From: Bugula neritina
Taxonomy: Eukaryota > Animalia > Bryozoa
Assembly (NCBI GenBank): GCA_964035545.1
Contig: OZ037767.1
Coordinates: 569,680 to 633,679, forward strand
Direction of reading: 5' to 3'
Length of the DNA: 64,000 bases
How positions within the stretch are numbered: position 1 is the first letter of the stretch; every line of letters starts with the position of its first letter. The position numbers and the translations under genes were made by a program. Shown here piece by piece: positions 1 to 64,000 of this stretch. The notes under the pieces are model-generated. The model was not told where the DNA came from and made no database searches. It saw nothing but the letters and a program-made list of their open reading frames with translations.

Positions 1-210
1 TGTTTATCTGTTTCCATAGTTACCGTGTGTATTGTTTATCTGTTGCCATAGTTACTGTGTGTATTGTTTATCTGTTGCCATAGTCACTGTGTGTACTCTC
101 TAGCTGTTTCCATAGTTACCGTGTGTACTGTCTATCTGTTGCTACCGGTTACCATTGGTGCCGTTTGCCATGGTTGTTGCGGAAAGTGTTTATCTGTTTC
201 TATGGTTACA
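1..210. repeat. Degenerate ~32-bp tandem repeat (MARK intron)
   Basis: tgtttatctgttgccatagttactgtgtgtat at 1, 33 and 65, then decaying. Confidence 0.75.
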
Positions 211-1328
211 TTATTTTGTTACTCCTTTTGCACTCTGCACCTTTCAGCACACAATTGTAATCACAGTTGCCACTTATGTAGGCAAGCTGTTTACTCTGCT
301 CCACTCTCACAGTTTACTTACTGCTGCTGTGGGAGTTACGAGCCCACAGCCTCTTTTGCTGAAGCTTGTGGTTTGGTCGCAGCAGCTACCCTTCTCAACA
401 CATTCGTTTGTACTGCCATGTGCTAATCTCACTTCCTTTTAATGCTTCTCTTTTATTATCACGTTTAAATTCACAACAACTGAAACTCAATTTATAAAAT
501 TGCGCCATTTGATTTCGTTGAGCAGCTGTATGGGTGGTTGGATAAGGATAAGATGTGTGCATTTAGCCTCAAATCTGTTGTACCCAAGGTGCAAAATCTT
601 GGTACCCAACTACAAATTTCTCTTTTACTTACACGTTCATGTTTGTTTCCAGGGTATCCATGGCTATCTAAACACAATTCACACTGAAGTTTTTGTTGCT
701 TGAAACACTGTCACTGTCTTTCTATGTGATTGGCTTGTTGGAAAGACAGTGTCAATGTGGTTATATTGAGCAATAGTCTAACATTATAATGTTGAGTGTT
801 TGTGTGTTGTTTAATCAGCTAACCATATACTTCTAACAGTTTCTGTTTCACATTGTTTTTGGTGACTAAACGGGAGCTGTTGGTGTGCTGGTGCGATTAA
901 TCAGTGGTATGGTTAGCTCTAGAACATTCTTTGCATGTTATTTCCTGTTAGATGTTTAGTAATGTAAGTGTAATTAGTTGGTAAGTCAACAACACTTACC
1001 TATGTATGTGCTATTGCTATGTACAAGGTGGATGTTTGGAATAGACAATGCAGACCTGGCACCCAGTGTGTTTGGCAGCGGCAGAGGGCAGCGGCAGACC
1101 TGTATGACTGCAGTAGGGAATGATAGACTAGCTCTGGCTCTTTACTCACTCTCTACTACCATTCAGTTTCCACTTACACCTTCTGCATAAACCTTTTACC
1201 TAGACCTTCTGCATAAAGCCTGCAACTGTATCTTAGCTAATGTACACTAGCCAATCTCACCTAATAACTAACTACATTGGCTACTCACTGCTATGTGGTG
1301 CAAAGGAGACTTGCATGATACTAACTCC

Positions 1329-1643
1329 TGTCACTCAGTGCTCCCAGGTGTCACTCAGTACTTCCAGGTGTCGCTTAGTACTCCCAGGTGTCACTCAGTA
1401 CTCCCGGGTGTCACTTAGTACTCACAGGTGTCACTCAGTGCTCCCAGGTGTCACTCAGTACTCCCAGGTGTCACTCAGTACTCCCAGGTGTCACTCAGTA
1501 CTCCCGGGTGTCACTTAGTACTCCCGGGTGTCACTCGGTACTCCCAGGTGCCACTCAGTACTCCCAGGTGTCACTCAGTACTCCCAGGTGTTACTTAGTA
1601 CTCCCAGGTGCCACTCAGTACTCCCGGGTGTCACTCAGTACTG
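1329..1643. repeat. 20-bp minisatellite, ~16 copies
   Basis: Unit tgtcactcagtactcccagg. Confidence 0.95.
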
Positions 1644-1819
1644 CACACTGCTAAGCTTCAGCATATCTGTCTCAATAATCTATCTAATTTCTATTCCACA
1701 TTTACATCTGATATATGCTTAAGTCATTACCTCCCACCACTTACCTTACCTTCCCATTTCTCCTAGTTATCGGTACACATACTAAACAGCTGTAAGTACA
1801 TGTACCTACAGCCTTGTGA

Positions 1820-2097
1820 TTTGTACTTACACAGCTGTCTGGTATATGTACTTACACAGCTGTCTGGTACATATGTACTTACACAGTTGTCTGGTATATG
1901 TACTTACACAGCTGTCTGGTATATGTACTTACACAGCTGTCTGGTACATATGTACTTACACAGTTGTCTGGTACATATGTACTTACACAGCTGTCTGGTA
2001 CATATGTACTTACACAGCTGTCTGGTACATATGTACTTACACAGCTGTCTGGTATATGTACTTACACAGCTGTCTGGTACATATGTACTTACTCAGC
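1820..2097. repeat. 25/29-bp minisatellite
   Basis: Unit atgtacttacacagctgtctggt(acat)at. Confidence 0.92.
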
Positions 2098-2355
2098 TCT
2101 ATAGATTATTCTGTTCACTTTTTGGGTAGCCACGCTCTGGCAAAAATACTCTCTGTATCACCACAGTCTATCTTTTGGAGTTGTTGACTCTCTCCTTCAC
2201 TTTACCTTCTAGTCTGTATTCTACTCTCTCTCCTCACTCTACCCTCCAGAGAGAGAGGGAGAGAGAAAGAGCTGCCAGGTGCACCGCTAGTTCCTACACT
2301 CAGTCTGGTATCGCTGCACTGCCCTAACCTGCTGCCTCTGCCTTGTCTGTTACAG

Positions 2356-2557
2356 CAAATTCTTCCGTAGGTCGGTAACTGGTGATCACCGATCTTCTAC
2401 GTCCAGTGGCAGCAGTGCAATGGAAACCCACAATGACAATGGTGGTGGGGGTAGTGAGGGACCTCTAGGGTCTAAACCCAGGTCTCTCAGGTTCACTTGG
2501 TCCATGAAGACTACCTCCTCCATGGAGCCCAGTGACATGATGAAAGAAATAAGGAAG
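2356..2557 (+). CDS. MARK: MARK/Par-1 Ser/Thr kinase, penultimate coding exon
   Basis: Encodes ...[28 protein letters not shown], the conserved pre-KA1 motif. Acceptor ttacag at 2355 (in-frame alternative ccgtag at 2370); donor AAG|gtgagt at 2558. Confidence 0.9.
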
Positions 2558-2637
2558 GTGAGTATCCAGTGTTGAGCCAGTGTCATAATTCAGCAGGTGC
2601 TAGATCATGCATTCCATTGCATATAGGCATGTGTTGA

Positions 2638-2880
<243 letters not shown>

Positions 2881-3293
2881 TGTATTGGACACTCATTAGG
2901 GGATAAGGTTGGAGTTGTGTTCTCTGTTCATGTTCGGCTGACTGTATAATAATTCTCCAATGGAGCACATGGGACACCTTGCTATGAAGCCACCTTGCTA
3001 TGACAGTGACGTTAGTTGTAAGAAAACTGGAACTGTTAGCTTTTCGGGCTAGAAGTTTAATATCTATATATATTATATATTTACATGAACTATTAGATTA
3101 TATATATATTCTTAATATTTTCCAATATTGTTTTACATTTGATACATCAACTTTTGGCCATGATGGCTAAGCATGCCTGTATTAGTAGTGTTTGCTTATA
3201 TCGCTTGTTCAATGAAAGTAGAGTCCTCAAATGAACCAAATGCAGTTATAAAGTGGCTCCGTGAATGTCAACACCACTTCTTAGTAGTACAAC

Positions 3294-3465
3294 CACCTGT
3301 TGCTAGGTAACACTCAACACAGCTACCTGTTGCTAGGTAACACTCAACACAACCACCTGTTGCTAGGCAACACTCACTACAGTCACCTGTTGCTAGGTAA
3401 CACTGAACACAGCCACCTGTTGTGATGTCACAGTTCACGCAGTCGCATGTTGCTAGGTAACAGCC
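3294..3465. repeat. 30-bp minisatellite in the MARK 3' UTR, ~6 copies
   Basis: Unit cacctgttgctaggtaacactcaacacagc. Confidence 0.88.
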
Positions 3466-3944
3466 AAACAAACCAGTGTTGCTTGTATTGAGTGAAATTG
3501 CTGTATTGTTGCAAAGTATATAATTTAATTGCATTAATGGCTTCTTTTTAAACTTTAGCAAATTTATATTGTTGATATTTTTGTGTTTGTAAGAGCTTAT
3601 TATCTCCAAGTTTAATGTATTATTAGTAGCACAGTGTTTTATACAGCAAACTGCTTCGGGCACCCGATTATATATTTCTCAGTCAATTATAGGGTTCATT
3701 TGTTTAACTAAGTATTTTAAAAAAAGTATTTGCCCACAGCACCAACTTGCAGTAGCATGTATGGTGAGCAACTTTAGTTACTCGTAGTTTTCACTATTTA
3801 TATAATTGTACTATGCTGTGTAACAGGCAGTCTTAACTTTTATTAACTATTTTTTATTCTGGAATGCTAAGGGCATGCTGTAAAGATGAATTGATATTAA
3901 CCATATGACCCATCACATTTAAAATGCACCTTAAACTACTAGTT

Positions 3945-3950
3945 AATAAA
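3945..3950 (+). terminator. Probable poly(A) signal of the MARK gene
   Basis: AATAAA about 1.07 kb after the stop, followed ~20 nt later by a GT/T-rich element (ctgtggtgttgtttt). Confidence 0.55.
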
Positions 3951-6110
3951 ACAATTAAATTTTTCAACCTGTGGTGTTGTTTTATCTAGTAATTTCATGA
4001 TATTTACTGTATTAAGAGTTTAGAGGTGAGCTTATTTGTAAATTAATATCTTGAGCGACAATTTACAGCTGAAAATGTGACTTATCAGGCCCTTGATTTG
4101 GGAATTGCTTCTCCCTGAGCTGTAGATCTGCATCACCTACATTTCCTAGAGAATAGAGAACTATACATCACTTCTAAAAGTATTTATAACTAGAGCTTAT
4201 TCATTTGATATTGTTCTAATTGACAATGCTGGGCTAAATGACACCTTCAATTGGACATCCTTGCAGAACCTAATTTCCTAGGAGCACAAAGAGGTTAAAG
4301 TTTAGTCAGTTTTGAGCCATGATGGAGTGTAAAAAACCTCCAGTTTGTAACAGCTAAAGCTTAGTAAAATAACTTTAGTTTATTTTTTAACGATAAAGAA
4401 ATTTATATTAGTTTATAGTGTATTCTGTTCCAAGTTACTGTCATCGTTTATTTTCTAAACTGATTGGTAATAGTTTCATCATCCTAAAGCTGCGTCGTTC
4501 ACAAAACTAATGAATACGAACAAGTAAGGGTTGTTGGATGGGAATGTAATAATGAAAGCGAAACTACACTGGCGTGGTTCCAGATTTGCAGAAGGATGCG
4601 TTGGGCAATCTAAATTGAAGACCTTCAGGTCACTCTCAAACGCTTTGTAGTTAATGTTGTGCTCATTTTACTAAAAGATATTGTCAATGCATTATTTTAA
4701 TTTTAAACCTAATGCCAAAAGCAAATGATGGCATGGAATAGTTATGCTGATGCATCAATATCATTATGAACGATTTTGACAACTAAGCTGAAAGTGAAAG
4801 TGAATGATTATCATCATCATGCTTACAGTGACTGTTACTGTTAGTGTAAGTAGTAAGTGTTGCAGTTACATTTTTATCTTGAGTGCTAACTGAAACAGCT
4901 AATAACTGTACGAATAACGTTTTCAAAAATTCAAAAAGCAAATGCTTAAAGCCATAATGATAATGGGTTTGTTAAAATTTCACTTTGCGTTACACTTAGT
5001 CTTACAGTTAGTGTTACTATCAGTATCACTATCACTATGTCTCGAATCCTCAGTTGACATGTAGAATTAATAGTAGTGTAAGTATTGTTATTATTATTAT
5101 AATCATAATGTAATCATAAAATTTCATGACAAGACAGTCTTATAAGTTATAATAAAAAGAACAATGGTCATGATGATCAAACTAATAGTAATACTAATAT
5201 AAATATAAAATCATCGTAACTGTGCTTTTAGTATAATTCTAATATGCATTATAGCACGAAATAAAAATGTGACAACTTATTTAGATTTCAAAATTGCCTG
5301 ACATGCTGGAATATGATATGCATAATATTCTATTCTTTTCGGCATCATTAAATATGATTTTTTTTGTGGATTAGAAGTTTTCTGCTCCTGCATCTGGTGT
5401 TCATCAAGGATACATAACTCTCAACGCACCTGAACGTAATATGATACCATTCCCAGTCCATGGAGTTTATTAGTGTATATAATATAATAAAGTGATTTTA
5501 AAACTATACATTATTTTAAGCTGTAGGAGAACAATGGTTGTCAAAGGGCTGCCGATATTCATACAGGTTATGTATTCCTTTATATCTATTATTAGTATAC
5601 ACTTCTATAGAAGCTATGCTGCCGTACTATTGTTACAACTGCCTATGCAACAATACAACACACTCTAGACTAAATGGTTTGACATTGTAAAACATTTGAT
5701 AAATATTTTTACGGCAAATAAACCATGTGAGGCATTAATTACAGTTTCTTAAGCTCTAAACCTTGTTACAACTTTGTTGACCTAATTAGTAATGTTATCT
5801 AAGTTGTCAGGGTATGTGATATTTACTGAAGTGCTTGTATTAGTGGCTTTATGAGTGTCTACTGCTATATGTCTCTCCGGTAGGCCTTAGATAACACAAC
5901 CTGCTGCCAATATGCTGCATAAACCCACTGAGAGTGTCAGCAAGGCTGTCTAAAAGACATGTATCTCTTTCTTACAAGTTTAGTTCAACTATGTTGTTTG
6001 TGAAAGTAGGTTGGTTGCTCTCCCGTCTTCTGCCCTTTAAGCAAGACTGTGCACTGGTGTGAGACTCCACTATGCTTTGCATGTGATGCTACAGAGAGTA
6101 TTGAATGTGT

Positions 6111-6375
6111 AGGCCATACAGTCTGTCCTGGTTAGGGTGTCAGCCCTTGGTATAGACCATACTGTCTGTCCTGGTTAGGGTGTCTGCCCTTGATATAGAC
6201 CATACAGTCTGTCCTGGTTAGGGTGTCAGCCCTTGATATAGACCATACAGGCTGTCCTGGTTAGGGTGTCAGCCCTTGGTATAGACCATACTGTCTGTCC
6301 TGGTTAGGGTGTCTGCCCTTGGTATAGACCATAGAGTCTGTCTTGGTTAGGGTGTCAGCCCTTGATATAGACCAC
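6111..6375. repeat. 43-bp minisatellite, ~6 copies
   Basis: Unit agaccatacagtctgtcctggttagggtgtcagcccttggtat. Confidence 0.93.
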
Positions 6376-8004
6376 TCTAGTATGGCAAATAGCATCCAGC
6401 AGTGTGCAATGTGACTACACCAGTTTATATCAATTACAAAGTTACAGCAGCCATTTCACAAAGCTCTAACAACCTACCAACAATTTGAAGTGAACTAACC
6501 AATCTTAAACATATCAGCTTAGTGAAAATAATGCCATGTCTAAGATGTTCCCTGTGTTACATATATATAATATCACAGTAACTGTTTCAGTCCTTGCCAG
6601 TAACAGGGTTTTGCATAGCCAACTCAATTAGTGATTTCCGTCTAACTCTATTGCTTGTGTCCTTGCTATCCACCCATGTCTTCATCTTCCTATCCTTTGT
6701 CACATATATGCATCAACCATGTTAAACTCACCAACTTCTGTACAACTATCAGGGAGTTATCAACCCTTCTCACCTAATCATACCTTTACAACAATCTATA
6801 CCGTGCAAATATCATAGAAATAGACATTTTTATACATATATTATAAAGTTAATTGATTTCATTCTATTTCACTAATTTACATGTATTTTTGTTTTAATAA
6901 CTGCATGTTTTCTAAATAACATTTTCACTTGTTGTGTAAATGAACTTTAAATAATCCGATATAAGTTATAAACGAGCAAAAGAGATAATAGTTACAAGCA
7001 CACGATGTACTATAATAGTATAATTATTATAGTATATCGTGATATCCGATAATGTCATAGTCTCAATATACAGTATTATGTTCAGACTGCAACACTATCT
7101 GCAGTATAGGATTATTAAGTAAAGGAATGGAACGTCACTTTATCCCACATTTGCAACCAAGAGTTTATTCATGGAGCACTTGCATTAGTTTCCATAGACC
7201 CATTTTATATACAAGTTACTAAAGTTTGCTCCATTATTGGTGCCTGTTCCCAATAGTGAAAATGTGTATCTTTTTTAGTGTGAAAACTCGGTTATGACAT
7301 TTAAGTGTTTGTGAAATATCCTCAGCACATTTTCTATAATCTTGTAAGTTTTATAACATGATGGTGAATAACACAGTCACAGTTTGATGTATTTAGGGTG
7401 CGGCAGCAAGGTAGCGGCAGCAGTGTTATGAAACTGGAATATATTTATTTGCATTGAACTAATATCAATTTCAATAATTCATAAGACATGGGACGCTTAG
7501 CCTTTATTACCATATTGATATAAACTAGCAGACCATTCATTTAGTACCTGTAAAGATTACATTTTAACTAAATATCAATAATAGAAATTTACTGAAGGTT
7601 AACTGACTATTTGTGATTGGAATTTACATTCAATACAAGCTATTCATAAGACTATTTAAGTAATCAGGTTTTTGCTGCGCTCTATTTCTGCCATGTTACA
7701 GAATACAATTTGCTGCCATAATAGCTGGGTATAGAGCAGGGCACATGTAGTGTGTGTGTCTTACAATACCCTATCAAAGAGTTGAGTGAATACCACACAA
7801 TAGACATTGTTGACATGCACCATGTGCTGATTGTAAACCTGTTATTACTTAGTGTATTTGTGTAGTTAGACCATTGCTCAGTGAGAAGCGTGTGTAACTA
7901 TAGTGCTGCCTATAGTGCTGCCTATCACTGCTCCTACAAGGAAACTCAACTTATTTGCAGATAGACTCTGTGTTGTGGAATTATGCATTCTGCAGATTAA
8001 CGAA

Positions 8005-8098
8005 ATGCTGCCGTCAGAGGTTGTACGTAGAAGAACAGAGTCAGCGGACGACTATCTTGGCGAGGCACAATTTGTTTCTAAAAGCAGAAACCTAAAGG
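8005..8098 (+). CDS. Candidate first coding exon A (MLPSEVVRRRTESADDYLGEAQFVSKSRNLK)
   Basis: ATG at 8005. Phase-1 donor G|gtaggt at 8099 joins 12444 to give NLK-DEQERVQKK. Upstream acceptors at 7960 and 7995. Confidence 0.65.
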
Positions 8099-11000
8099 GT
8101 AGGTTGTATATCTAGTAATACATGCTCTTAATCTAGTAATATATGCTCTTAATCTAGTAATACATGCTCTTAATCTAGTAATATATGCTCTTAATCTAGT
8201 AATATAAACTCCAAAGTCTAAATATAACATTTAATGCACACAGTAATATAATATGCTGAATGTGGTATAGCAATGTTACCTGCCCTGTGAGGTGTGTGTG
8301 TTATCTGCACTGTAAACTGTCTAGTATTATGTAGTAATGTATGTTGTATGTACAGTAGTATATCTTGTATGTACAGTAGTATATGTTGTATGTACAGTAG
8401 TATATGTTGTATGTACAGTAGTATATGTTGTATGTACAGTAGTATATGTTGTATGTACAGTAGTATATCTTGTATGTACAGTAATATATCTTGTATGTAC
8501 AGTGATATATTATGTTGCCTGTGTAGTATAGCATAGGAGATGTAGCTTGTGTGTTTTTGACTCAGTTGTGTGAATATTTAAGATATTGTTACTATAGTAG
8601 ATATGTAGTTTAGACTATGTTGTAGAGTATAACTATGAATATGATATCCCATGAATTCTAGACTGCAGTTGCGTGTGCCTGCTTAATCTATAATAGTAGT
8701 GTATCAGTTTAGTTCAACCAACTCTACACTTGATAACATTGTGATTAGCTAGTTTTGTTTATTCTACTCATGCAGCAGCCATGTTGTTTTCACAACACCA
8801 TGGAGACATGTTTGCTTGTCTATCCCTCATTGTTGACTTCATTTATATTTTGACATTTACTTAGAGTAATTAGATAACCTGATTTAGAAAGAATAGGATG
8901 CAGGAAAGAAAACTCTAATAGCCATTTGCTGTTACTAGATCAATAATCATGACTAGTTTTCCTGAATGACAATGAATTGTTACAATAAATATGTTTATTA
9001 ATTGATTGCCGATATTAGCTGCAATACAGTGCTACTAGTATCAGTATATTAGCTGCAATACAGTGCTACTAGTATCAGTACTAGTGGGAGTAAGGTAGTA
9101 GCATCAGTGCTAGTGGGAGTAAGGTAGTGTCATCAGTAGTCAGTACTAGTGAGAGTAAAGTAGTGTCATGTGGGGCCATGCACAGCCACCACTCAGCGGT
9201 CACCACACAGCGTTAGTTGAGGTTTATAAAGTTCTCACGGCAGCAGAAGATTCTCTGGCAGCAAAATTCTACCAACAGAAGCTTCCCTTTCCATATTACA
9301 CGTTGACTAGTAAGATACTGTATCTGTGTAGTATTACACTAGTAAGACACTGTATCTGTGTAGTATTACACTAGTAAGATACTGTATCTGTGTAGTATTA
9401 CACTAGTAAGATACTGTATCTGTGTAGTATTATACTAGTAAGATACTGTATCTGTGTAGTATTATACTAGTAAGATACTGTATCTGTGTAGTATTACACT
9501 AGTAAGATACTGTATCTGTGTAGTATTACACTAGTAAGATACTGTATCTGTGTAGTATTATACTAGTAAGATACTGTATCTGTGTAGTATTACACTAGTA
9601 AGATACTGTATCTGTGTAGTATTACACTAGTAAGATACTGTATCTGTGTAGTATTACACTAGTAAGATACTGTATCTGTGTAGTATTACACTAGTAAGAT
9701 ACTGTATCTGTGTAGTATTATACTTGTAAGATACTGTATCTGTGTAGTATTACACTAGTAAGACACTGTATCTGTATCTCTTATCTCTTATCTCTGTATC
9801 TCTTATATTAGTAAAATATGTCTAGGTAGATGGTGAAGGGTATTTCAGTTAAGTCCCCTAGTAGTGCATCATATGGAGATGCTGTCATAACTAGTAACTA
9901 AAACTCTTGTAGATTAAGGGTAGTAGGAGCTTTTAACTGCGTTCAGCAAGTTGAGTTGATTATCTCCTCCGTGTTCAAAGGGTCTTTTGCTGCTATGTTG
10001 TTAGTGAAAATTTGAATTTAGCTTTAACGTTTATTGTTTATCAAATTCCTGGTAAATTTTGAATTTCACAGCCTCCTTTATTCCTTTTATTTTTCTGTTT
10101 ATTAATTGAAGATAATTGGCAAGTAAATTGCCTTGGAAATGGGTTTCATTGTCTTTTCTCTTTTGTGTGAGTTGTTGAGTTTGATGTTCCATTAAGAGTG
10201 TTTTGTGTTGATATGTGAGCTATATAATGTGATATGTTGAGTGCTTTGTGTGGAGAGGTGGTAGTACTCTAGTCTGAGAGAGGTGTTAGTACTCTAGTCT
10301 GAGAGAGGTGTTAGTACTCTAGTCTGAGAGAGGTGTTAGTACTCTAGTCTGAGAGAGGTGTTAGTACTCTAGTCTGAGAGAGGTGTTAGTACTCTAGTCT
10401 GAGAGAGGTGTTAGTACTCTAGTCTGAGAGAGGTGTTAGTACTCTAGTCTGAGAGAGGTGTTAGTACTCTAGTCTGAGAGAGGTGTTAGTACTCTAGTCT
10501 GAGAGAATGTAATGCATAGTCTGAGAATGTTACAAGGGTGATGACATTCTCAATTTAATATATACTGTTCTCAAGTCAGTGTAGTGGCATTCCTTTAGAA
10601 AGTTAACATACAATATAGACATTGTAATATATTATAGTAACATTGTATATTGTATACTGTATAGTAACGTTGTATCTTGTATACAGTATAGTAACATTGT
10701 ATATTGCATATAGTATAGTAACATTGTATATTGTATACAGTATAGTAACATTGTATATTGTATACTGTATAGTAACATTGTATATTGTATATAGTATAGT
10801 ATAAAGTCAGCAATGGAGGGCAGGCGTATGTCAGCCATGTCGTCGGCAGCATTTGTAAACTCTATGAGTAGGAGGGTCAGCATTCTTGCCATGAGAGGTA
10901 CCGCCCGATGTTAGCCGTTGTTCTACCAAACCTCTGCTATATTAGCGCATATCACTAAAACTTAGGCTATTCTTTGTGATTTATTAATTTTCCAAACTTT

Positions 11001-14000
11001 CCATCTCCTTGTTGTAATACTAGAGACAATCCACTGCTATACAGGGTTGTCTTCTTTTGATCACTTTGATTCAGCTTAGGATTTATCTTCTTCTGTTGAT
11101 TGTGTATTAACTTAGCATCCTATCTAACGTATTGAAGTCCGGACACTCTTGGCAAAGTAATGTGTGACTGAATTGGACAACTTTCACTTTCTGTAGAAAT
11201 TAAAGCGCAGTTGTATTTATATGTGGCTTAGGTTCCTAAACACTTGCTGTGCTGTACAGTATCCTTCCAACTTAGCTCATACTTTTCTCCCAGTTTATTT
11301 CTACAGTCTATGTCTGTTGTGTAGTATGCTCAGGTCTTGTGCTATTTATTCAGTTTTGGAGTTATCTTTCTTGCAAGTTTTCCCTTATGTATCTAGTATT
11401 TTATCATGCTAGAGTTATCTTCTCGTAAAGGTACCCATTAAATCCTGCTGTAGCAGCTCTTCACATCAACACGTTGCAATAATCACCTCCACTCACGTCC
11501 TGGCGTAGAACATGTCTAGACTTAATGCTCTTGCTGTTACTTCTCTGTAGTAGTTTGTGTGTGCTGCGTGTGCTACATACTAGACATGCATCTTGTACGT
11601 ACACGCTAATGTAGCTATGATTCCAGTCGTAGTCTCAGTTATGAAGATTATACGTAAGATACAGAACACTCATTTCCAACAGTACATATGAGCATGTACT
11701 TTGTATTCTCAACAGTTGTTCAACTGCATTGTCTTGATTTAACTGCACAGACTCTCACTTGTATATTACAGACTTTCACTTGTATATTACAGACTCTCAC
11801 TTGTATATTACAGACTCTCACTTGTATATTACAGACTTTCACTTGTATATTACAGACTCTCACTTGTATATTACAGACTCTCACTTGTATATTACAGACT
11901 CTCACTTGTATATTACAGACTTTCACTTGTATATTACAGACTCTCACTTGTATATTACAGACTCTCACTTGTATATTACAGACTTTCACTTGTATATTAC
12001 AGACTTTCACTTGTATATTACAGACTCTCACTTGTATATTACAAACTCTCACTTGTATATTACAGACTTTCACTTGTATATTACAGACTCTCACTTGTAT
12101 ATTACAGACTCTCACTTGTATATTACAGACTTTCACTTGTATATTACAGACTCTCACTTGTATATTACAGACTTTCACTTGTATATTACAGACTCTCACT
12201 TGTATATTACAGACTCTGACTTGTATATTACAGACTCTCACTTGTATATTACAGACTCTCACTTGTATATTACAGACTCTCACTTGTATATTACAGACTC
12301 TCACTTGTATATTACAGACTCTCACTTGTATATTACAGACTTTCACTTGTATATTACAGACTCTCACTTGTATATTACAGACTTTCACTTGTATATTACA
12401 GACTTTCACTTGTATATTACAGACTTTCACTTGTATATTACAGATGAACAAGAAAGAGTTCAAAAGAAAACATTTACTAACTGGATTAATTCTTACTTAA
12501 GAAAGGTAAATATATTGTTGTGTATAGACTATAACCTCTGAAGTTTATATATACACTGTGCAAGTACATACTGTGTAAGTACATACTGTGTAAGTACATA
12601 CTGTGTAAGTACATACAGTGTAAGTACATACTGTGTAAGTACATACTGTGTAAGTTCGCATGTGGTATTTCAGCGCCGACCCCCTGAAAAGATCGCTGAC
12701 TTGTTTGTTGACATCAGAGATGGCGTGAAGTTAATGAAACTGCTGGAGGTGCTGACAGGGCAGCAGCTGGTGAGTATATTATCAGTATATTACTACAATA
12801 CTGTATTACTATAATATTATATTACTACAATACTGTATTACTATATTATTATATTATTTCTACTAAGCATATAATGCAGGCATATGAACTACGTATATAA
12901 TACAGGCATATGAACTACGTATATTATAATACAGGCATATGAACAAGGCGCCAACACCAAACGCATCCACCACATGGCCAACATCAGCACGGCTCTCAAA
13001 GTTCTCGACAACAAACAGATCAAACTGGTCAACATCAACCCTTCTGACATTGTTGACGGCAAACCAAGCATTGTCCTTGGCCTTTGCTGGAATATCATCC
13101 TCTACTTCCAGGTATAATGCTATACAGATATTTATTGCCATGATATAATTCATACAATCAACAGGGTACCTGGAGACCTGCTATATTTAGTTGTCGTCCC
13201 CTCGTGCTCTAAAAAATAATGTTATTTGGCAGATTGAGGAGCAGACAGCTATGTTAGCTAGTCTCTACGCATCAGGGGAGCCTCAGTCTAAGAAATCTCT
13301 CCTAGAGTTTCGTAAGAATGCTAAAAAAGCGCTTCTTGACTGGACTAAGACTGCTTTAACTAAGTAAGTTAGTGATTGGTTGAGATTGACTAAGTAAGTT
13401 AGTGATTGGTTGAGATTGACTAAGTAAGTTAGTGATTGGTTGAGATTGACTAAGTAAGTTAGTGATTGGTTGAGATTGACTAAGTAAGTTAGTGATTGGT
13501 TGAGATTGACTAAGTAAGTTAGTGATTGGTTGAGATTGACTAAGTAAGTTAGTGATTGGCTGAGAGTGACTAAGTAAGTTAGTGATTGGTTGAGATTGAC
13601 TAAGTAAGTTAGTGATTGGCTGAGAGTGACTAAGTAAGTTAGTGATTGGTTGAGATTGACTAAGTAAGTTAGTGATTGGTTGAGATTGACTAAGTAAGTT
13701 AGTGATTGGTTGAGATTGACTAAGTAAGTTAGTGATTGGTTGAGAATAATCAAGATGGATTATTAGCTGAAATAAAAGTTGTTGGCTCATGAGGATGTAG
13801 CTCTTGAAATCCGACATTGCAGATTTCTATATGGTAAATAATTAGTTGAAAAATTTGATGCGCAACTATTGGCTGTTGGAATATGTTAAACAACTTGCTA
13901 TTTGCTGAATAAGTTATAAGAATGTAGCCTGAGGTACTATTACTGTTTATAGAGACATAGGGGTGGAGGTGACAGACTTCTCCACCAGTTGGAGAGACGG

Positions 14001-17000
14001 CATGGCATTCAATGCTATGGTGAACACAGTGCGTAAGGACCTCATAGATATGGACAGTTTGAAGGGCAAAACTAACCGCGAGAGATTGGAGCAGGCGTTT
14101 AGTGTGGCTGACAGGGAGCTGGGCATCCCTATGCTCATGGATGCAGAAGGTGCGTTATAATATATATATGATGAGCTATCTGTTATATATGATGAATTAT
14201 TTGCTATATATGATGAACTATTTGTTATATATGATGAACTTTCTGTTATATATGATGAATTATATGTTATATATGATGAGCTATCTGTTATATATGATGA
14301 ATTATATGTTATATATGATGAATAATCTACTATATATAATGAATTATATGCTATATATGATGAACTTTCTGTTATATATGATGAACTATCTGTTATATAA
14401 TCTCATACAGACGTTGATGTGAACAAACCTGATGAGAAGTCCATCATGACGTACATTGCCCAGTTTCTTAAGGCATACCCAGAGATGGGTTCTGGTAAAC
14501 CCGTAGTGAGTGTATTTTCATTCTAGTAAATTATCATTAGTTGTCTTCCCTTTGCGTATAATAAATATAACTGTAGTTGTCTTCTCTTTATCAATACTGA
14601 TTGACTTCTATTATTAAAGCAAACAACTCCAGTCTTATGTTTTGCCACTCAAATTAGAAACCTGACTTTTCACTAGGATATCAATGCAAACCTGAGTAGA
14701 GATCAGAGGGAGCGGAGAGATCATGATAACCTGGTGCTCTGGTTGGATGAGAATTCAGCACGTCTGAAACACTCGAGACTTTTCACTCCTGACGAGTTTG
14801 ATAACGAGTACGAGGTCAGTGTAATCTACAGCTACAGTGTAATCTACAGCTACAGTGTAATCTACAGCTACAGTGTAGTCTACAGCTACAGTGTAATCTA
14901 CAGCTACAGTGTAGTCTACAGCTACAGTGTAGTCTACAGCTACAGTGTAATCTACAGCTACAGTGTAGTCTACAGCTACAGTGTAATCTACAGCTACAGT
15001 GTAATCTACAGCTACAGTGTAATCTACAGCTACAGTGTAGTCTACAGCTACAGTGTAATCTACAGCTACAGTGTAATCTACAGCTACAGTGTAATCTACA
15101 GCTACAGTGTAATCTACAGCTACAGTGTAATCTGCAGCTACAGTGTAATCTACAGCTACAGTGTAATCTACAGCTACAGTGTAATCTACAGCTACAGTGT
15201 AATCTGCAGCTACAATGTAATCTACAGCTACAGTGTAATCTACAGCTACAGTGTAGTCTACAGCTACTGTGTAATCTACAGCTACGGTGTAATCTACAGC
15301 TACTGTGTAATCTACAGCTACAGTGTAATCTACAGCTACAGTGTAATCTACAGCTACATATATTGGTATGTTTCTGCTGCAGATATTCATTAAAGTGACG
15401 AGAGACTTGGACAGCAATAGCAGAGTTCTCAAACAGCTGGAAGAGAGCTTAGCCAGTGGTGGATCCAGCTACATTACCCCCGAGAAAATCACCATTCTGA
15501 GAGACAAGTGGGAGATATTTACTAGTCAGTATACTATATTCTTATTCTATATTCTTATTACTTACACATGAACTTCATCAGTTCTTTTGCTATTCTACTA
15601 AAAGTGGAGAGGTTGCTATGCAGTTGACTTCCAGCTCAGTGCGAATGCAACTTATTCTTCCATAAAAAACTATTAAAATTGCTTTAAAGTTGCTCAAAGT
15701 TCTCAGCTAGCTAACAGGAGGGGAGAGATTATTAGTTTAACTTGTGTTGAGTAGAACTGAGACTACTGTTGTGAGAGTAACGTAGTAAAACAAGACTGAT
15801 GATTATACTGTGTAGTGTATTGAGTAGAAATACATAATATTTCCTAATGAATAACAAACTAACAGAACTATGGACTCATATATGTACAAAATTGGCCGGA
15901 AGACAGAAAAATACAAACAGGAAGTAGTGATATTTTGTACAGGAAGTCGTGACATTGCATACAGGAAGTTGTGACATTTTGTACAGGAAGTAGCAACATT
16001 GCGTACAGGAAGTAGTCAGGTTACGTACAGGAAGTAGTATGCTATGTGACTCTGTCGGCACCAGAGTGCATACGCCTACGTTCCCTTTCATCTATCATGG
16101 TCCACATCATTCTGAATATACGTTGGTCATTTATATGGTAGAATATCCACATATACTCGTTATTAAATATGGTGTTCTGCTTTATCAAACTGCTCGAACC
16201 AAAATGCACCGTCGACGCCAGTTGCTCAAACGTAGCGTTGATAGTCTTGGCGAGAATGCCAGTGAAGTACACGTCGTCTACCCAGAAGTAAGGTTCATAC
16301 AGAGACTGGTTGTACAGCTTAGGCACTATGTCACCCGTCATTACTACGCCCAACCCGGGACAATATGGCGGGTATTGAGTGCCATTGTATTCCTGCTCTG
16401 TGATCTTCCACTTTCCCGATGTGCGCTGCGGGGTTCTACCATACCACACGTCACACAGGAACGTGTTCTTTAGCACCCGGCCCTGTTTTCTCAGGGTTGT
16501 CAAGTGCCTGAAGAGTAGGTGTATGTCTACCACCATATCATCATCCGTCTTCAGCACCAGCTCTGCTGACTTACAGTAAGTAGACGTCCATTTGCAGCCG
16601 GCTATAGCCTTGTACGTTAAGTTCCTGTAACTGTCCAGAAACGTCTCCTGCACAACGTCCCTATAAACCTCTCCCTCGTACTCTATCTTAGACTGCACCG
16701 TACTGTTGGTAGACATGCCCAGGAAGAATATTAGACTAGCATTATGTACATGGAAGTTATGGGGATTACCCCAGGTCTCCCGTATGAGCATCCGATGCTG
16801 AAAGTGGGAGGGGGCTGTGTGAACCCATATCAGTATGTCAGAGTGTTTCTCCAAGCATGCTCTCTCATTGTTGATGTGGTACTTGAAGGGGTGGGGGTTG
16901 ACGATGTGACTGGCAGGTGTAGCGTAGACTGAGTTTAGTACTAGTAACTGCAGGCATATGTACACAGTCCAGTGGTAGCAGCAGCTTAAACAGAGAGGGA

Positions 17001-20000
17001 AGTCCATCTCATGCACACGGCTACATCTCCATCTTGAGTTGTTGTCTACAGATAAAGAAATGTAATAAGGCAGTGCAGACATGTACAGCTGGAATGTTGC
17101 TCTCTGCTTTACATTACTCGGGTATTGAGATGTAAAATATTAAATATAAATAATTCAGCTGTGAGAAAAGCTAAGCTTCAATGCAATGCAATGCTTTCAT
17201 CAAACCGAAACAATTTCAAATTTGTTTCACAGCTTTGTAAGCTGTATTTATATAAGGATGCGTTGTGTTATTGAGAGCCTATAAGTAACTGCAATAGTAC
17301 TAATACTAAATACTACTCTCTAACTAGTACTAACACTAAATACTACTCTCTAACTAGTACTAACACTAAATACTACTCTCTAACTAGTACTAACACTAAA
17401 TACTGCTCTCTAACTAGTACTAATACTAAATACTACTCTCTAACTGGTACTAATACTAAATACTACTCTCTAACTGGTACTAATACTAAATACTACTCTC
17501 TGACTAGTACTAACACTAAATACTACTCTCTAACTAGTACTAATACTAAATACTGCTCTCTAACTAGTACTAATACTAAATACTGCTCTCTAACTATAGT
17601 ACTAATACTAACAATCATTTTGCATTCACCTACTTCATCAAAATTTTGATCATTTGAACAGAATTGGAATTGAATTGTATCAGAAATTGTACATATTGCT
17701 AGTAAACTGGTAATTCCCAGAGTGAATGTATAACTAACTTTTTCCTGATATACCAAGACTTTAATTTACAGTTACTACATTCAATTGATTCTAAACTTAA
17801 CATCAGAGGGTTATCTTGCTGTCATAGTAATACTGTTTACAGAAATCATTAGTTACCTCCTAGCTACTTCCTTAGATCTAGCTTTATGTAATATCAGTCT
17901 ATATACACACATATAGGCTACAAACCTTCATTGCTTATCTAATCCATTACTGGCATGCTAATTAGTCAGCTAACATCAGTTAATTAATTGCTTGCTGTTA
18001 TTCCAATATTGGTATGACAATGTTGAGTTTAATAATACACTACATCAGTTACAACTTTCCGTCAACAAAAGTGAAAAACCCATCACATGTTTCCCATTCT
18101 ATTGTTGGCTGTAACTTCAAATATTGATCACAAACCCATAGAATTCCTATCAAGTTACTAAGAAGATAAATTGATTTCTCCAGTTATATGATAAATCCTT
18201 ATAATTTAATTATATTATTTTATAGCCATATGCTATGTAAACACCTGAGTATTATGCTCAGTGAATATTAAATAGTAACTTGATAGACATCAGATTTCTC
18301 CACCAAATAGTGTATATTATGAAGATGTGGTAAAATTCTGTCCTGTCTCTCTCTTGCAGTCAGTCGATACGACTATGACTGTTTTATGGGTTAAGCTTAG
18401 ATTTGGTTGCAGCTCTCCACGCAGCTCTGTTGTCAGCTGTCTGCTGCCATGAACTCAAGTTTATTGCTCTCCATTTCATATTCCTCTTAGCAACATCTTT
18501 AAGTCTGAGTCTAGGTCGTCCTGTATTTCTTTTACCCTCTTTCAGCTGAGAGTAGAGCAATTGTCTTGGTAGCCGGCTATGTTCCATCCTGTGCACATGG
18601 CCTAGCCATCTCAAGTTCTTTTCTATAAGGATGTCGGCCATGCTTGGCAAATTGGCACGTCTTAATATTTCTTCATTCGTAACTTTGTCATACCATTTTA
18701 CAGCCATTATGTCTCTCAGTTGCCTCATCATGAAGGCGCTTAGCTTCTTCACCTGTGTCCTGTATATTGTCCATGTTTCTGCTCCATACAGCAGGCTTGA
18801 GAGCACCACCGCTCTGTAGACTTTACACTTTACCCTGATGGATACGTGCCTGTTGTTCCAGAGTCTCTGCTGCAGCTTACCGTAAGCCGCACTTGCTTTG
18901 CCTAATCTGTTCCGTAGCTCTTTATCTATTTTTGCCGTACAGGAAACAGTACTTCCTAGATAAGTAAAGTCTGAGGCAAGTACAACTGGTTCTTGATCTA
19001 TCATGACAACTTCAGGTTCAGGTGGAGGGTGGATGAGTTTAATTGGCTGGTACATGCATTCTGTCTTTTTTATGTTGATTTTTAAGCTAAACTGAGCCGC
19101 TGCTTTTGCAAAGTTGTTCACTAGCACCTGCATATCTGCAGCGCAATGTGCCACCAAAGCACTGTCATCTGCAAACAACATCTCTCTGACTAGGTGTTTG
19201 GTAGTACGGGTCTTAGACTTGAACTGAGCCACATCAAAGAGGTCAGCCCCATGTCGGGTTTGAATATAAATTCCTTCATTTACATTTTGAAATGCCACCT
19301 CAAGCATAGCGGTCAAGTATAATGAAAATAGTGTTGGCGCAAGAACACACCCCTGCTTGACACCATTGGTTACTGCAAACTCATTTGAAGCATCTCTACC
19401 TTGCACTACCTTGGCTTGCATGCCTGCATGAAGAGCTTTTATCAGGTTGATGACCTTCTCAGTTAAGCCAAACTTCTTCAGTACCCTCCAGAGGCCATCT
19501 CTTGATACTGTATCAAAGGCTTTTGTAAAGTCTATAAATACAGCATACAGCTCCATGTTTTGTTCAGCACATTTTTCTTGAATTTGGCGAAAGCTAAATA
19601 TCATATCAATGGTGCTCCTGCTGTTTCGAAAGCCACACTGTGTTTCTGGGAGTATTCCTGGAGTTATATTTACATTGATTTTGTTGAGGATGATACGGGC
19701 CATAATCTTTCCAGCTATAGACAAAAGCGAGATTCCTCTATAATTACCACAGTCCTTCCTACTACCCTTTTTAAAAATGGGCACAATGTTCGCATTTTTC
19801 CAGTTCTGTGGCATCTTCTCATTACTCCATATATAAGCAATCAGATCATATAGTCTCTCTTTAAGCCTGATTCCACCGTACTTCCACACCTCAGCTGGAA
19901 TGCCACATTCTCCAGGAGATTTATTCTCCTTGGTTGCATCTATAGCATCCAGAAGCTCATCAAAACTTGGCATATCGTCTAGGCTTAAATTGGGTGGCAT

Positions 20001-23000
20001 ATTTGTGAGACTATTGAGAGCTTCCTGGTCCACTTCCCCTGGTACATTCAGCAACAGGTCAAAATGTTGGGCGAACCTTTTTAAGGTATCATTCTTTGCT
20101 GTAAGTACTGTTTTACCACTTTGGTCCAGCAATTGGGCGATTCCCCTGTTCTGTGGCCCATAGACTTCTCTAAGGCCATTGTAAAATGCCTTCATGTTGT
20201 TTTTATCAGCTGCCTGTTGGAGTGATTCTGCTTTTTCCTCCCACCATTGAGACTTTTTCTCTCGAGTGTATTTTTGCAACTTGCTGCGTGCTTGCGCTAA
20301 TCGGTCAGTGCTACTTCTTGTTCTTCTCTGTAGTGCTTTTGATTTAGCCTTATTTCGTTCATTAAGTAATGCGTTCAGCTTTGCATCATTGTCATCAAAC
20401 CAATCTTGATGCTTTCTTTCTGCTCTACCTAAGACTTTGGTAGCTGTGTTGAAGGCTGAGATCTTTAACTTTCCCCATCTCTCTTCTAAGGTTACACCAT
20501 CATCATCTCTATAGTCCATTGCCTTATCCATCTGTTTCTGAAACTCCTGTAGCATATCCTGATTTTGTAGTTTCCCCACATTGAGTTTGCATGCGGAGTT
20601 CCCTCTTGTCTTGTTCTTTGCTTTCCTTAATGCAAATGCTAGCTTGGACCTGATCATGATATGGTCAGTTGAGCAATCAGCACCTCTCATTGCCCTAGTA
20701 TCTAGCACATCATTCTGGTCTTTCCGTCTTGTAATCACATAATCGAGGAGGTGCCAATGCTGAGAACGTGGGTGCATCCAGGTGACTTTATGATGCTGCC
20801 TGTGCTTAAATACTGTGTTCGTGATAACAAGCTGGTATTCAGAGCAGAATGCCAGTAGCAGCTCTCCATTTGTGTTACATTTTCCAATTCCTTGATTACC
20901 AATAACGCCTGGCCAATTTTGAGCTTCACACCCTACTCTTGCATTAAAGTCACCGGCTATAATCAGTTTGTCTGTGATGGATATATTTTTTACTGTTTCT
21001 CTCAATTTATTGTAAAACTCCTCTTTCTTTTCTTCCGTATTTGTCATTGTTGGAGCGTAAGCACTCACTATTGTCACATAATGGTTCTTTTTCAGTGGAA
21101 GTCTCATGCTTATAATTCTATCACTTGTTGCTGTTGGTTCTTGTTCTAGATAAGGCATAATTGTATTCCTGATAGCAAACCCCACCCCTGATTCTCTTCT
21201 TTCTTCCTCGCCTTTTCCACTCCAAAAGAATGTGTACCCATTATCAACAAGGCTATCATTCAGGGCAAGCCGAGTTTCACACAAAGCTGCAATATCGATA
21301 TCATATCGGCCCAGCTCTTTTGCAACAAGTGCTGTCTGCCTCTCTGGTCTTTTTGAATTATTCCGGTCTAGTAATGTTCTAACATTCCATTCTGCTAGTC
21401 TCAGAACTTTTCTGAACTTTCCATTGCGTCCTAGCTGACTTTTCACTGGCTGCCGGAGCGGGAGCAGACCAGCGCGAACCTTGTTAACCCGGGCGACGTT
21501 CGTGCCGGTATCAAATACTGTTTCCATTGTCATAGTCCATAAAACTGCATGCGAAGTGGTTAAGTGAACTTGGCTTTCGCGTTACCATGTTCTCTCTCTC
21601 GGCAGGGTGTAAATGGGATCTAGCGGCAAGAACAGGTCAAGACATGCTAGCATTTACAACCTGCTGCAGTGGCTGGCCGTTATACACGTTTGTCTGTACA
21701 CGCCCTTGAGGGCTGCCACAGATACCCACTGGAATGGTCTTTCAGATTTTTAGTAGATGTTATTTTTAGTTCTACATGGATGTCCAGTACACCCTCCCTA
21801 ATGTCAAGACATTAGGGGGTATCGGTTTAGTCGCCGACAGTCCGACCCATGGAACAGGTAGTACCGGTTACATGGTTACCGGTAGCAGATTAAACACCTG
21901 ACCTGACCTGACTTGATAGACATCAGATTTCTCCACCAAATAGTGTATATTATGAAGATGTGGTAATATTCTGTCCTGTAGAGAAATACATAGACTGGAG
22001 CAAGAGGTTAGACAGCTCCTTCCCAAAGCCTTTGGGTAACATTTGCCAGTGGCTATGCGATGCGGAGCGTCTCCTACAGGCCCCTCCTATTCCACTGATG
22101 GCTGAGTTAGAGGACGTGAAAGCTAGTTTCCTGCGTCATCAGGTAGATCTTCCTTATCTCTGTTAGATGAATCACCATTTAATCAGATACCTTTACAAAT
22201 TTTCACTTTATTATGGCTACAAAATGACTTCTTTCATGCATGTTGCAGCATTCAATGTATTTGAAGTTATCTTCTCTTTTAAAATATTTATTTCATAAAT
22301 ACATTTGTCCTTCTGTAGAATTTCTTCCAAGACTTGGAGTCCATGAAGCAAACATTTTCTCGAATAAAGAAAGCCGGGGAATGCAGCGGTAAATTCATAC
22401 CCCAAGACATGGTGTTGAGAACCACAGCTAGGTTAAAGGTCAGTTACTACAGGCTAACATACTTGGATATCTATTAATTGCCTGTTTCACAACATCAACA
22501 CTACTGATGACATTTCCATTTGGCTAGTATAACCATGCAATGTTGTGTACTCTAATCAATATGCCATACAGCTACATACCACAGTAGTCCTACCTGTATA
22601 CTACTTATATACTACCTGTACACTACATGTACACTACCTGTATACTACCTGTACACTACCTGTATACTACCTGTACACTACCTGTACACTACCTGTACAC
22701 TACACCAACAAGTATATTATTGTATCTGTCATCCATTTACCCAGCATAACAGAATAAACTACAGCAAGCTGTTAATACTGTCGAAAAGTTATTTTCACAT
22801 AACAAACTAGTGTTACAGTATTTGGTTGAGTAAACATTAGCGTCACTGACTGCTCGGCAGCAAGCTGACGTACTCTCTGCCAGCAAGTTAGCTTTCTGGT
22901 TCATCTCACATCACCCTGTGCCATGCATGGGTTACAGCTTCAGTTAGGCTGACCTTGTCTGTTGGTTTCTTCTTTTTATTCTCATCCATAAGTTTTGAGT

Positions 23001-26000
23001 TAATAACTATTAGATATTTTCTCTCTGGTAATCTGCAGGTAGCTGGCAGCATATCAATTCTTACCTCACAAACCTGTATCCTCAATCTAGTCTTTCTCTG
23101 TTCCTCACTCGACAGAGGCTCCTCTCCTCTCTGGAACTCTCCTCTCCTCTCTGGAACTCTCCTCTCTTCTCTGGAACTCTCCTCTCTTCTCTGGAACTCT
23201 CCTCTCTTCTCTGGAACTCTCCTCACACGTGCAGATGTTGTTCTGCTGCCAGTGTATTCTAGCTCTGGCTGAGCTACTGCTAAGTCTATTCTAGTTTGTG
23301 GGTCAGGTTAGTACGCTCTGTTGTGAGGCTAAATTTGGGAAATCACTTCACAGTCTCTTGTACTGGGACACCAAGCCTTGCTGCTGATGTCTTCTTGGTG
23401 GCTATTTCCTGTTTATATTCGTGCAATAGAACTACCCTCTGCTGATAAGTTGACCTTCCTCATCCCACCACAGTGCAGCAAGTAATTTGGTGTGTAGAGA
23501 AGGGAGACAATGAGTCACAGCTTGTACTGTGAGTGTTCACTCAGTTTATAACGTTATCACGTTACGTGTCGCACAACGTCTGACACAAGGTCAAACCTTC
23601 CTACTATTTCAAGAGTAGTCTAAAATTTGCCTTAGATTCAAAGTTCAATTTAGAGCAAATGTAGCTTATCCATTTAAATTTAATTAAAAATATTCAGTTT
23701 GATGAGAGAAAATCTATAAAACCATATGAAACATGATGGTATGTTATGATGAATTGAATAGAAATGATGAGAAATTGAAAATCACATTGTACTATTTAAT
23801 AAACCTACAAAACTTATGAGGGGAGATGGAGGGGAGGGGGAGGGGAAGGGGGAGGGGGAGGGGAGGGTGACTGTATAGAACTATACAGTGTAACATGTAT
23901 AACACTATATACTGTATAACTACACACTGTATAACACTATATACTGTATAACTATACCACTATGCCTGCCATCACTAAACAGCAACTCACTTTTTCTATT
24001 AATTAAGCCAAAACTAGACAATGTTGACATGTGACCTAGTAGAAGATTGTCAGGAATGGAAGTGATAGTATTGATACTGGTACATGGTACATGTAATAAG
24101 CTATATATATAATGGGCTATACATACATATAATGGGCTATATAATGACTGAATATACCAGCTACCACTCTCACCATTCTATACTCTGCACATTGTAACCA
24201 ACTTTCATTACTTGTAGTTACATTAGGCATAACGTTGCTCCTTCATATTGTGTTATTTTCAACTTTAAAGGGATCATCATGTTTGTGAAAAATACAGTTA
24301 GTAGAATCGCCATCACAAAAATGAAATCATTAGCATATTAGCATATTTTCAGCACTGCTAGCAATAAGTAGTCTATGCAATTGGAATAGGAGAGTGACTT
24401 GGGTATCTCATGTTGAACTGCATTTACATAGTTAGTTCAAGAAATGTGCTGGTTTGAGAGTAACTTGCTCAACCAATAGGGTAACCCTCTGTTTACGAAA
24501 ACCTGATGATTCAAACTTGATGTTTGGAGTGGTTTTTCACAGAAACATCACAATATGGACAGGCCTTCGATTTAGTTTCAGGTTTTGCCTGAACGCTGGT
24601 TACAATTGGTAGAGGGGGTGGCCACCCACTACGCCTCTTACTTAGTGTCAATAAAATGAGCTCACGCAATCTTGACCTGTGCTAGCATTACTTGGGCTGT
24701 GTGCACCTACTTTGAGTGTGAATCTATAGCTAAAGATTTGCAGTGTAACTGTGACTCTGTTATCAATACACAAGCCGAGACTTGATACAAGTGATGAAAA
24801 ATCTCAAGACTTGAGCAGAATTCTGCCTTTTTCTGCCTCAGTATTCAATGACTTATGCTATGCTGTTAGAGCTACTACCTAATTTAAAATACGTAACTGT
24901 GTGGAAACTTAATACTTGTTAACTAATCACAGAGAAGGCTGCATAAGTTTTATAGCACAAGAGCTGATATAAAGTAATTTAACTTTTTAAGGGTCTCAAT
25001 CTTTCAAATTAGTGACTGAGTCATCAAACTAAATGGATAGCAACTGAGGTCATCTGCAAGTTCAACTTGTCAATACACACTTATGGCAATTTTATCACTT
25101 TAGTAATTTAATTCCCACCTATTAGCTCAATTGTGTAGTTCTATGATTCAACTCTGATACTAACTTCTGCAACTGAAATTGTGAAGTCCCAAGAGCAGTA
25201 CAATTCTAATTATAATTATTAATCTATCACAACTTTATTACTTTCAACTCCACATTGTAGAGACATTACTATGTTTCTATACTTTGAAATATTACAAGAA
25301 CTGAAATATAACTATGATATCAAATGTCACTAAAACTCTACCTATGATCACTCTGTAACTGTATAACCATCACTATAACTGTATAACCATAACTATAACT
25401 CTCACAGTATATGGTATTACTCTCACAGTATATTGTATAACTCTCACAGTATATTGTATAACTCTCACAGTATATTGTATAACTCTCACAGTATATTGTA
25501 TAACTCTCACAGTATATTATACTAACTCTCACCGTATATTGTATACACTGTAGGAGATATCCACACAAGCCCAGTATCGGCACAGGCAGCTAGACTACGA
25601 GCAGCTGAGGTACACAATGCTTGCCTTCTTAGTGAACACGGAGGCTAAGCTGAAACTGTGGACACAGAAACTGACCTATCAGGAGGAAGTTGAAGCTGTA
25701 CTACTTGATCATAACGTAACTATCAGCTATGTGCTGCTCTATCTATATAAGATAATGATATGTATATACAAACACCCTATCTTTATAGTATAATGTATAG
25801 TACGAGATACATACACACATACCTACATATATATTTAGTGAAGAGTAGGGGTCTCGAATTGTTACATAGATATTTGTAAATTGTTATCTTTAGGATTCAC
25901 TACTAATTGGTAGTTACTTGCAAATAGTTGAAATAGTAATTATTTTACCTTAATGACTTTCATTGTACACAAATTTAAGCCTGTGTTCTAATGAAACGTA

Positions 26001-29000
26001 GTTGCAATTTAAACTTGGAGCAAAGGGCATTATAAATAGCATGTATTACTATACTGTGTATTACTATACTGTATATAATATACTGTGTATTACTATACTG
26101 TGTATTACTATACTGTGTATTACTATACTGTGTATTACTATACTGTATATAATATACTGTGTATTACTATACTGTGTATTACTATACTGTGTATTACTAT
26201 ACTGTGTATTACTATACTGTATATAATATACTGTGTATTACTATACTGTGTATTACTATACTGTGTATTACTATACTGTGTATTACTATACTGTGTATTA
26301 CTATACTGTGTATTACTATACTGTGTATTACTATACTGTGTGTTACTATACTGTGTGTTACTATACTGTGTATACTATACTGTGTATTACTATACTGTGT
26401 ATTACTATACTGTGTATTACTATACTGTGTATACTATACTGTGTATTACTATACTGTGTATTACTATACTGTATATACTGTATACTGTGTATACTATACT
26501 GTGTATTACTATACTGTATATTACTAAACTGTGTATTACTATACTGTGTGTTACTATACTGTGTATTACTATACTGTATATACTATACGGTGTATTATGT
26601 GCTGATACGGTGTATTATGTGCTGATACGTAGCTCTTGTTCTTACTTATATTTAGGATTATGTAAAGAAAAGGGGCCTCATGCCACACTATGATAAGACT
26701 CTGGCTAGAGTACAATCTCTGGCTAAAATCTACCAAGAGCATGACCAGACTGGTGAGTGGTTTATAGGCTGTGTATAGAGTATAGACTGTGTATATAATA
26801 TAGTATATAATATAGTATATAGTATATAGTATATAGTATAGTATATAGTATAGTATATAGTATATAGTATAGTATATAGTATAGTATATAGTATAGTATA
26901 TAGTATAGTATATAGTATAGTATATAGTATAGTATATAGTATAGTATATAGTATAGTATATAGTATATAGTATAGTATATAGTATAGTATATAGTATAGT
27001 ATATAGTATAGTATATAGTATAGTATATAGTATAGTATATAGTATAGTATATAGTATAGTATATAGTATAGTATATAGTATAGTATATAGTATAGACCGT
27101 GTAGTAACACGCCAGTCGTGTAGCTAGTATGCAGTTGAAGGTCGGCCTCGCAGTCTGTCTGTTAACGTCAAATCAGTATGAAATTATTACCAATGTCAAC
27201 GTTGAAAAATTACCCTGTGCAACAAAATTTGTAGACAAGAGTGAAGCTGATAAAATAAACAAGGCATTGGAGCACATAGACGACAGATGGCAGAAGTTAG
27301 TGGTGGAGATAGGCTCTATAGAGACCATGCTACAGGAGACTATCAGTCACTGGAAGAAGTACAAGGCGTGTAAGGACTCCTTGCTGAGGTACATGGAGGA
27401 GGCTGAGAGAATGCTGGACGCTCCCACAGAGAAACAGATGGTACGTCACAACCAGTCACATCACGTCACGACTTGCGTACAGTCACATCACGTCACCACT
27501 TGCGTAGAGCCACTACTTGCGTAGAGTCGTGTATTGCGTTGCTAATCTTATCATTATAATATTTAATTGTGTGAAACAACCTTATCAGCTGGAAGTACTC
27601 ATTCTCCTTGACATAAGTAGGATTGTTGTGTTGAGTTGCTGTAGTGATATGCTCCAGTATACTATAGTATAGTAAATTAGTAAATGGAGGGTTGATTTTG
27701 ATTCCCAACAATTAAGAATAATTTGTTGGTTGGCTAGTTGTGTGTATCTCGGTTAATTGATTTATTATTACATTATATATTGTTGTATAAACAAAAGCAG
27801 TATACGCCTCAACATGTTTGTGTCTTCCTGTATGGGTCATTTTATTTAATTTAGTACACACTGGAAACCAAGCGAAATTAAAAATAACCTTGATTATTTA
27901 GGTGTATTTATTGATATTTTATTAGTTTTAGGTAAAAACCCATGTTCATTAGCAGCTAAATTGTGAAAAATAGCTAAAAACTAGAAATTTCCAGTGTGTA
28001 CTAAATTAAGTAAAATGACCCATATATATATTACGTCTCATAAGTGTGTAGGTAGCAGCTTCAGTTGTCTTCTCCTACTTCACATATAACTACTTTTGAG
28101 CTTCAACAGCGAGAATATGATTCTTAAAATAAATTTTGAAATGTGTAAACTAATGTATGAATTTCTTCAGACGTTCTTCCGAGACCTGGAGGGGTGGAAG
28201 GAGAAGCACACGGCGCTGAACGAGTCTGGCAGTTTCCTCATAGAGACGTGTGATGAGTCGGTAGTTCTGGAGCTGGAGGAGTCGCTGCTGCTGCTGAACA
28301 GAAGGTGGAAGGAGATCTGCGACAGCGTTGACCAGTTCAGACAGACCCACACTTTTGAGCAGAGAGCCAAACAGTTTGACCAAGGTTATACACATAGCAT
28401 ACATATAGCATCCACATAGCATGTATCTAGTATACATATAGCATATATATAGCATGTATCTAGTATACACATAGCATACATATAGCATATATATAGCATG
28501 TATCTAGTATACACATAGCATACATATAGCATATATATAGCATATACTATATAGCATACTATATAGCATATATATAGCATATATAGCATATACTATATAG
28601 CATATACTATATAGCATACTATATAGCATATATATAGCATATATAGCATATACTATATAGCACATATAAGGCATATTCATGGCATAAACATAACATATAC
28701 TTAATGACTGCAGATTATAACCCCTTTTACAATTTTTATATAATGCATATTTGCCACGCTTGTCTACAGCTGCTGCCCCACTTGTCTGTAGCTGTTAGAG
28801 GCAGACAGTGGTGCGCATATTGCCTGGCAGGCACTGACAGGCAGCAGCCAAATTACTAGACTATGTAACATTATTATTATTAGATGTTTACATGAAACCT
28901 AGAATGTGTAACAAGAGAGTTGAGTTGGTGAGAAAACTTAGCAGAGAGAGTGTCAATCATTCAGATACTTTGTATATTACCAGAGGGTGAATGGACTGAG

Positions 29001-32000
29001 GTGTTTAATTATATTTAACATAGTTTACCTAAGTTATCCTTATGCCTGTATATCAGCTGAAATTGATTTTTTCAAATACATTGTACTTCCCTTTAGCTAT
29101 CAGAGCAGAATTAAATTGATGCGATTAAGACCAGTTCAGTGTCCTGTAATGATGTTTCTATTCTATCTGCTTATCAGTTCCTCCCACTTGTTATCATTTT
29201 CAGCTTCTTTACAAACAATTGTTATCATTTTTCAGCTTTTTTATGACCACTTGTTAAATTATGTTCTCGCAAGAAAGTCAACCTGCACCTCACAACAAAA
29301 ATCATAATAAATAAAGAACTTTGGCTATTAAAATGTCTCCGTTAGCACACCCAGATGTGGTATTCTTCGGTGTATAACAGGTTGCTCTAGTCTTAGCTGC
29401 TACTGTCACAGCTTAGTATGTTTAAGTCATATAACCTTGCACTGAAAGTTAGCTCAATATTACTCTAATTACAGTTATAATGTCATAGTATAACATACAG
29501 TGTCATAGTATAACATACAGTGTCGTAGTATAGCATACAGTACATAGTATAGCATACAGTGTCGTAGTATAACATACAGTACATAGTATAACATACAGTA
29601 TATAGTATAACATACAGTACATAGTATAACATACAGTACATAGTATAACATACAGTACATAGTATAACATACAGTATATAGTATAACATACAGTACATAG
29701 TATAACATACAGTATATAGTATAGCATACAGTGTCATAGTATAACATACAGTATAGTAGTATAATGTACAGTGTCATAGTATAACATACTGTGTCGTAGT
29801 ATAACATCAGAATTATCATATAACGTACATGGTCACCAAATTTAACTTCTAATTAAATTTCTGAATAATTTTATCTCTAGAGTTGATATTTGAATGCTTA
29901 GAATGTGTATGTTTAAACTAGAGATTGGTCTGATATCATGTTTAATAGTTGTCAATGTTTTTTAATTGACATTCTTACTCTCTGTTACACATCCAGTCAT
30001 CTAGCATACTTTTGAATAATAAGATGAATTATGATTCAATATAATAAGATACAATATGATATAGTCTGATATTAAACAATATAATGTGATATAATGCAAC
30101 AAAATATAATGATATTACATAATGTGACACAGATGAGTCATAGCATTTAACTTCAGCATGAAAAGTGTTGTCTGGGGGGGGGGGGGGGGGGAGTTTTGGA
30201 TTCTCTACGTGTAGCCTACTACGTTTTCAGTTTCTCTACGTGTAGTCTACTATGTTTTCAGATTCTCTACGTGTAGCCTACTATGTTTTCAGTTCTAACA
30301 CATAATTGACACCACAAATTAAGTAAGATTTCTGTAAGCCTATATTTATTATTTATTGATTATTATATAACATATAGTATATAGCATATAGTATGTAACA
30401 TATAGTATATAACATATAGTATATAACATATAGTATATAACATATAGTATGTAACATATAGTATGTAACATATAGTATATAACATATAGTATGTAACATA
30501 TAGTATGTAACATATAGTATATAATATATAGTATATAATATATAGTATATAATATATAGTATATAACATATAGTATATAAAATATAGTATGTAACATATA
30601 GTATGTAACATATAGTATATAACATATAGTATATAACATATAGTATATAACATATAGTATGTAACATATAGTATGTAACATATAGTATATAACATATAGT
30701 ATGTAACATATAGTATGTAACATATAGTATATAATATATAGTATATAATATATAGTATATAATATATAGTATATAACATATAGTATATAAAATATAGTAT
30801 GTAACATATAGTATATAAAATATAGTATGTAACATATAGTATGTAACATATAGTATATAACATATAGTATATAACATATAGTATATAATATATAGTATAT
30901 AACATATAGTATATAACATATAGTATGTAACATATAGTATGTAACATATAGTATATAACATATAGTATGTAACATATAGTATATAACATATAGTATGTAA
31001 CATATAGTATATAACATATAGTATATAACATATAGTATATAATATATAGTATGTAACATATAGTATATAACATATAGTATATAACATATAGTATGTAACA
31101 TATAGTATGTAACATATAGTATATAATATATAGTATATAATATATAGTATATAATATATAGTATATAACATATAGTATATAAAATATAGTATGTAACATA
31201 TAGTATGTAACATATAGTATATAACATATAGTATATAACATATAGTATATAACATATAGTATGTAACATATAGTATGTAACATATAGTATATAACATATA
31301 GTATGTAACATATAGTATGTAACATATAGTATGTAACATATAGTATGTAACATATAGTATATAACATATAGTATATAACATATAGTATATAACATATAGT
31401 ATATAACATATAGTATATAACATATAGTATATAACATATAGTATATAACATATAGGTAGTATTAAGCTGTTAAGTGATATATTTATTGTTAATAGATTTG
31501 AAGAAGAAGTTGACGTGGCTACAGAACTCAGCCATTGTCTTCAAATATCCAGCTGAATGCACGTCTGAAGAGGTCAAGTCTCAGATTGAGCATCTAGAGG
31601 TCAGTGTGTCTGGCAGCGGCAGCAGAGACAGCTCATGTCACTCTGGCATCACGCTGATTAAACCATTGCTATTTATAGAATATAATGGAGGGGAATGGTT
31701 GCCACACAATCTTGTCTTGAAAAGCCATAAACTGTTTCCCTCTGTGTTATGTAATGTCATATCTATACTGTGTGTTGTATTACTATCATACTATTAGACT
31801 AAGGTTTGGGTACAATGTACAACACATTCAATAAGTAGCCCGTGTTTCTATGTCTGTCTAAAGTCTTGCTGAGGGGTCACCTGGCCAGCCTCCCTTAGAA
31901 CTCAAAGTTACTGCTCGCTGATAAGACCTCTAAAGTTGCATTATATAGGTCATTTTACTTAGTTTAGTACACACTATATATTTCTAGTTTTAGCTATTTT

Positions 32001-35000
32001 TCCAGGTTTAGCAGCTAATGTGTATACATAGTTTCTTGTATTAAACTGAAAGAATATTAACTAATACAGCTGAATAATCAAAGCTTTTTCTAATTCATTG
32101 CTTGGTTTTCTATGTTTTTTTTAATTCTTTTAGTAAATTTAGGTGTGCTTTACATGACTGCTTTTCCATCGGCTGTATTTGTTAATATTCGGTCAGTTTA
32201 CTGCTAGAAACTACATACATTAGCTGGTAAACTAAACAGCTGAAGACTAGAGACATACCGTGTGTACTAAATCACCCATATTTTATTTGTAATAAATAAG
32301 TAACCAGATGATTCCTTTTGCTCTCTTATAACACAATTTACTGTAAATTTTTATGTTGAATATAAAAGTGAATTTAAAAATGTTATTTGCTTATTTATAT
32401 GCATTTGATGAGCTTTATACACTCATTGTAAAGTATTGTTATATACTCATTGTAGAGTATTGTTATATGTTCATAGTAAAGTATTGTTATATGTTCATAG
32501 TAAAGTATTGTTATATTCATATATATATGCAGACGGTCATCCTATACTAAGAAGAGATACTGCAGTAATAATTAGTTGTCTTCCCCTGACACTCACAGTA
32601 CAACTATATGTATATAGATTATAGTATCTACTTCAGTTGTTAGGATACTAACTATAGTAACAGTTGCTCACCGATCTCTTCACTCAATCCACCCTTTCTT
32701 CTAGGAACTTACCGTAGAGCTCACTGAGATGAGCGAGAGCTTGAAAGAGACGTCACGGGCCGCCAACCAACTCTCCAAGCAGTGTACCGAGCAAGTAGCC
32801 AAGGCTATGATTGCTAAAGTAAAACAGGTCAAGGAAATGTATCAGCAAGTTCAGAGGGGTGTGAGTGAAAGGTGAGAAATATGGGCTATGCTACGTTGCC
32901 ATTATGTAGGGGGGTGTGGGGGTTATTGCTGCGAGAGCTGTGCTGTATATAAATATTTACGTAATATGACACCGAGTTGCTAGTTGTAATTAGCAGTTGT
33001 TAACTGCCATCTGATTAGTTGTTAACCATGTGTGCTATTGGTTGTTAACCATGTGTGCTATTGGCTGATAGGCTGGCTACACTGAAGCATGCTCTCCCCC
33101 TGATAGACAGTCTGTATGAGTCACTGCCAGACCTGGTGGAGTGGATAAGTAAGGGGGAGAGTCTGATAGCAGAGGGAAAGTCGAGTAGCTCAATGGACAT
33201 ACAGCAGTACGCCCAGCGACTACAGGTACTGTAGTAGTTACTACACTGTATACTCTACAGTACGCACAGCCACTACAGGTACTGTAGTAGTTACTACACT
33301 GTATACTCTACAGTACGCCCAGCGACTACAGGTAATGTAGTAGTTACTACACTGTATACTCAACAGTACGCCCAGCGACTACAGGTACTGTAGTAGTTAC
33401 TACACTGTATACTCAACAGTACGCCCAGCGACTACAGGTACTGTAGTAGTTACTACACTGTATACTCAACAGTACTCCCAGCGACTACAGGTACTGTAGT
33501 AGTTACTACACTGTATACTCAACAGTACGCCCAGCGACTACAGGTACTGTAGTAGTTACTACACTGTATACTCAACAGTACGCCCAGCGACTACAGGTAC
33601 TGTAGTAGTTACTACACTGTATACTCAACAGTACGCCCAGCGACTACAGGTACTGTAGTAGTTACTACACTGTATACTCAACAGTACGCCCAGCGACTAC
33701 AAGTACTGTAGCAGTTACTACACTTTTTGCAGGCTCATTTTGATGAAATGCCAACTTACAGAAATATGCTGACATCGAAATCCAAATCCTTTCACAAACT
33801 GGTGCGGTATGCCCAAGAGTGTGTAGACATAGAGCCATTGAAAGAGAGGCTTGCCGACATCAACCAACGGTTCATTGTGAGTGCACACTGCCTGCTGACT
33901 TATACAGTCTATGCTTGCTATTGTGACATTCTGTGACATATACACACCTGCCCAAGAGTGTTGCAGGTGCTAGTGTGACATTATATGACATAGAAACACC
34001 TGGCCAAAGGGTGTTACTATTGGAGTGTATTGACTGTGTGTTGTAGAGCTGTCCAAGTGTATATTGACTGTGTGTTGTAGAGCTGTCTGAGTGAAGCCAA
34101 GGGGGTAGAGTCACTGGTCGGGTCTCAGTTAGACTCACTCACTGTGTTTGAAGAGAGATACGCAGAGCTGACTAAACTCCTCGAGCTGTGTCCCTCCTCG
34201 CTAGTGGTGGATCCAGGTATGCCCCCTGACGAGGCCCTCAGGCAGCACAAGCGGTTGTTCAACCAGGAAGTGCCGGAAGCAGTGAAATCTCTACAGGAAG
34301 TGGCTCAGCAGTTGTCTCAACCTGACAATACCATATTACAGCGACTCAAACAGGTGCGGCTTTTCCTCCAAGTCAGTAAGCAGCATATTGATTGGCTATA
34401 GTTAAACTCATTGTGATTGGCTATAGTTAAACTCATTGTGATTGGCTATAGTTAAACTCATTGTGATTGGCTATAGTTAAACTCATTGTGATTGGTTATT
34501 ATTAAATGCTTTGAAGTAGGTGAAATCCCTTTTGCGCCGCCAACTATATAAATATATTATTAATAATATGTAATATTACATAATATTAATATAGGAGTTA
34601 TAACAATATATATTATACCAATAGCCTATATACTAATATACGATATACAATGACAAGGAAAGACAACTGCTTCTATTTCTACGTATTAGATTGAAGATCA
34701 GTGGAATACCTACAAACAGAACGGACACGTTCATCAGAAGCTTCTAGAATACAGAATACCAGCATTGCAAGCTGATCAACTCCTTGACCAATCACAACAG
34801 TGCATCACAGAAATTAGCCAATCACTGGCAGAGGGCGAATATGACCAGCGTGTGTGGACTCTACTTCAGGTGAAAGAGTGGATCGTGTCTTGTGTGATCT
34901 TGGCCAATGAAAGTGCACTAGTACTAATACCTGCAGGAACTTTGTTAATATTGCTGACGATTTCAAGTTTACTGTTTGACTCAAACCTGATTAAATCTTT

Positions 35001-38000
35001 ACAGAAAGTTGGAGACACGCCGGGCAGTCTTCTGTCGACAGCTGAGCAGTTGCTGGTCCAGGCAGGGGAGACAACTAGAGGTGCTCCTGCTGACGCTGCC
35101 AAGACTCATGCTGCCGTCAAATTGCGTCTAGACAGTCTGCGTCACGAGACCCGGGCCTTGACCCAGCTGCGTAGAGCTCACGACAGAGTTCAAGGTCACC
35201 AGGCACAAGTCAGCAAAGTCAGCCAAGAGTTGGAAAGTCTTTCTTCCAACCGGAATACAAGGAATAAACTGCAGCAGACGGAGGTGAGTGTATACAGTAT
35301 AATATACCATATACAGTATACCAGTTGTTGTTATATACTATATATAGTATACCAGTTGTTGTTTTATACTATATAGAGTATACCAGTTGTTGTTATACAC
35401 CATATAAAGTATACCAGTTGTTGTTATATACAGTATACCAGTTGTTGTTATACACCATAATTATACAGTATACCAGTTGTTGTTATATACTATATACAGT
35501 ATACCAGTTGTTGTTATATACAGTATACCAGTTGTTGTTATATACTATATACAGTATACCAGTTGTTGTTATTCACCATATACAGTATACCAGTTGTTGT
35601 TATTCACCATATACAGTATACCAGTTGTTGTTATATACTATATACAGTATACCAGTTGTTGTTATTCACCATATACAGTATACCAGTTGTTGTTATATGC
35701 AGTATACAGTATACCAGTTGTTGTTATACACCATATAGAGTATACCAGTTGTTGTTATACACCATATACAGTATACCAGTTATGTCTCACTCAACAGGCA
35801 CTACAAGCTGAACTCGTGCAGCACAAGTCCTCAATACAGGAAACACTTGACAACCTCCAGTCAGTGTCCAAAGATGGCGGGTCGTATGCACCAGCTGAGC
35901 CTCTTATACAGCAGACCATGACACTCCTTGCAAGGTGCTCCAACAACCTGTCAGAACTGAGTGACATCAAGGAGACTGGAGGTGTCACTCTGCAGACTGC
36001 CCAGCGTTACTCTTCTGACATGCAGGTAATTAGGTCACATGGCACGTCTCTGTTAGTAAGTAGGTCACATGACATGTCTCTGTCAGTAAGTAGGTCACAT
36101 GGCACGTCTGTCAGTAAGTAGGTCACATGACACGTCTCAGTTAGTAAGTAGGTCACATGACACGTCTCTGTCAGTAAGTAGGTCACATGACACATCTCTG
36201 TCAGTAAGTAGGTCAGTTGTGACAGAGACAGTTTAATGTTGCTAGGATACAACTGTTGCCATAGTTACTATTGATGTATACGTAGCCTTAGCTCTTACAA
36301 GTTTCCTGTTGTAGAAACTGCAACACTGGATGGATAAGACTGAATCCTACTTAAATGGTGCTACATTTAAATGCTCAAGTTTGGAACATTTTACCGAGCT
36401 TAGTCAGGCTTTTGAGGTGAGTCACTCCGGCCAATGAGTCATCTGAACTTCATCTGACCTTGAGTCAGCATCCAGGCTTTCTCCCGGCTGCTATCTTATA
36501 ACTGATGGATTTAATGAAATGTTGTTTTATATAATAACCATTTGTACTGTTACATATTATGTACTGTTACATATTATGTACTGTTACATAACATGTACTG
36601 TTACATATTATGTACTGTTACATATTATGTACTGTTACATATTATGTACTGTTACATGTTATGTACTGTTACATATGATGTACTGTTACATGTTATGTAC
36701 TGTTACATATGATGTACTGTTACATGTTATGTACTGTTACATATTATGTACTGTTACATATTATGTACTGTTACATGTTATGTACTGTTACATAGGAATA
36801 CTCACTTGTTACTCTGTCTGCAGAATTGTATGAGTGAGTGTGACACACAAGACGAGGTGTATGTTCAGGCCTGTGAGGCTGTGAAGTCCCTGGATGAGTC
36901 AGACTTAGAGCTCCACCCATCCAAGTTGGAGAGTAGATGGAAGACTATCGTAAAACTCAGCCAACGATGCAAGAACCTACGCAATGCTGCTGGGAGTTGC
37001 TGGAACACAGGTATAGTTGTTCGTCTGCCTTCATGAGTCATGTTACCTGTGAAAGTTGCTAGGAGATCGTAAGTCACTATAAGGCTATTAAATGCATTGT
37101 GAAGCTCATATTCAACCAACAATACATGCTTTCAGTTACTGATAACCAGAGAGCTGTGACAGCTGCCTTAGGCGACTTAAAAGATGAGATTGACCAATCA
37201 GATATCAGGTCAACATTATCAGACGATCAGCTAGCACTCAACACAAACAAAGTCCAGGTTAGTAAGAGAGGAATTCGTTGTTCTGTGAGAATCAGCCAGT
37301 TGTGATGAAAATCCTGTGTGTTCGTCTGTAACTGCCTGTAGCTGTGTAACGTCTGCAGCTGTGTGTAACGTCTGCAATGGTTTCCTTACAGGAACTGGAA
37401 ACTCAACTGACCAGTGCCAGGGCTCAGCACAACTCTATGATAGAGGCTGTTGAGAAGGCAACTCCTTATGCTAGTGACGAGGGGTTTGAGAGTTTACACT
37501 CTTCTGTCGCCAGATGTAAAGAGCAGCTTGACAAAGTCAGCGGCTCTCTGCAGGTATAAAACCTCTACCTCCACCTCTACCTCCTGCTCTATCACTCTCT
37601 ACTCTACCACTCTCTACTCTGTCACTCTCTACTCTGTCTACTCTGTCACTCTCTACTCTGTCACTCTCTACTCTGTCACTCTCTACTCTGTCACTCTCTA
37701 CTCTGTCACTCTCTACTCTGGATACTCTCTACTCTATCAGTCTATATTATTTTTAAATATACCTGTAGTACTGAAAGTTTAAGTATGATTTTAGGAAGCC
37801 AGAAATCTCCTTGCTGAAAACAAAGCGAAACTGCAGCAGTTTCACGACCTTGAATCTGAGGTCAACTCTGGACTGGACAGAGTCAAGACTAAGGCTGAAG
37901 AGCCAACTCATGTGGTGTTTGGGATGAGTACCAAGCCCGCAGCAAATGAGCTGAGGGTAAGTGCTAGAGATATGCTGGTTTAACTGAAGCATGTTGTAAG

Positions 38001-41000
38001 GTATTGAGTGTGTCTGACACACCTTATACACTTACAGAACACAGTGAATGAGTGCACACACACCCAATCTACTGCCAGCAAACTCTCGTCCTTTCTCAAG
38101 TCCTGGACGAGTTTACCTGTGGGAGAGGTGAGAGAGTATGGCAAGGCTATCAAATCAGCAACCAATCAACTCGCTAGCACCCAACGAGCTCTAGAAACTC
38201 GTATATCTGCTCTGGACAACTTGTCTGGCATCTTTGAGGAGCATCACACAATCAAAGACGGCATCAAAAGGTGAGTTTAAAACACACACCTACTCCTTGT
38301 ATTTACCTACTCCTTTTATTTACCTACTCCTTGTATTTACCTACTCATTGTATTTACCTACTCACTATATTTACCTGCTCATTGTATTTACCAACTCATT
38401 GTATTTACCTACTCATTATATTTACTTTCACATTGATTACTAGAAGTAAATAACACTTTGATAAAAATAAATAGTCTATGACATACAGTAGAGGTGGTTT
38501 CCATGTTTTATATATTTATGATTTATATCATGAGATACATGGGGATTTGTACTGTTGAGTCTTTTATGGTGAAATTCAAACAGCGTGCTTAGCTGTAGCG
38601 ATATGATTGAATCTAGTTTTGTAAAATAAAATATAATTTGTTATTGTTATATAATATACAATATAATTTGTTATTGTTATGTACCATATGATGTGATTGG
38701 CTATAGCTGTGTACCATATGATGTGATTGGCTATAGCTGTGTACTATGTACAGAGTAAACTGATTTCTTACAGACTGAACTCCAGGATATCTCTGCTAGA
38801 TCTGGACGATGAGAGTCTCACACGTCTGCAAGATGAAAAAGCAGACGTTGCCTCTTCCCTCACTCACTGTCTAAACTCTGCTGGGTCATTGGATGACACT
38901 GTTTCTAACCTCGGAGTTGTAGTGCATACGGACAGTCAGTCTGGGCCTGCTATTGAGCTGTATGATCACACCAAGAAGGTGTGGCATGCTGTCTTGTAAT
39001 ACTAAAATAAATACTGACTGAATTTCTTTTCTTTGGTCACTGTATGCTCAGTTTTAAACTATTGTCCTTCTTGCTTGGAAATAATAGTTTCAGTAGTTGC
39101 ACTATCAAAATTGTTGACTGAATATTAGGCACAATGCACAGGGCTTACAGTAACCAGTTACCATAATCTGTTACAGCTGTCCTCAGAGCTGGCAGAAGTT
39201 GACAATAAATTAGACTCCAAGAAGTCAGCTGCTCAGAAAGCGGAAGAGATCAAGCAGACGGCGAGCAGCACAGCTGTGGAGACTAGACAGAACATCAGTG
39301 GCATAGAGGCCATTGTGAAACAGACTGCTGGTCGTGTCAAGGTGATAGATGAACTGAAGAATCTAGAGGCAGAGTTGCAGGTGTCTAGGAAGAAGGTGAA
39401 GCGTATCAGAGGAAGGGAAGTGGAGGATATGAGGTCAGGGCTGAGCAATCTGAGTAAAGTTGATGCCGTGCGAGCTAGTAAGGTGTCAGCTGAGGTGTCA
39501 GACATTGCTCAGAAGGTAGAGAGACTGGATAGCGACCTGAGCAGTCAGGTGAGTGTGTGTAGATACACCTGCAGTCAGGTGAGTGTGTGTAGATACATCT
39601 GCAGTCAGGTGAGTGTGTGTAGATACATCTGCAGTTAGGTAAGTGTGTGTGTAGATAGTCTGTTGATTCAGCTGCATTTTGATTGGTTGTAGGAAGAGCA
39701 GTGCAGACGTCTGGTAGACCTGTGGTCTGTCTATGAGCAGTCACATGATGAACTAGAACACATTGCTGACGAGAATATTGGTGTGTTGACCAATAGCAAG
39801 GCTTCTACCAACAAGGCTCAGGCCCAGACTCGACTAGACCAGTTGCAGGTAACTTCTCACTGTGGCTCTCCTTTCCTCTTGAAATGGGTGTTTATATAAC
39901 TTTAGTTTCTCTGATCCCATCCACCCTCTCTCCTCTCTGTAGGCACTGGAGGCAGCTCTGTCCAACCAGAAGTTGCAAGTGGAATATGTCACAGCCAAGG
40001 GTCAGCAGGTAGAGACTGAGGTCAGGGAATTCATACCTGAGTTCACACCTGATCACCTCAGACTGAAGACAGCAAGTTTAAATGAGAAGTGGTCTAGCTA
40101 TGAGCAGGTGAGTGTGACACACTGTGTAAAGTACTTGTACTGTATGTAGTTACTATGAGCAGGTGAATGTAACACACTGTGTAAGGTGCTTGTGCTGTGT
40201 GTAGTTACTATGAGCAGGTGAATGTGACACACTGTGTAAGGTGCTTGTACTGTGTGTAGTTACTATGAGCAGGTGAATGTGACACACTGTGTAAGGTGCT
40301 TGTGCTGTGTGTAGTTACTATGAGCAGGTGAGTGTGACACACTGTGTAAGGTGCTTGTACTGTATGTAGTTACTATGAGCAGGTGAGTGTGACACACTGT
40401 GTAAGGTGCTTGTACTGTGTGTAGTTACTATGAGCAGGTGAGTGTGACACACTGTGTAAGGTGCTTGTACTGTATGTAGTTACTATGAGCAGATGAGTGT
40501 GACACACTGTGTAAGGTGCTTGTACTGTGTGTAGTTACTATGAGCAGGTGAGTGTGACACACTGTGTAAGGTGCTTGTACTGTGTGTAGTTACTATGAGC
40601 AGGTGAGTGTGACATATTGTGTAAGGTGCTTGTACTGTATGTAGTTACTATGAGCAGATGAGTGTGACACACTGTGTAAGGTGCTTGTACTGTGTGTAGT
40701 TACTATGAGCAGGTGAGGGTGACACACTGTGAAGTAAAACCTGATAAAAAGTTGTAGCATAAAATTTCTTTTTAGCTACTTCTCGAAGCCAAGCAAAAAT
40801 CTGAAACTGAAATGAAGAAATGGATTGAGGCGGAGTCTGTTAGCAGGTCACTTACTGATTGGCTGAACACAGTGGAGGCGGAGCATGAAGATGCAGACGT
40901 GGTGGGAGGTAGTCTGCTGACAGCTGAGAGAGTGGCAGACAACTACCAGTCTAAGATAGACGACCACAGAGACATGCTGGACAGGCTGAGAGCACAAACC

Positions 41001-44000
41001 CAGCAGCTGCAGAGTCTCAATCAGACAGAGGAACTCCCGGAACTGGAGGAGACAATCTCCGCAATAGAGGGACGTCTGCTAGACACCGAACAGCGCAATG
41101 AAAAGCTTTCCCGGGAGCTGCAAACTGTGCACGGTTAGCTGTCATTCTCATAAACTTATTGCATTTAGCTTTCAATATTCAAGTGTGGGGAAGTGTAATT
41201 TGTTTTGCTCATAGGAGTTCGAATTGAAACCCATTTTTTAACTGGTAGTTTTTATTTAAAGTTCACATGTCTGTAAAGCATCTGTATACATGGATGGTTT
41301 ATAGTAAGTATTATCTGTAACTTTAGACGTGGTAGACGGAGTGGTTGGTAAAGCTGTCTCGAGTCAGCACATTGTCGCTGAGATCCAGGACTCTCTGCAG
41401 ATGTTACCGAGCGCAGAAGATGACATCACGCTGCTTAGAATACACGACAGCTGTGAAGATGCTGCCAATAAACTATCTGCTGTCCAAGAGAAACTTGTGG
41501 AGCTGGAGAGTGACATGGGACAGGCCGAGACTAAAGTAGGTTCAACACTTGAGCGTGTTTTTCAATTATTGGTGATTTTAAGATAAGTGATTGCTTGTTT
41601 AGCCACATACTCGTAGCAATACCTAAAACCTGCTTAGCTTTGCTCTACTTTATAATACTTGTCTGTATTCTGCACTTGAGTCTCGTGTGTCTTTAGTACA
41701 AGATCCCAGAGTCTGCAGAGGCCAAAAGGGAACTCACCTCTTTAGCTCAGGCACAGGCCAGTCTACACAAGGCAGTGGCACTCAAACAATCGGCGGTCAA
41801 CAAGATGGCTCAGAATAACTTTGACAATGCCCAGCAGCAGTATCTGAAGTAAGTAGTACCTGCTTCAGTTACCTGTTGTAGAGATGTGAGACTATATTTA
41901 CCTGTTGTAGAGATGTGAGACTATATTTACCTGTTGTAGAGATGTGAGACTATACGAGCAGTCGCTGGAGGACTGTGAATCTGTCCCCAACAACACCCAC
42001 TCCGTCTCCGCCAGACTGCAGCTGATAGGCAACCTGGAGGCGCAGCTTGTTCACAGCGCTGCCTCTATCCAGAACATGGAGGCCAAGGCCAACGTGATCA
42101 AATCACTCACCCCCACCAATACGTCAGCGGAGAGCAGCGTGGCTCAGGCCAAGGAGAAGATGGAGACTATTCGGCAGCAGCTGGAGCAGACGAGAGTTCA
42201 TCACGAGCAGCTGCAGCAGGAAGTGGATCATTTCACAGAGTCGAGTAACGCGTTAGCTGGGGAACTTAAGGGTATAGGGGACAGCGCGCAGTCTCTCTCG
42301 TCTATTCCTTTCTTTAAACAAGCCAAACAGCACCAGGCTGAGAAGTTAGAGGTGAGTTTGTACCGTCATTATTTGACTGACATATGCAGCTAATAACATT
42401 CCACTATCTGCAGTAATATTCTACTATCTGCAGGGAAATTCTACTATCTGCAGTGATATTCTACTATCTGCAGTAATATTCTACTATCTGCAGTGATATT
42501 CTACTATCTGCAGTGATATTCTACTATCTGCAGTAATATTCTACCTCAAACAGTAAAATTACATGAATTTTGAAACAATTTTAATGTTTGGTCTAATTTA
42601 CTAGAGTGTGTTAAATAAAGTAACAGGTTGATTATGAAATAAGGTTGCGCTCTACTCAGACAGAGTAATTAGAATAATTCTGCACAGAGAGACAAGGGAT
42701 TCCATAAGTAAATAATTTGTTGGCTGCTGAGTTAACAGAGAAGATACTATTGATACCGTATGAGGAACCAACCAATTGCTGGAGTGGAAACACTGAACAT
42801 GTCTTGTACTTTCTAGGGACTGCAAGAGCAGCTGAACAAACTAGAAGAGAAATATCAGTCTACATCTAACCTAGCCCAACTTATCCACTGTCCAGAGGAG
42901 CAAACTCAGGCTATTGACTCAGTATCTAAACACAGGGCCAAAATATCATCACTTTCTCAGGCTATACAGGTGATTCTCTCATATTATATAATATATTAAG
43001 TAGGTCTGCTGTTACCGCGCCACAGATAGTGTATTAAGTAGGTCTGCTGTTACCTCGTCACAGATAGTGTATTAAGTAGGTCTGCTGTTACCTTGTCACA
43101 AATAGTGTATTAAGTACATTTACTATTACCCCGTCACATATTGTATATTTAGTCTTGTAATTCAACTGGTTTCAGAGTGCCCGAGGATCACATGAAGTGG
43201 CCATGAAGAATCAAGATGAGTTTGAGGACCTATCACAGGCCTTGTTACAGAAGACAGCGCAGGCAGAGGAAACTCTGAGTCAGCTTGGACAGAGATTGGA
43301 TAACAAAGAAGTGCTGCTTTCCCAGCTTGAGATGACAGAGGTGACCTGCTGTACTATATACTATATACACCTGCTCTACCTACTATACTATATACTATAT
43401 ACACCTGCTCTACCTACTATACTATATACTATATACACCTGCTCTACCTACTATAGTATATACTATATACACCTGCTCTACCTACTATAGTATATACTAT
43501 ATACACCTGCTCTACCTACTGTACTATATACTATATACACCTGCTCTACCTACTATACTATGTACTATATACACCTACTATACTATACACATATACACCT
43601 GCTCTATCTGCTATACTATATATACCTACTATACTATGATGTATCTAGCAACTGGACAATGACTTGCACCAAAGTAACTCAGAATTTCGTAAACTTTTGG
43701 AGTTATCTGACCTGGTGAAGTCGGCGAGTCCGGACTGCCAGGACGTGGTAGACAAGACTGTTATGACCATCAAGTCTCGTCTGCTCTCGGTGACTGAAGA
43801 CAAGAAGAGTAAGTCAGCCGAGCTGGAGAGGATGAAATCTAAATGGTTAGTTTGATGAGTCAATAGAGACAGGCGATGTACTCTCTTGTGATATTATATT
43901 ATTCACAGTATTTGTTGTGTTAAACTGTGTCTTTACATTAGTTATTCTTGTTATTATTTCGTGTGCAACTTTAGAACTATGATGTAATATAATAATAATA

Positions 44001-47000
44001 ATATATTATTAATAGTTATTTTAGTCGTTCAGTTTATTATAATAATTATATGTATTATATTATAATATATATATTATATTGTATTATAATACATTGCATA
44101 GTAATATATGATTCCAGGCTGTCATATGACGAGGCATACACTCAACTCAAGCAGTGGCTGGATGCAGTCAGCAAGAAGGTAGAAGCTGAGTTGCCACCAA
44201 AAGGAACTCTGTTAGAGAAAGAGGAACAGCTGACTGAGTGTCAGGTGAGTCATCATTCCCTGGTCTACAGTCGGCAGCATCAGATGGCGTCTGTTGTCTG
44301 TTACGCCCCACATTTTTCCCGATTTCATAAGTGTGATTTTGTTTGGTTTCCACACTTGGTAGCTCCTAGACTTTCCTAAAAGGGCAAACCTGCTGTGTTT
44401 TCATTTGCTGCGTGCCTAGTGAATACGTTGTTACATTTCCCCTCCTGGTGTTATCTCCCCTTAACCTGTTTCTGTGTTGTTTGCTGCCCGCCCTGTACAG
44501 AACATCCTCGCTGATGTAACGTCTCACCGGCATCAAGTTGACTCTCTGTGTGACCGGGACCGCGCTCTCCAGGCCTCCCCCTCAACTTCCTGCACAGCTC
44601 TGGTTAACCAATACGAGCATGTGCTACAAACCAGCAAGGTGAGTTTCAACCAATGAGACTATGTCTTACAAACTAAGAGAGCGAGTCGGCCAATCAAACT
44701 GTTTGTTAGCAGTTAAAGGTGGGTATAATGTGATCTGTCTTAGTTTGATAGCTTTACCACTTTCTCTGCACGTGTTAGTCTGCTTCCCTTTAAAGTTGTC
44801 AGCTTCCTATATATTATGTTGCAATGTATTATGTTATTCTTATATATAATATATTATATTATTCTTATATATTATGTTATAATATTTTATATTTTTCTTA
44901 TATATTATGTTATATATTAATCTTTAGTACTAAATATCTTTTGCCACATGCATTTCAAACTACATGCTGGCTGTGTCAGTGTGATGTCACTTCCTCTTAT
45001 CTCGTATACGGTATACAATTGATATGATGTCACTTCCTCTTATCTTGTATACGGTATACAATTGATATGATATTATACTATTATACAATACAGGACAGAG
45101 TTACGTTGCACTATATTATACTATTATACAATACAGGACAGAGTTACGTACTGTGACAACTGTGTGACGGATCACAAACTTCTAGATGATTCTATGCAGG
45201 ACGTCAGCTCTTGGCTACAGAAACACAGAACTCAGCTAAAAGTTGATGCCTCGGGGAACCTCTCTCACATTCAGAGTCACCGACTCAAGTTACAGGTTAT
45301 ACGACTAACTTACACTAGATACTATAACTTACAGTACATACTATAACTTACAGTACATACTATAACTTACACTAGATACTATAACTTACAGTACATACTA
45401 TAACTTACAGTACATACTATAACTTACAGTACATACTATAACTTACAGTATATACTATAACTTACAGTACATCCTATAACTTACAGTACATACTATAACT
45501 TACAGTACATACTATAACTTACAGTACATACTATAACTTACAGTACATACTATAACTTACAGTATATACTATAACTTACACTACATACTATAACTTACAG
45601 TACATATGTTGCAGGCAATCAGCGATGAACTAGATGCAGGAGAGCCTCTGCTTCAAGTCAACGCTCTGGCGAAGCGGGTGCTCGAACACACTAGCCTTCA
45701 AGCGCAGGCCTTGGTGAAACACGATGTCAACAACGCTGCTATTGAGTTAGATATGGCCAGGAATGAGATCAGTCAGAAGTTGTCTGTTCTTGATGATTAT
45801 ATTCACAAACTTAAGGTACGTCTGCATACTGAGTAGTCATGTGTGCTATTTATAGTTTGGAGGAGATATAATATATTAGCTAATATATTTATATTATTTA
45901 TAGTATAGAGAGGTATAAGTATTATATTTATATTGTATCTCGGTGTGTGCTGTATAGGACTGTGAGATATTCTACTCGGACATTGCCATGAGTATCAAGA
46001 ATGCAGAGGAAGTTTACTCCAGTTACAGTTCCGCTCCAAATCAGCTGCAGATATCCGCTGCTATAACCTCTCTCACGGTACTGTATACTCACACTATAAC
46101 CTCTCTCAAGGTACTGTATACTCACACTATAACCTCTCTCAAGGTACTGTGTACTCACACTATAACCTCTCTCAAGGTACTGTATACTCACACTATAACC
46201 TCTCTCAAGGTACTGTATACTCACACTGTAACCTCTCTCAAGGTACTGTATACTCACACTATAACCTCTCTCAAGGTACTGTATACTCACACTATAACCT
46301 CTCTCAAGGTACTGTATACTCACACTATAACCTCTCTCAAGGTACTGTATACTCACACTATAACCTCTCTCAACGTACTGTGTACTCACACTACAACCTC
46401 TCTTAAGGTACTGTATACTCACACTATAACCTCTCTCACGGTACTGTATACTCACACTATAACCTCTCTCAAGGTACTGTGTACTCACACTATAACCTCT
46501 CTCAAGGTACTGTATACTCACACTATAACCTCCCTCAAGGTACTGTATACTCACACTATAACCTCTCTCAAGGTACTGTATACTCACACTATAACCTCTC
46601 TCCAGGTACTGTATACTCACACTATAACCTCTCTCAAGGTACTGTATACTCACACTATAACCTCTCTCCAGGTACTGTATACTCACACTATAACCTCTCT
46701 CAAGGTACTGTATACTCACACTATAACCTCTCTCAAGGTACTGTATACTCACACTATAACCTCTCTCAAGGTACTGTGTACTCACATTATAACCTCTCTC
46801 AAGGTACTGTATACTCACACTATAACCTCTCTCAAGGTACTGTATACTCACACTATAACCTCTCTCAACGTACTGTATACTCACACTATAACCTCTCTCA
46901 AGGTACTGTGTACTCACACTACAACCTCTTTCAAGGTACTGTGTACTCACACTACAACCTCTTTCAAGGTACTGTATACTCACACTATAACCTCTCTCAA

Positions 47001-50000
47001 GGTACTGTATACTCACACTATTCATTTTGTACATTTCAGGAAAAAGTTGAAGATTTGGCTGATAGTGGAGAGAAACTGAATGAGTTGAAGTCACTGACTC
47101 AGGGGTTACGACCTCGTGGTGTTACGTATGACAAGCCAGTCTCGTCCTTAGAGTCACAGTACAAGATGGTATCCAACAACATTAAGGTTGGTATCTACTG
47201 TTTCATTAGACTTTAGCTATGCAGACTCAAATCATGTAGGTTTGTTCATGCTCTTTGCTAAATCTAACTCAGGATGCCTTGTCTTATGAATTATATTGTT
47301 TTATTTTGACTGCTGTTAATCATGATGAAAACTTTTACAGTTTAATAAAGAACATTATGAAACTATCGTGCTGTGTATTACTCACTCAGGTAAAGTTAGC
47401 CAAGTTTGAACAGCTGATTGAGGACGTCAGCACCCACTGCCTACATCACAATGAGGTGAGTGATGCCCTCTCCCAAGTAGCTGATACCGTCAATGAGATT
47501 GACATCGAGGCTGTTGACGGCAGCGAAGATGCTGCCTCCGTTGTTGAAGTGCTTGACGAGCTTGCCGGTAGACTAGATGCCCTGCAGCCAGCTGTTGATT
47601 CCTGCCTTCAGAGATCAGAGAGCTTGTTGCCCATGCTTGCTCAGCAGGACCGAGAAATAATCAGGAAACAGTCTCAGGTGAGTCAGTGTGATGAGTCAGT
47701 GTAGTGAGTCAGTGTAATGGGTCAGTGTAGTGAGTCAGTGTAGTGAGTCAGTGTAGTGAGTCAGTGTAGTGAGTCAGTGTAGTGAGTCAGTTTAGTGAGT
47801 CAGTGTGATGAGTCAGTGTAGTGAGTCAGTGTAGTGAGTCAGTGTAGTGAGTCAGGGTAGTGAGTCAGTGTAGTGAGTCAGGGTAGTGAGTCAGTGTAGT
47901 GAGTCAGTGTAGTGAGTCAGTGTAGTGAGTCAGTGTAGTGAGTCAGTGTAGTGAGTCAGTTTAGTGAGTCAGTGTAGTGAGTCAATGCAGTGAGTCAGTG
48001 TAGTGAGTCAGTGTAGTGAGTCAGTGTAGTGAGTCAGTGTAATGAGTCAGTGTAGTGAGTCAGTGTAGTGAGTCAGTGTAGTGAGTCAGTGTAGTGAGTC
48101 AGTGTGATGAGTCAGTGTGATGAGTCAGTGTAGTGAGTCAGTGTAGTGAGTCAGTGTAGTGAGTCAGTGTAGTGAGTCAGTGTGATGAGATCTAGCAATT
48201 ATTTACTGAACTGATTATTCTTGACTTTCGTCAACTTTTTAAATAATATGTCATTTTGCTTTCTGGAAAAGAAATAGAAATAAAAATTTACAATCACAAA
48301 CTATTAGTTTAGCTTGAGTTTAAAATGTCATGCAGTTTGAATGATGTTCTACGAGATAGTATTTGTTGCTGTAGACCCTGACTAACCAGTGGTCATCTGT
48401 CAATGACAAGCATACGACACTGAGCTCTACTAGTCAGCGTCTGGTAACCAATTGGAGGTCATATGAGCAGACGCTCAATCAAGTGCAGATGTCATTGGGG
48501 CTGCTGAGTCACCAGAACACAATGAATATGGAGCTCTGTGACAACCTAGAAGAGAAGCAAGGCCGCATACACGAACAGAAGTCACTTTGTTTCAGTGTTG
48601 AGGAGGTGAAACCGGGGTGAGACTGCATGCCTAGTTACTGGGTTACTCTAGTTACATGTTTCACACCACAAATAGCACTTACCAGTTCGCAGTTGAGATA
48701 GTTATATATAACATTGTCATACACAGGGTATCCAAGCTACAGTCACTGTGCAAGTCTCTGCCAGCCACAGTAGAAGAGGTGAAGGACATTGAAGATGAGT
48801 ATCAGTCGGTGCTCGTCAACTCCACAGAAGCCTTGACCTTTATCACAGCCAATTATGATTCTCATAACAAGCTTGACCAGACTCTCTCCCAGGTGGAACA
48901 GGGCCTGACTGATCTAGAGGAGAGACTAAAGGGTTTGAGTGGAGAGAAAGCTGAACCCGGGGAGATGAGTAAACATGTTCAGGTACTTCCTGTCAATGAT
49001 TGGCGCGATCTCATTGGTGCAGATTTATTATTAGTCCCTTACTGCTAAAAAATTCAAGCCCTGTGGATGTTAAAATAGTTTTGTTGAGTCAAGTTTATCT
49101 TTAGCTACTGTGCAGACATTACCTTAGCCTTAGTTCTTTAATTAGATGATGATATGTTTCATTTAACAAAATTTAATCAACAGGTTTTTAATTTAATTTC
49201 ATTAACATCTAAAGAAGTTATTAGCTCTTAAAGAATTGTATGCCAGTGTTTTCAAAATCTCAGTATAGTAATCTAATTATCAATTTTTTTTACTCACAGG
49301 CTATCTCAACCTCCCGCATGGAATTCTCCATAACTCTCGAGGCATTGTGGGAAGACTTTGAGAGAAAGGTTTCTCCCAGCACTGCTGAAGGGGGTCAGCA
49401 GGCTCTACAAGACCGTCTGGATATTTGCTCGAACCTTTCCCAGTCTCTTGTCAGTGAGCTGCAGGATCACCAGACTAGGTTACAGGATATCGAAGGGCAA
49501 CAGAAGACGTTCCACAACACGAATGAAGAACTACAGGCTAAAGTTCTCAGCATTGAAGAGCAGGTAGATTAATGAGTACAAGAATTTGAGAGTTTAGGTT
49601 GAACTTTGAGCTCCAGTATTGGAAGCTTTTTGGGCGCCAAATACTTGTTTGTTCTGTTGACGTCTGCTTACAAGTTCTGTTATTAAATGAGAAAGTGTCC
49701 AAACAGTTTACTATTTAATGTATACTATTTAGTATTTAGTATTTAGTAATTAGTATAATATATATAATATATAGTATTTAGTATATACTGTACACTATAA
49801 AGTGGAGTATATAAAATGTTGTTTGTTACTAATATTGGTGCAGATTGACTCCTCCCTGAAACAAGACGTTGCAGAGAAAGTTGCTGTTTGCTCCAAGACA
49901 CAGAAGCAAAGGGAAGCAATAGCAAGCCTATCTCCCAGTATCCAGTCTCTAAAGACATTGGCACAGTCTCTACATGCCCAGACCAATAAGAAGGTGTTTC

Positions 50001-53000
50001 CTCAGATAGCTAACGAGTTAGACAAGAGATGTATGGGGATTGAGACAGAACTGGTGGTAGGTGTCAGTTACTGATTGGTCAGTATTCTGAATGTGTGTAC
50101 TGCTGCATCAGATGGTTACATGAGTTGACCTGTGATGTTTGGAAATAAGTCACCTTGTGCTCCTTGTTTGACTGCTTGACTAAGATTAGTGTTGATACCA
50201 TTCTCATCCCTGAGTGTTCCTTCAGGAGCTGCTGGGAACTCAGAAAGAGGCTGTGCAGTCAGCAAAGTCATGTGACTCACAGCTGAAGAGTCTCGAGGAC
50301 TGGGTTATGGAATATATGAGTAAAGTGAACGCTGCCTCCTCCGACAGCACTGTGATGAGAGACCTGTGTAATAAATCTAAAGATATTTGCAGAGAAGGTG
50401 AGGGTGCACTGCTGTCTAGAGGGTAGAGTGTAGAGGTATAGAGTGTAGATTGTACAGGTATAGAGTGTAGAGTATAGAGTTTACAGGTATAGAGTGTAGA
50501 GGTATAGAGTGTAGAGGTATAGAGTATATAGTGTAGAGTGTAGAGGTATAGAGTATAGAGGTAAAGAGTGTAAAGTATAGTTTACTTTCAGGTGAACAAA
50601 AGCTGAGAGAATGTGTGAGTCAGGTGGAGGTAACTTCAAATTCCACTTCTCTGGTCGGAAGAGATAATCTTCAGGAGAAGCTCAAGTCCTGCGAGAAATC
50701 TCTAAAAGGTCTATCAGATGCTCTTCTACTTATACAACACAAGTCTTCATTGGCTGATGACATGGAGCAGTTTTGTAACGAGGTGTCTAATTGGCTGCGA
50801 GAGGCAGAACAAATGTTGAAAAAGTGTGAGACTCCGTGGAACAGCGAAAGTGAACTTGAAGCTACACTTTCAGATTTGGAGGTAGGTTGTTGCTATGGTG
50901 TCATGTCTTTTGCTATGGTGTCATGTCTGTTGCTATGGTGCCATGTTTGTTACTATGTAAACATAACCATTATTGTCAAGCATATACTTTATTGATAGAA
51001 TAGATATAAGAATAAATCATAAAGTTTCTGTAATGGAATTTAGATTCTCAAAGACACGGCAATGACATACAGTCAGAAGTGTCAGGCTTCGCTTAACAAG
51101 GTCAAGGACTTGCCGCCGAGCTCTGTCACTGGAGCACTGACTGATCATGTGACCAAACTAGACGTGTTGGCTGGGCAGTGCTCTAAGTTGTCTCATAGTC
51201 TGAGCTCTATGCTGGCTACACTCCGGGAATGGAACGCAACCAATGCTACCCTAACTCAGTCCATCAACACGAGAGACGGGTCACTGAATGCTATCAATAG
51301 CTTGACGTCATCAGACAAGTTTATGATAGAAAATAGAATATCCAAGTGTAAGGTGAGGGATCAGTCTGTCTGTCTGTATGTCTGTCTGTCTGTTAGTCAG
51401 CCAGCTAAATGGTGTATAATATTCTACAGCTAATGTGTAATATTCTACAGCTATTGTATAGTATTCTACAGCTAATGTATAATATTCTACAGCTAATGTA
51501 TAATATTCTACAGCTAATGTATAATATTCTACAGCTAATGTATAATATTCTACAGCTAATGTATAATATTCTACAGCTAATGTATAGTATTCTACAGCTA
51601 ATGTATAATATTCTACAGCTAATGTATAATATTCTACAGCTAATGTATAATATTCTACAGCTAATGTATAATATTCCTAAACACAGGGGCTGGAGAAGAT
51701 GCCGGCTCTTTCTGACCTTCTGTCTAAACTGAAGGTCAACCAGGAGACCCTCACCTCGTCCTGTGGTTCTGCCATGAAACAGAAACTAGAGGAGAGGTAT
51801 GTGGCAGCCGCTGCCGACATCTCTGGACTAGAAACAGCCCTTCAGTTCCTCTCAGGTCAGCTGGAGAAATGTCTGGCTCTGTGGGTGACGTACGCTACTC
51901 AGTCAGAGACTCTCTCCACTAGTCTGGCTGCTCTAGAAGAGAAGGCGAGGGTGGATTTCAAACTCCAGTCCAGCTTTGAAGGGAAAAGTCAGCAAGCCGT
52001 TGCTGCCATGGTATGTCATTAGTCTGGTGGTATCGCATTCACATGTAGCGGCTGGTAGAGTTTAAGCTGAGTCTCTGTGTTTTGTTGTCTTCTGCAGATT
52101 TTTCTCCAACTGTGAGAGTCTTTTTGTTGCAGTGACTGCAACTGTTGTGTGTGATTACAGGAATTTCAAAATAAAGTTGGTGAGATGAACCAGCCAATCA
52201 CAGAGTTCGGCGCACTTTGCTCTGAGCTGAGCAGCATGTGTGGGGAGCCGAGAGTTGGTCTGACTGCCAGCAAGTTACTGTGAGTAGTTACTGTCAGTGT
52301 TACTGTCAGTGTTGAGTAGTTACTGTCAGTGTTACTGCGAGTAGTTACTGTGAGTAGTTACTGTCAGTGTTGAGTAGTTACTGTCAGTGTTACTGTCAGT
52401 GTTACTGTGAGTAGTTACTGTGAGTAGTTACTGTCAGTGTTACTGTCAGTGTTGAGTAGTTACTGTGGGTAGTCACTGTGAGTAGTTACTCTCAGTGTTG
52501 AGAAGTTACTGTCAGTGTTACTGTCAGTGTTGAGTAGTTACTGTGAGTAGTCACTGTGAGTAGTCACTGCGAGTAGTTACTGTCAGTGTTGAGTAGTTAC
52601 TGTGACTAATTACTGTGAGCAGCTACTATTGAACAGCTGATTGCTATTCTATAGTTATACTCATACAGGATGTGCTAAAGTTCTCAAGAAAGTTTAATAT
52701 TCAAAGCTGCCTGGGTTCTTGTAGGAGCCGATATAACTCTCTAAGGGAGACGGCCAGCTCTGTGTTAGACCGTACCCAACTAGCTCAGGAGTATCACGCC
52801 GATTTCAACTCCAGTCTGGAAGCATTTGACACTTGGTATGACGAGATGGTGAAGAGACGGGAGGTGGCTGAGGCTATAGAGACTTTGAAAGACAAGCAGG
52901 CTGCTGTTCAGGTTGGAACACAGGCTATATCTTATACTATATTCGCATACCAGCTTACCATACCAGCCTACTATACTTGTGACCAAATATTTAGTTCTAG

Positions 53001-56000
53001 TATTTCAAAAGTGTAGAAATCTAAGGGAAACGTCTGCTATCTTGAATAGTTTATAAACTGGCTTTACTGTATCAAACTTTCTAATAGCTAATAAAGTGTT
53101 GTTTACTTGCCTCTTATAGGCTTGTGTGGCCGACCAGCCTCAAGGTGACAAGCTAATTACTGAGGTTGCTAAGGCTTCAGAGCAGACGTACGCCACAACG
53201 TCACTCACTGAGCGTAAAGCTGTTCAGCACGAGGTGAGAACGAGGCAGCTGAGACTAGATGAGCTAAACTCGTCTCTCTCCTCGTCTCTGAAACACGTGA
53301 GTATAGAGTGGAGTCTCGTGTGTACATGTAATACTAAGTCTATACTACTATATGCTGTGTCCACATGTAATACTAAGTCTATACTACTATATGATGTGTC
53401 CACATGTAATACTAAGTCTATACTACTATATGATGTGTCCTCATGTAATATTAAATCTATACTACTATATGCTGTGTCCACATGTAATACTAAGTCTATA
53501 CTACTATATATCGTGTGCACATGTAATACTAAATCTATACTACTATATGCTGTGTCCTCATGTAATATTAAATCTATACTACTATATGCTGTGTAGCTGA
53601 GAAACAAGCTGACGGATACTGAAATCTTGATGTCTAAAGTACAGCAGATCAGTAAATCATCAGAGAATAAAACTGAAGAAGTCGGTGAGGAGATGATAAT
53701 GAGATCCACGTGTTCTGAAAAACAAACTCAACTCGCAACATATCAGGTGAGATGGTGAACTTATCATTATATCAGGTGAACTTATCAACTTATCATATCA
53801 TCATATTATCATATCATGTGAGATGTGTGTGTAACTGTGCCATATTCCTTTGTAGAAACTCTATGCTCAGATTGACGAGCTGCAAAGGTCTCTACGGCAG
53901 CATCAGTCTCTACTGAATCCAGAAGGTTCTCAGGAGTGTCTAGACATTGCTCATAACATAACTCAGCTATTGTCTTCTCTTGACACCCAGCTAGCTAAAC
54001 TAGACAGCTGGTGCCAACTCTACAGGTACTAGGGGTTATCTCCTCGTATCATTATACAGTGGCTGGTATCCCTTCATCATACTTGCCTTATCCTTATAAT
54101 ATATGGAATTGTCTCATCTTAGTTCTTCTAATAGAAGTTGTCTCCTTTTCAGCTCCTACGTTTCCGAGCACGAAGAATATGACGTTAAATGTGAAGAGAC
54201 AGGTGCCTCCTTAGACACTCTCGGGGAGAAGATAACTTCAGCATCTGAGAATATTAGTAGTAAACATGCTTTACAGAGGGCTGTCACTAAAACTCAGGTA
54301 TCAGGACATGTAGTAGTGTCATTGTGATAGTCAGTGTGAGTGATTGGCACCTGTTATATGCTGTCAGTGTGAGACACTTGTCATTAGCGTCTGTGAGAGT
54401 AAGACACTTGCCATGCAGTGTCACTGTGAGTAAGACATTTGCCATGCAGTGTCTGTGAAAGATCTGTGCTGTCATTCTAATTTGTCAACGCCTAACAGCC
54501 TGAGTATTTATTTTTACTAACATGCCAACATAGCTGTCATGTGTGTTTCAGTTATGTAAGGCAGAGCTGGTGTCCATTGGCGAGAGTGTGAACTCTCTGA
54601 GACTGCTGGAGGAAAGCGTCTCCCATCACACTGTAAATAAGTCGGTGCTCCATGGCCAGGACATCATAGACCTCTTCACCTCACTTTCTACCTCACTGAA
54701 CAGTAAAGTTGATACTCTAGAGGATGATGTGCAAACATGGAATAGATTTGATGATTTGTCTACTGAGATGATGGAACAACTCCTAACCGTAGAGCACGAT
54801 GTCTCTACTCTAAGCTTGCCTGACAACGCAGAAGGCAAACACCATGTAGCTAATCAGCTTCAGGTATGCTTCCCCATAACCACCTTAATGTTTAGACAAG
54901 GTGACTGCTGACTCTGTAACCATTCAACTGCTGACTCTGTTACCATTCAACTGCTGACTCTGTTACCTCTCAACTGCTGACTCTGTTACCTCTCAACTGC
55001 TGACTCTGTTACCTTTCAACTGCTGACTCTGTAACCTTTCAATTGTTGACTCTGTTACCTCTCAACTGCTGACTCTGTAACCTTTCAACTGCTGACTCTG
55101 TTACCTCTCAACTGCTGACTCTGTTACAGGGCACGCTAGACGAGTTGAGCAACTCTTTTGCACAAAATCTTCTGCAACTGGAAGCAGACGCTAAACATCT
55201 CAACTCAAGCTACCAATCGGGAGAGCCGTTACAGCTGTACAATACTCTAGACAGGAAGTACGGTGATGTAATCAGACACCTGCAGGAAGGTGTCGAGCAT
55301 TGGTCAGAGTGTGCAGCTTGTCATACTGACTACGATGAACAGGTGGCAGTGTGCCAGAAACAGATAGTAGAAGCTGAGCAGTTTGAGGAAGCTGTGTGTA
55401 GCGCCGCATACAAACTGCAGAGTCAACTTCTCCTTGAGGCTAAGGTCAAGGTGAGTCAACTCGTAACTCACTGTCCTCGAGTTTCAACTCGTAACTTACT
55501 GTCCTCGAGTTTCAACTGTCTCCAGCTGGGTTGCTGTTGCTTCATACAGCGATATCTTGTCTGTTTTATTCAGGACTTGAAGAAGCAGATACAGGAGATT
55601 GAAACTAATGTGCACAGTCTCACCACATCTGGTACTTCCGTATCAAAGAGCACGTCACACAATGGCCGCAGTTCTATTAGGTATGGCACACTATTTATAC
55701 CAAGTAACTTATCACTACACTGATGTCATGTATCACTACACTGATGTCACTACACTGATGTCACTACACTGATGTCACTACACTGATATCACTACACTGA
55801 TGTCACTACACTGATATTACTACACTGATACCACTACACTAATATCACTACACTGATATTACTACACTGATATTACTACACTGATACCACTACACTGATA
55901 TCACTACACTGGTATTACTTACCACTACACTGATATTACTACACTGATGTCACTAAACTGATATTACTACACTGATATTACTACACTGATATTACTACAC

Positions 56001-59000
56001 TGATGTCACTACACTGATGTCACTACACTGATGTCACTACACTGATGTCACTACACTGATATCATATTGCAGAGCAACGATAGACTCAATGAGGGCGGCT
56101 ATTCACAAACTCCATTCCTCTGTGGCCAAGTTGGAGAGACAATACCAAACCTACAATTCTCAGGCTAAGGAGCAGCTGCAATCTCTTGAGGGGATCAAAC
56201 ACCAGCTCCCTGAATATGAGCAGATTGTAGCTGAGGCTACTGAGCTACAGCATACTTTAGATGATAAACTGAGTGTGCACAGCAGACTACAGGTAAGTGT
56301 AATCTGTAGAACTGTTATGTTTGGATAGTCAAAGAGGAGGAATATTTTGTTGTTTGTTGCTGAGTCTGGTTTATTTTATCAAACTTGTAGCACATGGAGA
56401 AGCCGCTGACCAACCTTGTGTCACACTTCCATGTGATAGACTCTGAGCACGTCCCTAGTGGAGAACAAGAGAGTTATCAAGAAATTTCAGCGAGAATAGA
56501 GGCATTGTGTCAGTCTAGAAGTGAGATTTACAGTCTCCAAACAGACAGACTGAATGCTCACAGACGATTGGCTACTCAGATGAGACGCCTGGAGGATGAT
56601 ATTATCATAAGTCTGGGAGAGAAGGTGGACAGAGTGGGCAGTGGACTGAATATAGAGAATGCAACTCAGAGATTGGCTGAGTTACAGGTGAGTCACTAGT
56701 TCACTGTGATTCACTATAGTCAACTGTGAGAAACTAGTTCACTGTGAGTTACTAGCTGACTATTTGTCAGTCACTGTTAAAGTGCGAGTCACTCGTTTTA
56801 CCATGAGTCAATAAATGATCAGTCATTCTGTGAAATGCTTGTTTTATTGTTAGTCGACAGTCACTAGTGACTGGAAACACTAGTATCTCTGTACTAGATA
56901 TTTGACATTTGGAGTAGTAAATACAATTCTTGTTTCCAGAGTGTGGATATCTCCTCCTGTGACGAACTGTGGACGGCCATTGAAGAGTCATTCAAGCTCG
57001 TTGAAGAAGGCACGTCACCGAAGGGTTGCGAGAAGTTGATAGCTGATCTCAAAACTTTCAAGCATGACTTTGACAGCTGCCTGATGAAGTTCAACAATTT
57101 GCTGAATTTGCTCGGCGCTGTGGCTGATAAGTACGATATCTTCAAACAAAAGCACAGTCTTGCCAAGGAGTGCCTTAGTTCTCTAGACAAGAGGAGAGTG
57201 GGCCTCAGCAAGTCCGCCCCCGATAGTGTGCAGGAGTGGCAGTCCCACTGTGAACAAGTCAAGGTAAGAACTTTGTGTATGAGTATACAGTAACTGCAGT
57301 GAGGTGTGGTGGCTTTGCTCTTTCACTCCTGGATCAATGTTGTATACTTCAGACGCTGAGTAAGGATATGAAAGACGGAACAGATTTAGTTGAGTCAGTA
57401 TCACATCTGTATTCTGAGCTTACAGAGCTTCTGGAATCTTCTGCCCTCACCACCAGCGTTTCTTCTCTCCAAGATCTTCTCTTCAGGTAAATAATTTATA
57501 TTGAACCTGTTTATATGCATTGCAGACTTTCTGCATTATAATTATGTCATGGCTCCCTTGAACCCAAAATAATGTCTTTGTCAACTGCACATCTGACACC
57601 ATTAGAGCTCTCGTAGAAACTGCTTGTCATTGTTTCAGTATCGGTTCATCTCTCACTCTGTACAGATCATTTGTGTGATGCTGTTTACTACTAAGTCTGT
57701 CTGTATCTGCTTGACCTCTCTCTATTAATATTACTTGTATCAATTTTAGGCTGGAGACAAACACGGATAAACTTTTAGCAGACGGAGAGAGCTCATTGGC
57801 CAAATTCACTGAGTTTAACCAATTGGCTGCTGACTTTGATAACACATATTCTCAACTTAGTCAGACTCTCTCTGGTGTACAGGAAGAGATAGAGGGCGCT
57901 GTCAGGTCGCAGCAGACAGAGAAGGTCAGACGGCAGCTTGAAGTGAGTACAGAATCAGTTTTTGTAGCACCATCTAAATTGAAAATTTCAATAAAGTTGA
58001 ATCTTTCTCTAGTCAATGACTAAATAGTCATGTTAGCAGTTAGTAGTAACACAGAGTGAGTTATTGGTACTATTAGAGTCTGTGTTTCTCTCCAGCCGTG
58101 TGATCAGATGCTGAGAGAGATGACTGAGTCTCACCAGCATCTTTCAGAGATCTGCTCCCAGTCACCACAGAGTGAACACATGACGTCCTCAGTCCTCTCT
58201 CGCACCAGGCAGGTGAAGGAACTCTCCGGCATATACGAGACTTGCAGAGGTCACGTGAGTCACCGAGCCCAAGATCTACAACTTTTACATGACAGGATTG
58301 AGGAGGGTCGCAAAAGACTCTCTGAACTGACTGCCACACTAGACACCACTCAGCTAGCTCTGGACTTGGACACTAAGACACTGCATCTGGATAAGTTGAA
58401 AGTATGTTTGGTTTGTGTACATGATAATTGTGAGTATCTTAACTCTTAAACAGTATTCCAGAACCTGGTATCCTCTACTACTCTAGGAGGACTCCATCTG
58501 TCATGTTTTTCACGCAGAAATAAATTATTATCTTTAGAACTAATTCCATGACTTGGCTCAAAGAGAAATATAACTTGTAGAAGCTGCAGACGGCGTTGTT
58601 AAAGGAGACAAAATCTCTGGAGGTACAGCTGAGTAAACTCTCCCATGTTGATGGAGATGGCCAGATCTCCAAGTTGCAGACGGATTACCATAGCCTCAGT
58701 ACTCGACTAAATGAGGCGGTGAGGGTGTGGGACGGGTATGTCTCTAACCACTCTGATCTAGAAGAAGCTGTCATCTCATTCGGCAGCTGGTTGGACAAAC
58801 AGACGTTCAAGGCGACACCTCCAACTAGCCAGGAGAGCTGTGAGCACACCTTGTCCGCCTTGCAGGTTAGTACCTGGTGTATAGGTTAGTACCAGGTGTA
58901 TAGGTTAGTACCAGGTGTACAGGTTAGTACCAGGTGTATAGGTTAGTACTAGCTGTATAGGTTAGTACCAGGTGTATAGTTTAGTACCAGGTGTATAGGT

Positions 59001-62000
59001 TAGTACCAGGTGTATAGGTTAGTACCAGGTGTATAGGTTAGTACCAGGTTTATAGGTTAGTACCAGGTGTACAGGTTAGTACCAGGTGTATAGTTTAGTA
59101 CCAGGTGTATAGGTTAGTACCAGGTGTATAGGTTAGTACCAGGTGTATAGGTTAGTACCAGGTTTATAGGTTAGTACCAGGTGTATAGGTTAGTACCAGG
59201 TGTATAGGTTAGTACCAGGTGTATAGGTTAGTACCAGGTGTACAGGTTAGTACCAGGTGTATAGTTGGGCACATTATGAGTGAGTAAGGTGAAGTGTATT
59301 CTACAGGTTCAGGTTGACCTGTTCAAGAAGCAGGCGTCTGATCAGCTGGATGAGTTGACAGTAAAGTCGGTGCTGGTGAAGGGGGAGACAAGTCCTGAGG
59401 GAATACATAACATCGATGAGGTGATACACAGGTGCAGAACTCACCTTTCACAAACTCAGAACGATGCAGATCTCAGTCTAACCTCTCTCACTCAGCTATT
59501 GGATGATTTTGTTGATTATAACGGAGAATATGAGCGTCAGGTAAGGTGGTGGCTTGCTTCTTCTGTACTCAATATCCATCTCAATAGTTTGCTAATTTGC
59601 GTTTGAAAAGTTTGAAAATCGATTTTCGCCATGTTCTTATGAGATAGTAACATAACTTGAAAGTGGAAGTGATATGTAGTGATGTGAAATTGTCTAGTGA
59701 CTTTGGTGTAGGATGAGTGCTGTTTCACTTTGAAAGTGTTACAAGGTTTTTGATTGGATAATTGTTTGCAGACTGCGTGGGTGCAGACGATGAATGAGTC
59801 ATCCACAGAGCTGATGAGTTACAATCCACTGAAGTCTCTCTCTGAGCAGCTGGAGCAGTTCAAACAGGCCGAGGTAAGCCGGTGGTGCTTGGTGGCAGAT
59901 TTGACGTTGAGTTAATATGGGGAGTTGTAGTCACTCTGATTGATATGGGGAGTTATAGTCACTCTGATTGATATGTAGAGTTATAGTCACTCTGATTGAT
60001 GTGTAGAGTTATAGTCACTCTGATTGATATGTAGAGTTATGGTCACTCTGATTGATATGGGGAGTTATAGTCACTCCAGCTAGCTATCAAAGTGAGCCAT
60101 GGTTTTATATATGTAATACTCCGTAAAATGTTGTTTTATAATGGAAATGTGATTGAAGCAAATCATAACATGTAACTCCTCTTGTAGTATTTGCTGGATG
60201 AGATACAGGAACACGAGACAGACATCAGAGCTGTGAAGGAACAGGCTCAGTCACTGCTGGGCAGATGTCCCTCTGCACACAGACTGACTAGTGATATTGT
60301 TAGACTTACTGAAAAATACGACATGCTGGCTTATACCTCACAGGTATTGGCAGACGTATAAATTGTAAAAGAAGCTACAAACTGCGATTGTTTAACATAA
60401 TATTGATAAATAACAACATGAACCAGACATGTACTAATCATACTAAGCAGTTACTGAGCTTTGACTCTGCACACATTCCAGGCGTCTCTGGGTAAACTCG
60501 AGCATTCCGTAGACCACCAGAAGAGACTTGAGACGTGCCAACGCTCTCTCCAAGATACTGTAGACTTTGGTGGCTCCACCCTTGCAGAGATTGACCTAGA
60601 AACTGAGGACTTGCAGCTTATTGGTCAGAATATTGACACACTTAAGGTAGTAGAATTAGTTATTATAATACTTCATATTCCACTTTGCTATGTTTTCTAA
60701 TTTACCCAAAATGTTTGTTTTGGTTTGTTAATGTTTGGCAACTTTCATAAGATGTTAGACAGAAAGCTTTTATACTGGCATGTATTTGGCTTTATCTGTA
60801 TTCACTCATAAGACCACATACCTAGTCATAGTCCACACAGAATTCTCTTTGAATTCTCACCTTATTGCTTTATCATGCCGAACCAATTTCGTACTCTTCC
60901 ACCATTTTCTAGCGACTGAAGCAAGAGCTGTCCGCTGAAGGTCAGCAGAGGGTCACGGATCTGCAATCAGAAATGGATGCCAATGTAAGAGGTGCAGACA
61001 ACTCTCCAGCTGAGCTGATAATAGACTATGAGCAGCTGACCAGCAAACTGAACCGGCACATTGGACAGCTTGAGTCTAAGTTAGCCACACATCAAGGTTA
61101 GTCCTGAGTCTAAGTTAGCCACTCATCAAGGTTAGTTCTTCATTCTCAGTGCTTCTTTTACAAGACTTTTGTATGGGATGTTTAGTGTTTCTAGTAGTAA
61201 AAGTGTTTACTTGAGACTGCAACCCTGTCTAGTCATACTTTGTGATGTCACAGAGTCATCAGTAGTTCTGGCTGAGGCTAAAGGTTACTTGGACTCCGTG
61301 GAAACGCGTCTATCAGAGCTGCAGTTTGCCGATGACGTCACAAGTAAAAGGAAGACAACTTCCTGTTTGCAAGATCTCGATTCAGTGTGTGAGCTGGCGC
61401 TGGACCTCATCCACTCCTTACAGCAGAAGATTTCCTCTCTCTCTCCCAGCATAGCTCTGGCAGTTCAGAACCTAGCTACTCGGCATGCTGGCCTGTCTTC
61501 TGATGTACAGGTGAGTAAACAGGTGTACAGGTGATTCAACAGGTGTACAGGTGAGTGTACAGGTGGGTCAACAGATGAGTCATCAATTGAGTCAGAGCTC
61601 AGCTAGCAGCTGTAAAAGTTATATGTCTCATCTTCTCACAGGATGCCATGAAGATGAGGAGTCTCTATCTAGAGAGACACGAGAGAATGGACAGAGAGTT
61701 GTCTGCCCTCTCCGCCAGTTTGCAGGAAGTAAATGAAACTCTGGACAGGATACAGCAAGATAAAGTTGGTGAATCTACAGTTCACAGGAACATCAGGTAA
61801 TCATCGATATTCTTGTATGTTCACCTGACTCTTGTATGTTCACCTGACTCTTGTATGTTCACCTGACTCTTGTATGTTCACCTGACTCTTGCTATGATGT
61901 GTACAGTTGACTGTTACCTGTTTCGCATTCACCTAGAAATAATTTGTTTTACTAACTTGACCCTTTGTACAATGTTGGAGTTATTTTCTCTTTGGTTCTC

Positions 62001-63966
62001 AACCTCCAGTTAGTATTTCTGTCTGTTATATCGTAACACTCAATCAATTGTTAGGTCTACGATGATGATTGGCAAGTTGCTGGGAGAGAAATCTGACGCA
62101 TTCACTGACCTGCAAGCACTTGTTAGACTAGTCTGTGAGAGCACTAGTGACAAGGGGAAAGTTGTCATACATGCCAAGGTGCTCTATCCATACTATGTTT
62201 AAACCTTCTCATGTTAACAAGTTAAAAAAACTATTTTCTATTGCTTTATGATTATGCAATTTAATTTTCATTGCAAATTGAAAGTTGTCTGCTTTACTCT
62301 TCTGTATGAGTTGAAGAGGTTCTTCTATCTGTAGCCATATAATTATTCTGTACAGGTTCAGGAGTTGTCCACTCTACTAGCTGACGGTAAGGCTCTAGTA
62401 ACGAAAGTCAAGACAGAGCTAGTGGAAACACAGGGAGTGTTAAGTCAGCATTCCACTCTGGTGACTCATATCGCTGATCAGCAGAAACAGAGCTCTGCTC
62501 GGCTTTCTCTCGTGAAGAGAACCAGTCTAGAGGTCAGGAGGAGTCGAAGAGATCATGATGACTTGGAGGTATGTGTTACTAGTAGTATATTATATTACTA
62601 GTAGTATATTATATTACTAGTCCTATACTATATTACTAGTAGTATATTATATTACTAGTAGTATATTATATTACTAGTCCTATATTATATTACTAGTACT
62701 ATATTATATTACTAGTCCTATATTATATTACTAGTCCTATACTATATTACTAGTAGTATATTATATTACTAGTAGTATATTATATTACTAGTACTATATC
62801 ATATATCATATATAGTACTAGTATATCATATTACTCTAGTACTAATAGTATAGCATATTATGAATATATATAAATGCTAATACTGGAAATTCAATTGTCT
62901 TGCAGCTGCTGATTGGTCAGCTGGAGGATGTAGAGTCAAGTAGCCTATCTGAGTTGAGAAGACTCAGTGATCAACTGTCTAGAAAACACAAGACCTACAG
63001 TGAGCAGCACTTGCCGGCCCTTGTCAGTCGCAATCAAGAGCTGCAGGCTGAATGTGACACTGCCGTGCAGGTGATTGGCAGGTTCTTGAGACTGCACAAG
63101 GCTATACTGACAGCTGTGGAGGAGACTGACAGGGTGACTCAGGAGCATGCTTCTTGGGTGTCCAGTCATCAGAGGTTCGGTCACCCAGCAAACATCTCTC
63201 ACACTATTGAGGAGATACAGGTTAGCCTCAGAGTATGAGAATTAGCCTCAGAGTAGAGTATTCTTAGGTGCAGCTCTCTACCAGCCCTCTAACTATGTTG
63301 TCATATTTACGTTGCTTATTTAAGCATAGAAGTTGTCTGCTCAATATTACAGCATAAGAGGTTAGTGTTGGCTGAGCTGAGTAGTCTATCAGAGGCTGAA
63401 GAGCTCACGGGGCAGATAACAGAAGACGCTTCACCTCAGCAGCTCAGAGCTTTAGAAGCTACAAAAGTGGCCTCCAGTGAAACCTACAACGAGTGAGTGA
63501 CCTTCACCTTGCTCTGTTTTACCTCAAGTAGTATAGTACAGTGACCTTCACTTTGCTCTGTTTTACTTCAAGTAGTGTAGTACAGTGACCTTCACCTTGC
63601 TCTGTTTTACTTCAAGTAGTGTAGTACAGTGACCTTCACCTTGCTCTTTGTTATCTGCTGCAGTGTTGTCGAAGGTCTAACCAGACTGCTGGCCAGAGCC
63701 CAGCAGATACAGACGTGCTACAAGAAGTACTGCATCTCCACTGACGTCCTCAACGCCACGTTCAGTCAAGTTGACTCGGCTTTAGCAGCTCTCGACACGA
63801 CAGGAAATGCTGATGACATCACGACTCACATCAACTCGCTGGCTGACTGTCAGGAGAATCTGAAGAGACGACACTCGTGTCTCAACACGATGCACGAGCA
63901 GGTCGCTGAGATCGAGGCTCTGACTCTCTGCATTGGAGAGTTTGATGTGGAGTCTGTGGACAGGAA
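8005..63966 (+). CDS. SYNE1: Nesprin-1/MSP300-like giant spectrin-repeat protein; 83 coding exons in window, ~5,390 aa, continues past the window end
   Basis: Exons read by eye, all GT-AG and phase-compatible: 8005-8098,12444-12505,12674-12769,12935-13111,13233-13363,13953-14149,14411-14505,14677-14814,15383-15524,21982-22142,22319-22438,25554-25715,26656-26752,27235-27440,28171-28384,31496-31599,32705-32871,33072-33225,33733-33876,34081-34353,34690-34869,35005-35283,35798-36025,36315-36416,36824-37010,37136-37257,37392-37553,37795-37956,38038-38270,38774-38978,39177-39548,39693-39848,39943-40107,40776-41133,41327-41535,41697-41848,41940-42351,42817-42969,43176-43340,43649-43845,44118-44244,44501-44638,45137-45295,45615-45815,45958-46077,47040-47186,47390-47677,48375-48616,48727-48982,49300-49563,49844-50056,50226-50397,50592-50881,51044-51352,51687-52010,52161-52279,52725-52911,53120-53296,53597-53746,53856-54025,54153-54297,54552-54863,55130-55450,55574-55680,56073-56292,56391-56687,56940-57263,57353-57486,57750-57942,58096-58401,58581-58865,59307-59540,59772-59873,60188-60343,60482-60646,60913-61096,61254-61510,61642-61796,62055-62178,62356-62568,62906-63220,63353-63492,63664-63966. 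The rod is helical heptad-rich with recurrent 'L..WL...E' and 'L..RW..L' spectrin-repeat motifs. The KASH domain lies outside the window, so the name rests on the CH region. Confidence 0.88.
8110..8515. repeat. Two 21-bp minisatellites (8110-8205; ~8330-8515)
   Basis: Units atctagtaatacatgctctta and tgtatgtacagtagtatatgt. Confidence 0.9.
9307..9775. repeat. 32-bp minisatellite, ~14.5 copies
   Basis: Unit ctagtaagatactgtatctgtgtagtattaca. Confidence 0.95.
10253..10800. repeat. 25-bp (10253-10506) and 27-bp (~10615-10800) minisatellites
   Basis: Units gagaggtgttagtactctagtctga and tatagtaacattgtatattgtatactg. Confidence 0.92.
10813..10897 (+). CDS. Candidate alternative first coding exon B (MEGRRMSAMSSAAFVNSMSRRVSILAMR)
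   Basis: GC-richer island with ATG at 10813. Phase-1 donor GAG|gtaccg at 10898 gives ILAMR-DEQERVQKK. Confidence 0.55.
11751..12444 (+). repeat. 21-bp x33 minisatellite made of the 3' splice site of exon 2
   Basis: Unit act(c/t)tcacttgtatattacag; the last copy supplies the AG at 12442-12443. Confidence 0.97.
12444..14505 (+). CDS. SYNE1: Tandem calponin-homology actin-binding domain exons (exons 2-7) of the nesprin-like gene
   Basis: DEQERVQKKTFTNWINSYL; DLFVDIRDGVKLMKLLEVLTG; IKLVNINPSDIVDGKPSIVLGLCWNIILYFQIEE; DFSTSWRDGMAFNA; DVNKPDEKSIMTYIAQFLKAYP. IILYFQIEE and PDEKSIMTY.AQFL are nesprin-type rather than dystrophin- or actinin-type. Confidence 0.93.
13359..13745 (+). repeat. 30-bp x13 minisatellite containing the exon-5 donor
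   Basis: Unit actaa|gtaagttagtgattggttgagattg. Confidence 0.96.
14162..14398. repeat. 21-bp minisatellite filling intron 6
   Basis: Unit atatatgatgaactatctgtt. Confidence 0.9.
14817..15357. repeat. 18-bp x30 minisatellite filling intron 8
   Basis: Unit cagtgtaatctacagcta; starts inside the donor gtcagt. Confidence 0.96.
16042..17007 (-). CDS. Nested GT31-family beta-1,3-galactosyltransferase-like gene, single coding exon
   Basis: Motifs VHTAPSHFQHRMLIRETWG, FFLG, DVVQETFLDSYRNLTYK, VLKTDDD (DxD), YPPYCPG, VDDVYFTGILA. Hydrophobic N-terminal segment after MDFPL (ATG at 17007). The ORF track starts at 17082, but a strong minus-strand acceptor (tttctttatctgtag|17045) suggests the first 12 codons are intronic. 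Confidence 0.93.
   Translation of the reverse strand: MDFPLCLSCCYHWTVYICLQLLVLNSVYATPASHIVNPHPFKYHINNERACLEKHSDILIWVHTAPSHFQHRMLIRETWGNPHNFHVHNASLIFFLGMSTNSTVQSKIEYEGEVYRDVVQETFLDSYRNLTYKAIAGCKWTSTYCKSAELVLKTDDDMVVDIHLLFRHLTTLRKQGRVLKNTFLCDVWYGRTPQRTSGKWKITEQEYNGTQYPPYCPGLGVVMTGDIVPKLYNQSLYEPYFWVDDVYFTGILAKTINATFEQLASTVHFGSSSLIKQNTIFNNEYMWIFYHINDQRIFRMMWTMIDERERRRMHSGADRVT
17295..17600. repeat. 30-bp x10 minisatellite
   Basis: Unit ctagtactaatactaaatactactctctaa. Confidence 0.94.
18278..18346 (+). repeat. Left target-site duplication of the RTE (69 bp)
   Basis: acttgatagacatcagatttctcc...ggtaaaattctgtcctgt matches 21911-21979 except at one base (18334 a vs 21967 t). Confidence 0.92.
18347..21910 (-). 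mobile_element. Apparently full-length RTE-clade non-LTR retrotransposon (3,564 bp) between 69-bp direct repeats
   Basis: Single APE+RT ORF, no ORF1, ~380-nt 5' UTR, 37-nt 3' UTR ending in (AG)n. Flanked by near-identical 18278-18346 and 21911-21979. Confidence 0.93.
18384..21533 (-). CDS. RTE retrotransposon ORF: AP-like endonuclease + reverse transcriptase (1049 aa, uninterrupted)
   Basis: APE motifs: WNVRTL, LCETR, SGVGF, SAYAPT, GDFNARVG, LDYVI, STDH. RT motifs: NYRGISLL, QCGFR, FIDFTKAFD, GVKQGCVLAPTLF, FADD, FTYLGS. RTE-type C-terminus RWLGHVHRM. Confidence 0.97.
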   Translation of the reverse strand: MTMETVFDTGTNVARVNKVRAGLLPLRQPVKSQLGRNGKFRKVLRLAEWNVRTLLDRNNSKRPERQTALVAKELGRYDIDIAALCETRLALNDSLVDNGYTFFWSGKGEEERRESGVGFAIRNTIMPYLEQEPTATSDRIISMRLPLKKNHYVTIVSAYAPTMTNTEEKKEEFYNKLRETVKNISITDKLIIAGDFNARVGCEAQNWPGVIGNQGIGKCNTNGELLLAFCSEYQLVITNTVFKHRQHHKVTWMHPRSQHWHLLDYVITRRKDQNDVLDTRAMRGADCSTDHIMIRSKLAFALRKAKNKTRGNSACKLNVGKLQNQDMLQEFQKQMDKAMDYRDDDGVTLEERWGKLKISAFNTATKVLGRAERKHQDWFDDNDAKLNALLNERNKAKSKALQRRTRSSTDRLAQARSKLQKYTREKKSQWWEEKAESLQQAADKNNMKAFYNGLREVYGPQNRGIAQLLDQSGKTVLTAKNDTLKRFAQHFDLLLNVPGEVDQEALNSLTNMPPNLSLDDMPSFDELLDAIDATKENKSPGECGIPAEVWKYGGIRLKERLYDLIAYIWSNEKMPQNWKNANIVPIFKKGSRKDCGNYRGISLLSIAGKIMARIILNKINVNITPGILPETQCGFRNSRSTIDMIFSFRQIQEKCAEQNMELYAVFIDFTKAFDTVSRDGLWRVLKKFGLTEKVINLIKALHAGMQAKVVQGRDASNEFAVTNGVKQGCVLAPTLFSLYLTAMLEVAFQNVNEGIYIQTRHGADLFDVAQFKSKTRTTKHLVREMLFADDSALVAHCAADMQVLVNNFAKAAAQFSLKINIKKTECMYQPIKLIHPPPEPEVVMIDQEPVVLASDFTYLGSTVSCTAKIDKELRNRLGKASAAYGKLQQRLWNNRHVSIRVKCKVYRAVVLSSLLYGAETWTIYRTQVKKLSAFMMRQLRDIMAVKWYDKVTNEEILRRANLPSMADILIEKNLRWLGHVHRMEHSRLPRQLLYSQLKEGKRNTGRPRLRLKDVAKRNMKWRAINLSSWQQTADNRAAWRAATKSKLNP
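21911..21979 (+). repeat. Right target-site duplication of the RTE (69 bp)
   Basis: Copy of 18278-18346, directly followed by the AG acceptor of exon 21982. Confidence 0.92.
22588..23224. repeat. 11-bp (22588-22702) and 20-bp (23119-23224) tandem repeats
   Basis: Units ctacctgtaca and ctcctctcttctctggaact. Confidence 0.85.
25355..27094. repeat. Intronic arrays: 21-bp (25355-25545), 15-bp (26041-26590), 12-bp (26790-27094)
   Basis: Units tataactctcacagtatattg; tgtgtattactatac; tatagtatagta. Two exons are interspersed. Confidence 0.9.
27831..28024. mobile_element. MITE with 37-bp terminal inverted repeats including flanking TA (Tc1/mariner-like)
   Basis: 27831-27867 tatgggtcattttatttaatttagtacacactggaaa is the reverse complement of 27988-28024 with 1 mismatch. 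No ORF. Confidence 0.85.
28388..31454. repeat. Intron-15 arrays: tagca/tata-rich (28388-28665), 21-bp (29480-29806), G18 run (30174-30191), 14-bp x~78 (30366-31454)
   Basis: Units atacatatagc-type; catagtataacatacagtgt-type; aacatatagtat(a/g)t. Confidence 0.92.
31944..32280. mobile_element. Degenerate foldback relative of the 27831 MITE
   Basis: Begins tataggtcattttacttagtttagtacacac and ends gtgtgtactaaatcacccata. The interior resembles the reverse complement of 27860-27990, followed by an inverted copy. Confidence 0.7.
33205..33724 (+). repeat. 53-bp x~10 minisatellite: last 21 nt of exon 18 + donor + 32 intronic nt
   Basis: Unit cagtacgcccagcgactacag|gtactgtagtagttactacactgtatactcaa. Confidence 0.96.
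35290..36793. repeat. Intronic arrays: 35290-35781; 30-bp donor-anchored 36026-36215; 18-bp 36543-36793
   Basis: Units atatacagtataccagttgttgttat...; gtaagtaggtcacatgacacgtctctgtca; tgtactgttacatatta-type. Confidence 0.9.
39541..39655 (+). repeat. 30-bp x4 repeat containing the exon-31 donor
   Basis: Unit gcagtcag|gtgagtgtgtgtagatacatct. Confidence 0.93.
40098..40730 (+). repeat. 55-bp x~12 minisatellite containing the exon-33 donor
   Basis: Unit ctatgagcag|gtgagtgtgacacactgtgtaaggtgcttgtactgtgtgtagtta. Confidence 0.96.
41869..41954 (+). repeat. 29-bp x3 repeat containing the exon-37 acceptor
   Basis: Unit ttacctgttgtag|agatgtgagactatat. Confidence 0.93.
42400..45605. repeat. Intronic arrays: 20-bp (42400-42545), 37-bp (~42993-43140), ~33-bp (43344-43636), 19-bp (45308-45605)
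   Basis: Units ctactatctgcagtaatatt; tattaagtaggtctgctgttacc...; acctgctctacctactatactatatactatatac; actataacttacagtacat. Confidence 0.87.
46061..47021 (+). repeat. 33-bp x29 minisatellite: last 17 nt of exon 45 + donor + 16 intronic nt
   Basis: Unit ctataacctctctcaag|gtactgtatactcaca. Confidence 0.97.
47678..48189 (+). repeat. 13-bp x~39 minisatellite starting exactly at the exon-47 donor
   Basis: Unit gtgagtcagtgta. Confidence 0.96.
50424..56064. repeat. Intronic arrays: 50424-50580; 21-bp 51414-51676; donor-anchored 12/13-bp 52273-52620; 39-bp 53322-53594; 23-bp 54904-55127; 14-bp 55712-56064
   Basis: Units aggtatagagtgtag; tgtataatattctacagctaa; agttact|gtgagt; cacatgtaatactaagtctatactactatatgctgtgtc; actgctgactctgttacctctca; tcactacactgatg. 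Confidence 0.88.
58864..59263 (+). repeat. 19-bp x21 minisatellite containing the exon-71 donor
   Basis: Unit ag|gttagtaccaggtgtat. Confidence 0.96.
59915..63645. repeat. Intronic arrays: 28-bp 59915-60076; donor duplication 61071-61136; 20-bp donor-anchored 61505-61575; 19-bp 61810-61892; 19-bp 62577-62830; 44-bp 63497-63645
   Basis: Direct inspection of the tandem units. Confidence 0.85.
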
Positions 63967-64000
63967 GTAAGTCTTGGGAATAATGGAACCGCTGCTTTTT

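Follow-up and report, generated by a model that had tools for sequence, protein, structure and literature searches.

Introduction

Tandem repeats lying across exon–intron boundaries, 5′ and 3′ ones alike, have been described in amphioxus as 'mirages' (PMC3087553). Many of the repeat units retain AG/GT, and regular splicing was reported to be unaffected (PMC3087553). Copy number differs between haplotypes, and the units within an array evolve in concert, with the copy at the boundary remaining distinct (PMC3087553). Mirages were found in the globin genes BflGb6 and BflGb9, where the units are 150–160 nt long (PMC3087553), and the same paper cites mirages in Adh3 with units of 10–72 nt. Intron 7 of the human F7 gene contains a 37-bp VNTR whose first monomer spans the exon–intron boundary (PMC1557585). 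The intron begins with 5–9 identical donor sites, of which only the most upstream is used, even in competition with stronger sites downstream (PMC1557585). In the Rogers model, as it is discussed in PMC3087553, tandem duplication of an exon segment containing AGGT leads to intron gain, and mirage arrays are proposed in that discussion as raw material for new introns.

Here we describe boundary-spanning arrays in one giant actin-binding gene of the bryozoan Bugula neritina, the 5′ part of which was analysed in a single stretch of 64,000 nucleotides (the window). These arrays are of the mirage type, of which lancelets and human F7 had provided earlier examples. The first-pass annotation of this DNA had known of no description of such a genome-wide system; the F7 IVS7 VNTR and the amphioxus mirages, which were suggested to be general in that animal (PMC3087553), had already been published.

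Results

The host gene

The window contains the 5′ part of a nesprin-like gene, with two further coding sequences inside one of its introns:

12444..63951, + strand: giant gene with a CH-CH pair and spectrin repeats ('nesprin-like'), 81 modelled exons in the window
16042..17082, − strand: single-exon galactosyltransferase gene nested in intron 8 (Pfam Galactosyl_T, E=1e-39)
18384..21533, − strand: LINE ORF of 1,049 amino acids in intron 8, with endonuclease and reverse transcriptase

Exons were modelled using a gene finder with an intron penalty, retrained splice-site matrices and four manual patches; these adjustments curb the over-prediction of tiny or zero-length exons within arrays. The gene runs approximately 43 kb past the end of the window, and the coding start, in one or more exons upstream of 12444, was not located. 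Within the window the joined exons form a 16,198-nt ORF in which a script check found no stop codon. With the 43-kb downstream extension the model comprises 135 exons and 28,617 nt in a single open, stop-free frame.

Pfam searches identified CH domains at 12914–13114 and 13933–14157 (E=2e-9 and 3e-13), and thus the N-terminal calponin-homology pair that is a trait of nesprins (SYNE). The spectrin-repeat rod is represented by a downstream exon of 654 amino acids that matches Spectrin (PF00435, E=1.7e-12); the nesprin-1 spectrin model gave 25.3 bits on the same exon, under the 35-bit cut-off. Most exons in the window have no Pfam match. No KASH-like ORF was found when the 3.5 kb past the last modelled exon were inspected by eye, and the gene may have a spectraplakin-type C-terminal end instead. 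The matches to proteins found with the exons were genomic ORFs reading into introns, and a search of representative sequences returned short fragments from relatives only. The nested galactosyltransferase gene lies outside the repeat phenomenon. On either side of the LINE ORF lies one copy of a 69-bp direct repeat (18278–18346 and 21911–21979).

Private tandem repeats fill the introns

Tandem Repeats Finder (TRF) returned 138 rows for the window; once redundancy was removed, 89 arrays remained, occupying 26% of its length. Arrays were present in 82 of the 134 introns of the extended gene. They account for 36% of its intron DNA, and for 47% when introns of up to 1.5 kb are taken alone; in random samples of this genome (18 of 10 kb each) the figure was about 7%. 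A single array, weak (42176, 1.9 copies), was found in an exon. This distribution fits the suggestion of the first-pass annotation that arrays expand everywhere but persist only where they grow into introns. About one repeat in six copies a splice site of the gene itself; approximately 80% of arrays sit within introns and have unrelated units. The motif GGTRAGT occurred in none of the 45 usable arrays in the 18 random samples, a set too small for statistical power.

The repeats had been described as private, lacking a common consensus, and pairwise comparison bore this out: only 41 of 7,260 array pairs had at least three 10-mers in common, in paralogous genes or AT-rich sequence. For the 33-nt unit of the array at 46061, all 29 matches in the genome (216 Mb) were within that single array.

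When the arrays were reduced, the unique part of these collapsed introns had a median length of 116 nt, and the splice-copying units are 13–55 nt long. Array-free introns are at least 81 nt long, and 27 of the 82 collapsed introns fall below this length; arrays have therefore not merely been inserted into unchanged introns.

Arrays that copy donor sites

The following arrays in the window copy a 5′ splice site (a slash marks the splice junction):

13359..13745, + strand: 30 nt × 12.9; 5 nt of exon and GTAAGT copied
33205..33724, + strand: 53 nt × 9.8; 21 nt of exon and GTACTG copied
36026..36215, + strand: 30 nt × 6.4; first base is the G of GT
39541..39650, + strand: 30 nt × 3.7; CAG/GTGAGT, 8 nt of exon copied
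40098..40731, + strand: 55 nt × 11.5; 10 nt of exon and GTGAGT copied
46061..47021, + strand: 33 nt × 29.1; 17 nt of exon and GTACTG copied
47678..48183, + strand: 13 nt × 38.9; first base is the G of GT
52273..52627, + strand: complex array, 13-nt motif with a 70-nt higher-order period
53740..53796, + strand: two-copy duplication, 29 nt
56688..56755, + strand: 18 nt × 3.7; first base is the G of GT
58864..59264, + strand: 19 nt × 21.1; AG/GTTAGT
61071..61136, + strand: two-copy duplication, 34 nt × 1.9; 26 nt of exon copied
61504..61594, + strand: 20 nt × 3.1; CAG/GTGAGT

The first-pass annotation had listed at least 16 arrays, donor and acceptor types together, with a splice signal in the unit, and all 16 were recovered using TRF, the exon model and a TRF-free 10-mer test; the donor arrays at 53740 and 56688 are additions to that list. 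Ten donor arrays copy 5–26 nt of exon, the maximum of 26 nt (61071) being as first stated, and the four that start at the G of GT copy none. By the 10-mer test there are 138 decoy donors in 15 introns.

Most decoys have kept their GT. In the larger arrays it is intact in 12/12, 9/9, 28/28, 32/38, 18/20 (58864) and 23/25 internal copies, and at 40098 in 9/11. The 9-mer of the first site is repeated unchanged in 12/12 internal copies at 13359, 7/9 at 33205, 5/11 at 40098 and 19/25 at 87145, in the extension. The GT positions are no more variable than the others (5.0% as against 6.8%), and selection against decoy donors was rejected on this ground. The array at 52273 offers a pair of candidate donors, 52274 and 52280, which are separated by 6 nt and both in frame.

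Arrays that copy or abut acceptor sites

Five arrays or duplications in the window copy a 3′ splice site, and a further set lies next to junctions:

11747..12444, + strand: acceptor array, 21 nt × 33.2; unit ends in a pyrimidine-rich stretch and ACAG
12862..12944, + strand: acceptor array, 26 nt × 3.1; AG and 10 nt of exon copied
34029..34095, + strand: acceptor two-copy duplication, 3′ splice site and about 7–12 nt of exon
41869..41954, + strand: acceptor array, 29 nt × 3.0; AG and 15 nt of exon copied
45072..45150, + strand: acceptor two-copy duplication, 3′ splice site and exon start
14817..15358, + strand: abutting array, 18 nt × 30; from 2 nt past GT to 24 nt before AG
28388 (+3), 43344, 63496 (+3): donor-side abutting arrays, with the gap after GT in brackets where given
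25394 (8 nt), 53324 (2 nt), 54904 (2 nt): acceptor-side abutting arrays, with the gap before AG

Acceptor-type arrays mostly have 2–4 copies, and the 10-mer test counted 13 decoy acceptors in eight introns. The two-copy cases, first reported at 34025 and 45071, have TRF scores below 50 and were confirmed by the TRF-free test. In the exon model, the first CH-domain exon has its 3′ splice site in the last copy of the array at 11747; the unit of this array is in frame and stop-free, and the ORF 11738–12538 is open across the array. Further arrays abut junctions as originally described, on the donor side at 14817, 28388 and 63496 and on the acceptor side at 25394, 53324 and 54904. Because the array at 14817 extends nearly from junction to junction, the collapsed intron is just 44 nt long.

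Donor copies occur at the chance level and acceptor copies are depleted

As a null model, repeat units were placed uniformly in the collapsed introns of this gene. Over the gene and its extension 18 arrays copied a donor, against 17.9 expected (P=0.52), and a more sensitive count gave 19 against 19.3. The window accounted for 13 of these (11.2 expected) and the 43-kb extension for five (6.6 expected). All junction-copying arrays together were fewer than expected. As the donor-copying count equals the null expectation, these results give no support to a targeting of junctions in this gene, one of the two processes put forward in the first-pass annotation; an absence of enrichment under shuffled placement had been named there as a refutation, expected if ancestral introns were simply short.

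Acceptors behaved differently from donors. Only three acceptor-copying arrays were counted against 17.8 expected (P<1e-4), with one against 6.6 in the extension alone (P=0.004). The sensitive count gave six against 19.3 (P=1e-4) and the loosest 9–10 against approximately 18. Donor and acceptor counts differed with a binomial P of 0.015; when all two-copy cases and the upstream array were included the ratio was about 20 to 9–10, with P roughly 0.06. Acceptor-copying arrays are thus 2–6 times rarer than expected, and the two kinds of junction are asymmetric. The null is sensitive to the ancestral intron length assumed: with a floor of 120–155 nt there is a weak donor excess of 1.3–1.5-fold (P 0.10–0.02; in the sensitive count 19 against 14.1–12.3, P 0.10–0.03), and the acceptor deficit becomes weaker (P 0.008–0.03). 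A simple effect of AG scanning or AG exclusion was rejected as the cause of the acceptor deficit, as AG-free arrays are about equally frequent 1–30 nt from the AG (36%) and at a distance from it (35%).

Other alleles and relatives

Comparison between haplotypes and related species, as proposed in the first-pass annotation, showed that copy number differs, that the first donor is unchanged, and that the introns of a relative lack the arrays. Two independent metagenome contigs (L001 and L002, another individual; short reads, two samples) have the same arrays in the same places, with variants of their own. The 13-mer of 47678 is present in 38.9 copies in the window and 20.7 in L001, a 15-mer in 11.2 and 8.3 copies, and a 21-mer in 12.6 and 23.1. 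A first donor, CAG/GTGAGT, is constant across three alleles, and the internal units vary. At 47678 in the other individual GT has mostly become AT in the units, with the first donor kept.

A relative (L012, L013) with approximately 60% amino-acid identity has array-free introns at the orthologous places, and its exon ends agree with use of the first donor. Protein P0002 of another relative reads ...KQSQ and then passes directly into an intron beginning with GT at the same place. The relative represented by L012–L014 has one extra intron as compared with this gene, within exon 47390–47677.

Discussion

The preferred explanation

We think it probable that the splice-site copies are a chance by-product of a generally high rate of local tandem duplication in short introns, with donor copies neutral and acceptor copies selected against. 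The arrays would originate from tandem duplications that arise locally and often and then expand, presumably by replication slippage or unequal exchange. Such duplication could strike anywhere; copies in coding exons would be purged by selection, and those in introns would persist and grow to fill the intron as far as the core splice signals. Because the unique part of the introns is short and the units are 13–55 nt, a sizeable share of the seeding duplications should straddle a junction by chance. Seeds of this kind would copy the splice site and give rise to 'mirage' minisatellites.

On the donor side the arrays would be effectively neutral, the authentic copy being the most upstream; this neutrality is suggested by the match to the null together with the human F7 precedent. 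On the acceptor side the rarity and the low copy numbers probably reflect selection against full-strength decoy 3′ sites upstream of the authentic one. Weighing against this explanation as a whole are the sensitivity of the null to ancestral intron length, the smaller donor-to-acceptor ratio when all two-copy cases are counted, the failure of a simple AG-scanning account, the weaker first donor at 46061 and the collapsed introns that fall below the length of any array-free one.

Use of the copies

To judge from comparative and reading-frame arguments, splicing probably takes the donor copy that comes first and the acceptor copy that comes last. The first-donor reading is supported by the stop-free frame of 135 exons, by the exon ends of the relatives, and by the invariant first copy in three alleles. 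The spliceosome would indeed be faced with dozens of near-identical sites, as had been pointed out, and a precedent exists in human F7 IVS7 (PMC1557585). The further proposal of hidden variable-length splicing is in general unsupported: use of a decoy would lead to a stop codon or frameshift in 17 of the 18 donor arrays. Just one donor array, 46061, is both in frame and open; this speaks against coding use, which we reject as a general explanation. At this array the exon-adjacent donor (ACG/GT) scores below 25 of the 28 internal copies (AAG/GT), and the F7 rule may therefore not hold there.

Alternative explanations

A duplication or expansion process aimed at exon–intron borders, with, for example, U1 or the spliceosome as the trigger or R-loops at 5′ splice sites, is an improbable alternative. 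It would account for the donor excess of 1.5-fold (P=0.03) obtained if ancestral introns were at least 155 nt long, and for the excess of arrays starting at +1 to +6 past GT (10 against 3.9 expected, P=0.005). Under the direct null, however, donors are at expectation and the junction total is below it, acceptor junctions are depleted rather than enriched, and some 80% of arrays lie inside introns with unrelated units. The pile-up at +1 to +6 is also mirrored 1–30 nt before AG, where 39 arrays were found against 19.7 expected, and this pattern fits expansion up to constrained signals.

It is equally doubtful that the arrays are functional, as recursive-splicing ladders, U1-binding platforms or sites for isoforms of variable length, for which 46061 lies in the rod and 11747 ahead of the CH domain. 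Decoy GTs are mostly intact, and the core donor positions vary by 2.4–5.0% as compared with 6.8% elsewhere in the unit, but young homogenised arrays are expected to vary little without selection. An AG lies directly 5′ of the GT at each copy in 12 of the 18 donor arrays, as in recursive sites, where a YAG behind a pyrimidine tract adjoins a GT donor, and the units of 46061 (33 nt) and 11747 (21 nt) are stop-free and in frame. Against this, the great majority of donor arrays would bring in a stop codon or frameshift, and periods divisible by three are not enriched (5 of 18 donor arrays and 25 of 90 other arrays, 28% in each case). Individuals differ about two-fold in copy number, most 13-mer decoys have no GT in the other allele, and the relative has array-free orthologous introns and a protein without a matching insert. 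Slightly less likely still is the narrower possibility that 46061 and 11747 act as alternative sites, producing isoforms whose lengths differ by multiples of 11 or 7 residues, or that AG/GT ladders are removed stepwise.

Assembly or sequencing artefacts, which the first-pass annotation had named as a possible refutation, can be dismissed, since long near-identical arrays are error-prone in principle but nothing specific was found to support an error here, the metagenome contigs of both samples show these arrays too, with variants of their own, and the array edges agree with the stop-free 135-exon frame.

Significance

The asymmetry predicts that a decoy donor downstream is neutral and a decoy acceptor upstream costly. 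Hundreds of introns with natural ladders of identical sites would provide a ready experiment on how the spliceosome chooses; mammalian work on the choice among equal sites has so far been mainly at one locus, F7. In the annotation of bryozoan genomes, gene finders are presented with many equally good sites, and in-frame arrays may pass as coding sequence.

Comparison with known systems

At the sequence level the arrays resemble the amphioxus mirages in their boundary-spanning units, retention of GT/AG, length polymorphism between haplotypes, concerted evolution within the array and a boundary copy that is set apart. They differ in occurring in a bryozoan, in having units mostly of 13–55 nt, and in being far denser, with 19 donor-type arrays in one gene. 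A bias of donors over acceptors was found here together with a test against a placement null; no such bias is reported in PMC3087553.

Human F7 IVS7 shares the arrangement of an authentic donor followed by identical pseudo-sites. It is a single locus tested by experiment, in contrast to the many introns with up to 39 copies described here, for which site choice is predicted from sequence. Decoys stronger than the first copy, as at 46061, were covered by the F7 constructs only up to a limit.

As in the Rogers model, a duplication that includes the splice signal makes extra usable sites. No new intron position emerged here, and the L012–L014 relative has one more intron, not fewer.

The arrays share with ordinary intronic VNTRs and minisatellites their private units of 10–60 nt, copies of high identity and a polymorphic copy number. 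They differ from these in their extent, making up 36–47% of intron DNA in this gene and often replacing nearly the whole intron.

Gene model and neighbouring features

The giant gene carries two CH domains, at 12914-13114 and 13933-14157 on the + strand, and spectrin repeats in a 654-aa exon 3′ of the window (Pfam), where the nesprin-1 spectrin model scored below its cut-off. No KASH domain was found by eye in the 3.5 kb after the last modelled exon. Because the gene has both a CH pair and spectrin repeats, 'nesprin-like' is a fair but provisional label for it.

Exons were modelled with a frame-aware exon-chain finder, using codon log-odds from long repeat-free open reading frames and a penalty per intron. 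Splice-site matrices were retrained on the finder's own output, four exons were patched by hand, and the joined frame was checked for stop codons with a script. The resulting model has 81 exons between 12444 and the window end (16,198 nt, 0 stops). Taking in 90 kb downstream of the window lengthened it to 28,617 nt in 135 exons, again stop-free, ending near 106,777 (window-based numbering). Six consecutive exons were compared by tblastn with contigs of a relative; the matches were essentially full-length and their edges coincided with the model boundaries, providing independent support for these. The exon chain has a 12.9-kb gap at 71,668-84,537, representing either one very long intron or missed exons. 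Two candidate donors lie 6 nt apart at 52274 (CAA/GTTACT) and 52280 (ACT/GTGAGT), both in frame with the acceptor at 52724; the site matrix favours the first and the consensus the second. The finder's first choice of acceptor, 52668, breaks the frame.

Other features located in the window were:

2638-2877: KA1 domain, end of the upstream neighbour gene (Pfam)
16042-17082, - strand: single-exon galactosyltransferase gene nested in the 6.5-kb intron 8 (Pfam Galactosyl_T, E=1e-39)
Intron 8, - strand: intact LINE with a 1,049-aa ORF
18278-18346 and 21911-21979: 69-bp direct repeat flanking the LINE, 98.6% identical

The second copy of the direct repeat stops 2 nt short of the AG belonging to the exon that starts at 21982. 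Apparently the LINE inserted just 5′ of a 3′ splice site and made an unusually long target duplication, in which the pyrimidine tract was copied and the AG was not.

Abundance and privacy of the arrays

Tandem Repeats Finder (TRF) returned 138 rows for the window; 89 arrays remained after redundancy was removed, together covering 26% of the window's length. The first-pass annotation had described many introns as holding private tandem repeats, some with units that include the splice signal. The junction arrays that it listed were all present, with approximately the copy numbers and the relation to the junction that it gave, and the most exon sequence copied was indeed 26 nt, at array 61071. 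Two further donor-type arrays were found, at 53740 and 56688. Privacy of the units was also borne out: only 41 of 7,260 array pairs had at least three 10-mers in common, these involving paralogous genes or AT-rich sequence, and all 29 matches to the 33-nt unit of array 46061 in the 216-Mb eukaryotic genome, which has nine chromosome-scale contigs, fell within that array.

Over the whole giant gene, 82 of 134 introns bear arrays; their share of intron DNA is 36%, or 47% when only introns of up to 1.5 kb are counted. Arrays averaged 7% (range 0-32%) in 18 random 10-kb genome samples, so the array density of the giant gene lies above the genomic background. The sole array within an exon, at 42176-42230, is weak (30 nt x 1.9, 78% matches) and coding, and is rich in GCAGC and CAG.

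Other alleles and relatives

With exon 47390-47677 as query, a protein search recovered a 99%-identical open reading frame from a pair of JGI metagenome contigs that carry other alleles, L001 (5.2 kb) and L002. Their introns were 92-95% identical to those of the window and had arrays at matching places with other copy numbers. Between the window and L001, the 13-mer array had 38.9 and 20.7 copies, the 15-mer array 11.2 and 8.3, and the 21-mer array 12.6 and 23.1. The first copy of the 13-mer array read CAG/GTGAGT in all three alleles; among internal units, GTGAGT prevailed in the window, and ATGAGT in L001 and L002.

Orthologues of six exons were found on contigs L012-L015, from a relative of about 60% amino acid identity, in which the introns are array-free and 270-640 nt long. 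The exon ends agree with use of the first donor, including at arrays 46061 and 47678. A protein from another relative, P0002, has its exon end (...KQSQ before GT) in the same place. These comparisons between haplotypes and between species are the best evidence that the exon-adjacent copy, the one taken as used in the earlier proposal, is probably the authentic splice site.

In relatives, the orthologue of exon 47390-47677 contains an extra intron (L012:2660-2916, L013:1032-1288, L014:734-1044), and the 198-aa exon 34690-35283 is matched only as two separate pieces. These observations suggest intron loss in the Bugula neritina lineage or intron gain in relatives.

Two tandem paralogous genes lie 3′ of the giant gene, at approximately 110,249-113,606 and 117,324-119,821 (contig positions ~679,900-689,500). 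They have orthologous intron arrays in common, at 110,767/117,842 and 112,364/119,520, so at least some arrays are either older than a duplication of the gene or were carried along in it.

Junction arrays compared with a positional null

For the null, all arrays of an intron were collapsed to one unit, a unit of that length was placed uniformly so as to overlap the intron, and the chance that it included the GT or AG was scored. As TRF edges were off by a few bases and some cases were missed (for example the donor-type case 69693 and the acceptor-type case 66522), a sensitive count was also made, with a TRF score of 30 and a 10-mer decoy check, decoys being internal copies of the site.

Arrays copying a splice site, observed versus expected
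Window: donor 13 versus 11.2 (P=0.32); acceptor 2 versus 11.2 (P=0.0003)
Downstream extension alone: donor 5 versus 6.6; acceptor 1 versus 6.6 (P=0.004)
Whole gene: donor 18 versus 17.9; acceptor 3 versus 17.8 (P<1e-4)
Whole gene, sensitive count: donor 19 versus 19.3; acceptor 6 versus 19.3 (P=1e-4)

Donors and acceptors differed in the sensitive count (binomial P=0.015). The null is sensitive to how long ancestral introns are taken to have been: setting a minimum of 120 or 155 nt lowered the expectations to 14.1 or 12.3, giving a weak donor excess (P 0.10 or 0.03) with acceptors still low (P 0.008 or 0.03). Inclusion of all two-copy cases and the upstream acceptor-type array 11747 (21 nt x 33) put the donor to acceptor ratio at roughly 20 to 9-10. 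Counting without TRF gave 138 decoy donors in 15 introns and 13 decoy acceptors in 8 introns.

Of the two origins put forward in the first-pass annotation, expansion aimed at exon-intron borders is not supported, the whole-gene donor count being equal to expectation and the acceptor count below it. Ubiquitous expansion surviving in introns is supported by the many array-bearing introns and the single weak exonic array. On our reading, array formation does not target splice junctions as such; arrays on the donor side act as if neutral, and those on the acceptor side are fewer than expected and mostly small.

Array position within introns

More arrays than expected began within positions +1 to +6 following the GT (10 versus 3.9), and array ends 1-30 nt before the AG were about twice as frequent as expected (39 versus 19.7). 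Array-free introns of the gene have a median of 172 nt and a minimum of 81 nt; 27 of the 82 array-bearing introns would fall below this minimum once collapsed, many at 34-70 nt. From these edge pile-ups and short collapsed lengths, it seems that arrays took the place of unique intron sequence as far as the core signals, and were not merely inserted into it. Conceivably, unique flanks disappear when an array provides the intron length.

Decoy sites

Internal donor copies mostly retain GT, indicating that decoys are not being destroyed; variation was 5.0% at GT positions, 2.4% in the other core positions and 6.8% elsewhere in the unit. Periods that are multiples of 3 were equally common in donor arrays (5 of 18) and other arrays (25 of 90). 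In 17 of 18 donor arrays, read-through from the exon hit a stop codon 1-31 codons on, array 46061 (33 nt x 29) alone being open throughout. In this array, the exon-adjacent donor (ACG/GT) is weaker than 25 of the 28 decoys (AAG/GT). Arrays adjoining the 3′ site were no poorer in AG than distant arrays, so the acceptor deficit is not explained by a simple first-AG-after-branch-point account.

Comparison with known systems

The name 'mirages' was given to tandem repeats across exon-intron boundaries at the Adh3 locus of amphioxus, according to the account in PMC3087553. They recur in amphioxus globin genes, at 5′ and 3′ boundaries alike, where their length differs between haplotypes, they evolve in concert and splicing is undisturbed; it was proposed that they are general in cephalochordates (PMC3087553). 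In human F7, the first unit of a 37-bp VNTR lies across the exon 7 boundary, creating 5-9 identical donors; across fifty constructs splicing took the most upstream donor alone, also where stronger sites lay downstream (PMC1557585). The suggestion that splice-site-copying arrays were undescribed as a system is therefore withdrawn.

A rule favouring the furthest upstream among identical sites of full strength would account for both the donor and the acceptor sides in the bryozoan gene. In early globin constructs with duplicated acceptors the upstream copy was reportedly used. Another case is human CBS, where a 31-bp VNTR sits at the boundary of exon 13.

The junction arrays are real and striking, but of a known kind: like those of amphioxus, they are mirage minisatellites whose copy number varies between alleles. 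They differ in occurring in a second phylum and at very high density. What this analysis adds is the donor-over-acceptor asymmetry, the absence of decoy decay and of any frame bias, and the comparisons between alleles and between species.
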